Source of the DNA: Candidatus Woesearchaeota archaeon | Lineage (GTDB): Archaea > Nanobdellota > Nanobdellia > Pacearchaeales > GW2011-AR1 | Assembly (NCBI GenBank): GCA_964399015.1 | Contig: CAYNOY010000001.1 | Coordinates: 1 to 48,508, forward strand | Length of the DNA stretch: 48,508 nt | Reading direction: 5' to 3' | In this document: piece after piece, positions 1-48,508 of the stretch | How positions within the stretch are numbered: position 1 is the first letter of the stretch | How the letters are laid out: every line of letters begins with the position of its first letter | Notes under the pieces: generated by a model | Databases searched by the model: none | What the model saw: the letters and a program-made list of their open reading frames with translations, nothing else | Told to the model about the DNA's origin: nothing | Position numbers and translations under genes: made by a program

Positions 1-3
1 ATA

Positions 4-513
4 ATGGTTGAAGTAGAAATTAGAGTTAAAACAAATGAATTGGCTACAAATAAATTGAGAAAGTTGGCTGACGAAAAATCAAGTTCAGAAGAAACTGATT
101 ATTATTATAAGTTTGGCAAGGATGATGTTCGGAGTTTTATTATACGTTTTAGATATAAAGATGGTAAAAAAATATTGACATTTAAGGGATCTTCGGTGCT
201 TGATACAGATACTGCTTGGCAAGAATGGGAGCAAGAAATAAAAGATCCAGATGTTTTGCGTAATCTTCTGAAATCTAATGGGTTTGAAGAATTTCTTGTA
301 ATTAAAAAGCATAGAACAAAATTTAGTTATGAAGATTTTGAAATTAATTTAGATAAAATAGAGAATCTTGGAGATTATATTGAAATTGAACTTATTGGAG
401 AAGATGCGAGTGCACTTAGGGAAAGAGTTATTACATTTGGAATAGAAAAGTTAGGTTTGGATTCTGGAGATCTTATTGAAAAGGGTTATGTAAAATTAAT
501 GCTTGGGGAATAA
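4..513 (+). CDS. CYTH-domain protein (class IV adenylate cyclase / triphosphate tunnel metalloenzyme-like)
   Basis: N-terminal VEVEIRVK matches the ExExK signature of the CYTH fold. The ~170 aa size and acidic C-terminal strands (IEIELIGED) also fit. Confidence 0.7.
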   Translation: MVEVEIRVKTNELATNKLRKLADEKSSSEETDYYYKFGKDDVRSFIIRFRYKDGKKILTFKGSSVLDTDTAWQEWEQEIKDPDVLRNLLKSNGFEEFLVIKKHRTKFSYEDFEINLDKIENLGDYIEIELIGEDASALRERVITFGIEKLGLDSGDLIEKGYVKLMLGE

Positions 514-596
514 TTATTTTTTGGGTGTTTTGTTTATAGATAGCTTTAAATAATATTTATTATTAGAATTTATATGAGGTTGATGATAGTTGATTA

Positions 597-1355
597 GTGA
601 AAATGGAATTTAGATTTTTTAAGGTGATTTTTGAGGAGCAGACATATATGAATTTGTTTTATTTGTTGCTTGCGTTTCCGTTGGGGATTTTTTATTTTGT
701 TTTTTTGGTGACTGGGGTTTCGTTGGGGGTGGGGCTTGCGATTACTTTGATTGGGATTCCGCTTTTGATTTTGATGTCGTTTTTATGGTATTGGATTGGG
801 ATTTTTGAGGGGCAGTTGACTTCTTCTATGTTGGATATTGATATTCTGCCTATAAGAAGTGGGGCTTTTGAACAGAAGAATTTCTTGCAGATTGTGATGA
901 AGCATTTGAGTGAGCCTATAACTTGGAGGAGTTTTGCGTATTTGTTGTTTAAGTTTCCTATGGGAATTTTGTCTTTTGTTAGTGTGGTTGTTTTGATTTC
1001 ACTTTCTTTGAGTATGTTTATTTCTCCTTTTATTTATTATTCAGGAGTTGATTATTTTGAAGAGGGATTTATTGTTTTAAATGGGAATCCTGTGATTACT
1101 GCGGATTGGCAAGTGTTTGTGTTATCTATTTTGGGGATTCTTTTGTTGTTTATTTCGCTTCATATTTTGAATGGTTTGGCGTATGTTTCTGGGATGATTG
1201 CTAAATCTTTTTTGAGTAAGAGGGTTAAGAGACGGGGTAGGCGAAATGGTTGGAAGGCAGATGTGAGTGTTGGAAAGAGTGTTGGTAGGAGAATAGTTGG
1301 GAAGAAGGTTGGGAAGAAGGTTGGTGGAAGTGGGGTTGGGAAGAAGAGAAGGTGA
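597..1355 (+). CDS. Multi-pass membrane protein with basic repeat tail (putative sensor-type membrane domain)
   Basis: Several hydrophobic helices. The C-terminus carries VGKKVGKKVGGSGVGKKRR repeats. The ORF opens with GTG; an ATG at 603 is an alternative start. Confidence 0.5.
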   Translation: MKMEFRFFKVIFEEQTYMNLFYLLLAFPLGIFYFVFLVTGVSLGVGLAITLIGIPLLILMSFLWYWIGIFEGQLTSSMLDIDILPIRSGAFEQKNFLQIVMKHLSEPITWRSFAYLLFKFPMGILSFVSVVVLISLSLSMFISPFIYYSGVDYFEEGFIVLNGNPVITADWQVFVLSILGILLLFISLHILNGLAYVSGMIAKSFLSKRVKRRGRRNGWKADVSVGKSVGRRIVGKKVGKKVGGSGVGKKRR

Positions 1356-1499
1356 ATGTTTGTGTGGAGGGGAGTTGGAAGGTGAGAGGTTTATTTAGGT
1401 TAAGGGTGGATTATTTTAGAAGATTTGGAGTGTTTTGTTCTTTAATGTGGTAAAACTAAAGTATATAAGTAAATATAAAGCATTAAAATCTATATATTC

Positions 1500-1646
1500 A
1501 TGGTTAAAAATGAATCAAAGCCTTTGAGTTTATTGAAGGAGTGTTATGGAACAAATGAATGGTCGGAGAATTCTGGAATTTGTCGTAATTGTAAGTTGAA
1601 AGAAGCTTGTGGTAAGGCTAAATTGAAGAACGCTGAAGGGATTTAG
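1500..1646 (+). CDS. Small Cys-rich protein (48 aa), hypothetical
   Basis: Hand-translated ORF, too short to appear in the ORF track: MVKNESKPLSLLKECYGTNEWSENSGICRNCKLKEACGKAKLKNAEGI. It contains a CxxCx5C motif. An A/T box lies about 30 nt upstream. Confidence 0.3.
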   Translation: MVKNESKPLSLLKECYGTNEWSENSGICRNCKLKEACGKAKLKNAEGI

Positions 1647-1734
1647 TTTTGGGTTCTTATGAATTAATGATATGAAATGAATATAAGTAATTTATCATAG
1701 TAATAATTAAAAAGTTGGATTTGGTGGATGAATT

Positions 1735-2088
1735 ATGGTTGTTGAATCAGAAAGTGATCCGAGTGAATTAGTTCAAGAATTGAAGGCACAGAATGCTATT
1801 CTTAGGGGGCAGGTTGCAGGTTATGAGTCTCGGATAAAATCGTTAGAACAGGCAATAGGGAAAGATAAGAAAAGGGAGAAGAAAGATTCGGGTATTGAAT
1901 GCGGGATACTTAAACATGAAGATGGAGATGGAGAGATTCAAATTTTAGGGAGAGGGAAAGTGGTTTGTCCATATGTTGGAACACATGAAGGAACTCTTAC
2001 TGGGACATTTCAATATTGTAAATTACTTGGAGGTAAACCTCTTTCAGGAACTATGGAAGAATGTAGGCATAGTAGGTATAGGGGTTAA
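1735..2088 (+). CDS. Hypothetical protein, N-terminal coiled coil and Cys-containing C-terminal half
   Basis: ORF only. No family recognised. Confidence 0.4.
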   Translation: MVVESESDPSELVQELKAQNAILRGQVAGYESRIKSLEQAIGKDKKREKKDSGIECGILKHEDGDGEIQILGRGKVVCPYVGTHEGTLTGTFQYCKLLGGKPLSGTMEECRHSRYRG

Positions 2089-2159
2089 TGTTTAAGGTGG
2101 AAATTATGATTTATTGGGAGTGTAGGATATAAAATAAATTAATTGGTTTTTATGATTAG

Positions 2160-2810
2160 ATGAATATGGCTGAAGATGGATATATTTTAAGGCGAGGAAT
2201 TTTGTTGAGACAGAGGTGGTGGTTAAATGGGAGAAGTGGGGAGCAGGTGGAGAATGGGGTTGGGGCTGATGGGGTTATTGAAGAGATTGTGCAGAATCAT
2301 GAACTTTATGAGTATATGAGAGATTTTGTTGATGGGAAGGGGCTTGGTTTGGGGAGATTTATTTCTGTGCCTGATGATGAGAATGTGATTAATGTTACTT
2401 ATGGAGTTGTTTTGACGGGGAATCTTCTTAGGCCTTTTAGTGTTGAGCAGTATTTGGGTTTTTTGAATCCGCCGAAGATTGAGTATGATATAAGGTTGGA
2501 AGATTATACTAGGTATGAGACTCGTTGTTTTCCGAGTGAAGATGATGTTTTTCAGGGACTTGTTAATATTGTGCAGTGTCCGAAGAGGTGTACTGTTGAT
2601 TTTGCTGAGTTGCGGGGGATTGGTGTGGTTGGGGGTTGTGGTGGTGGTGGTGGTGAATGTGGGAGTGGTGGTAGTGGTGATGGTGGTGAGGGAGATGGTG
2701 ATGAGCGAAAGCGAATTGAGGGTTGTGGTGAGTTGGGTGATGGTAGGGTGATGAAGTTGGAGAGAGGTGAGTTTGGGATTGGAGAAGGGGATTTTAAGTG
2801 GGTTGATTGA
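2160..2810 (+). CDS. Hypothetical protein with Gly/Cys-rich low-complexity tract
   Basis: ORF with GGCGGGGGECGSGGSGDGGEGDGDE, encoded by a (GGT)n-like tract at about 2630-2700. Confidence 0.4.
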   Translation: MNMAEDGYILRRGILLRQRWWLNGRSGEQVENGVGADGVIEEIVQNHELYEYMRDFVDGKGLGLGRFISVPDDENVINVTYGVVLTGNLLRPFSVEQYLGFLNPPKIEYDIRLEDYTRYETRCFPSEDDVFQGLVNIVQCPKRCTVDFAELRGIGVVGGCGGGGGECGSGGSGDGGEGDGDERKRIEGCGELGDGRVMKLERGEFGIGEGDFKWVD

Positions 2811-2928
2811 TGAGTTTTAGAATTGTTTAAGTGGTGAGAACGTAATTATTGAAACTTGATTTTCTTTTTCAGGATATTAGGTATTATAATTGCCATTTAA
2901 AATTTTCATAAATATTTAGGAATTAAAC

Positions 2929-4323
2929 TTATCTAAAGGAACTTGGTGTTGAGGGTCTACTGAAAGTGGGAGTCGAAGGTCTGCTAAAAGTTGGTCTTGA
3001 GGAACTTGGCCGTGAAGGTTTACTATAATTATTTGAGGGTTTATTAAAGTTACCATAGTTTGGATTACTAAAATTGCCTTTTAATCCGGGGTATCTATTT
3101 CCAGAATTATTTGACCTCTGTCTGAATGTTTCCCTAATGCCTGGAATTTGTGAAGGTCTCGTATGTGTTTTTGCATTCTCACCTTGAGTAGGAGTATTCA
3201 TATTCCTTAAAGAATTGCCTTGACCATATTGTTGTTTAAAACTATCAATTAATCCGGGCATTTGTGAAACTCTATTTTGTAACTTACCTGAATTAGTGGG
3301 GGGATGTAATGGGGATGTATTTTGGGGTCTTAGTGATTGGTGTGGCCCATGTAAACTTGTTGACGGATTATTTTTAAAGGCATTTAACTGGTTTGTTGAT
3401 GGATTATATCTTTGATGTACACTTAATATATTTTGATGATAACTTTCTTCTAATGAATGCCCTGCTTTTGGAACTCCGTAATATTCATTAAACTTTATTC
3501 CACCTTTAATTTTAGTTGCATCATTTCCAGAAGATGTATAAAATTTATTCCATGAAATTTTTATTGCATCTTTTCCAATAGGAATTTTAAATCCAAATCC
3601 GATTACATTATCACTATCTGGTTTAATTAATTGAAGATGTGGTAAGGGGGTTGTTGTTACATGATCATTATCTTTAAAACTTTTCTTTTCACCTATATTT
3701 TGATATATTTTAATTTCTTTCACTCCTGCTTTTATTGCTGCAGCCTTTACTCTAAGTAAATAGCCAGGGCCATCTGCCATTGGAGGAGCTATTAAATGAA
3801 GTGTTTCTGCTTTAACTTGTCCTGCATTTGCTAAATTAATAAACTCATAGCCTCCTTGACTATGGCACCATGCATCTGAGATTATTAATTTTTTAATTCC
3901 TTTTTCTTGATCTCCAATACCTACAAATGGAACTCCCACATGGCTCGCAACACAATTTATTGAATTTAAGATTTTATTCCCTGTCCAATTTGAAGATAAT
4001 ACATGATCATATGTTTCCCCGAATGGATTGGTTGCACCTTGAAATTTTTTGGTTTGTGCATCATCAATTCCATTTGAAAATCCTATAAATGATGCATTAT
4101 CTGAATAAACTGTTCCAGGTTCTGAATTTAGCTTTTGATTTAAAGTGACATATTTCTGAGGAAGATTACGCTGAATTTTTGGAATTGTAGTTGCGGATTT
4201 TTGAGAATTATTTTGATTTATTGCTCTTCTTCTAAACCATCCGGCATTTGAACTTTCTATCGAAGAAAATGTAGTTCCAGCAAGAACCATTGCAACCAGT
4301 GATGCTTTAATTAATTTTTTCAT
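2929..4323 (-). CDS. Secreted protein, possible alpha/beta-hydrolase (lipase/esterase-like), with N/S/P-rich repeat tail
   Basis: Signal-peptide-like N-terminus MKKLIKASLVAMVLAGTTFSS. CHSQGG resembles a GxSxG nucleophile elbow. The C-terminus has tandem RPSTPTFS-type repeats. Confidence 0.4.
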   Translation of the reverse strand: MKKLIKASLVAMVLAGTTFSSIESSNAGWFRRRAINQNNSQKSATTIPKIQRNLPQKYVTLNQKLNSEPGTVYSDNASFIGFSNGIDDAQTKKFQGATNPFGETYDHVLSSNWTGNKILNSINCVASHVGVPFVGIGDQEKGIKKLIISDAWCHSQGGYEFINLANAGQVKAETLHLIAPPMADGPGYLLRVKAAAIKAGVKEIKIYQNIGEKKSFKDNDHVTTTPLPHLQLIKPDSDNVIGFGFKIPIGKDAIKISWNKFYTSSGNDATKIKGGIKFNEYYGVPKAGHSLEESYHQNILSVHQRYNPSTNQLNAFKNNPSTSLHGPHQSLRPQNTSPLHPPTNSGKLQNRVSQMPGLIDSFKQQYGQGNSLRNMNTPTQGENAKTHTRPSQIPGIRETFRQRSNNSGNRYPGLKGNFSNPNYGNFNKPSNNYSKPSRPSSSRPTFSRPSTPTFSRPSTPSSFR

Positions 4324-4660
4324 TATTACTAATATACTTAGGACTATTTATATTCTTTCAGTATTAAAAATATTTTAAATATTCTAATTAGAGTTTTTCT
4401 CAAATTAATAATTTTTTGGGTGACTACAACAGGTTATTTTTTCTTTTTTGTGGACACCTTGAATTATGTAGGTTGTTGGGAGGGGATTAATCTCGTAAAA
4501 TATTCAAAAAACGAAACATTAAAATACTATTAATTCTTATAATAATCGTGAAGATTCTCATGTAGCGGCTTTAATAGTTTCGGACGAGGAAGCCTTAACT
4601 GAGACATGGGGGTCTTAAAACCCCATCTTTACAAAATAATTTTTTAAAAATAGTAGTAAA

Positions 4661-4891
4661 TTATTTCCCCATCAACTCTCTCTGATTAAAATATATCATA
4701 ATCACAGCCCCCAACAGAAATACCCAATCAACAAATACAGCCAACCCTACACAAACTAATGCAATTAAACTATTAATAACAACTTTCCAATTTATACTCT
4801 TATTCTTATTCTTAGAACCCTTAATCTTCTTCACCTTTTTCATTTTATCTTTCACCTTTTCTTTTTGTTTCATTTTAATTTTATCAACCAT
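4661..4891 (-). CDS. Small Lys-rich single-pass membrane protein
   Basis: ORF with one transmembrane helix. Its start shares one nucleotide with the stop of the upstream Bro-N gene, which suggests coupling. Confidence 0.4.
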   Translation of the reverse strand: MVDKIKMKQKEKVKDKMKKVKKIKGSKNKNKSINWKVVINSLIALVCVGLAVFVDWVFLLGAVIMIYFNQRELMGK

Positions 4892-5781
4892 TATTCTTCT
4901 ATTCCGATAATTAACTTCTTTAACTTTTTCTTTTGTTTCTTTTCTTCCCTAACTTTTTCTTCTTCTTTATCTAAGTAATTTTCATCATTAATAATACTTT
5001 CGCCAGTTTCTTCTTCTAATTCGGTTCTTGCATTCTTTGCAATGTCTCCTCCTTTCCTGGAAACTTCAATATGCTCTTCAAATTCTTCGGGATTTTGAGT
5101 TCTTTCAATCTCAGCTGTAGATGCTTCTCCAAGCATATTAAAAATTAATTCTAAATCTGTCATATGGTCTCTTAAGTTTTCGTTTTCTCTATCTAATCCC
5201 TTTAATTCTTTATACTCTTTTGGAGTTATTCCAAAACTAGCCTTAGAAATCTCTGCTGTTAGGATTGCAAAATCACTTTGTTCTTCAATACCTCTCTTTT
5301 TCCATTCATCTGTTAAATCTTGCCTTACTGCAATCCCCCTTAATCTTCTGTTAATCCATTCCTTAGAATATCCTTTTTTTTCATAAATTCCTTTCATCCT
5401 TTCTTGTGCTAATTCAGGATTCTCAATTTCTTCAATCCTTTCACTTCCAACCCTTGCAAGCCATAACTTGAATGGTTCTGCTTTTTTTGAAGGAATAGAT
5501 TGAATAATTCTAAATATTGTTTCTTTATTTGCACAATCTGTTAAATAATATTTTTTATCAGAAGATTTTAATTTCAGTTGGTGACAATTTGTCACCATCT
5601 CATTTCCTTCATCACGCAATCTTTGAATTAATTTATTCCAATATTTTCTAGCTTTTTGAAAATCTTCTTGTTCAGTCAAAATCGCAACAATATCCACAAT
5701 AGAATAAAACCATTCATCTTCATGCCAAATTCTTCTTATTTCTTTATTTCCAAAAACAATCAATTTTTTATCTTCACTCAT
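4891..5781 (-). CDS. Bro-N domain protein (DinD/antirepressor-like)
   Basis: The N-terminus FGNKEIRRIWHEDEWFYSIVDIVAILT is typical of BRO N-terminal domains. The C-terminus is acidic and charged. Confidence 0.6.
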   Translation of the reverse strand: MSEDKKLIVFGNKEIRRIWHEDEWFYSIVDIVAILTEQEDFQKARKYWNKLIQRLRDEGNEMVTNCHQLKLKSSDKKYYLTDCANKETIFRIIQSIPSKKAEPFKLWLARVGSERIEEIENPELAQERMKGIYEKKGYSKEWINRRLRGIAVRQDLTDEWKKRGIEEQSDFAILTAEISKASFGITPKEYKELKGLDRENENLRDHMTDLELIFNMLGEASTAEIERTQNPEEFEEHIEVSRKGGDIAKNARTELEEETGESIINDENYLDKEEEKVREEKKQKKKLKKLIIGIEE

Positions 5782-5845
5782 TTTTAACCCTCTCCATTCA
5801 ATAACTTATTTTTAAATCACTTACTCTTAATAAAATTATCTAGAT

Positions 5846-7522
5846 CTATCGACTCTTAATAAATTCTCTCAATAACCTCAAAACATCTTCTTGCTTGTTG
5901 GGAAGGAAATTAATTGAACCTGCGTTCTTGTGGCCGCCGCCTTCTACGAATGCGTTAGGTAGCTTTTTATTTAACAATGTGATAAGTTCGTGAACTGAGA
6001 AGTTTGCTTCGTCTGTTGCTCTCATTGTTAGGGCAGTGTTCATTACACCTACTGATACTAGGCTCGTGATACCTTTTGTTTTCTGTAAATCATCGTGAAC
6101 CATTCCTACGCACATGCCTGGCTTTGGATAGAATCCGAAACCTGGGAATGTATGATCGATGTCTAGAGTTTGTAATGTGACTTTGTTGTTTGATTTTGTT
6201 GTTATTTCTTCTGTCTTTGCGTTAGCATTTGAAATAGCTAAACCTTTTGCTTGAAGTTTTCTGATGTGTGGTGCAAGAAGAGCTACTAATGCTTTTTGTT
6301 TTTCTCTAGGTTGTCCGAATATTGTTTCCATATATTCTCTGACTTCCATGAATCTAACTTTTGCAGATACAAAGTCAATTACTGTTGAAATGTCATGAAG
6401 AAGGTCTTTTGAGTAACCTTCTTTCTTTGCGATAGCTAAATAATCTTCGATTATTTTGGGGTTTGCTAATTCTATTCTGTCAGCTAAACCTGCCATTGCT
6501 GGAATTTGTGTTATGTTTTCTACCTCGGGGTTGATTAGTCTTGCTAATTCTGTACAAAGCATACCTGCTGAAAATGCTGAGCCGTTTTCTCCCACTAAGA
6601 ATGGGTTAATGTGTACTAGAACTTCTTTACTTATTACGTCTTCTTCTGAGAAGTGGTGGTCTACAACTATGAATTTCATTCCGTGGACTTTTCCGTGTTT
6701 GATTGCTAAAAGATCTTCTGGGCTTGAGCCGTTGTCTGCGATTATTACTAGGGGCATTTTGTTTGAGAACTTTGCTACGTTTCTTAGTGATTGTGCTGCG
6801 TCTCTGATTGCGTCATCGATTTCATAGAATGGTGCTGCGCAAGGAGCTCTTAGGAAAAATTCCCATGCTGCTTTTTCTGATGATTGTTCTTTTAAGATTA
6901 AAGGTAAGATTGCTCTTTCTAGTGCAAAACCTGCAGAGTAACCGTCTGTATCATTGTGGTGTCTTACGATTATTGGTCTGTTTTGAATTACTGCTAATCT
7001 TATTTCAGTTGCAGCATTTACGAATCTGTCTTTTAATTTGTCTAGTATTGGGCTTTTTACTAAGAATGGTACTGGTTCGATTGCTGCTCTTTCTTTTTGA
7101 GTGTTTAATATTTTTTCTAAATATTCTTCGTGTTCGTCTTCGCTTAGCTTTGAGATGTTTTTGATTTCTCCTTCTAATTCGCCCTTGAATTCTTCGACTT
7201 GGATTCTTGCTTTGATTACGTCTCCTTCTTGGATTTCAGGGTAAGCTCTTTCTCCAGGTCCTTCGAATCCTTTTAGTCCTAGTGTTGCTGTTCCGTCAGA
7301 TGTTATGAAAATTGTTGGTCCGCCTGTTTGAACAATTCTTTCTACAACTCCAGTTACTTGAAGTGATTGTTTTGTCATATCAGAGTTTATTTCAGATAGT
7401 TGTATTTCTTTTGTTTCTTCAAACTTTGCTTTTTCTTCTCTAACAAAAGGTTTGTCTCTCTGGAAGTTTGGTTTACCAAATGGTTTTTTATTTTGTTTTG
7501 GATTGAATTTTTGTTTTGCCAT
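5846..7522 (-). CDS. Archaeal RecJ/Cdc45-like DHH-family nuclease with N-terminal OB fold
   Basis: DHH motifs are present: HHNDTDGYSAG, ADNG, and VVDHH. The DHHA1 GGGH motif (EGGGHKNAGS) is present. An OB-like N-terminal region is present. Confidence 0.75.
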   Translation of the reverse strand: MAKQKFNPKQNKKPFGKPNFQRDKPFVREEKAKFEETKEIQLSEINSDMTKQSLQVTGVVERIVQTGGPTIFITSDGTATLGLKGFEGPGERAYPEIQEGDVIKARIQVEEFKGELEGEIKNISKLSEDEHEEYLEKILNTQKERAAIEPVPFLVKSPILDKLKDRFVNAATEIRLAVIQNRPIIVRHHNDTDGYSAGFALERAILPLILKEQSSEKAAWEFFLRAPCAAPFYEIDDAIRDAAQSLRNVAKFSNKMPLVIIADNGSSPEDLLAIKHGKVHGMKFIVVDHHFSEEDVISKEVLVHINPFLVGENGSAFSAGMLCTELARLINPEVENITQIPAMAGLADRIELANPKIIEDYLAIAKKEGYSKDLLHDISTVIDFVSAKVRFMEVREYMETIFGQPREKQKALVALLAPHIRKLQAKGLAISNANAKTEEITTKSNNKVTLQTLDIDHTFPGFGFYPKPGMCVGMVHDDLQKTKGITSLVSVGVMNTALTMRATDEANFSVHELITLLNKKLPNAFVEGGGHKNAGSINFLPNKQEDVLRLLREFIKSR

Positions 7523-7586
7523 GTTATTGTTTGTTCTGTATTTTATTATTAGTTATATTTAGTTTAATTATTTTGGGTTTATAATA

Positions 7587-8030
7587 CTATTGGGTAGGGT
7601 CTATTGAATCTGCTTGGTGATAATCTATGTCTGTTTTTACTGGGCTATGACCCCTTCTTATTACATCGTTTCTTTCAGTAATTGATCTTCTTACTAATGA
7701 TTCTTCAAAATGTTTTGTAGGTCTTTCAAAATCCTCTTCTTTTTCAAAACTTAATATTGATTCTAATTGCATTCTTATTATTCTTTGTGTATCTGGATCT
7801 AATTCAGTGTTTTCTGCCATTAGTTTCAATCCTTCTGCATCTTCGTATCTTGCGAATACCTTGTAGGCAAGTTCAGGATCTTCTCGGATAAGTTCCATTC
7901 TATTCCTATTAGAGTCTTGAATAACTTCGTGATACCACTTAGTTTGACCGCAGTCCTTACTTTTTACAGGATATTGAGGATTATTTTCAGTGTAATCTTC
8001 TAATCTAATGTATGATTTTTCTTTTGCCAT
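7587..8030 (-). CDS. Hypothetical protein
   Basis: ORF only. Confidence 0.4.
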   Translation of the reverse strand: MAKEKSYIRLEDYTENNPQYPVKSKDCGQTKWYHEVIQDSNRNRMELIREDPELAYKVFARYEDAEGLKLMAENTELDPDTQRIIRMQLESILSFEKEEDFERPTKHFEESLVRRSITERNDVIRRGHSPVKTDIDYHQADSIDPTQ

Positions 8031-8095
8031 CTTAATATTATAGAATTATTTTATTATATAAAGGTTTCGGTTTTGTAATTACTGAGTAGTTACAA

Positions 8096-8815
8096 TTATT
8101 TGCCTTCAGCTAGATCTTCAATTGAAGGTTCGTCTTTCTTTGATTCTTCTGAAGGTGTTTCTTCTTTTGATTCAGTTTCGGATTCTTCTGTTGATTCTGA
8201 TTCTTTATCTTCTGAAGGTTTTTTTTCAGATTCTTCATTTGATTCTGATTCAGTTTCTTTGTCTTCACATTTACAGTCTTCTTCGCCTGTTTTACAAGGG
8301 TCTGTATCTGAGCAACTGCATTCGCTTCCACATGAACTTTCTGTTGGTGGTTGCATCATCTTTTCTAATTCTTCTGGACTGAATTCTTGATAGTCTATTA
8401 ATTTAATTTTAAAGTAAAGTGTTTTTCCTGCTAATGGGTGATTGATGTCTAGTGTTATGTCTTGGTCTGATACTTCTATGATTTTTGCAGGCATTTGTTG
8501 ACCCTGAGGTGCTTGCATCATAAGCATCATTCCGGGTTTTGGTTCTTGATCTTGAGGTAGCACGTTTCGAGGAACTTTTTGTTTAAGTTCTTCTTTGTAA
8601 TCTCCGTAACCTTCTTCTGGTTTGATTGTGATTTCTTTTTCTTCTCCTTTTTCCATTCCTATTACTGCGTTATCGAATCCTGGTACAACCATTCCTACGC
8701 CTGATACAAATTCTAAGGGTGCTTTTCCTTCTGAAGTATCGAATACTTCCCCTTCTTTGTTATCGAATCTTCCTTCGTATTCGATTGTTACTTTGTTGTT
8801 TTTTTCAACTGTCAT
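8096..8815 (-). CDS. slyD: FKBP-type peptidyl-prolyl isomerase, SlyD-like, with Cys-rich acidic tail
   Basis: FKBP core VTIEYEGRF...VVPGFDNAVIGMEKGEE, followed by an insert-in-flap-like segment. The tail CGSECSCSDTDPCKTGEEDCKCED resembles metal-binding SlyD tails. Confidence 0.8.
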   Translation of the reverse strand: MTVEKNNKVTIEYEGRFDNKEGEVFDTSEGKAPLEFVSGVGMVVPGFDNAVIGMEKGEEKEITIKPEEGYGDYKEELKQKVPRNVLPQDQEPKPGMMLMMQAPQGQQMPAKIIEVSDQDITLDINHPLAGKTLYFKIKLIDYQEFSPEELEKMMQPPTESSCGSECSCSDTDPCKTGEEDCKCEDKETESESNEESEKKPSEDKESESTEESETESKEETPSEESKKDEPSIEDLAEGK

Positions 8816-8898
8816 GTTTTTTTGTAGTTGGAGGGGTTTAAAAGGTTATTGGTTTTGGAGTGTTTTGGTTGTTTTTGAGGTTGGATGGGGTGCAGATT

Positions 8899-8978
8899 TT
8901 TTCCGTCGCGAAAAGCCGCTCATGAAATCGCTTTCTCTTTTCGTCCCCTGAATAATGTTATGTTGTCAAGAATTTAAT
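8899..8978 (+). repeat. Family-1 structured intergenic element, copy 1
   Basis: Outer stem CGAAAAG (8909-8915) pairs with CTTTTCG (8937-8943). The tail is ATGTTGTCAAGAATTTAAT. Confidence 0.8.
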
Positions 8979-9102
8979 CGTGAAAGGGTAATTTTTGTTT
9001 ATCGTTTGGAGTTATGATTTATGGAATGAGTTTGAAGGGTTGTGAAGAGGAGTTTTTTTAAAACTTAGAAATATTTAATAACTATCTATTTTTCTATATT
9101 TG

Positions 9103-9507
9103 ATGGATTATAGAATATTATTGATACCTGTTTTGGGATTTATTATTGGTTATTTTACTAATTATCTTGCTATTAAAATGTTATTTTATCCACGGAAAGG
9201 GATTTGGGGTATTCAGGGAATTTTGCCTAGGCAAAGGAAAGAGATTGCTAAGAGGGTTGGTGAAGTTTCTGTTAGATTGTTGCCTTCTGAAGTTTTGAAA
9301 GTTGGAAGGATTCCAATTATTGGTTCTGCAGTTATGGATTACCTTAAGGGTTCTATTGAAAATCAGATTAATTCTCTTTCGTTAGATGAATTGGAGGATA
9401 TTGTTTTCAAGGTTGCTAGGAAAGAATTGAAATTTATTACCTGGATTGGAGGAGTGATTGGGTTTTTGATTGGGTTGGTGCAAGTGGGATTGGTTTTTTT
9501 AGTTTGA
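9103..9507 (+). CDS. DUF445-like membrane protein
   Basis: GYFTNYLAIKMLFYPRK resembles the DUF445 signature. The ORF opens with TTG at 9100; the ATG is at 9103. A TATA-like AATATTTAATA lies about 30 nt upstream. Confidence 0.5.
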   Translation: MDYRILLIPVLGFIIGYFTNYLAIKMLFYPRKGIWGIQGILPRQRKEIAKRVGEVSVRLLPSEVLKVGRIPIIGSAVMDYLKGSIENQINSLSLDELEDIVFKVARKELKFITWIGGVIGFLIGLVQVGLVFLV

Positions 9508-9550
9508 GAACTTTTGTAGAAGTTTGTTTAGGGATTGTGGGATTATGTTA

Positions 9551-10108
9551 TTAATCTTTATTAATAATCCGATATGCTAATACTCCGAAGACTACTAGTA
9601 TTAATAATAATGAAATGAATGTTACGATTTTATTGTCGAAGTTTGTTACGATTCCTTCGAACACTAGGATGCCGCCTGTTGCTAGGCCGGTTATTTGGAT
9701 TAAAAGTTCTTTATAGAATAGGCCTGTTAATAGGAGTGCGAATCCGATGAAGGCTAAGATATAATATCTTATTTGGTTGTAGTCGTCATTTGCTTGTTCC
9801 CAGTCTTCGTTGCATTGATAGTTTCTATCGCAGTATCCGTTTATGATTTCTGGAGTGTCTGGATTGTTTATTGCTCTTGCAGGATATGATTTTCCTTCAG
9901 GGTTCCAATTGCCTCCGATTGCTTCGCATCTTTCTTGAGTTTCAATTATTTCTTGAGTTTTGAATTCTCCGCAAAAGTCATTGTATTCGGGTTTTTCAAG
10001 AAATATGCTTAGACCTACATTTACTAAAGAGACTACTATTACTGTTAAGATAATGCTTACTAAGATTGATAATGCTAGCTTGTTTAGAGATGTTTTCTTT
10101 TTTGGCAT
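9551..10108 (-). CDS. Membrane protein with Cys-rich extracytoplasmic domain, hypothetical
   Basis: An N-terminal transmembrane helix, a Cys-containing middle region, and C-terminal transmembrane helices. Confidence 0.4.
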   Translation of the reverse strand: MPKKKTSLNKLALSILVSIILTVIVVSLVNVGLSIFLEKPEYNDFCGEFKTQEIIETQERCEAIGGNWNPEGKSYPARAINNPDTPEIINGYCDRNYQCNEDWEQANDDYNQIRYYILAFIGFALLLTGLFYKELLIQITGLATGGILVFEGIVTNFDNKIVTFISLLLILVVFGVLAYRIINKD

Positions 10109-10233
10109 GTATTACTTAGGGGTTTTGAGTTTATAATAGTTTTGATAGGTTCTAATTGGTTTGTGGTTATGGGTTGGGGGGATGGTGGATTAGTTGGATT
10201 TGGTTTGGTTGATTGTGTTTGAAGGTATAAATG

Positions 10234-10241
10234 TTTAAATA
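10234..10241 (+). promoter_or_regulatory. TATA box (TTTAAATA) for the leaderless gene at 10263
   Basis: The box starts 29 nt upstream of the ATG. The same ATAAATGTTTAAATAT motif recurs at 10731-10746. Confidence 0.5.
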
Positions 10242-10262
10242 TTCTGATATCTTAAGAAAATT

Positions 10263-10718
10263 ATGGAGATAATTTTAGAGTTTAGGATTCGAAAGATTTA
10301 TGACGGGCCTGTGGGTATGGGAGTTTTAGATGATGCGCCTTCGGTTACTAATCGGCCTCTTAAGAATCTTTTACATTTATTTAATAAGGAAGTAGGGGTT
10401 GAATTTAATTTACCTAGTTCTGAAAGAGAAATAGGTTATGATGTGGAAAGATTTGGTGAAAAACAATCAAAAACTTCTTTGGTTCCTTTGGATTATCCTA
10501 GCAGGGTGGCAGATACGATAGGATATGTTTTTAGGAATCCGAATTTAGAAATTGTTCTTAAAGATTATTTTAAACCTTCTAGTGAGAGAAGTCTTAATGG
10601 GGGAGATATTCATGCAGAAAAGGGAATTGGGTGTAAATTGAATTTTCAAGGGACTTATAAGGAAGGGCAGGTAGTGGAGAAAGCTAGACATGTATTGGAA
10701 GAGTTTTATGGTTCTTAA
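10263..10718 (+). CDS. Hypothetical protein
   Basis: ORF with an upstream TATA box. No family recognised. Confidence 0.45.
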   Translation: MEIILEFRIRKIYDGPVGMGVLDDAPSVTNRPLKNLLHLFNKEVGVEFNLPSSEREIGYDVERFGEKQSKTSLVPLDYPSRVADTIGYVFRNPNLEIVLKDYFKPSSERSLNGGDIHAEKGIGCKLNFQGTYKEGQVVEKARHVLEEFYGS

Positions 10719-10769
10719 TTGGTTTAGTGTATAAATGTTTAAATATATTGATTGTTTTTTGTAAGTTTA

Positions 10770-11297
10770 ATGGCTGTTGATTTGGAAGATTTTAATGTGT
10801 TGCATCAGTATATGAGTCGATGTGTTGAGCTTGGAAGGCTGGCGCCTAACCATCTTAAGAAACCTTATGTTGGTGCGTTAGTTTTGAGGAAGGATGGGAA
10901 GGTTTTGGGTGAGGGTTATAGGAAATTTATTGATGGGACTAAGATGGTTTGTCATGCAGAAAGGGTTGCTATTGATAAGACTGGATTTTATGATTTAAAG
11001 GGGACTTATTTATTTACAACTCTCGAACCTTGTGTTTGGGTTAATGGAGATGAGCGAGGGAATGGGCGAAAGAGAAAGCAAATTATTGAACCTTGTTCTA
11101 AATTGATTGTTGATGAGGGTATTGAGACAGTAGTATTTAGTGAATTGGATAATTCTTTTACTATGAGTCCTGGGACCGGAGTAAATTATCTTAAGGATCA
11201 TGGAGTGAAGGTTATTCAATATGAGGGATTAAGCAGAGAAATTTTGAGTAAACTTATGACGTATGAATGTAGAATCAATAGGGGTTTGCCTGGTTAG
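10770..11297 (+). CDS. Cytidine/deoxycytidylate deaminase-fold protein (RibD-deaminase-like)
   Basis: Zinc-binding motifs CHAERVAI and TLEPC...PC are present, with an insertion between the Cys residues. The ATG at 10770 sits 32 nt after the TTTAAATA box at 10738. The ORF-track TTG at 10752 is probably not the start. Confidence 0.65.
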   Translation: MAVDLEDFNVLHQYMSRCVELGRLAPNHLKKPYVGALVLRKDGKVLGEGYRKFIDGTKMVCHAERVAIDKTGFYDLKGTYLFTTLEPCVWVNGDERGNGRKRKQIIEPCSKLIVDEGIETVVFSELDNSFTMSPGTGVNYLKDHGVKVIQYEGLSREILSKLMTYECRINRGLPG

Positions 11298-11362
11298 TGT
11301 TTGTGGGGGTTTGTTTTTGAGAGGGAATTTGATTAATAAAAAAACTAAGAGATTATAAAATT

Positions 11363-13072
11363 TTAATAATGTATCTTTAATTCATGCCGATTATAATCTG
11401 CTGAAATTTCTTTTAGGTTTGCGACATCTTTTGCATGACGGTCGGGTCTGAGTTTTATTATTCTTGGGAACCTTAATCCAAAACCTGAATTATAGGTTGG
11501 TGACCTTTGGATATTTTGATAAAGAATTGTTACAACTATTTTTGGTTTTATTTCAACTGACCTTCCTTTTTCTTTTGTGATTAGCGGTTTTAGTTTTTTT
11601 GTTAGTTCTGTGAATGATAGTCCGAGTTCTTCTTTTTCTTTTAGGCCAGATGATTTTCCTATTTCTAAGAATTTGTCTTCGTTTGAATTTAGGCATGAAA
11701 GAGTAAATGTTGCAAATGCTCCTGCTCTTCTTCCTTTTCCGTATTCTGCACCTGTGATAACTAGGTCTAGTTCGTTTTCAGCAGGTTTTAATTTTAACAT
11801 GTGTCCGACTCTTGCACCTGGTTGGTATCTTGAATCTAGGTTTTTTATCATGACTCCTTCTTGATTGTCTTTTAATGCTTCTTGGTAAAAGATTTCGGCT
11901 TTTTTTGCATCGCTTGTTATTAATTGGTGGGCAGTTCTTATTTTGTATTTGTAGGGATGGACTAAATCTCTTAATATTTTTGTACGTTCTTTGAATGGTG
12001 TGTTGACTAATTCTTTTCCATTTAAGTAGAGAATATCAAATGCATTTATTTCTACTGGAAGTTTTTTTACTAACATTTCGATGTTGTGTTTTCTTCGGAT
12101 TCTTTGAGAGACTGCTTCAAATGGTTTGTATTTTTTTGTTTTGGGATCAAAGCCAATTGCTTCTGAGTCGATTATGAAAGATTTTGCTTTGATGTGTTCT
12201 TTAATATATTTTATAACTTCTGGGAATTGTTTTGTTACTTCATCAAGTCTTCTTGTGAATATTTTTACAGTTCCTTTTTCGTCTTTGTTAATCATCATTC
12301 TGAATCCGTCATATTTGTATTCAAATATTGCCGGTTTTCCGACACGTTTGAAACCATCTTCGATTGATTCTGCTTTTAGTGCGAGCATTGCTTTTAGTGG
12401 ATTTCCTGGAGTGATTTTTGTTTTTTGAAGTTCGCCTACACCCTTGCAAGCTTTTTCAATAACTGTTGCAAAATCTGCTATTTTGTCATAAGAATCTTGA
12501 ACAGCTTCGGTATTTTCTTTTGTTTTTTCTTTGAAACAGGTTTCGACAATTGAATCTCGGATTGTTCCTGAAGCTACTCCAATTCTTAATTGTCCTAATA
12601 ATGTTCTGATGATATATTTTGCTTCGATTCCCTCTGCAGATGTTAGGAGTTCTGAGATTAGTGAAAGTTTTTTGTCAACGGTTCCTTTTCCAATAAGCTC
12701 TGGAAGTTTTTTTAAATTTAATAATACTTTTTCAGTTGTTAATTTTTTTGTGAAAAGAGTTCCTTGTTTTTTCTTGTTCATTACTTCTTCAGCTACTTGA
12801 CCTAGGTCTCCTATTTTTCTCCATTTGTTTACGATTTCTTTGTTGGGTATTCCTGAAGCTTTTGTTAATGCTTTGATACATAATTGTTCTGAGATGCCGA
12901 ATTCTTTTTCAGAGTAATCTGGATAAACTTTTCCTTGTAGAAGATAGACGATTTCTTTGTCTTTTGATTTTATTATTTCTTTTAGAAGAATTGATAATAT
13001 TTGAGATTTTTTAAGTCTTGATGGGGTTTGCTCTAAATCTTCGTAGACTTCGCAGAGTTTTTTGTATTCCAT
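11363..13072 (-). CDS. lig: ATP-dependent DNA ligase
   Basis: Adenylation motif EYKYDGFR (KxDGxR). The 569 aa length and overall archaeal ligase layout fit. Confidence 0.93.
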   Translation of the reverse strand: MEYKKLCEVYEDLEQTPSRLKKSQILSILLKEIIKSKDKEIVYLLQGKVYPDYSEKEFGISEQLCIKALTKASGIPNKEIVNKWRKIGDLGQVAEEVMNKKKQGTLFTKKLTTEKVLLNLKKLPELIGKGTVDKKLSLISELLTSAEGIEAKYIIRTLLGQLRIGVASGTIRDSIVETCFKEKTKENTEAVQDSYDKIADFATVIEKACKGVGELQKTKITPGNPLKAMLALKAESIEDGFKRVGKPAIFEYKYDGFRMMINKDEKGTVKIFTRRLDEVTKQFPEVIKYIKEHIKAKSFIIDSEAIGFDPKTKKYKPFEAVSQRIRRKHNIEMLVKKLPVEINAFDILYLNGKELVNTPFKERTKILRDLVHPYKYKIRTAHQLITSDAKKAEIFYQEALKDNQEGVMIKNLDSRYQPGARVGHMLKLKPAENELDLVITGAEYGKGRRAGAFATFTLSCLNSNEDKFLEIGKSSGLKEKEELGLSFTELTKKLKPLITKEKGRSVEIKPKIVVTILYQNIQRSPTYNSGFGLRFPRIIKLRPDRHAKDVANLKEISADYNRHELKIHY

Positions 13073-13134
13073 GGGTGCCTCTTTTATGAGTTGTTAAGGT
13101 GGTTTGGGTATATAAATTATTTCCTCTTGAAGTT

Positions 13135-13268
13135 ATTTTCCTCCACCGCAGAAAGCCGGCTTAGAGAATCTTTGATTTTCTAATTCTTCAACTCTCTTTT
13201 GGAGAGTTGAACACTGTCGCCTTTCCCTTTCTGCACCTTGCGAATTGATATGTTGTTAAGAATTTAAT
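13135..13268 (+). repeat. Family-1 structured intergenic element, copy 2 (interrupted by a twin-hairpin module)
   Basis: Outer stem GCAGAAAG pairs with CTTTCTGC. Inner stem GGC pairs with GCC, and its loop carries the 53-nt module. The tail is ATGTTGTTAAGAATTTAAT. Confidence 0.8.
13160..13212 (+). mobile_element. Twin-hairpin insertion module, copy i
   Basis: Sequence CTTAGAGAATC-TTT-GATTTTCTAA TTC TTCAACTCTC-TTTT-GGAGAGTTGAA. The other eight family-1 copies lack it at this position. Confidence 0.6.
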
Positions 13269-13374
13269 TGAGAGTTAGTAGTTTTGGTTTTGTTAGAAGA
13301 TTTATTCGTGGAGGGAATAGTTTTTTATTTTGGAGCATCTAAATATTTATAATCTTTGTAGATTTTTTGTATGA

Positions 13375-13803
13375 ATGGATTTGCCCATATTAGAGAGTTT
13401 AGTTAATGAAGGGTTTGAAGTTTTGAGTAGTGTTTATTATAATTTTTCGGAGGAACCTAATTTTGAAGTTCCTAAAATTGTTGAAAGGAATATTTATTCG
13501 GGGATTTCGGGGATTTTTGGAGGGATAACTACTGGGATGATTCTTAAAAAATTTAAAAAAGAAATTACTCTGAAATCTAGGTTGGTTTATGCAGGGGCAT
13601 TTACTCTTGGTATGAATGCGATATATTCCTTGCACCCTTCTTCAGAAATTGATTTTTTTGATGGAGGAAGTCTGGGATTATTTTTTGGTGCTTATGTTGG
13701 ATTGAAATTAGGTGAAACAATTGATCGTGGGATTAATAATTTGCATGATCGGGTGATGGATGGATTAAGAAAAAAATATGGGATTGATGAAGAAAATAAA
13801 TAA
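13375..13803 (+). CDS. Hypothetical membrane protein
   Basis: ORF with Gly-rich hydrophobic segments. Confidence 0.4.
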   Translation: MDLPILESLVNEGFEVLSSVYYNFSEEPNFEVPKIVERNIYSGISGIFGGITTGMILKKFKKEITLKSRLVYAGAFTLGMNAIYSLHPSSEIDFFDGGSLGLFFGAYVGLKLGETIDRGINNLHDRVMDGLRKKYGIDEENK

Positions 13804-13808
13804 TAAAA

Positions 13809-14381
13809 CTACTTTCCTCTTCTCATTCCAGCTCTTACACTAGGTCTGTTCTTGTTCATTGGGCTCTTGTCTCTCAGTCCTCTTGATTTCAAACCTGCAG
13901 AAGTTAAACCTCTGTGAGATCTGTCTCTGTGAGATTTTTTAGAAATCCAGCCCATTGTTTTATCGTTTTTAATTTCAGGCCTTTGAGGGTCTACTAAAAT
14001 TACTTCGAAAAAATAATGTTTACCGTCTTTAGCTAGGTTGTAGCTGTTGAGAACTTCAAGGTTAGGGAACTTTTTACTTGCTCTGTTTTCTGCTATCCAT
14101 TGGTAGCTCATCTTTACTGTTTTTTTGATTGTATGTCTTTTTGTTTTTCTACCTTTGTTTGTTCTTGCTCTTTGTCGTCCTCCCCTTAGGACTCGAACTC
14201 TTGCTACAACAAAACCTTTTTTTGCTTTGTAACCTAGACTACGTGCTTTGTCTAAACGAGTTGGTTTATCAAGTACTGTAATAACTTCTTCTTTTCTCCA
14301 GCCGATCATTAGCTCTCTAAGTCTAGCTACGTCTGGTTTCTTCCAAAATTCTCTTAATGCGTGATATAATCCTTTTGCCAT
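13809..14381 (-). CDS. rpl15e: 50S ribosomal protein L15e
   Basis: MAKGLYHALREFWKKP...RVRVLRGGRQRARTNKGRKTKR is characteristic of L15e. Confidence 0.9.
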   Translation of the reverse strand: MAKGLYHALREFWKKPDVARLRELMIGWRKEEVITVLDKPTRLDKARSLGYKAKKGFVVARVRVLRGGRQRARTNKGRKTKRHTIKKTVKMSYQWIAENRASKKFPNLEVLNSYNLAKDGKHYFFEVILVDPQRPEIKNDKTMGWISKKSHRDRSHRGLTSAGLKSRGLRDKSPMNKNRPSVRAGMRRGK

Positions 14382-14472
14382 ATTTTATTGTACTAAAGTT
14401 CGTTTAAAAACCTAACGATTGGTGATTTTTGCGATTAATTTAGGTCAATCGATATTCCCTTGGAATATTATA

Positions 14473-14547
14473 TGAGCCTGCCAAGATTTGAACTTGGGAC
14501 CCCTACCTTATCAGAGTAGTGCTCTGACCTGGCTGAGCTACAGGCTC
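14473..14547 (-). tRNA. tRNA-Ile (anticodon GAU)
   Basis: On the minus strand the acceptor arms are GAGCCTG and CAGGCTC. The D arm is GCTCAGCCAGGTCAGAGC. The anticodon loop is CTGATAA. The T arm is CCAAGTTCAAATCTTGG. Confidence 0.9.
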
Positions 14548-14592
14548 GTATAAAAATTACTATCTAAATGAATTTATAAGTCTTTTGTAAGG

Positions 14593-15279
14593 TTATTTTC
14601 CTTCTAATTCTATGACTAGATTCCCGTCAACAAGGTCGTATGCTTTTACAGGTAAATTCATGTTAAGTGTTTTAGAATAAACTTTGTCTTTCCCGATGGC
14701 TTTTATTTCAATGCAACTTTCTAATTGATTGATGAAAATATCTTCGATGTTTTTGACTCCTGGAACTTGGAGGTTGTACATTACTTTTCCAGATAATCTT
14801 CTGACTTGGGATTTAGGTTCGACTTTTGGAAGTTTAGCTAACAATTTCATTTTTTCTTTTGATAGTTCTTTTTGAGGAGCTTGTGGTTTTTGAGTTGGAT
14901 TAATTTCAGGGTTATTTGTTGGATTGACTGGTTTGCCGTTAACAAGGAATTGAACGTTCATGCCTCTGCGAGGTTGTTCTTGGGGGTTTCTATTTTGATT
15001 TACAGAATTTTCCATTTGTTTTTCAATCATTTTGATCATTGAGGGTAATTCTTTCATTGCGCCTTTTAGTATTTTTCCTATTGGAAGTCCGCCCATTAAT
15101 CCTCCTAAGTTTATGTTTTCTAAAAAGTCTGGTTCTTTTGGTTTGATAGCGTCATTTTTTCCTAATAGGCCGTAATCTTTTTCATCAAACTGGGATTTTA
15201 AATTAGCTCCGCAATTAGGACAGAAGTCATAATTTTTTTTGAGGGGGTTGTTACACTTAGAACATTTTTGATTAAACAT
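14593..15279 (-). CDS. Zinc-ribbon protein with C-terminal beta-rich (HSP20-like?) domain
   Basis: The N-terminus has CSKCNNPLKKNYDFCPNCG. The C-terminal assignment is tentative. Confidence 0.45.
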   Translation of the reverse strand: MFNQKCSKCNNPLKKNYDFCPNCGANLKSQFDEKDYGLLGKNDAIKPKEPDFLENINLGGLMGGLPIGKILKGAMKELPSMIKMIEKQMENSVNQNRNPQEQPRRGMNVQFLVNGKPVNPTNNPEINPTQKPQAPQKELSKEKMKLLAKLPKVEPKSQVRRLSGKVMYNLQVPGVKNIEDIFINQLESCIEIKAIGKDKVYSKTLNMNLPVKAYDLVDGNLVIELEGK

Positions 15280-15310
15280 GGTTCTATTATTAAATCTGGT
15301 TCCTTTAAAT

Positions 15311-15376
15311 ATGTTCGTATGGAACCTACGGTTTCCTTACAAGTCACCCTCCCTCTAGTAGCTTCCTTCGGAGAAG
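15311..15376 (-). repeat. Family-3 leader element, proximal tandem copy
   Basis: Minus-strand sequence: CTTCTCCGAAGGAAG hairpin, then GCTACTAGAGGGAGGGTGACTTGTAAGG, then the GAAACC-GTA-GGTTCC hairpin. The element ends about 30 nt before the ATG at 15279. Confidence 0.7.
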
Positions 15377-15390
15377 TATCTTTTGATTGA

Positions 15391-15458
15391 ATGTTCGTAT
15401 GGAACCTACGGTTCCCTTACAAGTCACCCTCCATTTAGTAGCTTCCTTCGGAAGTTTA
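15391..15458 (-). repeat. Family-3 leader element, distal tandem copy
   Basis: Offset by 80 nt from the proximal copy. It carries the CTTCCGAAGGAAG and GGAACC-GTA-GGTTCC hairpins. Confidence 0.7.
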
Positions 15459-15636
15459 CTATATGCTGGATGATAGAAACCTTTTTAATAATAAATTGCT
15501 TAGATATGTTATAAAGATGGGTGTCATTACATTTATGTGATTAGGCCAGGCGCCCGTTTTTGTGTTTACAAAGAGAAATTGAATAAATTTCCCTAGTATC
15601 ACTAAACTAAAAGTTTAGTAATAAAAAAAAGAGAAG

Positions 15637-16293
15637 ATGGATCAAGAAGAATTATTGAAAAAGTATGGTATAGACTTGGAAGTGCTAGAGAAGGAGCAGA
15701 TGAAATTGGCTAAGAATTTGAAGTTGAAGGATAAAATTGATTTTTCTCTTGTTGAAACTTATGGGGCGATTGATAATATTTTTATTGGGAATAAAATGCT
15801 TTCTTGTGTGATTGTTTGTGATAAGAATTTTGAGATTTTGGATAGAGCTTATGTTTTGGATAAGGTGAAGTTTCCTTATTTGGCGGGATTTAGGAATTAT
15901 CGGGAGCTTGAGTCAATGATTAAAGCTTTTGAGAAATTGAATGAGAAGCCAGATGTTTTGTTTATTCAGGGTCATGGGATTTCACATCCGCGTTTGGGGC
16001 TTGCGAGTCATTTTTCTCTTTCGACAGGAGTTCCAACAATTGGTGTTAGTAATTCTTTGGCTGATGCAGAAGTGAAGAAAGATGATGTTTTGATAGGTGA
16101 TAAAAAGGTTGGGAAAGTGTTAATAAGTAAAGAAGGGAGTAACCCAATGTATATAAGTCCTGGAAACTTAATAACTATAGATAATTCGTATAAATTTGCT
16201 AAGGATTTGATTCGTTTGCCCCATAAAAGGCCTGAACCGATTCATTTAGCGTCGAAGTATGCGAAAAAAGTAAAAAAAGAATTAGCTCTCTGA
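15637..16293 (+). CDS. nfi: Endonuclease V
   Basis: PDVLFIQGHGISHPRLGLASHFSLSTGVPTIGVSNS matches the EndoV core. Confidence 0.85.
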   Translation: MDQEELLKKYGIDLEVLEKEQMKLAKNLKLKDKIDFSLVETYGAIDNIFIGNKMLSCVIVCDKNFEILDRAYVLDKVKFPYLAGFRNYRELESMIKAFEKLNEKPDVLFIQGHGISHPRLGLASHFSLSTGVPTIGVSNSLADAEVKKDDVLIGDKKVGKVLISKEGSNPMYISPGNLITIDNSYKFAKDLIRLPHKRPEPIHLASKYAKKVKKELAL

Positions 16294-16325
16294 GTTAAAA
16301 TTTAAATCAAAAAAAGGAGGTAAAA

Positions 16326-16490
16326 ATGCAACAAACACCAGCACAAACAGCTCAACCTGCGGCAGGTGGAAAGGCGGCGGGAAAGCCAGTAGTCGGAGGA
16401 GAATCGTCGAATAAGGGATGGTTAAAATGGGTTATTATAGCAGTAGTAGTTATCGTAGTAGCTGTAGGGCTATACTATTGGTTAATGTAA
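16326..16490 (+). CDS. Small tail-anchored membrane protein (54 aa)
   Basis: Hand-translated: MQQTPAQTAQPAAGGKAAGKPVVGGESSNKGWLKWVIIAVVVIVVAVGLYYWLM. A strong Shine-Dalgarno sequence, AAGGAGGT, ends 5 nt upstream of the ATG. Confidence 0.5.
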   Translation: MQQTPAQTAQPAAGGKAAGKPVVGGESSNKGWLKWVIIAVVVIVVAVGLYYWLM

Positions 16491-16593
16491 TTTAACTTTT
16501 TATTTTTTTTATTTTTATGTGTTTATTTTTTTGATGGTGGGTGGTGAAAGGTTTTGGAGGGGGGGAGGGTGGTGAAGGGTTTTTTGGAGATAT

Positions 16594-16733
16594 AGTTTGT
16601 TTGGAACAAACGAAAGTTTATTTTATGTCAGATTGGGAAGACGGAGTCTAACCCAATCTTCTAGTTTCTCAGAGAATTAAAAATTCTCTGATCCTTCAAG
16701 AGGTAGTGCTCTTGAAGTTATTGATAGTTTGTG
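16594..16733 (+). repeat. Family-2 two-hairpin element, copy A (interrupted by a twin-hairpin module)
   Basis: Hairpin 1 is GTTTGTT:AACAAAC. It is followed by AAAGTTTATTTTATGTCA. Hairpin 2 is GATTGGG..CCCAATC. The element ends TTCTAGTTT[module]TATTGATAGTTTGTG. Confidence 0.75.
16669..16717 (+). mobile_element. Twin-hairpin insertion module, copy ii
   Basis: Sequence TCAGAGAATT-AAAA-AATTCTCTGA TC CTTCAAGAG-GTAGTG-CTCTTGAAG. It is absent from the equivalent site in family-2 copies B and C. Confidence 0.6.
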
Positions 16734-16769
16734 AATTTTTGGGATTATGAAATAAGTTTGGAAATAATA

Positions 16770-16855
16770 TGCACCATGCGGCTTAGAGAATCAAAGATTC
16801 TCTAATCCTTCAACTCTTTTTTTGAGAGTTGAAGTTAATTGAACCCGCGTCTAAA
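16770..16855 (-). pseudogene. Duplicated tRNA-Gly 3' portion with its T-loop interrupted by a twin-hairpin module
   Basis: Minus-strand sequence TTTAGACGCGGGTTCAATTAA[module]GCCGCATGGTGCA. It repeats the last ~33 nt of the adjacent tRNA-Gly. No 5' half is present. Confidence 0.6.
16782..16834 (+). mobile_element. Twin-hairpin insertion module, copy iii
   Basis: Sequence CTTAGAGAATC-AAA-GATTCTCTAA TC CTTCAACTC-TTTTTTT-GAGAGTTGAAG. By eye it is about 80% identical to copy i. Confidence 0.6.
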
Positions 16856-16863
16856 TTATTTCA

Positions 16864-16934
16864 TGCACCATGCGGGAATCGAACCCGCGTCTAAACCTTG
16901 GGAAGGTTTTATTCTACCACTATACCAATGGTGC
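16864..16934 (-). tRNA. tRNA-Gly (anticodon CCC)
   Basis: On the minus strand the acceptor arms are GCACCAT and ATGGTGC. The anticodon stem-loop is AAACC-TTCCCAA-GGTTT. The T arm is GCGGGTTCGATTCCCGC. The discriminator base is A. Confidence 0.85.
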
Positions 16935-17016
16935 TTGAGAGTGATAAGGGTTTTAAGTTTATTAAATTAATTATCTTTTCCAATAACTTTATTAATTCTT
17001 TTTTTGTTGATGGAGT

Positions 17017-18462
17017 ATGGCTAATAAGAAAAAGTTTTATGTTACGACTCCGATATATTATGTTAATTCGGAACCTCATGTTGGGTCTGCTTATACGACT
17101 ATAGCTGCAGATATTTTTGCGAGATGGCATAGGCTTTTGGAAGAGGATGTTTATTTTTTGACTGGGACAGATGAGCATGGTCAGAAGATTCAAGAGTCTG
17201 CTGAAAAGAAGGGGGTTAGTCCTAAGAAGTTTGTTGATGAGATTTCTGGGAAGTTTAAGAAAGTTTTTGAGGATTTGAATATTTCTAATGATGATTTTAT
17301 TAGGACGACTGATAAGGATCATGAGAAGGCTGTTCAGGATATTTTGCAGAAGCTTTATGATAAGAAGTTGATTTACAAGGGCGAGTATGAGTCTTATTAT
17401 TGTGTTGGTTGTGAGCAGTATTTGAATAAGGGGGATTTGGTTGATGGAAAGTGTGTTTTGCATAAGACAGAGCCTGAGAAGGTTAAGGAAGAGTCTTATA
17501 TGTTTAAGCTATCGAGTTTTGAGGATAAGCTTTTGAAGTTGATTAAGAGTGGAAAGTATGAGATACTTCCCTTGAAAAAAAGGAACGAGGTTGTTTCTTT
17601 TATCGAGAGTGGTTTGAATGATATTTCTATTTCAAGGAAAAAGTCTAAGGTTAGTTGGGGAATTGAGTTGCCTTTTGATAAGGTGCATACTTGTTATGTT
17701 TGGGTTGATGCTTTTTGGAATTATTTGAGTGGATTGAGAACTCCTGCGAATCATAAAAAGTTTTGGTCGCCTGATTTGCAGTTGATGGCGAATGATATTT
17801 TGAGAGTTCATGCTACGATTTGGCCGGCGTTACTTTTGGGATTGAATATTGATTTGCCGAAGACTTTGTTTATTCATGGATATTTTACAGTTAATGGGCA
17901 GAAGATGAGTAAGTCTTTGGGTAATGTTGTTTCTCCGGAATATCTTATTGATAAATATGGTGCAGATTCTTTGAGGTATTTTATAATTAGAAATATTCCA
18001 TTTGGAGATGATGGGGATTTTTCAGAAGAGACTTTGAAGGATAGGCATAACAATGAGTTGGCGAATAAGTTGGGGAATTTGGTTAGTAGGATTTGTGGAT
18101 TGGTTGAGAGAAACGGAGTTGAGAAGTGCGATAAGTTGTTGAAGAAATTGCATTTGAAAAAGATTACTGGATTGATTGATAATTATGAATTGGATAAGGC
18201 GTTGAATGAGATTTTTGCTTTTATTGATGTTTGTAATGAATATGTTCAGAATAAGAAACCCTGGGAGACTAAAGATGGGAAGGTTTTGTATGAGGTGGTT
18301 GATTCGATTAAAGCTATTGCAATTTTGCTTTGGGCGTTTATGCCGGAGACTTGTGAGAAGATTGCGAAGCAGATGAAGTTTAAGTTAGAGTTGGATGAGA
18401 TTGATAAGCCGATAAAAGTAAAATCTATAAAGAAGGGTGAGATTTTATTTGAGAAGGTTTGA
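17017..18462 (+). CDS. metG: Methionyl-tRNA synthetase (short form, no C-terminal tRNA-binding domain)
   Basis: The HIGH-type motif is EPHVGSAY and the KMSKS motif is QKMSKSLGN. A zinc knuckle CVGCEQY..CVLH is present. The protein is 481 aa. Confidence 0.93.
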   Translation: MANKKKFYVTTPIYYVNSEPHVGSAYTTIAADIFARWHRLLEEDVYFLTGTDEHGQKIQESAEKKGVSPKKFVDEISGKFKKVFEDLNISNDDFIRTTDKDHEKAVQDILQKLYDKKLIYKGEYESYYCVGCEQYLNKGDLVDGKCVLHKTEPEKVKEESYMFKLSSFEDKLLKLIKSGKYEILPLKKRNEVVSFIESGLNDISISRKKSKVSWGIELPFDKVHTCYVWVDAFWNYLSGLRTPANHKKFWSPDLQLMANDILRVHATIWPALLLGLNIDLPKTLFIHGYFTVNGQKMSKSLGNVVSPEYLIDKYGADSLRYFIIRNIPFGDDGDFSEETLKDRHNNELANKLGNLVSRICGLVERNGVEKCDKLLKKLHLKKITGLIDNYELDKALNEIFAFIDVCNEYVQNKKPWETKDGKVLYEVVDSIKAIAILLWAFMPETCEKIAKQMKFKLELDEIDKPIKVKSIKKGEILFEKV

Positions 18463-18466
18463 GGTT

Positions 18467-18545
18467 ATTTCCGTCCCGCAGAAAGCCGGTTGTCACCTTT
18501 CCCCTTTCTGCTCCTTGCATATTATTATGCTGTCAAGAATTTAAT
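18467..18545 (+). repeat. Family-1 structured intergenic element, copy 3
   Basis: Outer stem GCAGAAAG:CTTTCTGC and inner stem GGT-TGTC-ACC. The tail is ATGCTGTCAAGAATTTAAT. It begins 5 nt after the metG stop codon. Confidence 0.8.
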
Positions 18546-18587
18546 TGAGGGGTTTGATTGGTTCATTTTGTTTTGAGAGATTATTGT

Positions 18588-18761
18588 TTAAACTAAATCT
18601 TTTGCATGGAAGATCCTTTCTGGGCCTTCTAAAATATTTCTTCCTAAAACTTCATTGCAAGTTTCTAAATCTTTTAACCACCAAAGTTTTTTTCTTAGAT
18701 TTTCCATGTGTTCATGATAATCTTCAACCTTTAATCTTCGGTTAATTGTTTCTACTATATG
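18588..18761 (-). other. In-frame open reading continuation after the TAG stop of the ParB-like ORF
   Basis: 57 sense codons in the same frame (HIVETINRRLKVEDYHEHMENLRKKLWWLKDLETCNEVLGRNILEGPERIFHAKDLV). An internal ATG lies at 18707. Confidence 0.4.
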
Positions 18762-19073
18762 CTACCTACTACGAATATAGCGATTATTAAAACTAAGAGT
18801 ATCGCAATCAACTCCTGGGAACATTTCTTCGGTCATATAGTCTGTTCTACTTTCAGAGAGGTATAAATCAACTTCTTCATCTCCCCTTAAATATTGATAA
18901 ATTAATCTATGTCGCCCATCCAAATGTAAATATTTTTCGCAGGATGTTTTTGCTGGAACTGGTAAAATTTTTCTAGATTCTCCGAGTTTTATAATGTCAC
19001 GTAATTTTCTTGGTTCTACCCAACCTTCTCCAGGAACTATTTGATTGAATCTTGCTTGTATTATTTCTTCCAT
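18762..19073 (-). CDS. ParB/Srx-like nuclease-domain protein (possibly truncated)
   Basis: LHLDGRHRL resembles the DGxHR motif of ParB-like nuclease domains. Confidence 0.4.
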   Translation of the reverse strand: MEEIIQARFNQIVPGEGWVEPRKLRDIIKLGESRKILPVPAKTSCEKYLHLDGRHRLIYQYLRGDEEVDLYLSESRTDYMTEEMFPGVDCDTLSFNNRYIRSR

Positions 19074-19215
19074 GTTAATTTTTGGATAATTTGGAGGTTT
19101 ATAATATTATTGTTTGATAAAACTTAAATAGGCTGAAATAAGAATTATGTTAGTTGAGGTGAAAACCTTAGATTATTCTGAGAGTTATGGAGGTTAAAAT
19201 ATTTGAGAGATTAAG

Positions 19216-19767
19216 ATGGATGAAAATAGAAATGAAATTGAAGTTTTGAGAAATAGGAGGGACATAATTGATAATTCTTTTGAAGAACCTTTCCAGGATT
19301 TAGAAAGGATTTATGGGCAGGTTAAAAAGAGTTTTCCTGAAGTTGTTAGGAAGATTTTTAGCCTTGAGGCAATAGCAAACCCTTTAGTTAATTTTAGGCA
19401 TTTTCTTGTTGATGAAATGAATAAATATATTCTTTCTAAATCCAGTGTTGTTCAGGATTTTGAATCTAAATATGCTTTTCGTGTTTCAGGGTTTATGGAA
19501 TATTTGAAGGAGGGTGGAATTGTTAATATTAATTGTGTGGATGAGAGGGTTAAGACTAATGGTTCGGGTAATGGAGATATTTTAGTTGGGAAAAGATTTG
19601 GATTGTTTTTGAATGAGGGTTTGATGGGATTTTTGGATTTTTATGGTGATAATGGGGCTGGTGAAATTTGGTATGCAGGTAAGGTTCTTGGAAATGGTTT
19701 TGTTAGAATGATTTATGAGGCTGGAGAAGATGTGAGGGTTGATAATTGGGATATTCCTTTTCCTTGA
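19216..19767 (+). CDS. Hypothetical protein
   Basis: ORF only. Confidence 0.4.
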   Translation: MDENRNEIEVLRNRRDIIDNSFEEPFQDLERIYGQVKKSFPEVVRKIFSLEAIANPLVNFRHFLVDEMNKYILSKSSVVQDFESKYAFRVSGFMEYLKEGGIVNINCVDERVKTNGSGNGDILVGKRFGLFLNEGLMGFLDFYGDNGAGEIWYAGKVLGNGFVRMIYEAGEDVRVDNWDIPFP

Positions 19768-19770
19768 TTG

Positions 19771-20469
19771 TTATTTGACTCGTTTGAACCAGATTATTAT
19801 TGCAGTGATTATTATTGTGATTCCTAATGTGAAGATTGGCCAGTTGTAAGTTGTGGGTATGAATTCTGCCACGGTTTTTTGGAATTCAGGATTTTTTAAT
19901 AGCTTTGTGAATTGTCCTTGATTTAGGATTAATTTGAAAAAGTCAATCATCCAAGTGTAAAGGATTAGGATGCTTCCGAGGATTAAGAGTGCCCATTCTT
20001 TTGGATTTATTTTTACGTTTTTCTTTTTAGAATCTAGGTTTAATATTAGGGGTGCGAATGTTGCCATGATTATTGCGCAGATGACTGGGGTTATGACTGG
20101 GCCTATCCACGGAATTGGAATTAGGAATAGGATGTCCCATGTGAATATTGATGATGGCCAGTTTAGAATTATTTTTAACCAGATATAATAAGATATGTCC
20201 CAAACAGCGAATGCGTAAATGAAGTATGCGAATCTTGTGGTGAATTTTTTAGCTGCGAGTATTGCTACTGTGGCGAGCATGATAATTGTGAAGAACTCTC
20301 TGATGATTTCTACATTGTAAATCCATGGTTCAATGTAAGGGTTTAATGGAAATTTGAAACCTGTTGTGTAATAAAGCATTCTAATGTAGACCACAATTAG
20401 TGTTTCTATAAATGCCATTGATAAAGCAAAGATTTCAACGACTGCTAATTTTTTCCATAACTCTTTCAT
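19771..20469 (-). CDS. Multi-pass membrane protein, hypothetical
   Basis: Six or more hydrophobic helices, rich in Trp and Tyr. Confidence 0.45.
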   Translation of the reverse strand: MKELWKKLAVVEIFALSMAFIETLIVVYIRMLYYTTGFKFPLNPYIEPWIYNVEIIREFFTIIMLATVAILAAKKFTTRFAYFIYAFAVWDISYYIWLKIILNWPSSIFTWDILFLIPIPWIGPVITPVICAIIMATFAPLILNLDSKKKNVKINPKEWALLILGSILILYTWMIDFFKLILNQGQFTKLLKNPEFQKTVAEFIPTTYNWPIFTLGITIIITAIIIWFKRVK

Positions 20470-20508
20470 TATTTAATAAAGTGGGTTTTGTTTATAAAAT
20501 TATTTGAA

Positions 20509-20856
20509 TTAAAATAAATCTCTTAGAATTATTTCATTATGACATGCAGCTATTGTAGAACTTATTCCTACAGTATAAAGAAATGCGTTTCCAGGTTTTA
20601 TTTCACTTTTTGCAAATTTTCCAACTTTGTTTGCAATATATCCAAATCCGGTTATTGCAGTTAGGATTGTTGAAAGATAAATTGCTTCTCCACCTAAAAT
20701 TCCATAATTTTCGATAGTAGTATTAAGTAATTGATTTGTTTCTTCTCCATTTAGATTTGTTAGGCCATCTATGGTTGAAGCTATATCTAATGTCATGCCT
20801 ACAAGTAATGTTGATGCTGCTATTTTTGTATTGTTTATTGTTTCTAATAGTGTCAT
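20509..20856 (-). CDS. Small membrane protein, hypothetical
   Basis: ORF with hydrophobic segments. Confidence 0.4.
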   Translation of the reverse strand: MTLLETINNTKIAASTLLVGMTLDIASTIDGLTNLNGEETNQLLNTTIENYGILGGEAIYLSTILTAITGFGYIANKVGKFAKSEIKPGNAFLYTVGISSTIAACHNEIILRDLF

Positions 20857-20944
20857 GTTATTTTTTCTGGTTTGGGACTTTTAAATCTTTAGTATAACAA
20901 TTAATAAAAACATATGTGATTATTTAGGTAGAAGAGGATTGAAA

Positions 20945-21982
20945 ATGGAACCGCATTATATGACTAAGGGGCGAAGGCATGATGAGAATTATTCTGTTAG
21001 GATATTGAATCCGTTTTTGGAGGATTTTGTTAGGATTAGGCATTCGAAGGCGTATCGGCGTTTGGCGGACAAGACGCAGGTGATTAGTTTGCCCAGGAAT
21101 GTTTATACACGGACTCGGCTGACGCATACGGGCGAGGTTGTTGCGATTGCTACAACTATTTCTGAGGCTTTGAAATTGAATACTCCCCTTTGTATGGCAA
21201 TAGGTGAAGGTCATGATATTGGGCATGCACCTTATGGGCATTTGGGTGAAGAGATGTTGACGCAGATTTTGGGGAGGACTTTTCGGCATCCTGTTGGGGG
21301 GCCAATTGTTGCGCAGCATATTGAGAAGGGAAAGCCTAGTGGGTTGAATTTGAGTTTTGAGACGCTTCAGGGAATTCTTTATCATTCGAGGACTAATTCT
21401 GTTCAGCTTAAGGGGATTTCTGGAACGCCTAATGAGTATTCTGTTGTGATGTTTGCAGATAAGATTGCTTATACTTTTTCGGATTTGAATGATGCAATGA
21501 GGTATGGGTTTTTGAAAAATGATGAGTTGCCTGATTTTGTGAATTTTTTGGGGAAGACTCAGAATGAAAGAACATATAGTGTTTTGAATGCATTGATTAA
21601 TGAGAGTAAGGATTGTGGTCGGGTTGAGTTTCAGAGGGGGGAGGTTTATCAGAGTTTTATTAAGACTCGGGAGTTTATGTTTAAGAAAGTTTACAAGGCG
21701 ATTGATCATAGTATTAAGAAGGTGATTCTTCAGAAGGCTCATGAGTTTCTTTCGACTGAACCTGCGTTTTCTTCGGTTAATCCTGAGGCCGCTTTGTTGA
21801 TGTTGACAGATAAGCAAGTTGATGCTCTTGGTCGGTGTGTGAATGAGAGAGGTAGATGTAGGATTGGAGATTTGAGTGGTTTGGGTATTTCAGATTCTTT
21901 GGAAACTTTGAAGGGAAAAGATATTGATTTGTGTGATGCGGATTTGGGGTGGGGTGATGAGAGGGAGAGGGAGGTTATTTAG
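20945..21982 (+). CDS. HD-domain phosphohydrolase, dGTPase-like
   Basis: RTRLTHTGEVVAIA...GEGHDIGHAPYGHLGEE matches the dGTP triphosphohydrolase-type HD motif. The ORF opens with TTG at 20939; the ATG is at 20945. Confidence 0.75.
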   Translation: MEPHYMTKGRRHDENYSVRILNPFLEDFVRIRHSKAYRRLADKTQVISLPRNVYTRTRLTHTGEVVAIATTISEALKLNTPLCMAIGEGHDIGHAPYGHLGEEMLTQILGRTFRHPVGGPIVAQHIEKGKPSGLNLSFETLQGILYHSRTNSVQLKGISGTPNEYSVVMFADKIAYTFSDLNDAMRYGFLKNDELPDFVNFLGKTQNERTYSVLNALINESKDCGRVEFQRGEVYQSFIKTREFMFKKVYKAIDHSIKKVILQKAHEFLSTEPAFSSVNPEAALLMLTDKQVDALGRCVNERGRCRIGDLSGLGISDSLETLKGKDIDLCDADLGWGDEREREVI

Positions 21983-22040
21983 GTTAGGAGTGGGTTTTAT
22001 ATCGAATTGGGGTGGAGAGGTTATTTGATTTGAGTTGTTG

Positions 22041-22112
22041 TTCTCCCCCTGCAGAAAGCCGGTTTCACCTTTTCCTTTCTGCTCTCCAATAACTGTTAGT
22101 GTATAAATTTTA
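22041..22112 (+). repeat. Family-1 structured intergenic element, copy 4 (divergent tail)
   Basis: Outer stem GCAGAAAG:CTTTCTGC and inner stem GGT-TTC-ACC. The tail is replaced by GTGTATAAATTTTAG. Confidence 0.7.
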
Positions 22113-22177
22113 GTATAGTGGTTAGAGGGTTTTATGATTTGTGGAAGGTGTTTAGCGTTTATGAAGATGAGTTTTCT

Positions 22178-22513
22178 TTATATTTTAGAGGGGGTTTTGA
22201 ATTTGTTATATAAGAATATTATTAGACATGCTATTAGGTAGTTGATTATTAGCGTGGTCATTATCATTAAGAGTGCTTGGATGGCTTCTTCAGAACGTGT
22301 AAGAGGAGTTTGATAAATTCCTCTAAAAAAATAACTGTAAATAGTTCCAGGGATTAATATGATTAGAGGGATGAATCCAAAAGTGAATGCCCACCATACT
22401 CCTGGGCCTTCGATGACCATTGCGTATTGCTTTATGTAGGCTATATAGAATGGAATTATGAATGTAAGGATTATTTTCCATTTGGTTGGTTTAAGGAATT
22501 CTTTCACCGTCAT
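22178..22513 (-). CDS. Small membrane protein, hypothetical
   Basis: ORF with three predicted helices. Confidence 0.4.
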   Translation of the reverse strand: MTVKEFLKPTKWKIILTFIIPFYIAYIKQYAMVIEGPGVWWAFTFGFIPLIILIPGTIYSYFFRGIYQTPLTRSEEAIQALLMIMTTLIINYLIACLIIFLYNKFKTPSKI

Positions 22514-22556
22514 TATTATGTTAATGAGTGGATGTTATTAAATGTTTTTGTTTGGT

Positions 22557-22889
22557 CTAACTAACCTTACTACCCAATTCAATTGCGCCGTTAGGATTTA
22601 GAAGTTTGACTTCGCTTTTGTCCCCATTACTTGCTGCTAGAATCATTCCTTGGCTTTCGACGCCTCTGATTGTTCTTGGTTCTAGGTTCATGAAAACAAT
22701 TACTCTTTTTCCTACCATATCTTCTTTACGGTAATATTGTTTTAGGCCTGCTACTATTGTTCTGGTTTCTGGGCCTAGGTCTACTTTTAGTTTGAATAAT
22801 TTGTCTGCGCCTTCAACTTCTTCTGCTTCTAGAACTTCGCCGACTCTTAGATCGAGTTTTTGCCAGTCTTCAAAATTTACGTTTTCCAT
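22557..22889 (-). CDS. Stand-alone tRNA-binding domain protein (Trbp111/CsaA/MetRS C-terminal-like)
   Basis: LDLRVGEVLEAEEVEGADKLFKLKVDLG...IVAGLK...VVFMNLEPRTIRGVESQGMILA is the OB-fold tRNA-binding domain pattern. Confidence 0.8.
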   Translation of the reverse strand: MENVNFEDWQKLDLRVGEVLEAEEVEGADKLFKLKVDLGPETRTIVAGLKQYYRKEDMVGKRVIVFMNLEPRTIRGVESQGMILAASNGDKSEVKLLNPNGAIELGSKVS

Positions 22890-22912
22890 ATTATTTTATC
22901 TTATCTTTTAAT

Positions 22913-23689
22913 TTATCTCAATCCAACATTTCGTAACATTTTTCCAAAGACACCTAATTTATGAGGAACTTCTACTCGAACATCTTCACCTAAAATTCTT
23001 CGAGAAGTATTGATATAGGTTCGAGCGGCTTCGCTCTTTGGATGTGTGTGGATAACTGCGTTTTTCATTACGTGAGATTCTTTTATTGACTCTTCTTCGG
23101 GGATGATTCCTAATATTGGAACTTCAAGCATGTCTTTTATGTTTGAGATAGACATATCTACTTTGTTTCCCCTGTATCTTGTTAGTATAAGTCCTAAAAC
23201 CGGTTTTCCGACTTCTTCTGCTAGCTTGATTGTTTTTAGGGCATCAGTTACTGCAGACATTTCTGGGTTTGTTACTAGAATGATTTCATCGCATGCGTCA
23301 ATTGCTGCTTTTGCTTCTTCACCTAACCCTGCTGCAGAATCGATTAAAACATGATTTGTAATTTTTTTTAGACCTTTAGTAACATTTTGTAATTGGCTGT
23401 AGTTGATTTGTTCTGCTTCGTTTAGTGAAAGTGATGCGGGGATTATTTTAGTGCCTGATTCGTGTTCGTAGATTGCGTCTTCTAGTTTTGCTTGTCCGTC
23501 TAAAACATGATTTAGTGTAATTGGAACGATTGGTGCGCCCAAATGAATTCCGATATTTGGAGTTGTTAGGTTTGCATCAACAATCACGACATCTTCACCT
23601 AGTAGGTTTAGTGAATGTCCTAGGTTTACAGTGGTTGTAGTTTTACCGACACCACCTTTTCCTGAAATAACTGCATATACTTTAGCCAT
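22913..23689 (-). CDS. minD: MinD/ParA-family ATPase
   Basis: Deviant Walker A motif ISGKGGVGKTTTTVNLG, with overall archaeal MinD layout. Confidence 0.85.
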   Translation of the reverse strand: MAKVYAVISGKGGVGKTTTTVNLGHSLNLLGEDVVIVDANLTTPNIGIHLGAPIVPITLNHVLDGQAKLEDAIYEHESGTKIIPASLSLNEAEQINYSQLQNVTKGLKKITNHVLIDSAAGLGEEAKAAIDACDEIILVTNPEMSAVTDALKTIKLAEEVGKPVLGLILTRYRGNKVDMSISNIKDMLEVPILGIIPEEESIKESHVMKNAVIHTHPKSEAARTYINTSRRILGEDVRVEVPHKLGVFGKMLRNVGLR

Positions 23690-23707
23690 CTTTTTGTGTA
23701 ATTAGTA

Positions 23708-24163
23708 TTATTTACTTGAGAGAAAAAGTTTCGTGTAATTTATAAACCTTTCTAGGATTTCTGCATATTCTTTCAATTTATCCAGGTTTACTGCAACCTC
23801 TTCGCCTTTGTAGGTTACTCTTAAACAAACACCTTTTCTAAATTCACCTTCTTTTGTATTTTTTAGAACTCTTATCAATTTGAACATTCGATATTCTGCT
23901 AATGCATCCATTACGTCTTTTTCGTCAGCGAAAACCTCTGCAACTGCGTCGATTCTTAATTTTGGTGCATTAGGAATCTTTTTTATCATCTTTTTTTTCT
24001 TAGCTTTTTCTAACATTGCGTCAAAAGAATAATCCATCATAATTTTCCATCTTTCTAGCAGGTTTATCATGACATCGCATGTTTTAGTATATTTCATACT
24101 AACATACATTAAATGATCTGCGCTTATTTTTTCTTTGATTATTTTTTCTAAGGTTTCAGACAT
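23708..24163 (-). CDS. Hypothetical protein (paralogue of 24266..24667)
   Basis: Shares the N-terminal motif ADHLMYVS / ADHMLYVT with its neighbour. Confidence 0.45.
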   Translation of the reverse strand: MSETLEKIIKEKISADHLMYVSMKYTKTCDVMINLLERWKIMMDYSFDAMLEKAKKKKMIKKIPNAPKLRIDAVAEVFADEKDVMDALAEYRMFKLIRVLKNTKEGEFRKGVCLRVTYKGEEVAVNLDKLKEYAEILERFINYTKLFLSSK

Positions 24164-24265
24164 ATTTGATACTTCTCTCTCTGTTTAAACCCGAAAAAGG
24201 TTAGAAAGAGGGTAAAAATATAAAGGGGTCGCTTCTATATAAAGGTTTGCGAATTTTATTCGGAG

Positions 24266-24667
24266 TTATTTTGGAGGATTTAGGATTTTTGTGTATAAAA
24301 TTTTGGCAGTTTTTAGGTACTCTTTGATTTTTTGGTTGTTTAGTGATTCTATGTTGAGATTGTCTGACATTATGATGACTTTTTGATTTCTTGTGAATTC
24401 CATTGCACTTTGTTTGTGTTTTTGATGTATTGTTAGAATTTCTTTAATTGTTTTGATGTCTTTATGGGAGAGGTTGTATTTTTCTGAGGGATTGTGGAAG
24501 AATGTTTCTTGAGGAGTTATGCAGTTGATTATTGATTTGTTTATTTCGTCAAATATTTTTAGGAGTAGTTTTTGATCGTTGATTAGAGGGTAAGTTACGT
24601 AGAGCATGTGATCTGCGATTTGTAGGCTTTTGATTGCTTGTTGAAGGTTATTGTTATGGATTGTCAT
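24266..24667 (-). CDS. Hypothetical protein (paralogue of 23708..24163)
   Basis: Shares the motif and has a similar length. Confidence 0.45.
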   Translation of the reverse strand: MTIHNNNLQQAIKSLQIADHMLYVTYPLINDQKLLLKIFDEINKSIINCITPQETFFHNPSEKYNLSHKDIKTIKEILTIHQKHKQSAMEFTRNQKVIIMSDNLNIESLNNQKIKEYLKTAKILYTKILNPPK

Positions 24668-24742
24668 TAAGATTAATAGAGGTTTAGAATTAATAATCTT
24701 TGTTGTGATTGAATTTTCTTTGTGGAAATTGAGATGTGTTGT

Positions 24743-24818
24743 TTTGCGCCACCGCGAAAGGCCGTGCTCGCACTTTTCCCTTTCGCCCTCAATTACTGAT
24801 ATGGTTAAAATTTTATAA
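24743..24818 (+). repeat. Family-1 structured intergenic element, copy 5 (divergent tail)
   Basis: Outer stem GCGAAAGG:CCTTTCGC and inner stem GTGC-TC-GCAC. The tail is GGTTAAAATTTTATAAG. Confidence 0.7.
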
Positions 24819-24823
24819 GTTCA

Positions 24824-25033
24824 TTAGGTTAATGTTCTATGGAGAAATATTCCGTAAGCAAGATATTTACAAAAATAAGTTGAAGATGCATCTGTTAATG
24901 CTTCTTTTTTGGATTTTCCTAGAGATCTGTGTTTGTGATATAAATCTATATCTCCTAATATTGGAACAACGACATCAAAAGTTGTTCTGAGCAATTCCCA
25001 TTCCTTTTGAACCTTTGCATCTAATTTTGACAT
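24824..25033 (-). CDS. Small hypothetical protein
   Basis: ORF downstream of nac. Its 3' end abuts family-1 copy 5. Confidence 0.35.
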   Translation of the reverse strand: MSKLDAKVQKEWELLRTTFDVVVPILGDIDLYHKHRSLGKSKKEALTDASSTYFCKYLAYGIFLHRTLT

Positions 25034-25071
25034 ATTATATAAAGAATTAATTTAGTTAATAAAATTTGTGA

Positions 25072-25431
25072 TTAACCTAATGTTAACATTGCCTCTGTTA
25101 GGTCGCCTTCTGCTTCGTTTAATGCTTTTTGGGCTTCTTCTTCTGTGCAATTTGTTTTTTCGATTAGGGTTTTTACATCTTCTTCGCTGTTGTCTTCTTC
25201 AGGTTCTTCTTTGGGTGTTGTTTCTTCGTCTGCTTCTATTTCTGAAACATCTCCTGAGATTTGGAAGTTTTCTTGTCCTTGCATGTTGACTTTCATTACA
25301 GAAGGATTTTCAATAATTATTTTTTTGTCGTCGCATTCTATGATTACTCGGTTAGCGTCAATTTCTGTTTGAGACATTCCCATCTGTTTCATTACAGCTT
25401 GCATTTTTTTTGGGTTTAATCCTGGGAACAT
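25072..25431 (-). CDS. nac: Nascent polypeptide-associated complex protein (archaeal NAC)
   Basis: The N-terminus NPKKMQAVMKQMGM, a NAC beta-barrel segment, and the C-terminal UBA-like EEEAQKALNEAEGDLTEAMLTL. Confidence 0.88.
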   Translation of the reverse strand: MFPGLNPKKMQAVMKQMGMSQTEIDANRVIIECDDKKIIIENPSVMKVNMQGQENFQISGDVSEIEADEETTPKEEPEEDNSEEDVKTLIEKTNCTEEEAQKALNEAEGDLTEAMLTLG

Positions 25432-25434
25432 TTT

Positions 25435-25599
25435 TTAACCTGTTGGAAAGAATATTTTCATTACTGCTACGAAAGTTACGATAGCGATTATGAATATAAC
25501 TACGTGAGTAGGTTTTAACATAAGTTTACTTTTGTATTCTTCGTTGTATCGCATTAGTCCGCCGAAAGCGCCGGGCATTTGCATTGATTGTTGTGCCAT
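25435..25599 (-). CDS. Preprotein translocase subunit Sec61-beta (54 aa)
   Basis: Hand-translated: MAQQSMQMPGAFGGLMRYNEEYKSKLMLKPTHVVIFIIAIVTFVAVMKIFFPTG. The GLxRY motif and single C-terminal transmembrane helix fit Sec61-beta. The ORF is too short to appear in the ORF track. Confidence 0.65.
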   Translation of the reverse strand: MAQQSMQMPGAFGGLMRYNEEYKSKLMLKPTHVVIFIIAIVTFVAVMKIFFPTG

Positions 25600-25670
25600 G
25601 TTGATTTGAGGATTGGGGAGTTTTTAAGGTTTTTGGGTGTTGGAAGTGGAGGGTTATTTGGTGAAGGTTG

Positions 25671-25749
25671 TTTTCCTCCGCCGCGAAAGGCCGTGCTCGC
25701 ACTTTCCCCTTTCTGCTCCTTGTAGGAATTATGTTGTCAAGAATTTAAT
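25671..25749 (+). repeat. Family-1 structured intergenic element, copy 6
   Basis: The outer stem GCGAAAGG:CCTTTC(T)GC has one bulge. The inner stem is GTGC-TC-GCAC. The tail is ATGTTGTCAAGAATTTAAT. Confidence 0.8.
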
Positions 25750-25785
25750 TGTGGAAAGGGATTAATTGAGGAGGCATGTAAAAAT

Positions 25786-26238
25786 TTATAATTGGTCATA
25801 CAATTCATTAACTTCAGATAAATCATAGATATCGCAACCATTATCTGCGAGTTTTGATTTTAATAAAGAATTTCCAGTTAAAACACAAAAATTAATTTTT
25901 TTCCATTTTAATAAACTCGCAGCTTTGATTATTGAATCAGATTCAACCTTAGATAGAATATCAATTTCACTACATGCCTCTAATAAACAACATAATGTAA
26001 TAGGTAAACAACCATTAGAACAATTTTCTTCAATTAATTCTTTAGTTTGAGAAGTTACTAATAATAATTTTCCCTTATTATCTGCATGTTTATTAGCTGA
26101 AATTTCTTGTAGTCCTAATAATGCATTTCTATTTGGGTCGTTTTCATCATACATAGCACTATGATAAGAGTCACAGATAATACTATCAATAATTATTAAA
26201 TCGTAAGGCATCTTAACACTTTTTACAAATCGAGACAA
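25786..26238 (-). CDS. Hypothetical Cys-rich protein, second gene of a two-gene cassette
   Basis: ORF only. The alternative start ATG at 26211 lies 1 nt after the upstream gene's stop codon. Confidence 0.4.
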   Translation of the reverse strand: MSRFVKSVKMPYDLIIIDSIICDSYHSAMYDENDPNRNALLGLQEISANKHADNKGKLLLVTSQTKELIEENCSNGCLPITLCCLLEACSEIDILSKVESDSIIKAASLLKWKKINFCVLTGNSLLKSKLADNGCDIYDLSEVNELYDQL

Positions 26239-26434
26239 TACCCTCTTTTGTCAAGGGAGCTGCGTCTTCTATAAAAACTGGCGAGTTTATACTAACTCTA
26301 AGAATTAGGTTGTCGTCTTCTCTAGCACCCTCTATTACTGCTTTGGCTCTTTCAGACACCCCACCTTCTAAATTTATTTCTTTTCTCTTCATATATTCTA
26401 TCTTCATAAATTTTTTTTCCATTTTGTTTTTCAC
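26213..26434 (-). CDS. Small hypothetical protein, first gene of a two-gene cassette
   Basis: ORF opens with GTG at 26434; an ATG lies at 26422. A perfect 8-bp inverted repeat is found just upstream at 26448-26465. Confidence 0.4.
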   Translation of the reverse strand: MKNKMEKKFMKIEYMKRKEINLEGGVSERAKAVIEGAREDDNLILRVSINSPVFIEDAAPLTKEGIVSICKKC

Positions 26435-26548
26435 CCCTTATAGTTTTAGATAGTTGGAACTATCTTATAAATATTATGGAAAGCTACTTAATATAGTTTT
26501 TGGTTGATTTTAGGTGACGCTAACTTAACAGCTCACCAAACAATAACA

Positions 26549-26556
26549 TTTAAAAT
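26549..26556 (+). promoter_or_regulatory. TATA box (TTTAAAAT) for leaderless valS
   Basis: The box starts 29 nt upstream of the ATG at 26578. Confidence 0.5.
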
Positions 26557-26577
26557 CCTTCTTAACTTGGAAAAATT

Positions 26578-28917
26578 ATGGGAGATAAATATAATGCTCA
26601 GGAGACTGAGGCTAAGATTAAGAAGTTTTGGGAGAAGAATAAGATTTACAAGTTTGATGCTAAAGCTCGATCGGGTAAACCTATTTTTAGTATAGACACG
26701 CCGCCGCCGTATCTTTCGGGTAAGATGCATATCGGGCATGCGTTTTCTTATTCGCAGCAGGATTTTATTGCAAGGTTTCAGAGAATGAGGAGTAATGTTT
26801 TTTATCCGTTTGGGACTGATGATAATGGGTTGCCTACGGAGAGATATGTTGAGAAAGAGAATAATCTTCGGAGTAAGAGTATGTCGCGGGCGGATTTTAT
26901 TAATTTATGTTTGAAGACTTTGAAGAAGATGACGCCAGATTTTATTGAGAGTTATAGGGATTTGGGTATAAGTTGTGATTATGATATTTATTATTCTACT
27001 ATTGATAAGGCGACGCAGAAGGTTTCGCAGAAGTCTTTTATTGATTTGTATGAGAAGGGCGAGATTTACAGGAAAGAGTTTCCGACTTTGTGGTGTCCTG
27101 ATTGTCAGACAACTATTGCTCAGGCAGAGTTGGAAGATAAGGGGGAAGCTAGTTTGTTTTCTACTTTGAGATTTAAAACTGGTGGGGATGATTTGTTAAT
27201 AGCTACTACGCGTCCTGAATTGTTGGGAGCGTGTGTTGCGGTATTTGTTAATCCTAAAGATAAAAGATATAAGGATTTGATTGGGAAGAAAGCTAAGGTT
27301 CCTTTGTTTGATTTTGAGGTTCCGATAATTGCTGATGATAGTGCAGATATGGAAAAGGGTACAGGGATTTTGATGGTTTGTTCTTATGGGGATAAGTATG
27401 ATGTTGAGGCGATTAATAGGCATAATTTGGAACCTAAGTTAATTGTTAATGCTGATGGAACTTTGAAGGTTGAAGGTTATGAGGGGTTGAGGATTAAGAA
27501 AGCTAGGGCGAAGATTTTGGAAGATTTGAAAGAGGCGGGGTTGATTGCTGAGCAGAAGGACATTAGTCATATTGTTAATACGCATGATAAGTGTGGGACT
27601 TGTATTGAGTTTATTACGACAGAGCAATGGTTTATCAAATTGTTGGATAAGAAGGCGCAGTTGATTAAGCAGGGTAAGAAAGTTAAGTGGTATCCTGAGT
27701 ATATGAGAAAGAGATATGAGAATTGGGTCGAGGGTCTTGAGTGGGATTGGTCGATTTCTCGTGAGAGGCATTTTGGAGTTCCGATACCGGTTTGGACTTG
27801 TGAGTGTGGTGAGGTTATTTTGCCTGATGAGAAAGAGTTGCCTGTGGATCCTTTGCAGACTAAGAAAAAATGTTTGAAGTGTGGTAAGGATGCTAAAGGT
27901 GAGGAGAAAGTTTTGGATACTTGGGCGACTTCGTCTATGACTCCGCAGATAACTTCTGCATTGGTTGATGAGAAAGTTAAGATTCCTTTTTCACTTCGCC
28001 CTCAAGCGCATGATATAATTAGGACTTGGGCGTTTTACACTATTGCTAAATCTTTTATGCATGAGAAGGAAATTCCTTGGAATGATATTATGGTTTCAGG
28101 TTATGTTACTATGGGTGGTGAAAAGATGTCGAAGTCAAAGGGTACTGGGATTCAGCCTGCGAAGTTGCTTGAAGAATATGGTGCTGATGCTTTAAGGTTT
28201 TGGGCGGCAGGTTCAAAGTTGGGTAATGATTTAGATTATCAGGAGAAAGATTTGGTTACTGGGAAAAAGTTTTTGACTAAATTGTATAATGCTTCTAGGT
28301 TTGTGTTTATGAATTTGGAAGGTTATGATGGGAAGAAGCCTAAGAAATTGGAAGAGATAGATCAGTTGTTTTTGAATAAGTTGAATGTTTTGGTTAAAGA
28401 TTGTACTGAGAATTTTGAGAGCTATGAGTATTCGAAAGTTAAGAATGATGTTGAGAGATTTTTTTGGAGCATGTATTGTGATAATTATTTGGAGATTGTT
28501 AAGAAGAGAATTTATAATGAGAGCGGGGACAAGAAGATTTCTGCGCAGTATACTTTGTATAAAAGTTTGCTTACTGTTTTGAAGTTGATTGCTCCGATTA
28601 TGCCTTTTGTTAGTGAAGAGATTTATTTGGAGAACTTTAAGAAATTAGAGGGGGTTGAGAGTATTCATATTAGTGAGTGGCCTTCGGTTGATAAGGTTGA
28701 GAAAGATGGTGGTGAGTTGGATGTTTTTGTGGATGTTTTGTCTAAGGTTCGACATGAGAAAAGTGTGAATCAGAAGTCTATGAAGGCAGAGATTATTTTG
28801 AGTTTGGGGAAGAAAGAGTCTGGGATTTTGAAGGAGTTGATGAAGGATTTGAAGGATGTTACGAATGCTGTTGAAGTGCGAGAGGGGAAGTTTAGTGTTG
28901 AGTTTACTGGGAATTAA
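26578..28917 (+). CDS. valS: Valyl-tRNA synthetase
   Basis: Class I motifs are present: PPPYLSGKMHIGHAF and KMSKSKG. The editing-domain pattern is TTRPELLGACVAVFVNPKDKRY and GTGILMVCSYGDKYDVE. The 779 aa length fits ValRS better than IleRS or LeuRS. Confidence 0.85.
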   Translation: MGDKYNAQETEAKIKKFWEKNKIYKFDAKARSGKPIFSIDTPPPYLSGKMHIGHAFSYSQQDFIARFQRMRSNVFYPFGTDDNGLPTERYVEKENNLRSKSMSRADFINLCLKTLKKMTPDFIESYRDLGISCDYDIYYSTIDKATQKVSQKSFIDLYEKGEIYRKEFPTLWCPDCQTTIAQAELEDKGEASLFSTLRFKTGGDDLLIATTRPELLGACVAVFVNPKDKRYKDLIGKKAKVPLFDFEVPIIADDSADMEKGTGILMVCSYGDKYDVEAINRHNLEPKLIVNADGTLKVEGYEGLRIKKARAKILEDLKEAGLIAEQKDISHIVNTHDKCGTCIEFITTEQWFIKLLDKKAQLIKQGKKVKWYPEYMRKRYENWVEGLEWDWSISRERHFGVPIPVWTCECGEVILPDEKELPVDPLQTKKKCLKCGKDAKGEEKVLDTWATSSMTPQITSALVDEKVKIPFSLRPQAHDIIRTWAFYTIAKSFMHEKEIPWNDIMVSGYVTMGGEKMSKSKGTGIQPAKLLEEYGADALRFWAAGSKLGNDLDYQEKDLVTGKKFLTKLYNASRFVFMNLEGYDGKKPKKLEEIDQLFLNKLNVLVKDCTENFESYEYSKVKNDVERFFWSMYCDNYLEIVKKRIYNESGDKKISAQYTLYKSLLTVLKLIAPIMPFVSEEIYLENFKKLEGVESIHISEWPSVDKVEKDGGELDVFVDVLSKVRHEKSVNQKSMKAEIILSLGKKESGILKELMKDLKDVTNAVEVREGKFSVEFTGN

Positions 28918-29165
28918 ATCTTGGGGCAGATTTTGTTTTTGAATTTTTTAAGATATTTATCAAATTGTTTTCCATCTAATAGGACTAATCCTAAAAGTAT
29001 GAGTAATATTCCTGGGAGCAAGGGGAGGAATAATCCGAAGATTCCTAGAATGATTAGGAAGATTCCTGCTATTTTTTTGAGAGTTGTTTTTATCATTGTT
29101 TTGGTTAAGTGGTTAGTGTTAATAATAGTTTTGTTTGATATGGAAACAATTAAAAACACCTTCAA
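28914..29165 (-). CDS. Small membrane protein (YbaN/PGPGW-like)
   Basis: IILGIFGLFLPLLPGILLILLGLVLL. Its 3' end overlaps the valS stop codon by 4 nt. Confidence 0.4.
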   Translation of the reverse strand: MKVFLIVSISNKTIINTNHLTKTMIKTTLKKIAGIFLIILGIFGLFLPLLPGILLILLGLVLLDGKQFDKYLKKFKNKICPKI

Positions 29166-29177
29166 CCATTCTTAAAT

Positions 29178-30272
29178 ATGGCAATGGATTCGAAAGAACG
29201 AGATAGATTGGCGGAATTTGTTGAGCGAATGAAAGATTATCGGGCTCGGCATACTGAACTTATTTCAGTTTTAGTGCCAGCGGGATTTGATATTAATTTG
29301 ATAACTAAACAGTTGGAGAGTGAGAGGTCGACTGCTTCTAATATAAAGTCAACTGGGACTCGTAAGAATGTTCAGGATGCTTTGGAATCTTTGATAAGGA
29401 TTTGTAAGGGTATGAGGAATGCACCTGCAAATGGGCTTGTGCTTTATTCTGGAAATGTTTCGAGTACTGAAGGACAGTCTGATTTTATTACTGAGCAATT
29501 TGAGCCTCCTGAAGAATTGGGTGCTCGGCTTTATCGATGTGATCAGACTTTTGTTGTTGAGCCTTTGGAAGAGATGTTGGAAGTTAAGGAGATTTATGGT
29601 TTGGTTGTTATTGATAGAAAAGAGGCGGCTATTGGTTTATTGATTGGAAAGAAGATAAAGTTGATTCAGCATTTTGATTCGTTTGTTCCAGGGAAGACAA
29701 CTAAAGGTGGGCAGTCTGCTGCTCGTTATGGTAGAATTAGAGATGGTTTAGCTAAGGAATTTTTTAGAAAGATTGCAGAAGAAGTTAAGATGGAGTTTTA
29801 TGGTTTGAAGAATTTGAAGGGGATTTTGGTTGGTGGGCCTGGGCCGACTAAGGAAGATTTTTTGAAAGAAGGAAATTTGATAACTGCATTGAGTGATTTA
29901 GTTTTGGGTGTGAAAGATATTGGTTATGCTGATGAGCATGGTTTGGAATTATTGGTTGAATGTTCAGATGATTTGTTGGCGGAGCAAGAGATTATTAAAG
30001 AGAAGAATCTTATGGAGAAGTTTTTTAATATGTTGGGTAAGGAAAAAGATAAGACTGCTTATGAGAAAGAGCCTGTTATGAAGGCTTTGGAGTATGGAGC
30101 TGTTGATAAGTTGTTACTTTCTAAGAAATTGAAAAAGTCTGAGATAAAGGAGTTTGAGACAAGGGCTAATGAGACCGGTGTTGATATTGAGATGGTTTCT
30201 GTAGAGACTGAGGAAGGTCAGCAGTTTTGGAATTTGAGTGGTATTGGTGCGATGTTGAGATTCAAGGTATGA
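29178..30272 (+). CDS. prf1: Peptide chain release factor aRF1
   Basis: The NIKS motif (ASNIKS) and the GGQ motif (TKGGQSAARY) are both present. Confidence 0.92.
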   Translation: MAMDSKERDRLAEFVERMKDYRARHTELISVLVPAGFDINLITKQLESERSTASNIKSTGTRKNVQDALESLIRICKGMRNAPANGLVLYSGNVSSTEGQSDFITEQFEPPEELGARLYRCDQTFVVEPLEEMLEVKEIYGLVVIDRKEAAIGLLIGKKIKLIQHFDSFVPGKTTKGGQSAARYGRIRDGLAKEFFRKIAEEVKMEFYGLKNLKGILVGGPGPTKEDFLKEGNLITALSDLVLGVKDIGYADEHGLELLVECSDDLLAEQEIIKEKNLMEKFFNMLGKEKDKTAYEKEPVMKALEYGAVDKLLLSKKLKKSEIKEFETRANETGVDIEMVSVETEEGQQFWNLSGIGAMLRFKV

Positions 30273-30334
30273 TGTTAGGGTTTTTGGAAGAATGGTTTTT
30301 GAAGATGTTTAGGTTTAAGGTTTGATTAGGGTGT

Positions 30335-30418
30335 ATTCCTCCTCCGCGAAAATCCGTTCCTTATGTCACTTTCCCATTTTCGCCCCGTTGTATATTATTA
30401 TGTTGTCAAGAATTTAAT
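30335..30418 (+). repeat. Family-1 structured intergenic element, copy 7
   Basis: The outer stem is GCGAAAAT:ATTTTCGC. The tail is ATGTTGTCAAGAATTTAAT. Confidence 0.8.
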
Positions 30419-30465
30419 TTGGTTATTTGGTTTCTTTAGGATTTGAATGGATTGGGTTCGAAACG

Positions 30466-30473
30466 TTTAAAAT
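30466..30473 (+). promoter_or_regulatory. TATA box (TTTAAAAT) for the scpB-like gene
   Basis: The box starts 29 nt upstream of the ATG at 30495, which supports that start over the TTG at 30477. Confidence 0.45.
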
Positions 30474-30494
30474 CTCTTGTCTATATGTATTGTT

Positions 30495-31286
30495 ATGACA
30501 GAGGATGATGCAGAGAGAAAAGTTTTGATTGCAGAGATCGTTGGTTCTGCACATAAGAATAGTTCTTCAGAAAATAATTCGGAAAGAGTTGAAGAGGTTG
30601 CAGAAGATATTGTTGAAGAGCTGAATGATGAATCTGGTGATGGCGAGGAATCTTCTCAGGAAATTATTGATGAGGTTGAAGAGAGTGATGAATCTGATAA
30701 TGAGGAATTATCTTTGCCTATTCAGCATTTGACTACTGAAACTGCGCAGGAATTGGATGAGACGAATGAGGTTGAGAGTTTGAAGAAGATTGAGGCTGCG
30801 CTTTTTTTGTCTGCGCGTTATCTTTCGTTGCAGGAGTTGTTGATGTTGACGGATATTAATCCTTTGATGTTGAAAGAGTTTTTGGTTAAGCTTACGAATA
30901 AGTATGCTCAGGATAGTTCTTCGATTGAGATTGTTAAGAAAGAAGGGATGTGGAAGATGGATGTTAAGGAAGAGTATGTTGGGTTGATTAATAAGTTAGC
31001 GACTGGGAATGCAGAGTTTAGTAAGGCAGAGCAAGAGACGCTTGCGGTGATTGCTTACAAACAGCCGGTTAAGCAATCTGTGGTGATAAATATTAGGGGG
31101 AATAAATCTTATGATCATATTAAGAATTTTATTAGTTTGGGATTGGTTAATGCTAAGAAGGTTGGACATACGCAAGAGTTGCATTTAAGTGATACTTTTT
31201 TTGAGTATTTTCATTTGGTTAAGAAAGGGAATAAGATGATTCTTGAGGAAGGTGGTGAAGGGGGAGAAGGGGTTGATGAAGGGTGA
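30495..31286 (+). CDS. scpB: ScpB-like segregation and condensation protein with acidic N-terminal extension
   Basis: IEAALFLSARYLSLQELLMLTD and ETLAVIAYKQPVKQSVVINIRG match the ScpB winged-helix repeats. Confidence 0.7.
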   Translation: MTEDDAERKVLIAEIVGSAHKNSSSENNSERVEEVAEDIVEELNDESGDGEESSQEIIDEVEESDESDNEELSLPIQHLTTETAQELDETNEVESLKKIEAALFLSARYLSLQELLMLTDINPLMLKEFLVKLTNKYAQDSSSIEIVKKEGMWKMDVKEEYVGLINKLATGNAEFSKAEQETLAVIAYKQPVKQSVVINIRGNKSYDHIKNFISLGLVNAKKVGHTQELHLSDTFFEYFHLVKKGNKMILEEGGEGGEGVDEG

Positions 31287-31367
31287 GGTTAGGGGATAGG
31301 TTTTGGTGGAGGTGTGTGGGGTGAGAGGGGGAAGGTGATGGGGAAAGTTAAGAAGACTACACAAATG

Positions 31368-31375
31368 TTTTAAAA
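31368..31375 (+). promoter_or_regulatory. TATA box (TTTTAAAA) for the GT2 gene
   Basis: The box starts 29 nt upstream of the ATG at 31397. Confidence 0.45.
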
Positions 31376-31396
31376 GAAAAATTTCTCTATTTTATA

Positions 31397-32626
31397 ATGG
31401 AATTCCTGCCTTATGTTTACCTGACATATATGTTTATATCATTGTGTATGCTGTCATTTTTCTTGTTGATTTATTTTAGGAATCGGTATGATTTATTTAA
31501 AAATCCTGAGCCTGAGAGGGAATATGAAATTTCGTTTTTGGTTCCAGCATATAATGAACAGGAAACTTTAGCAGATACGATAGAACACATATTTAATGTA
31601 GGTTATAAAAAGATTAAAGAAGTTATTATTATAAATGATAAAAGTTCTGATGATACGCTTAAGATTGCTAGAGTGCTTAAGAAAAAATATCCTAAGATAA
31701 TTATTTTGGATAATAAGAAAAATTTGGGAAAAGCTGGGGGATTGAATCGAGGATTGAGTATTGCTAGTGGAGAGTTGATTGCAGTTGTTGATGCAGATTC
31801 GTATCCTGAAAAGGGTTCTATTGGTAAGATGATTGGTTATTTTAATGACCCTAAGGTTGGAGCTGTGACTTGTCCAGTGGTCGTTAGAAATAGAAATAAG
31901 TTTTTTGAGAAGCTTCAGGCAATTGAATATAAGGCGATTGCTGTTTCAAGGAAATTTTTGGATTATGTGGATGCGATTTATGTAACTCCTGGGCCTTTGG
32001 CACTTTATAGAAAAACTGCCTTAGATGATATTGATGGGTTTGATGCAAATAATCTTACTGAAGATATTGAGGCAACTTGGCATTTAACTGATGCAGGATG
32101 GGAGAGGCGAATGTCTTTGTCCGCCCAGGTTTCAAGCACTGTTCCAAATAAATTAAAATCTTGGTTTGTTCAAAGAAGGAGATGGAATATTGGGGGTTTG
32201 CAATGCCTTTACAAATATAGGCATTCTTTAAGAAAAAAGGGGATGCTTGGATGGTTTATAATGCCTTTTTTTATTATTAATACCTTTTTAGGATTATTTG
32301 GTTTGAGTATTTTCTTTTATCTTTTGGTAACTCGAATTATTTCTAATTTTTTAAGAACTAGATATTCGATAATTGCTGAAACTCCAATTTTAACTTTAAA
32401 TGAACTTTATATAACTCCGAGCATATTGAATTATTTGGGGATTGTTTTATTTGTTATGGGTTTTATTTTTACGATATTGATTCTTTCTATATTGAATGAG
32501 AAGATTTGGAGAAGAGAAAATATACTAAACATACCTTTTTATATGACTATTTATCTTATACTTTATCCATTTATTATGATAAGCGCGATATGGCACACGA
32601 TTAAAGGAAAGAGGACTTGGAGATAA
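31397..32626 (+). CDS. Family 2 glycosyltransferase, processive synthase type (PgaC/NodC/chitin-synthase-like)
   Basis: FLVPAYNE, VVDADS (DxD) and QRRRW motifs are present. Transmembrane helices flank the catalytic domain. Confidence 0.8.
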   Translation: MEFLPYVYLTYMFISLCMLSFFLLIYFRNRYDLFKNPEPEREYEISFLVPAYNEQETLADTIEHIFNVGYKKIKEVIIINDKSSDDTLKIARVLKKKYPKIIILDNKKNLGKAGGLNRGLSIASGELIAVVDADSYPEKGSIGKMIGYFNDPKVGAVTCPVVVRNRNKFFEKLQAIEYKAIAVSRKFLDYVDAIYVTPGPLALYRKTALDDIDGFDANNLTEDIEATWHLTDAGWERRMSLSAQVSSTVPNKLKSWFVQRRRWNIGGLQCLYKYRHSLRKKGMLGWFIMPFFIINTFLGLFGLSIFFYLLVTRIISNFLRTRYSIIAETPILTLNELYITPSILNYLGIVLFVMGFIFTILILSILNEKIWRRENILNIPFYMTIYLILYPFIMISAIWHTIKGKRTWR

Positions 32627-32630
32627 TCAA

Positions 32631-33320
32631 ATGTTAGAATCACAGAAACACGTATTTTGGCAAGCATTATTAGTGGCAATTTTTATATTTGGTGTGGGAA
32701 TTGTTTTGGGAATTGTTTTAGAAAATTGGAGAACTAGTAAAATTAGTAATCTTGCAGACCTTTCTCAAATAGACCTTTTAGATATTCAGTTACAAAACGA
32801 AATATATTCTACAGATGATTTTAATTGTGAATCTGCGGTAAGGGAAAATATAAATTTTGCAGAGAGAATTTATGAAGAAGCTAAGGTGCTTGATAGATAT
32901 GAAAAGGCAAGTAGATTAACAAGGGATTTGAAAATTCAGCATAAGAAATATGATCTTTTGAGGGCGATGTTATTAATTAATTCTATAAAAATAAGGGAGA
33001 CTTGTGATGATCCTTATCAGGAGATAGTTTATTTTTATAAGTATAATGAACCAGATATGGAAACTAAGGCGAGGCAAAATGTGTTTTCAAAAATGCTTAT
33101 GGAAGTTAAAGAAGAAAAAGGTGCGGAGCTTTTGTTAATTCCTATTGCAGGAGATAATGATCTTTCTTCGGTGAATTTAATTTTGGATAGTTATGGAATT
33201 GCTCTTACAGAGTTGCCGGTGATTTTAATAAATGGTAAAAAAAAGATAACTGAAGTTCAAAGTGTTGATGAGATTTTGGGTTATTTGGATGTGAATGATG
33301 CAGATGTTATTCGGTTGTGA
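32631..33320 (+). CDS. Membrane-anchored hypothetical protein, co-transcribed with the GT2 gene
   Basis: Separated from the GT2 gene by a 4-nt gap. It has one N-terminal transmembrane helix. Confidence 0.45.
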   Translation: MLESQKHVFWQALLVAIFIFGVGIVLGIVLENWRTSKISNLADLSQIDLLDIQLQNEIYSTDDFNCESAVRENINFAERIYEEAKVLDRYEKASRLTRDLKIQHKKYDLLRAMLLINSIKIRETCDDPYQEIVYFYKYNEPDMETKARQNVFSKMLMEVKEEKGAELLLIPIAGDNDLSSVNLILDSYGIALTELPVILINGKKKITEVQSVDEILGYLDVNDADVIRL

Positions 33321-33390
33321 AACCTATACACCTGAATATATATCTTAACAAAACAAATAACAATAAAAAGGAATTTTTCTACACTTGACT

Positions 33391-34944
33391 ATGGAACGAT
33401 GTGCAAGATGTGATGTTCGTGAAGATGAGATAAGACTTTTTGATGCGATTTATGAAGGGCAGATGGCTTGTCTTTGTGAGCGATGTTCTATAATTGAGAA
33501 TATACCTATAATTAAGAAACCGAATGTTAATCAGTTGAAAGAGGCGGAGATGTTGACTAATGTTAATAAGAGGATGAAGAATCTTGCGGGAGTGGGTGAG
33601 GAGAAAACTGAGGCGACTTTTTTTAAGAAGGACGAGTTGAATTTGTTGGAGAAGAATCCTGAGAGGGAGTTGCCGGAGGAGCATCAGTTGAATTTGGTTG
33701 AGCATTTTCATTGGATAATTATGAAGCATCGTCGGAGTAGAGGATTGTCTCCAGGACAGCTTGCAGGTTTGATTGGAGAGTCTGAAATAGCTATTCAGAT
33801 GATTGAGAAGAATAAGCTTCCAGAGAATGCGGAGATTTTGGTTAAGAAGTTGGAGCAATTGTTTCAGATTAAGTTGAGGAAGATAAGTGATATGGAAAAG
33901 TATTTGGAAGAGCGAGAGGAGGAGCCTGTACTTTTAGATGAAGATGGAAGAGAGATAGGGAGGATTCCAGAGCCCGAACCTGTGATTGTTGAAGATGTTG
34001 TAGAGGTTGAAGATCCTAACGAATTAGATTCTTATGAGGAGAGTAAAGAGTTGGATAGGTTGAGAGGTTTGGAAGATGATACTGAAGAGCATTCTGATTA
34101 TTTTGATTATACAAAGTATTTTCCTGTTGTGAAGAAGAAGGCTGAAGAAGTTTCTAGGGAGGTTGCTGATAGAAGGGTTGCTGAGGTAGCTGAAGTTCCT
34201 GAAGAAAAATATTTGTCTAAGCAAAATGTAAAACCTGAAAGGAGTTCTTATTTTGGGAAGAAGGTTGTGGTTGAAGAATCTGGGAGGGGTGTTGAAGGGG
34301 TTAGAGGAGGTTCAGGAGAGATTGGTGGAGTTGATGTGAGAGCTATTTCAAATGGTGTTGCTGTTGGTTCAGGAGGTCCTAGGCCTCAGGTTAAGAGACA
34401 TCAGTTTGTTTATCCTAAACGTAAGCCTGCGGTTTCTGAAGAGTCTGTGCAAGTTAGGCCAAGGGTTCAACCTGCGAGAGTTCAACAGGTTGAGAGATCT
34501 GAGTATCCAGAAAAACCTCCTGCAGAGCATCCGCCGGATGTTGATTTGAGGAGTGAAGATTTGAGGAAAATGACTATTGATCAAATGAGGCATATTCATC
34601 GGAAGAAGGTTGAGGTTACGAAGCAGGAGCAGATGGAAGAGCAGATGAAGATTGAAGAGAGACAGAGAATTTTGGAGGCTTTGAGGGAGAGAGATAGAAT
34701 GAAGCAAGAACAGAAGAAGAGACAGGAGCAAGAGGCTTTGCAGAAAGTTGAAGATGCTAAACAAAGAGTTATGGCTGAGAGGAGACAGAAGGTTGAAGGT
34801 ATGCGAAGAAAATCTGCAGATGATATTGATCAATATTTGGGAGGTTCTGAGTTGTTGTCAGGTTCTAAGGGAGTTGGTGGTGAGAAGGCTAAGGTGATTG
34901 ATGATGGAGATTCTGTTGAAGAGTTTGATAAGGAGCTAGTTTAG
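33391..34944 (+). CDS. Zinc-ribbon + HTH (XRE/MBF1-like) protein with long charged low-complexity tail
   Basis: The zinc ribbon is CARC...CERC. It is followed by GLSPGQLAGLIGESEIAIQMIEKNK (HTH). About 350 aa of E/K/R/V-rich sequence follow. The ORF opens with TTG at 33385; the ATG is at 33391. Confidence 0.5.
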   Translation: MERCARCDVREDEIRLFDAIYEGQMACLCERCSIIENIPIIKKPNVNQLKEAEMLTNVNKRMKNLAGVGEEKTEATFFKKDELNLLEKNPERELPEEHQLNLVEHFHWIIMKHRRSRGLSPGQLAGLIGESEIAIQMIEKNKLPENAEILVKKLEQLFQIKLRKISDMEKYLEEREEEPVLLDEDGREIGRIPEPEPVIVEDVVEVEDPNELDSYEESKELDRLRGLEDDTEEHSDYFDYTKYFPVVKKKAEEVSREVADRRVAEVAEVPEEKYLSKQNVKPERSSYFGKKVVVEESGRGVEGVRGGSGEIGGVDVRAISNGVAVGSGGPRPQVKRHQFVYPKRKPAVSEESVQVRPRVQPARVQQVERSEYPEKPPAEHPPDVDLRSEDLRKMTIDQMRHIHRKKVEVTKQEQMEEQMKIEERQRILEALRERDRMKQEQKKRQEQEALQKVEDAKQRVMAERRQKVEGMRRKSADDIDQYLGGSELLSGSKGVGGEKAKVIDDGDSVEEFDKELV

Positions 34945-34968
34945 ATAGATTTTGTGGATTCAAAAGAC

Positions 34969-34976
34969 TTTTAAAC
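34969..34976 (+). promoter_or_regulatory. TATA box (TTTTAAAC) for rpoL
   Basis: The box starts 28 nt upstream of the ATG at 34997. Confidence 0.45.
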
Positions 34977-34996
34977 CCTCATTTTCTTTAAATTCT

Positions 34997-35260
34997 ATGA
35001 ATATTAATATTATTAAAGATGATAAGAATGAACTTGAAGTGAATTTAGATAATCAGACGATTGTTGAGATTGTTCGTGTTTATTTGAATAAGGACCCTGC
35101 TGTTAAGTTGGGTGCTTGGAAGAAAGAGCATTATTCTAGACCTTTGACTTTGAAGATAGTTAGTGAAGGAAAGGCTCCGAAGAAAGCCTTGCAAGATGCG
35201 ATTGCTTTGGCTCAAAAAGATTTGAAGAAGTATGGCGATGAGTTCAGTAAGGCTAAGTGA
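34997..35260 (+). CDS. rpoL: DNA-directed RNA polymerase subunit L (Rpo11)
   Basis: MNINIIKDDKNELEVNLDNQTIVEIVRVYLNKDPAVKLGAWKKEH follows the RpoL pattern. The start is chosen from the TATA spacing; the ORF-track TTG at 34952 is rejected. Confidence 0.7.
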   Translation: MNINIIKDDKNELEVNLDNQTIVEIVRVYLNKDPAVKLGAWKKEHYSRPLTLKIVSEGKAPKKALQDAIALAQKDLKKYGDEFSKAK

Positions 35261-35272
35261 TTTTTGAGAGAT

Positions 35273-35356
35273 AGTTCGCTTCGCGAAGATTTTATTTTAT
35301 GTCAATTTGGGAGGGCGTAGCCCAACCCAAATTTCTAATTTTATTAATAGTGTTGT
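35273..35356 (+). repeat. Family-2 two-hairpin element, copy B
   Basis: Hairpin 1 is TTCGC:GCGAA. It is followed by TTTTATTTTATGTCA. Hairpin 2 is ATTTGGG..CCCAAAT. The element ends TTCTAATTTTATTAATAGTGTTG. It starts 13 nt after the rpoL stop codon. Confidence 0.75.
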
Positions 35357-35547
35357 AATTTTATTCTAGATGGTTATTTTGTTTCTTATTTTTAGTTAAG
35401 AAGTTTTTATATCTTGAAAATTTACGAGTTACTTTAAGTTTAGTGAAGCACCTTGACGAAGTCTGGTGCGAGAACGTTGCAGTCTTTGTATGATGAATAA
35501 TTGTTTATTACAATAATCCTTATAACTTAATTATTGTTTAGTTAATT

Positions 35548-36324
35548 ATGCAACCATCTAAACAAGGGACACATCCAATAGAACTTAGTGCGACATCGCA
35601 GGAAAAGGTTTTGACTGGAAGTAGGGATGTTAATAATTTTTTGAATGGTGGGTATGAGAGAGGTATTGTGACTTTGTTTTATGGGCCTGCAGCTTCTGGG
35701 AAATCTAATTTTGTTACGTTGGCTGCTTGTCATCAGGCTAAAAAGAATGAGAAGATAATTTTTATAGATACTGAGGGGAGTTTTTCTGTTGATAGGATTA
35801 GTCAGATGTCTGGGGGTTTGCCGGAATATATTTTGAAGAATATTATTATTTTGAAGCCTACGAATTTTCGGGAGCAGAAGGATTCTTTTTTGAAGTTGTT
35901 GAAGGAATTGAGGACTTCGAAGAATGTGGGTTTGATTGTTGTGGATAGTTTGACTATGCTTTATCGGTTGGAGTTGGCTGATGCTCGGAAAAGAGGATTG
36001 GAACAGTTGCAGAGAGTTAATAGTGATTTGGCTAAACAGATGAAGGCACTTTATGAGATTGCTCGTAAAAGAGATATTCCTGTTTTGATTACTTCGCAGA
36101 TTTATTCGGGTTATCTTTCTGAAGAAGATTGGATTGCAGGTAAGGAAGCTCAGGCGAATTTGGTTGGTGGAGATATTTTGAAGTATTGGAGTAAATGTAT
36201 AATTGAGTTAAAGAATCGTGGTGGGAAGAAGCAGGCTTTGATTCGTAAACATCGGTCTTTGCCGGAGAAGGTTTTGAATTTTGAAATTGTTAATGAAGGG
36301 ATTCAGAAGCGGGGGTGGTTGTGA
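35548..36324 (+). CDS. radB: RadB-like RecA-superfamily ATPase
   Basis: The Walker A motif is YGPAASGKSN and the Walker B motif is LIVVDSL. The 258 aa size and the N-terminus LTGSRDVNNFLNGGYERG fit RadB. Confidence 0.7.
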   Translation: MQPSKQGTHPIELSATSQEKVLTGSRDVNNFLNGGYERGIVTLFYGPAASGKSNFVTLAACHQAKKNEKIIFIDTEGSFSVDRISQMSGGLPEYILKNIIILKPTNFREQKDSFLKLLKELRTSKNVGLIVVDSLTMLYRLELADARKRGLEQLQRVNSDLAKQMKALYEIARKRDIPVLITSQIYSGYLSEEDWIAGKEAQANLVGGDILKYWSKCIIELKNRGGKKQALIRKHRSLPEKVLNFEIVNEGIQKRGWL

Positions 36325-36356
36325 TGAAGGGTGTTGTAAATTTTATTTTGGGTTGT

Positions 36357-36435
36357 ATTTCCTCCTCCGCGAAAGGCCGGCTTACGCCTTTCCCCTTTCG
36401 CTCCGGGCATATTGATAGGTTATCAAGAATTTAAT
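36357..36435 (+). repeat. Family-1 structured intergenic element, copy 8
   Basis: Outer stem GCGAAAGG:CCTTTCGC and inner stem GGC-TTAC-GCC. The tail is GGTTATCAAGAATTTAAT. Confidence 0.8.
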
Positions 36436-36487
36436 AAAGAGGTTTAGTCACATAATATTTAAATAGTTTCTTTGGGTTGAATATTCT

Positions 36488-36661
36488 ATGAGATATTTAG
36501 GCAATCTTCAAGAACCTAGAGAAAAGACTCCTGAAGAACAGGAAAAACTTTCAAGAGAATATGGGAACTGGATGGAGAGGCAACTTGCAGGGATGAGAAG
36601 ATGGGAAGAAAAATCTAAGAAAGATGAGGGTAGAGAGTATGCATCTTGTAATTCAATTTGA
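36488..36661 (+). CDS. Small charged protein (57 aa), paralogue of 36738..36869
   Basis: Hand-translated MRYLGNLQEPREKTPEEQEKLSREYGNWMERQLAGMRRWEEKSKKDEGREYASCNSI. A TTTAAATA box lies 30 nt upstream. It shares the RWEE(K/R)S motif with its neighbour. Confidence 0.4.
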   Translation: MRYLGNLQEPREKTPEEQEKLSREYGNWMERQLAGMRRWEEKSKKDEGREYASCNSI

Positions 36662-36737
36662 TAATACTTTATAAATTTCTGAAGATATTGTTGATTTATA
36701 TGGAAATGTTTAAATAATTCTTAGGGTTGGTGATATT

Positions 36738-36869
36738 ATGGCGTGTATTGAGCTTGAAGAATATAATGAGGGGAGAAGATTGGAGCATGAGAAATTTCTT
36801 AGGGATGAATTAAACTCGTCATCAGATGATTTTGAGGATTTGAAAAGATGGGAAGAAAGGTCGAGATAG
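36738..36869 (+). CDS. Small charged protein (43 aa), paralogue of 36488..36661
   Basis: Hand-translated MACIELEEYNEGRRLEHEKFLRDELNSSSDDFEDLKRWEERSR. A GTTTAAATAA box lies upstream. Confidence 0.35.
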   Translation: MACIELEEYNEGRRLEHEKFLRDELNSSSDDFEDLKRWEERSR

Positions 36870-36909
36870 GATTGGTAATATTTATAAATTATTGATGATA
36901 TGGATTTGT

Positions 36910-37149
36910 ATGGGAAAGAAATTATTTGATATGAAGATTTTGGCATTGATTATTTTGATTATACTTTTAGTTTTGGGAATGTTTATTTTGCCTAAGTTGT
37001 ATAAGTCTTTTGATGTGAATGATTTTGAGTCTTGTATTAATGCAGGGAATCCTGCGATGGAAAGTTATCCTAGGCAATGTAGGGATGGTGGTGATACTTT
37101 TGTAGAAGTTGTTGATGGTTGTGGGCAATTTGAGAATGAAGAATGTTGA
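36910..37149 (+). CDS. Small secreted/membrane Cys-rich protein
   Basis: A transmembrane or signal segment KILALIILIILLVLGMFIL is followed by a Cys-containing domain. The ATG at 36910 lies 29 nt after the TTTATAAA box. The ORF-track start is 36892. Confidence 0.4.
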   Translation: MGKKLFDMKILALIILIILLVLGMFILPKLYKSFDVNDFESCINAGNPAMESYPRQCRDGGDTFVEVVDGCGQFENEEC

Positions 37150-37959
37150 TTATTGGATAATGGCTTTAGCTTCGTTGATTATTCTCTTGAGATAGGCGTT
37201 ATTAAAATGTGTTTTTCTTTTTAGTTCATTGAATCTTTTGTTGTCTAGTTCTGTTAGTTCTTTTACTAGAAATATTTTTGATTTGAATAATTGTTCTTTA
37301 GCTTTTTCGCTAATGCTTTTTAATGCTGTTATTGGGTAAAGGTGCTCTCTTGTGATTAATGCTCTTAGGCTATGTTCTTTTGGGTAGTCCCATGAAGTTA
37401 TTCGCATGTTGACACCTTTTGCGTAATTAATTACGTCGGGAGTGCATTTTGTGTTTGTGGCTACCCAAGGATAATTGAAATGTTTTTTTAGATCTAAGAA
37501 TCTTGCGTAGACATAGAGTCCTACTTTTACTCTAGTGTGGATTCCTAGTTTATTGTGGTATTTGCATTCTATTAGAAATTTACCTTCTTTGTTTTTGGCT
37601 TGGATATCTATTTCATGAGTTATATTTTTTCCCTTGAGGATTTGGCCTACTTGGGTTGTGTAGCCCTTATGTTGGAGGATTAATGCAAAATATTCTTCAA
37701 AGGGAAAACCTGATGGGCCTAATTTCATGAGGGATCTTTTTAGGTCGTAACGTGCTCGAGTTCCTTTATCTTTTTTTAATTGTTTTAATGCTAGATTGAG
37801 AATTTTTTCCGTCGGGATGTTGTTATAGACACTTTTTTTTATTTGTTTTAAAACTTGTTGGGTTAGTTCTTTTGATGCGCCTGCTTCTAGAAGACTTCTT
37901 TTTATTTTGTTTTCATTAAAGAGTTGTTTTTCACCTGTAGCTTTTATTACGTAAGACAT
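37150..37959 (-). CDS. ATP-cone domain fused to a PD-(D/E)xK (Mrr-like) restriction-endonuclease fold
   Basis: The N-terminus VIKATGEKQLFNENKIKRSLLEAG is ATP-cone-like. The central HEIDIQA...FLIECKYH matches a D...ExK nuclease motif. Confidence 0.6.
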   Translation of the reverse strand: MSYVIKATGEKQLFNENKIKRSLLEAGASKELTQQVLKQIKKSVYNNIPTEKILNLALKQLKKDKGTRARYDLKRSLMKLGPSGFPFEEYFALILQHKGYTTQVGQILKGKNITHEIDIQAKNKEGKFLIECKYHNKLGIHTRVKVGLYVYARFLDLKKHFNYPWVATNTKCTPDVINYAKGVNMRITSWDYPKEHSLRALITREHLYPITALKSISEKAKEQLFKSKIFLVKELTELDNKRFNELKRKTHFNNAYLKRIINEAKAIIQ

Positions 37960-38058
37960 GTTTGTTAGAGGGGGTGAGATGTTATAAATGTTTTTGGCTA
38001 GTTTAGAAACAAATAAAAACTAGGTAAGCGTGGGTAAAATAAGAAGGGAGGTGATTGA

Positions 38059-38241
38059 ATGAAAAATTTGGATCTGTGGGATATTGCACTGATAAAAATA
38101 ACTATGGTTGCTTTTACATTGTTTGTAATAACCATTTGGCAAGCGGCAATGGATTGGGTGCATACGGTGAATCCTTGGTATTTTTTTGTGGCTTTTGTGA
38201 TATTTGCAATAAGGCCTGTATATAGATACTGGATAAAGTAG
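38059..38241 (+). CDS. Small two-helix membrane protein
   Basis: ORF preceded by the Shine-Dalgarno sequence GGGAGGTGA, which ends 4 nt before the ATG. Confidence 0.45.
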   Translation: MKNLDLWDIALIKITMVAFTLFVITIWQAAMDWVHTVNPWYFFVAFVIFAIRPVYRYWIK

Positions 38242-38277
38242 TTAGTTTGTTTTTTTTGTTTTTGTTTTTTTATATTT

Positions 38278-38367
38278 AGTTCGCTTCATAGAAGCGAAAG
38301 TTTATTTTATGTCAAAATGGGGGGACGAGTCCGACCCATTTTTCTAATCTTATTGAAAGTGTGTTGG
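38278..38367 (+). repeat. Family-2 two-hairpin element, copy C
   Basis: Hairpin 1 is TTCGCTTC:GAAGCGAA. It is followed by AAAGTTTATTTTATGTCA. Hairpin 2 is AAATGGG..CCCATTT. The element ends TTCTAATCTTATTGAAAGTGTGTTG. Confidence 0.75.
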
Positions 38368-38472
38368 TTTAATCTCGATTCTGAATATTTTTGAAGACCC
38401 AATAATTTATATAGTTCAAAAGTCTTATTAATTTGAGAAGGTGATGAAACTAAAAATAGTGGAGCTTATATA

Positions 38473-38862
38473 ATGTTAATTAATAAAAAAGGAGAAATAA
38501 TCGAGTTTATTCCAGTTATTCTTTTCCTAATTTTCTTCATATTGTTATTTGTAGGATTCTTTTATGCTTTTGGGGATACTACTGTAAATGAACTTACATT
38601 TAAAATAGAGGATGGGAAACTAATTTCTTCAGATTTAAATGAAGTTGTTAAAGATAGAATTTCTACATGGGGTTACAGTTATAATAAGGGATTTTATAAT
38701 ATAAAAATTAACTTAAATAATAACACAATAATCACTGCCATTAATACTGGTGCAGGTAAACAATCATATAACATAAATAAATTTGTAGAATGTCTTAAAA
38801 TTGAGATTACTGATTCAGATACTAAATTGATCTTAGATGAAAAAGAGGTTTGTAAAAAATGA
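38473..38862 (+). CDS. Hypothetical membrane-anchored protein
   Basis: ORF with one N-terminal transmembrane helix. It overlaps the next gene by 4 nt. Confidence 0.4.
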   Translation: MLINKKGEIIEFIPVILFLIFFILLFVGFFYAFGDTTVNELTFKIEDGKLISSDLNEVVKDRISTWGYSYNKGFYNIKINLNNNTIITAINTGAGKQSYNINKFVECLKIEITDSDTKLILDEKEVCKK

Positions 38863-39167
38863 AAGCGGATAATGAAAAAATTGCGAGCCTCATGATTAAT
38901 CTTTCAGGGTTGCTTATTCCAATCTCTCTTGCATCCATAACATTTATTGGAACTGGAACTTTAGAAGGCATTGTTAAAAATATTGTAATGGTTACTATTC
39001 CTGCACAAATTTTTCTTCTTTTGGCATCACTTTGGATTGGACTTGGATTATATAACAAAACTAATGAGAATACTATAGAAACTCATATGAGCTATTGTAA
39101 GTTTTGTTTTTTTGGTGCATTAACACTCATCTCGTTGAATCATGTTATAGTCTTGTTTTCTTCCTAA
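38859..39167 (+). CDS. Hypothetical membrane protein
   Basis: ORF with ATGA overlap to the previous gene. Confidence 0.4.
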   Translation: MKADNEKIASLMINLSGLLIPISLASITFIGTGTLEGIVKNIVMVTIPAQIFLLLASLWIGLGLYNKTNENTIETHMSYCKFCFFGALTLISLNHVIVLFSS

Positions 39168-39175
39168 TCTTAAAA

Positions 39176-41572
39176 TTATATTTTAGCGATCTTTTTCTCT
39201 GGATCTTTTTTAACTTTTTGACCTGTATATCTACTTGGTTTTTTGTTGTTGCCGTTGGCATCTAATTCCAATCGTGTTGGACAATTGGGATTGAAGCAAA
39301 AGACCCAAGGGCGTTTGCCTTGTTTTAATCTTATTAACATTGGCCATCCGCATTCTTCGCAATCTTTGCCGGTTTTTTTGATTACTGAACTTGATGGAAG
39401 TGGATATGTTTGGGTGCAATCTGGATAACTGTCGCATCCAACAAAATAGGATTTAAATCTTGGAGTGTATCTTAGTGATAAGAACCCTTTTTTACAGGCG
39501 GTGCATTGTAGTAATTTATTGTCTTCTTTTTCTTGAGCCCATGCGGCTTCATTTGCGCCTCTTAATTCTTTACCAATTGCGACTTCTTGTTTTTTGAAAT
39601 CTTCTGAAATCTTAGTGATTGCATTTTCTGCTTTTTGAATGACTTTCTTTTCTTTGGTTTCTAATTCGTTTTTAGATGCACGAATATTGTCCATGTCTTT
39701 TTCTATTTCTCTTGTTAGATTTTCATCTATGATAACTGACGAGTATTTTTTTAGAGTGTCGATTAATCTTATTCCTAATTCTGTTGCTTTGATTGATTTG
39801 TCTTTGATGTAGTTTCTATCGTAGAGAGTTTCTAAGATGTTCGCTCTTGTGGCTTTTGTTCCTAGGTTCTTTTTTTCTAATGCAGTTAGGATTGAGGCTG
39901 GTGAGAATCTGTTTGGAGGTTTTGTTTCTTTTTCTTCAACGGTTACTTTATCAATTGTTACTTCTCCATTCAGGTCTTTGATTTCTTTAGCTTCCATTTT
40001 TGTAGGATAGACTTTCATCCAACCGGATTTTTTAATTTCCATTCCTTTTGCTGAGAATTTTAATTTGTCTTTTTCTACTTCTACTCTTTTGTTTTCTAAT
40101 TCGGCATTGCTACAATAGCAAGAGATAAATCTTTTGACGATTAGGTTGTAGATTTTTTCATCGTAATCGGATAATTTTTTACTATTGACTCCTGTTGGGA
40201 TTATTGCTGGGTGTGCGGGATCTGATTTTTTTCCTTCGATTGGAGTTTTTCTGCTGACTTCTTTTATTAGTGATGGGAAAAATTCTTTTAGTCGTTTTAG
40301 GACCTTATCAGCTTCTTTTAAGTCTGAAATTTTTTGAGATGATGTTCTTGGGTATGATATTAATCCTGCCAAATATAATTTTTGTGCTACAGATAAGGCG
40401 TTTGAAGGAGTGATGCCATGAAATTTATAGGCTTCTGTTTGTAGCGTGGTCAAATCAAATGGTGCTGGTGGTTGAATAACTTGTTGAGTCTTTTTGGTTT
40501 GAGCCATTGCTTTTTCTCCTTTTAATTTTTCAAATTTAGGGAGTTCATCTTTTTTTGTTATATCTTTATTGTGTTTAACTTCTAGTGTGTTTTTGTTATC
40601 ATTTATGTCTAAGAATATTTGCCAATAGGGTGTTGGCTTGAATGCTTGGATTTGTTTTTCTTTTTCTACGATTAGATTTAATGTTGGTCCTTGGACTCTT
40701 CCGATTGACATGACTGCGAATTTTCCGGTGGTTTTAATCGAGTTCATTAGAGCTCTTGATAGGTTGATACCATATATCCAGTCTAGGAAGTGTCGTGTTT
40801 CTCCTGCGATTGCTTGTCCCCATTCGATGTGGTCTTGTCTTTCATCAAAGGATTTTTGTAGTTCTGCTGGCGTTAATGAACTGAATTTCATTCTGCTTGC
40901 GTCTTTTTGATTTGCAAGGAATTTCATTACAGTATAACCTATGACTTCTCCTTCAACATCAAAGTCTGTTGCAATTACTATTTCGCTTGCTCCTGTGACT
41001 AGTTTTTTAATTACGTCGTAATATTTCTTTGAGAAATCTCTTCCTCTTCGAACTGCAGAATTCGGGTACCATCCAATATCAAAAATTGGGTAGTCTGTTC
41101 CCTTGATGTTTTGAGAAATGCAGAATAGATGACCCACTGCGCAACCCACTACGATGTTTTTATTGTTTCTTGTTAATTCGTGATAAGAGACTTTGTTTCT
41201 ATTAGTTATTTTTTTAGCTTTGCCTTCGGATAATGCTGCTGCAATCTTTACTGCTGCCTGAGGTTTTTCTGTGATAATTAATGTGTAACCTTCTTTTTTT
41301 AGGGCTTTTTCTTTGAATACTAGTGGGATTTTCTCGGGTTTCTTAGCTGCTTTTTTCTTGGTCGCTTTTCTTTTTGGGGTTTTCTTAGCTCTTTTTTTTA
41401 ATTCTTTTTCTATTTTTTCAGGGTCTCCAGGAGTTTCAACTGTTTGTAGTTCTTCAACAGAAGGTTTGGGTTTGAATTCTACCTCCACAGTTTTTTTGAC
41501 GTTAGCGGGGTCAAAGACCCTGTATTCGTTTTGTTCAATAGTGTCTGGATTTACCTTTTTCTTTGGTGGCAT
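39176..41572 (-). CDS. topA: DNA topoisomerase I (type IA) with Lys-rich N-terminal extension and C-terminal zinc ribbons
   Basis: Toprim motifs are LIITEKPQAA and DFDVEGE. The active-site region is ISYPRTSSQ. The C-terminus has CxxC...C motifs. Confidence 0.9.
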   Translation of the reverse strand: MPPKKKVNPDTIEQNEYRVFDPANVKKTVEVEFKPKPSVEELQTVETPGDPEKIEKELKKRAKKTPKRKATKKKAAKKPEKIPLVFKEKALKKEGYTLIITEKPQAAVKIAAALSEGKAKKITNRNKVSYHELTRNNKNIVVGCAVGHLFCISQNIKGTDYPIFDIGWYPNSAVRRGRDFSKKYYDVIKKLVTGASEIVIATDFDVEGEVIGYTVMKFLANQKDASRMKFSSLTPAELQKSFDERQDHIEWGQAIAGETRHFLDWIYGINLSRALMNSIKTTGKFAVMSIGRVQGPTLNLIVEKEKQIQAFKPTPYWQIFLDINDNKNTLEVKHNKDITKKDELPKFEKLKGEKAMAQTKKTQQVIQPPAPFDLTTLQTEAYKFHGITPSNALSVAQKLYLAGLISYPRTSSQKISDLKEADKVLKRLKEFFPSLIKEVSRKTPIEGKKSDPAHPAIIPTGVNSKKLSDYDEKIYNLIVKRFISCYCSNAELENKRVEVEKDKLKFSAKGMEIKKSGWMKVYPTKMEAKEIKDLNGEVTIDKVTVEEKETKPPNRFSPASILTALEKKNLGTKATRANILETLYDRNYIKDKSIKATELGIRLIDTLKKYSSVIIDENLTREIEKDMDNIRASKNELETKEKKVIQKAENAITKISEDFKKQEVAIGKELRGANEAAWAQEKEDNKLLQCTACKKGFLSLRYTPRFKSYFVGCDSYPDCTQTYPLPSSSVIKKTGKDCEECGWPMLIRLKQGKRPWVFCFNPNCPTRLELDANGNNKKPSRYTGQKVKKDPEKKIAKI

Positions 41573-41619
41573 AATTTAATTTAGAGATGATGGGTATAAA
41601 AATGTTTTGAGAAGAATTT

Positions 41620-42222
41620 TTAAATCTCAATTATGCTTCCTTTTTTTCCAACGCTGACTACTTTTGTTTTTCCTATTTTTTCGCTTAAGCCTTCTGCTTC
41701 GTGAATGTGTCCTGAAATGAATAAGTCTGGTTGTAATTCATCGATTGCTTTTCTAAGTTCTTTGCTTCCTGCAATTCCAGAGAATTCTGATTTGGTTCCT
41801 GCAGGATTTATATGACTAACCATTATTTTCTTTTCTAGATCTTTAATTTTTTCAAAGTCTTTTTTTAATTTCTTGAAGGTTTTTTTATTATCTATATCAA
41901 AGGACCAATCTGGAGAGCCTATGCCAAAGATTCCTACATCTTGGTATTTGACATAATGATCTCCAACATTTTTTATTCCATAGAGTTTTGTTAAAAAATC
42001 TGCTACTTCTGAGCTTTCCCAATTTCCTGGAACAAAAACTACTTTTTTTCCCTTGTCAATAAATGGTTTTAGAATGTTTTCGGTTTCAATTGCCCCAGTA
42101 ATATCTCCTGCTAAAACTACTAAGTCGACTTTTTCTTTTTCTGCTTTTTCAGCTAATTTTTTGCTTGCTGAAGAGTCTCCATGGAAATCAGATGCTGCAA
42201 GTATTTTGAATTTTTTAGTCAT
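41620..42222 (-). CDS. Metallophosphoesterase (calcineurin-like)
   Basis: ILAASDFHGD, LAGDITG, GNWES and SGHIHE motifs are present. Confidence 0.75.
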   Translation of the reverse strand: MTKKFKILAASDFHGDSSASKKLAEKAEKEKVDLVVLAGDITGAIETENILKPFIDKGKKVVFVPGNWESSEVADFLTKLYGIKNVGDHYVKYQDVGIFGIGSPDWSFDIDNKKTFKKLKKDFEKIKDLEKKIMVSHINPAGTKSEFSGIAGSKELRKAIDELQPDLFISGHIHEAEGLSEKIGKTKVVSVGKKGSIIEI

Positions 42223-42316
42223 AGATTTAAGAATAAGCTTGGATATTTAAAGTTTCTTCTCATTAGATATTATGTATCATAAATAAATTTAAGAATGTTT
42301 TTTGCTAGGTAATATC

Positions 42317-42973
42317 ATGAATTCATGGATGAAAGAGGGGTTAGTTCTTTTGGCGTTGAGTGTGCCTTATGCAGGATGTTCTAGACAACCTGATCCCCCT
42401 AGACTTCCAACTCCAAATGAATTGAGTGCATTGAGAGAATTGAATGAGGGGTTGAGGGATAAATATGAGGATTTGGAGAAAGATTATAGTAAACTTGAGG
42501 AGAAATCTGGTAAAATTAATGATGACAATTGGATTAGAAGTAAACAGATAAAAAGTTTGACTCTTGAATTAAATACTCGGAAAATTATTGCTGAAAGATT
42601 TTTAGTGAGTAAGAGAATTGATACTGCAAATCATGATATAAGGATATTGGAAGCGTTGAATAAAATTGGTAAATATGAAGATGTTTTGCAGAGAAATGGA
42701 TTTGATTCTATATTGATTGCGGAGGGTCATGGAGATTTGGGTCCTACAGAATTTGAAAATTTAAGATTAAGATATGAAAGGGATCAAATCTGTTGGGATC
42801 AGCAAACACTTAGGTTTGATAAAACTCGAAGGGGTTTTGGGCTTGAACTTGAAAGAACTAAAGATAAAAATGCTGAGTTAAGGCATGAGTTGGATGCCTA
42901 TAAGAAATATTATCAAGAGGCTGAAGTTTGGATTAGAGAACGTCAACCTAGTAAGAATCCTTTGAGGGATTGA
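42317..42973 (+). CDS. Coiled-coil lipoprotein-like protein (paralogue of 43020..43439)
   Basis: MNSWMKEGLVLLALSVPYAGCS is signal- or lipobox-like, followed by coiled coil. The ORF-track start is the TTG at 42302. Confidence 0.45.
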   Translation: MNSWMKEGLVLLALSVPYAGCSRQPDPPRLPTPNELSALRELNEGLRDKYEDLEKDYSKLEEKSGKINDDNWIRSKQIKSLTLELNTRKIIAERFLVSKRIDTANHDIRILEALNKIGKYEDVLQRNGFDSILIAEGHGDLGPTEFENLRLRYERDQICWDQQTLRFDKTRRGFGLELERTKDKNAELRHELDAYKKYYQEAEVWIRERQPSKNPLRD

Positions 42974-43019
42974 TTTGTTCTATAGATATATTTAAAAAGG
43001 TATTTACTTCTATAGAGTA

Positions 43020-43439
43020 ATGAAATCTTGGATGAAATCTGGATTAATTGCAATGGTATTAGCTGTGCCTTTTGTAGGTTATTCTATAAGGTCGAATTCA
43101 CAGATGCAAGAAATTCAAAATTTGAAAAATGAATTTGGGGAATTAAGCTGTGAGAATGTTATACTTGAGGAGAAATATGCTATTCTTGAAGAAGAGCACC
43201 TAGCATTGGAGGTTCGATATGGTGGGGTTTCAAAATCTGGAAAATATAAAGAAAGAAAAATAAAATGGTTAGAATTTCAGAAAAAGGTTTTGAGTGGTCT
43301 TGGGGAAAAAATTTTAGAGAGAATGAAAACTAGACGTGAGAATTCTAGGTTGGCTAGATTGAAATTACAAAGAGAATTAGACACATTGAAATTAAAATAT
43401 GATAAAGATGCATCTAATTGGGAAATGCAGGAAGTTTAA
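43020..43439 (+). CDS. Coiled-coil secreted protein (paralogue of 42317..42973)
   Basis: MKSWMKSGLIAMVLAVPFVGYS parallels the N-terminus of its neighbour. Confidence 0.45.
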   Translation: MKSWMKSGLIAMVLAVPFVGYSIRSNSQMQEIQNLKNEFGELSCENVILEEKYAILEEEHLALEVRYGGVSKSGKYKERKIKWLEFQKKVLSGLGEKILERMKTRRENSRLARLKLQRELDTLKLKYDKDASNWEMQEV

Positions 43440-43566
43440 TTTCAAGAAATAAGGAAAAGTTATGAGGTTGAAAATATGAGCTTAGAGGATGAACTTAAAG
43501 CGTATCAGGCTTTGGATTAATTAAATTATTTTATTTTTTTAAGTTCTGTATACTTATTTAGGGTAT

Positions 43567-44865
43567 CTAGGGTTTTCTAGATGTAACCTTTCCTTGGATA
43601 ATTTTAAATTTTGTGTAGGGCAATAAAGCTTTTGGAATTTTTATTGAGCCGTCTTTTTGTTGGTTGTTTTCTATGATTGCTACTAGTGCTCGTGATGTTG
43701 CGATGACTGTATTGTTTAGAGTGTGGGCGAAATAGTTTTTTTTACCGTCACTGATTTTTATTCCCAATCTTCTTGCCTGAGCTTCTTCCATGTTTGTTAA
43801 AGAGGTTATTTCAAAATATTCTTTTCGTCTTGGGGACCATGCCTCTAAGTCACAAGATTTTGCTTTTAGATCTGCTAAATCTCCTGAACAACATTCTAAA
43901 ACTCTGAATGGAATTTCTAGTTCTTTGAAAATTCCTACGCTAAAGTTTAACATTTTGTCATACCATTTGTATGAATCTTCTGGTTCGCAGATTACAATCA
44001 TTTCTTGTTTGTTAAATTGATGTGTTCTGTAAATTCCTTTTTCATCAATTCCGTGTGAACCTATTTCTTTTCTGAAGCACATTGAATAACCGGTTTGTAA
44101 AACTGGTAGTTCTTTTTTTTGTAGGGCTTTGTTTATGAATTGTCCGATTAAAGGATGTTCTGATGTTGCGATTAAGTAGGCATCTTCTCCTTCGACTTTG
44201 TATGCCATTGCATTGATTTCTGCAGTTGAATAAACTCCATCTAAAACTTCTTTTTTTATCATTAATGGGGGTTCAACATAGATGAATTCTTTTTTTACCA
44301 TATAATCTCTTGCGAAATTTATTAAGGCCATATTTAATAATGCTAATTCTCCTTTTAGGAAATAGAATCCTTTTCCTGAAATATCTGCAGAGGTGTCAAA
44401 GTCTAGGAGTCTTAATGATTCTCCTAACTCTACATGACTTTTTACATCGAAGTTGAATTTTGGAATCTGACCATATTTTTTTATCTCAACATTTTCTTTA
44501 TCTGATTTTCCAATAGGAACTGATTTATGAATTATGTTGGGAATTTTCATTATTATGATTTTTACTTCTTCTGCTAATTTGTCTGCTTTTTCTTCTATCT
44601 TTTTTATTTTTTCAGGGATGTCTCCGGCTTGTTTGATTAATGTCTTAGCTAACTTTTCGTCTTTTGTTTTTTTAGCTTTACTAATTTCTAAAGAAATTTT
44701 ATTTCGCTCACTTCTTAATTCGTCAACCTGATATTTTAGTTTTCTCCACTGTTCGTCTAATTTTTTTGCTTTATCTACTAATGGGAGCTTTTCATCTTGG
44801 AATTTCTTTTTTATATTTTCTTTTACTAAGTCTGGATTTTCTCTAATTAGTTTTATGTCTATCAT
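43567..44865 (-). CDS. serS: Seryl-tRNA synthetase
   Basis: The N-terminus MIDIKLIRENPDLV, a coiled-coil arm, and class II core motifs (FRKEIGSHG, TLNNTVIATSR). The start is placed at the ATG at 44865 rather than the ORF-track TTG at 44880. Confidence 0.92.
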   Translation of the reverse strand: MIDIKLIRENPDLVKENIKKKFQDEKLPLVDKAKKLDEQWRKLKYQVDELRSERNKISLEISKAKKTKDEKLAKTLIKQAGDIPEKIKKIEEKADKLAEEVKIIIMKIPNIIHKSVPIGKSDKENVEIKKYGQIPKFNFDVKSHVELGESLRLLDFDTSADISGKGFYFLKGELALLNMALINFARDYMVKKEFIYVEPPLMIKKEVLDGVYSTAEINAMAYKVEGEDAYLIATSEHPLIGQFINKALQKKELPVLQTGYSMCFRKEIGSHGIDEKGIYRTHQFNKQEMIVICEPEDSYKWYDKMLNFSVGIFKELEIPFRVLECCSGDLADLKAKSCDLEAWSPRRKEYFEITSLTNMEEAQARRLGIKISDGKKNYFAHTLNNTVIATSRALVAIIENNQQKDGSIKIPKALLPYTKFKIIQGKVTSRKP

Positions 44866-44880
44866 ATCGTTTGTATCCAA

Positions 44881-44958
44881 GGCACCAAGGTTCCTTAGAT
44901 GTATCCTCCCTTGAGATTACAAGTCATCTTCCCTCTAATAGCTTCCTTCGGAAGTTTA
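44881..44958 (-). repeat. Family-3 leader element upstream of serS
   Basis: On the minus strand: AAACTTCCGAAGGAAGCTATTAGAGGGAAGATGACTTGTAA, then a 23-nt insertion, then GGAACCTTGGTGCC. The element ends 15 nt before the serS ATG. Confidence 0.7.
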
Positions 44959-45053
44959 TCATGTTCAGATAATTGTCTATATTTAATAATAACTTAAGAA
45001 ATTAGTATTATTTAAAGTTTCTTCTAAACATTTAAATATTAGTTTTTTGTTTT

Positions 45054-45674
45054 ATGTGTAAGATGGTGAATCAAAAAGTTTTGATAAGAGATAAATATCG
45101 ACGGCATAAAAAAGTTTTTGTTTTTTTGGTGATAATGATATTGTTGGTTGTGACTATTTTGGTGATTTTTTTAATGGGATATTTATCTAAGGATGTAACG
45201 AATCAGATTGTTATTGAGAATCCTTTGAAAGGTCTTGTTTTTGCAAATACTAATGAGGCTGGGCAGGTTGATAAACAAGCAGTTGTTGAGCAGGCAGTAT
45301 TGGAATTTGATGCAGACTATATTAATTTTATTTTGTTTGCTTTAGGAATTGATAATCTTCATAAATCTTATGTGGGTTATGGGAATCCGGTGGTGGAGTT
45401 ACAAGTTGATAATGAAATTTGGTCTTCGGAGATTGATGGCGGTTTGTTGAATACTGCTCGTGTGGCTAATGCTGAAAAAGATTTAAAAATAACTATGAGT
45501 CGTCTGGAGGCTGTTGAGGCACTTTTGTCTTCGGATATAAATTTATTTATGAAAACTTCGGTGACAAATGGAAATACTCAAATAGAAATGGTTGCTAATA
45601 AGGTTGAGTTGGGTAGTAAGGGTTACTTGGCAATGTATAAGACGATTACTGGTGAAGAGATTTCTGCGGAGTGA
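45054..45674 (+). CDS. Membrane-anchored hypothetical protein
   Basis: ORF with one N-terminal transmembrane helix. Confidence 0.4.
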   Translation: MCKMVNQKVLIRDKYRRHKKVFVFLVIMILLVVTILVIFLMGYLSKDVTNQIVIENPLKGLVFANTNEAGQVDKQAVVEQAVLEFDADYINFILFALGIDNLHKSYVGYGNPVVELQVDNEIWSSEIDGGLLNTARVANAEKDLKITMSRLEAVEALLSSDINLFMKTSVTNGNTQIEMVANKVELGSKGYLAMYKTITGEEISAE

Positions 45675-45808
45675 TTGGTTAGTAATGATTTGTTGGTACT
45701 CAAAAATTAAGTAACTTGGATTTGTTACTGTTTGGTTAAATTTTTGTTACGAAACCTTTATAAGCGAATATATGACTTAAATATATAGATTGAAATGAGT
45801 ACATAAAA

Positions 45809-46102
45809 ATGTACGCATTGAATCATATAAACAAAATGAAAGATAATTTTGACATTTTTTTCCGCAGAAAGCCAGCATTAATGTTAGTAGCTTTAAGGAA
45901 ATTATCAAAGGCTCGATACGGTTCTGTATTAGCTAAAGAAGTAGACTGTACTTATTCGCATGCAGTCAAAATTTTGCAAACTCTAGAAGAACTAGGTTTA
46001 GTGAAGTTTGAAAAGAAAGGGCGAATAAAGTTGATAGAACTTACAAAGAAGGGTGAAGAGATTGCAGAACATATTGACCAGATAAAGAGAACCATAAACT
46101 AA
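45809..46102 (+). CDS. Small winged-helix transcription regulator
   Basis: YGSVLAKEVDCTYSHAVKILQTLEELGLVKFEKKGRIKLIELTKKG fits a wHTH (ArsR/MarR-like) fold. Confidence 0.55.
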   Translation: MYALNHINKMKDNFDIFFRRKPALMLVALRKLSKARYGSVLAKEVDCTYSHAVKILQTLEELGLVKFEKKGRIKLIELTKKGEEIAEHIDQIKRTIN

Positions 46103-46173
46103 TCCTTTTTTTATTTTTAGTTTTTTAATTGCTTAGATAGATTTAGCTTGTTTTGGATAAGAGTTTTGAGTTA

Positions 46174-46256
46174 TTTTCCGCCACCGCAGAAATCCGGTTT
46201 CACCTTTCCCATTTCTGCTCCTTGTATATTGATATTGTTGAATATAAATATTAATA
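46174..46256 (+). repeat. Family-1 structured intergenic element, copy 9 (divergent tail)
   Basis: Outer stem GCAGAAAT:ATTTCTGC and inner stem GGT-TTC-ACC. The tail is GTTGAATATAAATATTAATAA. Confidence 0.75.
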
Positions 46257-46279
46257 AACTTGGATTTATTTTGATTATT

Positions 46280-46600
46280 ATGGCGTTAGAAGATTTTGAA
46301 AAAACAGTTATGAAAAATATTAATCGTAATCTTGGAACTGATATGACAATTGAAGAAATTAGGAAAATGCCGATTGATGAATACAGGGTGCTAGTTGAGG
46401 AGATAAAGGGAAGACCGTTGAGATTTAGTTATGGAACTTTGCCTGGAGCCTCTACTGATTGTGATGGGAGTTGTTCGGGTTTGAGTCTTGTGGGTCAAGA
46501 ATTTATGAGTTCTAAGGAGTGTGATAAGGCAGGTCGTGATGCGGTAAAAGTTCCTTGGCATGAATATGTTAGCAGAGTTTATCAATGGTTTAAAAGATAA
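46280..46600 (+). CDS. Hypothetical protein
   Basis: Start set at the ATG at 46280. The ORF-track start at 46148 would translate through family-1 copy 9. Confidence 0.4.
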   Translation: MALEDFEKTVMKNINRNLGTDMTIEEIRKMPIDEYRVLVEEIKGRPLRFSYGTLPGASTDCDGSCSGLSLVGQEFMSSKECDKAGRDAVKVPWHEYVSRVYQWFKR

Positions 46601-46602
46601 TT

Positions 46603-47286
46603 TTATCTTGATTTATCTACGCCGTTTCTTTCGCACGATTCATTTATAGGGCATTTGCTACATAGGGGACTTATAGGTAGGCAGATGTTTTTTCCGAATA
46701 GGACGAATATTCCGTTGAAGTCTCCCCAGTATTCTTTTGGTAGGACTTTCATTAGGGCGAATTCTGATTTTTCTGCGGTTGGAGTTTTGATCCAGCCGAG
46801 TCTGTTTGGGATTCTGTGGCAGTGGGTGTCTATGGGAAGGACATCTTGATTGAATGCGAAGTTTAGTACAATGTTTGCTGTCTTTGGCCCTATGCCTTTT
46901 ATGGATATTAATTCTTCTCGAGTTGATGGTACTTGATTATTGAATCGATTAAGGATTTCATTTGAGGCATGTTTTAGGATTTGGGATTTCTTTTTATAGT
47001 GGCCTGTTGAGAAGATTATTTTTTCTAGTTTTGAAGTTGGGATAGAGATGATTTGTTGCGGAGTATCTGCTATTTTGAATAAATTTTCTGAGACTTTTTC
47101 TGTGACTTCGTCTTTTGTTCTTAGTGATAGAAGACACGAGATTAGAATTTTGAAAGCATCTTCTTTTCCCTTCATTCGATTAAGGGTAGTCCTGTCTGTG
47201 TAGTTGAAGTGTTGCTTTAGTTTGTTCATTGTTTGGGAGATGTTTTTGTGGGGAGGCATTTTGAAGGATGTTTTTGGTGGGGGCAT
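46603..47286 (-). CDS. nth: Endonuclease III (HhH-GPD DNA glycosylase with 4Fe-4S cluster)
   Basis: LISCLLSLRTKDEVT, the HhH motif IKGIGPKTANIV, and the cluster CLPISPLCSKCPINESC. An alternative start ATG at 47229 (MNKLKQHF) is plausible. Confidence 0.88.
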   Translation of the reverse strand: MPPPKTSFKMPPHKNISQTMNKLKQHFNYTDRTTLNRMKGKEDAFKILISCLLSLRTKDEVTEKVSENLFKIADTPQQIISIPTSKLEKIIFSTGHYKKKSQILKHASNEILNRFNNQVPSTREELISIKGIGPKTANIVLNFAFNQDVLPIDTHCHRIPNRLGWIKTPTAEKSEFALMKVLPKEYWGDFNGIFVLFGKNICLPISPLCSKCPINESCERNGVDKSR

Positions 47287-47287
47287 T

Positions 47288-47542
47288 TTAATTGTAAACT
47301 TTTGCTCGTTTATCTATCTTGACAATGCCAATAAATTTCTTAGAATAATCAATTTCATAAAGGACTCTAAAATTTCCTACACGTATCCTAAAGAGATTTC
47401 TATCTTTTAATTTTTTTGAATCTGTAATAATTGGGTCTTGTTTTAATAACTCCATTTTATTCAAAATTCTCTGTTTAGTAATATTATCTATATTCTTAAG
47501 AAATTTTTTGACTTGATTTGAAAAAAATAAATTAAACATCAT
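47288..47542 (-). CDS. relE: RelE/ParE-family type II toxin
   Basis: The 84 aa size and FRIRVGNFRVLYEIDYSKKFIGIVKIDKR fit the RelE pattern. It overlaps the upstream small gene by 4 nt. Confidence 0.75.
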   Translation of the reverse strand: MMFNLFFSNQVKKFLKNIDNITKQRILNKMELLKQDPIITDSKKLKDRNLFRIRVGNFRVLYEIDYSKKFIGIVKIDKRAKVYN

Positions 47543-47742
47543 AAATTGAGCTCTTTTTTCAATTGCTCATGTGAAATTAATTCTCCATTCTTTTTTTCTT
47601 TCTCGTAAGCTTCAATTGCTTGCATGTCATCCTCATCCAAAATTGTATCTGAATCTTGAATATTTGATTTAATATAATTTACGTCAGTTTGAAGTTTCTT
47701 TAATATTTCTAGAACTTCTGAATTTATTGTTTGTGTTTCCAT
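47539..47742 (-). CDS. Putative antitoxin partner of the RelE-like toxin
   Basis: A 67 aa acidic protein immediately upstream, overlapping the toxin gene by 4 nt. Confidence 0.55.
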   Translation of the reverse strand: METQTINSEVLEILKKLQTDVNYIKSNIQDSDTILDEDDMQAIEAYEKEKKNGELISHEQLKKELNL

Positions 47743-47838
47743 GTTATTTTAGAATTTTTTAGATATTTAAGTTTTTGTATTGAAAATTTATTGTAGAAAA
47801 TTTATATTTTTAATTAAAAGCGGGATTATATATTTATT

Positions 47839-48306
47839 TTAAATAATTCTTCTTGATAAATGAAGTAGTTTGTTATAAATCATAAATAAGCCCATTCCAA
47901 ATAAGATTAGGATTAAAATAAGTGGGATGATTGAAAAAAGAAAAATGCCTGCTGCTATAATTGCTATAATAAATTCTCCTGAATCTAATGTTCCCCCATA
48001 GTATTTTATCTCATTATTTTGTGAGATTAATTCTGAAGATATCGATATGATTGATAAAAAGATAGTTGAATTAATAATTCCCATCAGAATAACGTCTATT
48101 TTTTCCTTGTTATGAATTGAAAGAATAAAACCTAATAAGACATTTGAAATAATTAAATACAGGATAAAAATTAATGTTGTGGAAATAAAATCCTCTGAGA
48201 ATTCTTTCTTAAAATAAATGAACGAGAATATCCCCAATGCAAGATATATAATTAAAATAATCGAATTATATAAATCATATTTTTTTGTTAAGTTTCTAAT
48301 ATTCAT
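47839..48306 (-). CDS. Multi-pass membrane protein, hypothetical
   Basis: ORF with four or five hydrophobic helices. Confidence 0.4.
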   Translation of the reverse strand: MNIRNLTKKYDLYNSIILIIYLALGIFSFIYFKKEFSEDFISTTLIFILYLIISNVLLGFILSIHNKEKIDVILMGIINSTIFLSIISISSELISQNNEIKYYGGTLDSGEFIIAIIAAGIFLFSIIPLILILILFGMGLFMIYNKLLHLSRRII

Positions 48307-48313
48307 TTTAAAA

Positions 48314-48388
48314 AATGGCCTGCGGGCTCAGAAAATTTCTGATTCTCTGATTCTCAAAAAGGCATAGCCTTTTCTCGATGAATTGAAC
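48314..48388 (+). repeat. tRNA-3'-end-like unit carrying twin-hairpin module iv (module at 48328-48377)
   Basis: On the minus strand: GGGTTCAATTCA[module]GAGCCCGCAGGCCA followed by TTTTTT. It is repeated exactly 120 nt away. Confidence 0.65.
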
Positions 48389-48433
48389 CCATATGGGTAC
48401 AAATCCCTTAGGTAATATCCTTGGAGGATATTG

Positions 48434-48508
48434 AATGGCCTGCAGGCTCAGAGAATTTCTGATTCTCTGATTCTCAAAAAGGCATAGCCTTTTCTCGATG
48501 AATTGAAC
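48434..48508 (+). repeat. tRNA-3'-end-like unit carrying twin-hairpin module v (module at 48448-48497), truncated by the window edge
   Basis: It differs from 48314-48388 at two positions (48324/48444 and 48333/48453). Confidence 0.65.

Follow-up and report, generated by a model that had tools for sequence, protein, structure and literature searches.

A newly described, lineage-specific REP-like repeat family in a tiny-genome DPANN archaeon

The window analysed here, a 48,508-nt (48.5-kb) stretch from a tiny-genome DPANN archaeon (Pacearchaeota/Nanoarchaeia-like), contains nine copies of an intergenic repeat of approximately 85 nt, and the locus raises the question of what kind of element keeps one orientation among genes encoded on both strands. 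The reading tentatively preferred, with a probability of roughly 40%, is a REP- or miniature-repeat-like element that would be handled as single-stranded DNA (ssDNA) and hence be strand-polar.

Copies, gene context and chromosome strand

A first-pass annotation had placed nine copies in the window, all pointing the same way, and had proposed a covariance model and rescan. The model (R1), built from these nine copies, returns exactly nine matches in the window at 53-95 bits, all at the annotated positions and in one orientation, and the next match scores only 15.6 bits. A de novo repeat search of the window recovered the family independently (as D1-D4, D6 and D14). All nine copies lie in intergenic DNA, at a density of about one per 5 kb and a fairly regular spacing of about 1-10 kb; the stretches at 1-8.9 kb and 36.4-46.2 kb are free of copies. 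Two further copies on other contigs of the same population are co-oriented, bringing the total to 11 of 11 in one orientation. An independent contig (L045/L048) again carries a copy in the model orientation on the A+C-rich strand, and JGI contig L047 carries a copy identical to copy 6. Chance similarity or an assembly artefact, of negligible probability, is refuted by the gap in model scores, by the identical copies found in independent NCBI, JGI and ENA assemblies, and by a 19-mer box, ATGTTGTCAAGAATTTAAT, that occurs six times in the window at up to 2 mismatches, always on the + strand, where shuffles expect 0.1 matches.

All copies are matched on the minus strand, which is the orientation of the covariance-model match and not a proven functional strand. 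Copy 1 (8894-8982, 68.3 bits) lies in the divergent region between a FKBP/SlyD-like gene (-) and a DUF445 gene (+), and copy 2 (13130-13272, 89.5 bits) in that between the DNA ligase gene (-) and a 142-aa gene (+). Copy 5 (24736-24821, 71.4 bits) separates two tandem minus-strand genes and copy 6 (25665-25753, 78.1 bits) precedes a Sec61-beta-like gene (-). These four precede minus-strand ATGs by 84, 63, 76 and 72 nt, respectively. The other five follow + strand stop codons: copy 3 (18462-18549, 87.5 bits) is 5 nt past the MetRS gene, between convergent genes; copy 4 (22032-22118, 75.4 bits) is 59 nt past an HD-domain gene that converges with a 111-aa gene (-); copy 7 (30328-30422, 85.1 bits) is 63 nt past aRF1 and followed by ScpB (+); copy 8 (36350-36439), which has the top score of 95.4 bits, is 33 nt past a RadB-like gene; and copy 9 (46168-46259, 79.5 bits) is 72 nt past a wHTH gene and followed by a 106-aa gene (+). 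Measured on the window, these distances are as originally annotated, and the identities of the neighbouring genes hold when checked with Pfam.

The copies occupy divergent, tandem and convergent intergenic regions, and the neighbouring genes all have their own promoters. As had been noted, orientation is unrelated to the strand of the flanking genes; it follows the chromosome strand instead. The host exhibits a very strong G+T skew that is independent of gene direction, with third codon positions (+ strand reading) at G.30 and C.026 in + genes and G.18 and C.078 in - genes. All 11 copies lie on the same strand relative to this skew, and the contigs examined contain no skew switch point. The elements are C-rich islands on a C-depleted strand, with a G+C of 0.35-0.48 vs 0.34 for the window, and C is kept against the mutational bias. 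Minority substitutions among the copies (+ strand) comprise 16 C>T and 15 T>C; C>T is not dominant, so the copies look selected or homogenised and not like decaying junk. This suggests a host-level or RNA-level function that may exist on top of, or instead of, mobility.

Four syntenic relatives, with DNA ligases 77-79% identical, contain no copies in about 75 kb and likewise lack the extreme G/C skew. A search of the 19-mer against 185,579 representative genomes gave chance matches only, the contigs retrieved in a metagenome scan all came from the same population, and the family is lineage-specific. With Rfam (release 15), the whole window yields two tRNAs only at gathering thresholds, and permissive searches of copy 8 (E<=10) and of the whole window (E<=1) are empty, in agreement with the earlier impression that this is not a described RNA family.

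The perfect co-orientation with the skew also fits a cis signal linked to replication and read in exposed single-stranded form, either a lagging-strand initiation site (hairpin plus promoter-like box, likened to plasmid single-strand origins or mitochondrial OriL/LSP) or another polar fork signal; in that case the element would have a causal link to the extreme strand bias. Transcription from the box would copy the G+T-rich strand and proceed opposite to a rightward-moving fork, the direction of lagging-strand synthesis, and the pyrimidine-rich template would give a purine-rich RNA. The fairly regular spacing and the joint absence of family and skew from the relatives also agree with such a signal. 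Rolling-circle single-strand origins and mitochondrial OriL are orientation-dependent hairpins, active only on the displaced single strand, in replicons with strong G+T/A+C asymmetry, but they number one or few per replicon, compared with about one per 5 kb here. The neutral-site skew sawtooth predicted between consecutive elements is not seen: the GC3 skew of + genes rises from 0.80 to 0.90 where a fall is predicted, and that of - genes is flat. The three tRNA genes seen, all in one orientation, would all be head-on to replication, the two copy-free stretches fit poorly, and archaeal primase is not known to need specific sites, all of which makes such a signal highly improbable.

Nested hairpin and its covariation

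The constant core (+ strand) starts with the C-rich lead-in TTTCC-N-CC-N-CC, followed by an 8-bp outer stem, CC, a 2-4-bp inner stem-loop, TTTCC(C), the outer 3' arm and YCC; beyond the core, most copies continue with a spacer and then the 19-mer. The nested stems are separated by an asymmetric 6/2-nt internal loop. In copy 1 the outer stem is CGAAAAG:CTTTTCG (8909-8915/8937-8943) and the box lies at 8960-8978; its next outer pair reads G.T (+) or A.C (minus). Copy 2 has its outer stem at 13148-13155/13227-13234, an inner GGC (13158-13160) and GCC (13219-13221), and a box at 13250-13268, while copy 3 has an outer stem at 18478-18485/18504-18511, an inner GGT/ACC (18488-18490/18495-18497) and a box at 18527-18545. 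The stems of copy 4 are at 22051-22058/22075-22082 (outer) and 22061-22063/22067-22069 (inner). Copy 5 pairs GCGAAAGG:CCTTTCGC (24754-24761/24779-24786) around a GTGC:GCAC inner stem. In copy 6, whose stem was missing from the initial list, the same 5' arm, GCGAAAGG, pairs with CCTTTCTGC with one bulged base (25683-25690/25708-25716; box 25731-25749). The outer stem is GCGAAAAT:ATTTTCGC in copy 7 (30346-30353/30376-30383; box 30400-30418), is located at 36369-36376/36394-36401 around an inner GGC-GTAA-GCC (36379-36388) in copy 8 (box 36417-36435), and is GCAGAAAT:ATTTCTGC in copy 9 (46186-46193/46211-46218). The variants that had been listed for both stems are correct on re-reading of the copies.

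Covariation is found in both the outer and the inner stem. In a model-made alignment of 10 copies, 93.6% of cells are paired, compared with 42-51% when the 3' partners are slid, and both sides change at 6 of the 11 pairs. The observed covariation score is reached by none of 500 shuffles. Single-copy folding energies show a modest gain over shuffles, with z from -3.1 (copy 8) to +0.2; the structural evidence is therefore the covariation and not the energy. The covariation supports selection for folding of a single strand, whether RNA or ssDNA, as originally proposed, and not for primary sequence alone. The hairpin does not resemble the archaeal RNA motifs considered: reading of the copy sequences identified no boxes C (RUGAUGA) or D (CUGA) of a C/D box or H/ACA sRNA and no staggered 3-nt bulges of a bulge-helix-bulge splice site (3-4-3), and the internal loop, GGGAAA opposite GG, has no GA on the 3' strand and no tandem sheared G.A pairs as in a K-turn.

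A folded RNA could also act inside ordinary mRNAs, as a 3'-end stabiliser, a terminator/insulator or a processing site, the sense read being that of whichever neighbouring gene is transcribed. Such a role is known for bacterial REPs (PMC3479197), and 9 of the 11 copies are downstream of at least one gene able to read into them, at short distances (5-72 nt) from the stop codons. The two exceptions, copies 1 and 2, are located between divergent genes and hence follow no mRNA 3' end, and this share of 2/11 equals the expectation for random placement. Archaeal termination depends on oligo-U tracts, and none is attached to the hairpin. The strict chromosomal co-orientation would be left unexplained, and a role of this kind is quite improbable.

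The 19-mer box and minus-strand transcription

Every copy had been credited with an A/T box, divergent in copies 4, 5 and 9; the 19-mer is present in 6 of the 9 window copies, and its canonical form does not occur in those three (it is diverged in copy 5). The box had further been read as a minus-strand TATA element, a reading that is weak. Archaeal promoters consist of a BRE and a TATA about 27 nt before the start. The host promoter motif, derived from 45 upstream regions of the same genome, resembles AAAACATTTAAAATTT; its end lies 18-20 nt ahead of the ATG, and mRNAs are therefore leaderless. Real promoters score a median of 5.5 bits against this motif and random 32-nt windows a median of -0.8 bits, with a 90th percentile of 4.1. 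Of the six window copies that have the canonical box, five score near background (-0.2 to 3.4 bits, whichever strand is read); in copy 8 the box scores 5.8 bits on the minus strand. A TATA-like core is present but a BRE-like AAAA is absent, and the most conserved part of the box, TTGACAACAT, is where archaeal promoters normally vary. The minus-strand genes past copies 1, 2, 5 and 6 each have their own TATA at the usual leaderless distance. The "divergent box" of copy 9 is instead the promoter of the + strand 106-aa gene, with an A/T motif at 46245-46260 (7.5 bits, + strand) and an ATG at 46280, leaving a 19-nt gap. Neisseria Correia elements are promoter-carrying dispersed intergenic repeats with an A/T-rich motif; next to the present repeats the genes have promoters of their own and the box fits the host motif poorly.

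These results bear on what is essentially the view of the first-pass annotation, in which each copy would be a small, autonomous unit of transcription on the minus (A+C-rich) strand. The box core ATTAAATT would serve as TATA with a start ~7 nt before the stem, giving a purine-rich RNA that carries the nested hairpin at its 5' end, either an sRNA or an antisense/upstream transcript. The core CAATTAAATTC does resemble the tRNA-Ile promoter, CTTATAAATTC, and the spacing rule of the genome places the start at the G in GCAAGG, 7 nt ahead of the stem; conservation, on the other hand, peaks between the putative TATA and the putative start, and copies 4, 5 and 9 have perfect stems without the box, the A/T motif adjoining copy 9 serving a + strand gene. 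The unpaired minus-strand segments are purine-rich, as in structured RNAs (GGAGC, GGGGAAAGG and GG-N-GG-N-GGAAAA), and are retained against the mutational bias, in keeping with the raised G+C of the element, yet direct reading of the sequences finds no oligo-T terminator 3' of the hairpin on the minus strand. The shared orientation of the three tRNA genes, and a module nested in copy 2 in the same sense as in tRNA fragments, agree with transcripts of this polarity. Half of these transcripts would go antisense into essential genes. With the relatives lacking the family and a dispersal mechanism still required for so many copies, a small transcription unit is somewhat unlikely.

Relation to REPs and other elements handled as single strands

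The family is best read as a possible archaeal counterpart of bacterial REPs or miniature non-autonomous elements. REPs and REPINs are short imperfect palindromes confined to extragenic DNA, with roughly one copy every several kb, and form within-genome subfamilies with compensatory changes that preserve the hairpin (PMC3116915). The same traits are found here, with pairing maintained across the 10-copy alignment and nine extragenic copies in 48.5 kb, a density that looks REP-like. REPs are probably processed as ssDNA by a Y1 HUH enzyme (RAYT, TnpA_REP; PMC6006769, PMC3479197). The present elements differ in having CC-N-CC (+) or GG(A/G)G (minus) by the hairpin in place of a GTAG/GTGG tetranucleotide, an additional conserved 19-mer some 15 nt from the hairpin, and a nested hairpin with an internal loop. 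They are single copies in direct orientation, never the inverted doublets of REPINs/BIMEs, and the host is archaeal, whereas REP-type Y1 enzymes and subclasses are unreported in Archaea (PMC6006769), which counts against the REP-like reading.

IS200/IS605 elements are an established case of hairpin-bearing ssDNA that is handled strand-specifically and in a manner coupled to replication; their hairpins are recognised on one strand only, and they lack both terminal inverted repeats and target duplication (PMC6006769, PMC5027513). IS200-type transposases are present in Archaea. The IS200/IS605 elements carry two unlike subterminal hairpins, one at the left and one at the right end, and insert at a defined tetra- or pentanucleotide, and a derived miniature element is not apparent here, with one nested hairpin per copy, no fixed flanking oligonucleotide or recognisable target, and no tnpA in 48.5 kb. 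Integron attC sites are also co-oriented imperfect palindromes that recombine as folded single strands, with structure conserved over sequence, but are rejected: no integrase (Pfam), cassette array or GTTRRRY core is found, and housekeeping genes on both strands intervene between copies 1-10 kb apart. A classical MITE is rejected as well, the inverted repeat being internal, the ends unlike (C-rich lead-in vs A/T 19-mer) and no flanking direct repeat consistent. The intergenic repeats of halovirus HF2 (PMC8707807) are dispersed and carry an A/T-rich motif able to act as a promoter, but they are oriented with the genes they drive, while orientation here ignores genes.

In the mechanism proposed for the REP-like element, copies would have been dispersed in the form of single-stranded nucleic acid and would still be recognised in that form, the likeliest substrate being the G+T-rich strand when it is exposed at the replication fork as the template of lagging-strand synthesis. 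The enzyme, encoded at another place in the genome, would act in trans, analogous to the HUH/Y1 proteins on IS200/IS605 ends and REPs, and the 19-mer may be its protein-recognition or cleavage-proximal part. Such handling would account for selection on pairing over sequence, covariation of this kind being described for REPINs (PMC3116915), and for co-orientation with a replication-associated bias regardless of genes. Against it, Pfam identified no transposase, integrase or HUH protein among the ORFs of the 48.5 kb, nor a cognate RAYT gene flanked by copies; no target-site duplication, conserved target motif or sharp ends are seen, similarity fading into the flanks; a search for a filled-versus-empty site pair found none; and the element has one hairpin, not two subterminal ones, and no inverted doublets.

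Spread as a single strand by a trans-acting enzyme would also explain the lineage-restricted high copy number and the mosaic and nested copies. The left half of copy 5 is 91% identical to copy 6 (family D4), and the mosaic copy 6 is a recombinant between two subfamilies. Copy 2 owes its extra length to an insertion of roughly 53 nt (13160-13212, minus strand) in the apical loop, which belongs to a different repeat family, the "two-hairpin module", and is 87% identical to 16779-16833 (D18). Nested insertions of this family, for which two hairpins are predicted, occur in copies 2 and 11, and tRNA-gene fragments also carry the module in their hairpin loops. The window has four repeat families, all of them co-oriented, with no dispersed inverted copies. 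Further two-hairpin module sites are located at 16668-16740, 48327-48388 and 48447-48508.

Copies and folded structure of the hairpin repeat

The main repeat of the window is an intergenic hairpin element of approximately 85 nt, found between positions 8894 and 46259. The nine copies described in the first-pass annotation are real, as a covariance model built from them (R1), run with filters off and with every window position scored, returned exactly nine matches of 53–95 bits in a single orientation, the next best being 15.6 bits. The family was also recovered independently by repeat finding in the window. On the + strand, the copies share the order GTT(G/A)T-TTTCC-N-CC-N-CC, an 8-bp outer arm, CC, an inner stem of 2–4 bp with a loop of 3–12 nt, TTTCC(C), the outer 3' arm, YCC(T)TG, approximately 12 A/T-rich nt and a 19-mer box, ATGTTGTCAAGAATTTAAT. 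This 19-mer occurs six times with two or fewer mismatches, on the + strand only (0.1 expected from shuffles), and is canonical in copies 1, 2, 3, 6, 7 and 8. Copy 6 is a mosaic with a left half 91% identical to copy 5 and a right half matching copies 3 and 9, which accounts for one bulged base in its stem, and copy 2 owes its extra length to the nested insertion of a two-hairpin module. The host has very little non-coding DNA, making approximately one copy per 5 kb a large investment.

Outside the window, copies 2 and 6 are found on the JGI metagenome contigs L043 and L047 respectively, and a tenth copy, present on L045 and L048, has GCGAAAAG:CTTTTCGC as its stem; all these contigs are from the same population. 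Copy 9 is found again on L053, a contig overlapping the right end of the window, which also carries a degenerate copy 11 (L053:322–472) with its 5' arm split by an insertion of approximately 66 nt. An assembly artefact is ruled out by these independent assemblies. A gapped stem-plus-box pattern searched against JGI metagenomes identified four same-population contigs and two chance matches. The 19-mer, scanned against one genome from each of 185,579 species, gave single chance matches only, in unrelated bacteria, and two viral-contig scans likewise gave chance matches only. No copy was found in the syntenic loci of four relatives (L040, L049, L050 and L051; ~75 kb; ligase 77–79% identical), and L040, the sole relative scanned for repeats, does not contain an analogous family. 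Comparison with the relatives identified no empty site: in L040 the gene neighbouring copy 4 is non-orthologous, and upstream of the ligase gene the intergenic DNA has diverged too far for alignment.

The two stems had been reported to covary, and this is upheld by an R1-made alignment of ten copies, in which 93.6% of cells contain standard pairs; sliding the 3' partners by 1–3 columns leaves only 42–51% of cells paired. Both sides have changed in six of 11 pairs, the observed covariation score was reached by none of 500 shuffles, and RNAalifold predicts the same two helices. The case for structure is covariation among only ten related sequences in an alignment fitted to R1. In the outer stem, some of the apparent covariation reflects a coordinated swap in which an A:T pair is lost and a G:C pair gained, with the stem staying at 8 bp. 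Folding energies of single copies are unremarkable (z of -3.1 to +0.2) and are weak evidence alone. For the choice of the folded strand, wobble pairs provide a single informative cell, the outermost pair of copy 1, which is G.T on the + strand and is insufficient for a decision. As the first-pass annotation had supposed, this is not a described RNA family, since it matches no Rfam entry; resemblances to K-turns, C/D boxes, bulge-helix-bulge motifs and group II domain V were dismissed by inspection.

Neighbouring genes and the A/T-rich box

The housekeeping nature of the surrounding genes agrees with Pfam, which identifies MetRS, an HD-domain protein, aRF1, a RadB-like protein, FKBP, a wHTH protein, NAC, a Sec61-beta-like protein, ScpB, a type IA topoisomerase and SerRS, and the copy-to-gene distances measured earlier are correct. 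Copies 1 and 2 are located between divergent genes, copies 5 to 10 between tandem genes on either strand, and copies 3 and 4 between convergent genes, while copy 11 is flanked on one side by a divergently oriented gene and on the other by a convergent one. This is the placement expected of random intergenic positions with a fixed chromosomal orientation. A structure acting inside neighbouring mRNAs is improbable, as it does not account for copies 1 and 2 and leaves the polarity unexplained.

Host promoters are very regular, with a AAAACATTTAAAATTT-like motif identified by a motif search of 45 upstream regions that ends 18–20 nt before the ATG (for example 22514–22556 and 37960–37995), from which most mRNAs are predicted to be leaderless. 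Every gene adjoining an element has its own promoter motif. The box had been read as a minus-strand TATA element, and its core, CAATTAAATTC, is indeed TATA-like and close to the tRNA-Ile promoter CTTATAAATTC, but in five of the six window copies that carry it the box fits the host promoter motif poorly (-0.2 to 3.4 bits on either strand). The median is 5.5 bits for real promoters and -0.8 for random 32-nt windows, whose 90th percentile is 4.1; the box of copy 8 scores 5.8 bits on the minus strand. The 19-mer lacks a BRE-like AAAA, the part of it conserved most strongly, TTGACAACAT, occupies a position usually free to vary in promoters, and copies 4, 5 and 9 have perfect stems without a box. 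The divergent minus-strand A/T box assigned to copy 9 is in fact the promoter of a + strand 106-aa gene (46280–46600) that starts 21 nt after the copy and is also called by the JGI and ENA annotators. With a + strand score of 7.5 bits, this motif (46245–46260) overlaps copy 9 at its right end and is separated from the ATG by 19 nt. On the minus strand the hairpin is not followed by a run of oligo-T. Based on the scores, the missing AAAA, the boxless copies, the copy 9 motif and the lack of oligo-T, a promoter function of the canonical copies is possible but not supported. Were the 19-mer a promoter, the host spacing rule would have transcription begin at the G of GCAAGG, 7 nt ahead of the stem.

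These results bear on whether each element is a minus-sense small RNA unit, from which discrete RNAs would start approximately 19 nt after ATTAAATT. The unpaired segments are purine-rich and the sequence is retained against the mutational bias, as such a unit would predict, but with the comparison of box and host motif inconclusive to negative we consider this reading doubtful. If the elements are RNA genes, they would form an unusually high-copy archaeal sRNA family. Coding potential was rejected on the minus strand, where an ATG is present at the predicted start in just three of 11 copies and the frames differ, and on the + strand, where the 19-mer (ATG TTG TCA AGA ATT TAA) has no promoter ahead of it and loses the ATG in copy 8.

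Strand asymmetry and the origin of the family

DNA ligase homologues place the host among Pacearchaeota/Nanoarchaeia-type DPANN archaea, with the nearest non-self ligase 79% identical. The window is composed of 38% T, 27% A, 22% G and 13% C. At third codon positions, read on the + strand, the fractions of G and C are.30 and.026 in + genes and.18 and.078 in - genes; C is.10 in intergenic DNA, and unconstrained + strand spacers are nearly C-free. This strand bias is independent of gene orientation and among the strongest of its kind that we have seen, and the G/C skew of the syntenic relatives is much weaker. At approximately 4001–6000 the skew is reversed (-0.27); this stretch encodes a Bro-N domain protein (4891–5781) and looks recently acquired. 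The window also contains a cytidine/dCMP deaminase-family ORF, with a sub-threshold match to an AID/APOBEC-like Pfam model, and an endonuclease V gene, at 10752–11297 and 15637–16293; any tie between these and the one-strand depletion of C is speculation.

The main elements are C-rich islands on the + strand, their minus strand being G-rich and purine-rich, and the model orientation lies on the A+C-rich strand in all 11 copies. Minority substitutions among copies comprise 16 C>T and 15 T>C, and as C>T does not dominate, the C content appears to be maintained by selection or homogenisation and not to be decaying. A replication-linked polar cis signal on an exposed chromosomal single strand, such as a lagging-strand initiation or fork-processing site made up of the hairpin and an entry box for RNA polymerase or another protein, would link the family mechanistically to the lineage's extreme G+T/A+C asymmetry. 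The skew sawtooth of lagging-strand priming was looked for between elements in the window and is absent, however, and we regard this signal as very unlikely; if true, it would imply an archaeal chromosome with long-lived single-stranded replication intermediates, mitochondrion-like or plasmid-like.

Dispersal of the element to at least 11 unrelated intergenic sites requires some copying mechanism, whatever its present role. Our tentative explanation, with a probability of roughly 40%, is a REP-like or miniature repeat family whose copies would be handled as single-stranded DNA at the replication fork. This draws on the selected pairing, the strict polarity with replication-type skew, the independence from genes and the lineage restriction, together with the subfamilies, the recombinant copy and the nested insertions. 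We infer the enzyme, the substrate strand and current mobility. No transposase is encoded in the window and no cognate enzyme is visible among its genes, and the element has neither sharp ends nor target-site duplications; the words TTGAG and ACAAC that recur in the flanks, considered as such duplications, follow from neutral DNA here being G/T-only (or A/C-only) in composition.

REP-type dispersed hairpin repeats and their ssDNA enzymes have been described in Bacteria. A family under selection and with strict strand polarity in a DPANN archaeon would carry REP-type biology into Archaea, and its polarity would provide a built-in marker of replication direction for an uncultured lineage. Together with the extreme strand bias, it makes the organism a natural test case of the effects that single-strand exposure at the fork could have on both base composition and mobile DNA. 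Precedents for the handling of hairpins as ssDNA are provided by IS200/IS605 and REP/RAYT systems (PMC6006769, PMC5027513, PMC3116915). The main element would work most like REP/REPIN sequences or IS200-type hairpin ends but is a member of neither, having no GTAG-type flank or inverted doublets as in the former and no paired left and right hairpins as in the latter. New for dispersed hairpin repeats are the archaeal host, the complete strand polarity, the nested hairpin, in which the purine/pyrimidine internal loop is asymmetric, and the attached 19-mer.

Other structured repeats in the window

At least three further families of small structured intergenic repeats are present in the window, each co-oriented. 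The two-hairpin module consists of hairpin A, (G/A)AT and YAGAGAAT..ATTCTCTRAG, usually followed by CC, and is found in one orientation at 13160–13212, 16668–16740, 16779–16833, 48327–48388 and 48447–48508, and at L053:365–430. Copy 2 carries the module within its apical loop, and copy 11 has a related insertion in its 5' arm. One or two extra 3' parts (T arm and acceptor 3' strand) directly follow each of the intact genes for tRNA-Gly (16864–16934; 3' piece 16770–16852) and tRNA-Lys (L053:840–912; 3' pieces 48314–48508 continuing to L053:913–1155), and each part is broken in its T loop by the module. Downstream of tRNA-Lys there are two 120-nt tandem units with 97% identity. These sites suggest that insertion of the module is aimed at hairpin loops, and from them the genome would have machinery or processes that place small hairpin elements in such loops in one orientation. 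The tRNA 3' pieces could derive from att-site duplication, repair after insertion, or a tRNA-derived mobile unit.

The second family, D5, is a 62-nt repeat with a CTTCC-GAA-GGAAG hairpin on the minus strand and no Rfam match. It is located in the 5' leader of two minus-strand genes, in tandem (15311–15372 and 15391–15452) at a zinc-ribbon protein gene (14593–15279) and singly (44891–44952) at that of seryl-tRNA synthetase (43567–44880), and is a candidate cis-regulatory leader amid otherwise leaderless mRNAs. The third, D8/D17 (16581–16667, 35261–35341 and 38265–38351, co-oriented), contains a covarying hairpin, a conserved AAAGTTTATTTTATGTCA that fits the host promoter motif well on the + strand, and a nested covarying hairpin, GATTGGG..GAC-GGA-GTC..CCCAATC, an architecture like that of the main element.

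What the first reader, a model, noticed from the sequence alone, without database searches (positions are those of the whole stretch)
13160..48497. A ~50-nt twin-hairpin module inserted into other structured elements, with uninterrupted comparator sites in the same window
Five co-oriented copies lie at 13160-13212, 16669-16717, 16782-16834, 48328-48377 and 48448-48497.

Hairpin X is nearly invariant: T[T/C]AGAGAAT-loop-ATTCTCT[A/G]A. After a 2-3 nt linker comes hairpin Y. Its sequence differs between copies but the pairing is preserved: CTTCAACTC:GAGAGTTGAAG, CTTCAAGAG:CTCTTGAAG, and AAAAGGC:GCCTTTT.

Three copies can be compared with uninterrupted relatives in this window:
- Copy i sits in the inner-stem loop of family-1 copy 2. 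There the sequence reads AAAGCCGG^module^ACTGTCGCCTTTCC, against AAAGCCGGTTGTCACCTTTCC in copy 3.
- Copy ii splits family-2 copy A. There the sequence reads TTCTAGTTT^module^TATTGATAGT, against TTCTAATTTTATTAATAGT in copy B and TTCTAATCTTATTGAAAGT in copy C.
- Copy iii splits the T-loop of a duplicated tRNA-Gly 3' end. There the sequence reads GCACCATGCGG^module^TTAATTGAACCCGCG, against GCACCATGCGGGAATCGAACCCGCG in the intact gene.

I see no target-site duplication longer than 1 nt. Four of the five left junctions end in GGC.

I see two readings. It could be a mobile archaeal bulge-helix-bulge-type mini-intron that lands in loops of structured RNAs. That would imply families 1 and 2 are transcribed RNAs. 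Alternatively, it could be a palindrome-associated miniature element mobilised as single-stranded DNA in the manner of IS200/IS605. That model fits the hairpin ends, the lack of target duplication and the strict strand bias.
Basis: partly seen in the sequence, partly recalled or inferred. Interest (0 to 1): 0.85.

Follow-up and report, generated by a model that had tools for sequence, protein, structure and literature searches.

The report
Mobile twin-hairpin DNA module in archaeon
A 51-54-base unit made of two adjacent DNA hairpins has been copied precisely into other hairpin-forming non-coding sequences of a small DPANN-type archaeon, including spare 3' end copies that sit just behind intact tRNA genes; it behaves like a tiny non-autonomous mobile element, not like a tRNA-type intron.

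Summary
Five co-oriented twin-hairpin modules lie at 13160-13213, 16668-16718, 16782-16835, 48327-48379 and 48447-48499. All three in-window comparator alignments show a clean insertion of about 51-54 nt with no target duplication.

New findings:
- Copies 4 and 5 are also in tRNA context. They sit in two tandem 120-nt units that end in an intact tRNA-Lys about 50 nt beyond the window.
- The arrangement [quoted passage not shown] recurs for Gly, Lys, Ala and Arg in at least three genomes.
- About 25 further copies in related metagenomic contigs and MAGs occupy the same few host sites.
- Near-identical module subtypes occur in different hosts, so the module moves independently of its host.
- Hairpin loops flip orientation.
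- The module usually reads on the G-rich strand.

No consistent bulge-helix-bulge motif exists, so the intron reading is not supported. The IS200/IS605-like reading fits only in outline: there is no conserved target tetranucleotide, the end architecture is atypical, and no transposase was seen.

Best reading: a new variant of the miniature palindromic mobile DNA elements, probably moved as single-stranded DNA. The enzyme is unknown.

The parts
13160..13213 (+). Module copy 1 (X: TTAGAGAATC-TTT-GATTTTCTAA; Y: TTCAACTCTC-TTTTG-GAGAGTTGAA), inserted in the loop of family-1 copy 13131-13275 after GCAGAAAGCCGG
16668..16718 (+). Module copy 2, inserted in family-2 copy A (16581-16735) between TTCTAGTTT and TATTGATAGT
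16782..16835 (+). Module copy 3, splitting a duplicated tRNA-Gly 3' fragment at about tRNA nt 61/62
16771..16855 (-). Duplicated 3' fragment of tRNA-Gly (variable region, T arm, acceptor 3' strand and discriminator), carrying copy 3. It lies immediately downstream, in tRNA sense, of the intact gene
16864..16934 (-). Intact tRNA-Gly(CCC), the uninterrupted comparator for copy 3
48327..48379 (+). Module copy 4 (X carries an A.C mismatch), in the distal 120-nt unit downstream of tRNA-Lys
48447..48499 (+). Module copy 5, in the proximal 120-nt unit downstream of tRNA-Lys
48314..48508 (-). Two tandem 120-nt units. In tRNA sense each holds a post-tRNA hairpin, a variable hairpin, a T-loop-like GGGTTCAATTC, the module, and the acceptor 3' strand CC(T/C)GCAGGCCATT. 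The array runs off the window and ends in an intact tRNA-Lys(CTT) about 50 nt beyond it (L009 838-914)
   Evidence: (D10)
18462..18550 (+). Uninterrupted family-1 copy, used as comparator. The others are at 8889-8983, 22031-22116, 24734-24815, 25664-25755, 30327-30422, 36348-36441 and 46166-46245
35255..35350 (+). Uninterrupted family-2 copy B, used as comparator
   Evidence: (D8)
38265..38360 (+). Uninterrupted family-2 copy C, used as comparator
   Evidence: (D8, D17)

Best explanation
The module is a 51-54-nt non-coding, non-autonomous mobile DNA element made of two adjacent palindromes.
- X (CTYAGAGAAT-loop-ATTCTCTRAT) is conserved in sequence and is probably the part a protein recognises.
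- Y is conserved only as a hairpin.

Shown:
- It is inserted precisely, without target duplication and without a conserved target sequence.
- It occupies a small set of hairpin-forming non-coding sites in one lineage of Nanoarchaeota/Pacearchaeota-like (DPANN) archaea. These are the loop of repeat family 1 (two positions), a site in repeat family 2 and its relatives, and the T-loop/T-stem junction (about nt 61/62) of dispensable 3'-terminal tRNA gene duplicates.
- Its orientation is fixed relative to each host and usually follows the G-rich strand.

Inferred:
- It is moved in trans as single-stranded DNA by an unidentified hairpin-recognising enzyme (HUH/Y1-like, or a recombinase).
- It lands where folded single-stranded DNA exposes a loop edge. 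On the G-rich strand this is typically the 5' arm of a short host hairpin, one nucleotide before its loop.
- In tRNA genes, only insertions in a partial duplicate of the 3' region survive, because the single-copy tRNA must stay intact. Alternatively, duplication and insertion arise in one repair or recombination event.
- The 'compensatory' changes in Y and the loop flips reflect DNA-level palindrome dynamics (arm-to-arm template switching), not RNA selection.
For: Discrete insertion.
- In-window comparators are clean.
- L022 reads GGCCG[51 nt]TGCTCGCAC against the empty window copies GGCCGTGCTCGCAC.
- L019 reads ACTGG[51 nt]GAATCGAAC against the intact tRNA-Ala.

Mobility independent of host.
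- Copy 3 (tRNA-Gly fragment) is 91% identical to a family-1-borne copy in another genome (L003).
- In L018, a family-1 position-1 copy and a family-1 position-2 copy are 94% identical and carry the same Y subtype.
- The L019 tRNA-Ala copy is 90% identical to the family-2 copy in L038.
- Empty and filled family-1 copies coexist in the same contigs.

Recurrent tRNA architecture. It is seen at Gly and Lys (window and L009), Arg-CCT (L005) and Ala (L019), always at about nt 61/62 and always in the same orientation.

DNA-level behaviour.
- X and Y loops occur in both orientations: CTTTG/CAAAG, TTCTA/TAGAA, TTTGT/ACAAA.
- The single-stranded DNA folds are strong.
- In one search's 20 locus rows, 17 have the module on the G-rich strand. 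After collapsing duplicate contigs and adding the window, this is about 14-15 of 17 independent loci.

No bulge-helix-bulge motif was found.

Lineage-specific. The module is absent from relatives at 75-76% MetRS identity and from viral contigs.
Against: - No partner enzyme was found. About 50 window ORFs are housekeeping genes or have no Pfam match, with no transposase, integrase, Cas1 or reverse transcriptase. A from-memory IS608 TnpA query found nothing in about 400 kb of six-frame ORFs.
- No empty-versus-filled polymorphism at one and the same locus could be found. All contigs covering the window loci are identical.
- Strand bias cannot be separated from host orientation. Every tRNA carrying the canonical module is on the C-rich strand. 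Family 1 is inverted relative to the module in L038 and L033.
- Spread within a host family could be gene conversion between paralogous host copies rather than transposition.
- The count of G.T against A.C mismatches in stems is too small to exclude an RNA-level role.
Confidence: 0.5

Rival explanations
1. Site-specific recombination products. X, a 9-bp inverted repeat around a 5-nt spacer, would be a recombinase core-type site. The 100-120-nt units behind tRNA genes would be miniature integrated cassettes or decayed remnants of tRNA-targeting integrative elements, accreted in tandem at the regenerated 3' end of the tRNA.
For: - A direct repeat of the tRNA 3' end (12-23 nt, sometimes running into the 3' flank) brackets each unit. 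This was seen at 7 of 16 tRNAs examined.
- There are tandem units at tRNA-Lys.
- The left boundary of the repeat lies at the T-loop/T-stem junction. From my own knowledge, not checked here (Williams 2002), this is a known crossover sublocation for tRNA-targeting tyrosine integrases.
- A mobile element leaving tRNA fragments in an archaeal population has been described (PMC3293823).
Against: - Only 60-130 nt lie between the repeats, with no integrase or cargo.
- The T-arm-like part of each unit is specific to its cognate tRNA (the Arg unit has TTCGAGTC), so it was copied from the target rather than brought in by a common element.
- The module splits what should be a contiguous attR core.
- The same module also sits inside family-1 and family-2 elements that have no flanking repeats.
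- There are no distant tRNA-end repeats in the window.
Confidence: 0.15
2. Not a transposon but a host-selected functional motif, for example a palindromic protein-binding site or an RNA 3'-processing, termination or stability signal. It would spread among paralogous repeats by gene conversion and local duplication, and be kept because it is useful.
For: - The X stem is nearly invariant across contigs from several environments, while Y drifts.
- The linker ATYCT is conserved although it is unpaired.
- Modules lie in tRNA trailers ahead of the T-run that probably ends transcription: Lys TTTTTT, Arg TTTTAATTTT.
- Spread within families 1 and 2 needs only homologous recombination.
Against: - At least four independent arrivals occurred at the equivalent T-arm position of tRNAs whose flanks share no homology. 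Gene conversion cannot explain these.
- There are two different positions within family 1.
- Most family-1 and family-2 copies and most tRNAs lack the module, so it is not required for them.
- Loop flips argue against a strand-specific RNA signal.
Confidence: 0.15
3. A mobile archaeal bulge-helix-bulge-type mini-intron, or another RNA-level insertion, that enters loops of structured RNAs and is removed by the tRNA splicing endonuclease.
For: - Insertions are precise, without target duplication, at loop edges of structured sequences, including a tRNA T arm. Non-canonical intron positions and intron transposition are known in Thermoproteales (papers listed).
- Orientation relative to each host is constant.
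Against: - No conserved hBHBh' motif at the junctions in either strand: 2 of 21 and 5 of 21 sporadic weak hits at non-equivalent positions, and none usable in the tRNA-plus-unit transcripts.
- The tRNA hosts are 3' fragments beside an intact gene, so excision gives no tRNA.
- Loop flip-flop is a DNA-palindrome trait.
- No Rfam family matches.
Confidence: 0.05

Closest known systems
IS200/IS605-derived palindrome-associated transposable elements (PATEs), moved by the Y1 (HUH) transposase TnpA through single-stranded 'peel and paste' transposition
   Same: Short and non-coding. Hairpins are essential. Insertion is precise, without target duplication. Orientation is tied to one replication strand (PMC5027513).
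   Different: No conserved tetra- or pentanucleotide lies 5' of the insertion. The two hairpins are unrelated in sequence and sit 1-2 nt from the ends, rather than being similar subterminal hairpins set back from the cleavage sites. No tnpA or tnpB was seen. Targets appear to be defined by structure (loop edges of other hairpins).
REP/BIME/REPIN elements with RAYT (TnpA-REP) in bacteria
   Same: Extragenic palindromes with a conserved stem and variable loop, built into mosaics with other repeat modules and thought to be mobilised in trans (PMC3116915, PMC8266576).
   Different: The RAYT (TnpA-REP) classes are described as bacterial REP systems, and only IS200-type Y1 proteins (subclass 1.1) were observed in archaea (PMC6006769). 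REPINs are inverted pairs of the same REP, whereas here two different hairpins lie in tandem. Insertion into tRNA T-arm fragments is not a REP trait.
Mobile non-canonical tRNA introns of Thermoproteales (BHB introns)
   Same: Short insertions at non-canonical tRNA positions, including the T arm, with related sequences in different hosts (papers listed).
   Different: Those introns sit in functional genes and are flanked by BHB motifs. Here the hosts are gene fragments and no BHB is present.
tRNA-gene-targeting integrative elements and the tRNA fragments they leave (e.g. the Caldiarchaeum tRNA-Thr locus, PMC3293823)
   Same: An intact tRNA with a nearby partial copy of the same tRNA and direct repeats of the tRNA end.
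   Different: Here the inserts are only 60-130 nt with no recombinase gene. The fragment is itself split by the module, and the module also occurs far from tRNAs.

Membership tests
Archaeal BHB (bulge-helix-bulge) intron | hBHBh' or relaxed BHB motif (3-nt bulge, 4-bp helix, 3-nt bulge) positioned at both intron boundaries | tested here: not met
   A custom search around 21 copies on both strands gave only 2 and 5 weak hits at non-equivalent positions. No usable motif occurs in the four tRNA-plus-unit transcripts.
Archaeal BHB (bulge-helix-bulge) intron | Excision restores a functional RNA gene | tested here: not met
   The tRNA hosts are 3' fragments of about 33 nt next to an intact gene. The function of families 1 and 2 is unknown, and no Rfam family matches.
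Archaeal BHB (bulge-helix-bulge) intron | Spliced or circularised RNA products | not testable with these tools
   No transcriptome data are available.
IS200/IS605-type PATE | Insertion immediately 3' of a conserved tetra- or pentanucleotide target | tested here: not met
   Left flanks are GCCGG, GGCCG, CGTCA, AGTTT, AGTCT, TACCT, CTAAA, ACTGG and AGGCA.
IS200/IS605-type PATE | Similar subterminal hairpins at the left and right ends, set back from the cleavage sites | tested here: not met
   X and Y are unrelated in sequence and start 1-2 nt from the ends.
IS200/IS605-type PATE | No target-site duplication; precise insertion | tested here: met
   L022 and L019 compared with empty sites.
IS200/IS605-type PATE | Orientation bias relative to the replication strand | tested here: inconclusive
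   The module lies on the G-rich strand in about 14-15 of 17 independent loci. This is confounded with host-element orientation, and the replication direction is only inferred from skew.
IS200/IS605-type PATE | Y1 transposase (TnpA) encoded in the same genome | not testable with these tools
   None was found in the window ORFs or in about 400 kb of six-frame ORFs queried with a from-memory TnpA sequence.
REP/BIME with RAYT | A RAYT gene flanked by cognate REPs, and a conserved 5' tetranucleotide next to the palindrome | not testable with these tools
   A conserved CTYA lead and an ATYCT linker exist, but no RAYT-like gene could be searched genome-wide. In the survey read, only IS200-type Y1 proteins were observed in archaea (PMC6006769).
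Classical MITE | Terminal inverted repeats and a target-site duplication | tested here: not met
   The ends (CTYAGAG... and ...GAAGT) are not inverted repeats of each other, and there is no duplication.
tRNA-targeting integrative element (att site remnant) | Direct repeats of the tRNA 3' part flanking an element that encodes or once encoded an integrase, with a contiguous attR core | tested here: not met
   The repeats are present, but the inserts are 60-130 nt with no ORF, and the fragment is split by the module. No distant repeats occur in the window.
Integron attC site | R''/R' core sites (RYYYAAC...GTTRRRY), extrahelical bases, and an adjacent intI gene with a cassette array | tested here: not met
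   Only the copy-1/copy-3 type of Y (CTTCAAC...GTTGAAG) resembles the cores; the other Y subtypes do not. Stems are perfect, without extrahelical bases. No integrase was seen.

The most novel reading that the evidence does not exclude
A previously undescribed transposition mode in DPANN archaea. A twin-hairpin element with no known transposase would target the stem-loop junction of folded single-stranded nucleic acid, notably nt 61/62 of the tRNA T arm. Its insertion would be mechanistically coupled to duplication of the tRNA 3' region, so that every hit leaves an intact gene plus a module-bearing pseudo-3' end. This would be a new route to tRNA gene fragmentation and to building mosaic repeats.
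Probability: 0.15. Interest if true: 0.85.

Novelty: new variant of a known kind. Interest (0 to 1): 0.6.

Why it matters
- DPANN archaea have tiny genomes and are rarely examined for non-coding mobile DNA. One MITE survey did report a Woesearchaeal genome among the densest archaeal MITE carriers (PMC11602168).
- A hairpin module that lands in other hairpin elements, and in the T arm of tRNA gene copies, would give a concrete, testable system for two questions. One is how structured repeats become mosaics. The other is how tRNA genes acquire insertions, fragments and, possibly, introns or split genes in archaea.
- If its enzyme is an HUH/Y1-type or a new hairpin-specific recombinase, it would extend REP/RAYT-like biology to archaea.
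- The recurrent pattern "intact tRNA plus module-split 3' copy" is also a practical warning for tRNA annotation and for calling integration sites in MAGs.

Tried and rejected
- BHB intron. A custom strict BHB search on 21 copies and on four tRNA-plus-unit transcripts found nothing consistent.
- Known RNA families. Rfam at gathering and at E<=1 gave only the two tRNAs.
- Partner gene. Pfam on about 50 window ORFs gave no transposase, integrase or reverse transcriptase. phmmer with a from-memory IS608 TnpA against 1,536 six-frame ORFs of all fetched DNA gave nothing. One small ORF next to the L005 unit has an HNH-like tail, but it is below Pfam threshold and found only once.
- Virus or plasmid origin. 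The viral-contig scan gave only one chance hit, in a coding region.
- Site polymorphism. All metagenome contigs that overlap the window loci are 99.8-100% identical, and all that span a module locus show the same module state. The genes flanking tRNA-Lys have no homologues outside this population. Relatives at 75-76% MetRS identity lack the module, family 1 and the neighbouring tRNA-Gly.
- Contig extension. Extending the contig to the left failed.
- Covariance model. A model of the module was not built, because MAFFT cannot align Y structurally. Regex plus hairpin checks were used instead.
- G.T against A.C counting in stems, to choose an RNA strand, had too few informative mismatches.
- A general excess of hairpins was rejected. 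Perfect stems of 8 bp or more number 13 against about 6 expected, and the surplus is essentially the modules themselves.
- Distant att-like repeats of tRNA ends: none in the window.

Full report
**Setting.** The window has 34% G+C with a strong, uniform strand asymmetry: G>C and T>A on the + strand, whatever the gene orientation. Its genes are housekeeping genes of a small archaeon. They include short MetRS, ValRS and SerRS, eRF1, an ATP-dependent DNA ligase, topoisomerase, RadA, L15e and endonuclease V. MetRS homologues carry source names such as Nanoarchaeota, Pacearchaeota or 'uncultured archaeon'. No transposase, integrase, Cas1 or reverse transcriptase was found among about 50 ORFs.

**Observation.**
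- A loose search for hairpin X finds exactly five sites. Each is followed 2-7 nt later by a second hairpin on the + strand.
- The exact pattern occurs 3 times against 0.01 expected.
- Four of the five copies fold as twin hairpins as single-stranded DNA, with z-scores of -2.9 to -7.4. The fifth, 48327-48379, has an A.C mismatch in X and its minimum-energy fold uses a shorter alternative X stem.
- Refined boundaries are 13160-13213, 16668-16718, 16782-16835, 48327-48379 and 48447-48499.
- Copy 1 is a clean insertion relative to eight uninterrupted family-1 copies.
- Copy 3 is a clean 54-nt insertion relative to the intact tRNA-Gly(CCC) 3' end.
- Copy 2 interrupts TTCTAGTTT|TATTGATAGT relative to family-2 copies B and C.
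- There is no target duplication.

A metagenome contig identical to the window's right end (L009) shows the full context of copies 4 and 5. They lie in two tandem 120-nt units that end in an intact tRNA-Lys(CTT) on the minus strand, about 50 nt beyond the window. In tRNA sense each unit holds:
- a hairpin that also follows tRNA-Ile;
- a variable hairpin;
- a T-loop-like GGGTTCAATTC;
- the module;
- the T-stem 3' strand plus acceptor 3' strand, CC(T/C)GCAGGCCATT.

The T6 run follows only the last unit. So three of the five window copies share one architecture: an intact tRNA, then one or more duplicated 3' fragments split by the module at about nt 61/62.

**Copies elsewhere.** One pattern scan each of GTDB genomes and of metagenome contigs returned many chance hits in unrelated bacteria. 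It also returned about 25 true modules in AT-rich archaeal contigs. They occupy the same few host contexts:
- family 1 after GCCGG or GGCCG (many copies);
- family 1 at a second position after CGTCAC (L012, L018);
- family 2 at the same point as copy 2 (L038), and relatives of it (L020, L026, L041, L047);
- duplicated tRNA 3' fragments next to the intact gene, for Arg-CCT (L005) and Ala-TGC (L019).

Insertion is exact. L022 reads GGCCG[51 nt]TGCTCGCAC against the empty window copies GGCCGTGCTCGCAC. L019 reads ACTGG[51 nt]GAATCGAAC against its intact tRNA.

Left flanks share no motif: GCCGG, GGCCG, CGTCA, AGTTT, TACCT, CTAAA, ACTGG and AGGCA.

On the G-rich strand the insertion point is typically in the 5' arm of a short host hairpin, one nucleotide before its loop. 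Examples are GCGG^G-AATCGAA-CCCGC, CTGG^G and CAGG^G for T arms, and GG^T-TGTC-ACC and GG^C-TTAC-GCC for family 1. This is not universal.

**Mobility.** The nearest relatives of a module often sit in a different host:
- copy 3 (tRNA-Gly fragment) and a family-1 copy in another genome, 91%;
- family-1 position 1 and position 2 copies in L018, 94%, with the same Y subtype also in family 2 (L038);
- tRNA-Ala (L019) and family 2 (L038), 90%;
- copy 2 (family 2) and L012 (family 1), 90%.

Filled and empty family-1 copies coexist in the same contigs. The four tRNA contexts share no flanking homology. At least four independent arrivals at the equivalent T-arm position are therefore needed, and gene conversion alone cannot explain them.

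Relatives at 75-76% MetRS identity lack the module and family 1. Viral contigs gave only a chance coding hit.

**DNA or RNA?**
- A strict bulge-helix-bulge search around 21 copies gave sporadic weak hits at non-equivalent positions: 2 of 21 on the + strand and 5 of 21 on the - strand. There was no usable motif in the tRNA-plus-unit transcripts.
- The tRNA hosts are fragments, so excision would not produce a tRNA.
- Rfam finds nothing beyond the two tRNAs.
- The loops of X (CTTTG/CAAAG, TTCTA/TAGAA) and of Y (TTTGT/ACAAA) occur in both orientations relative to the rest of the module. This is typical of DNA palindromes, through arm-to-arm template switching. It also offers a DNA-level explanation for the 'compensatory' evolution of Y, and of the variable hairpin that distinguishes the two Lys units.
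- In one search's 20 locus rows, 17 have the module on the G-rich strand. After collapsing duplicate contigs and adding the window, this is about 14-15 of 17 independent loci. This is confounded with host orientation, and family 1 is inverted relative to the module in L038 and L033.

**The tRNA repeats are a wider phenomenon.**
- Of 16 tRNA genes in the fetched DNA, 7 have a repeat of their last 12-23 nt lying 65-130 nt downstream. The chance expectation is about 0.005 per tRNA.
- Four of these carry the canonical module. Three (Gln in L033, Arg-TCT in L031, Leu in L005) carry other hairpins. None is hairpin-free.
- In L031 a 5' fragment of tRNA-Cys followed by a solo X lies upstream of the gene.
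- The T-arm-like part of each unit is specific to its cognate tRNA (the Arg unit has TTCGAGTC). In Arg and Leu the repeat extends into the 3' flank.
- The units therefore look like local tandem duplications of the tRNA 3' region, with the hairpin insert in the non-essential copy.
- Whether duplication precedes insertion (with selection for an intact gene) or arises in the same repair or recombination event is inferred, not shown.

**Comparison with known systems.**
- The module resembles IS200/IS605-derived PATEs and REP/BIME elements in being a short hairpin element, inserted precisely, with a strand bias (PMC5027513, PMC3116915).
- It fails two defining features of IS200/IS605 that could be tested: a conserved target tetranucleotide, and similar subterminal hairpins set back from the ends.
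- No Y1 gene was seen. In the survey read, only IS200-type Y1 proteins were observed in archaea, and the RAYT (TnpA-REP) classes are described as bacterial REP systems (PMC6006769).
- It is not a TIR/TSD MITE.
- It is not an ordinary att remnant. The inserts are 60-130 nt, they contain no integrase gene, and the core is split. tRNA fragments left by integrating elements are, however, known in archaea (PMC3293823).
- It does not match integron attC sites beyond a partial resemblance of one Y subtype.

**Verdict.** The feature is real and the module is a discrete, mobile, lineage-specific twin-palindrome element. The intron interpretation is not supported. A single-stranded-DNA, hairpin-guided mechanism is the best-supported working model (confidence about 0.5), but its enzyme is unidentified. 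I rate it a new variant of the miniature palindromic mobile elements. The recurrent T-arm targeting and tRNA 3'-end duplication are its most unusual and most testable features.

Noticed in passing
window 8889-8983, 13131-13275, 18462-18550, 22031-22116, 24734-24815, 25664-25755, 30327-30422, 36348-36441, 46166-46245: Repeat family 1: nine co-oriented copies of about 90 nt. An 8-bp outer stem covaries (GCAGAAAG/CTTTCTGC, GCGAAAGG/CCTTTCGC, GCGAAAAT/ATTTTCGC, GCAGAAAT/ATTTCTGC), followed by a conserved tail GTCAAGAATTTAAT. Copies often start just after the stop codon of a co-oriented gene. No Rfam match. Inverted relative to the module in L038 and L033.
   Followed up: partly
window 16581-16735, 35255-35350, 38265-38360: Repeat family 2: an invariant TTTATTTTATGTCA (BRE/TATA-like) flanked by hairpins whose arms covary between copies. 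Function unknown, no Rfam match.
   Followed up: partly
window 15311-15372, 15391-15452, 44891-44952: A third repeat family (...TTACAAGTCACCCTCC...AGCTTCCTTCGGA), with two copies in tandem at an 80-nt period. Related elements in L020, L026 and L041 carry the twin-hairpin module.
   Followed up: no
window ~14449-14470 and 48412-48432: A similar hairpin lies directly 3' of tRNA-Ile (minus-strand sense AATATTCC-AAG-GGAATATC) and directly 3' of tRNA-Lys and of each Lys unit (AATATCCT-CCA-AGGATATT). It may be a tRNA 3' processing or termination element, or another module type.
   Followed up: no
L009 ~360-480 (about 700-820 nt beyond the window's right end): A family-1 copy carrying a different twin hairpin (CCGAGAATTG-gaa-CAATTCTCGG plus AAAAACTAGTGCT-gta-AGCACGTAGTTTTT) at another position. 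Its first hairpin shares the GAGAAT/ATTCTC core with X. This suggests a wider superfamily of such modules.
   Followed up: no
L005 7510-7842: A 111-aa ORF with an HNH-like C-terminus (CANCHRKEH; Pfam HNH E=0.017, below cut-off). It sits between the module-bearing tRNA-Arg unit and tRNA-Gly(TCC). Found only once in the fetched DNA.
   Followed up: partly
L031 ~4650-4830 (minus strand): A duplicate of the first 12 nt of tRNA-Cys, followed by a solo X hairpin, lies about 170 nt upstream of the intact gene. This is the mirror image of the 3'-fragment architecture, with the insertion at the D-stem/D-loop edge.
   Followed up: partly
window 1-48508: Very strong compositional strand asymmetry: GC skew about +0.26 overall, and positive in nearly every 2-kb bin regardless of gene strand. 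All three tRNA genes of the locus are on the C-rich strand.
   Followed up: partly
window 48380-48412 versus L009 ~925-960 (the two Lys units): The two 120-nt units are 97% identical across the 75-nt block that includes the module (D10). They differ at about 6 positions in one small hairpin, in a compensatory way (ATGA...TCAT against GGG...CCC). This means hairpin arms change rapidly but in step.
   Followed up: no
L023 1-1343 versus window ~10700-12047: Contig L023 is 100% identical to window 12048-16730, but its first 1.3 kb does not match the window. This suggests a strain-level breakpoint within or near the DNA ligase gene.
   Followed up: no
window 47288-47542: A ParE-family toxin gene. 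A small upstream ORF, the likely antitoxin, was called only in the contig annotation (L009 1727-1930).
   Followed up: no
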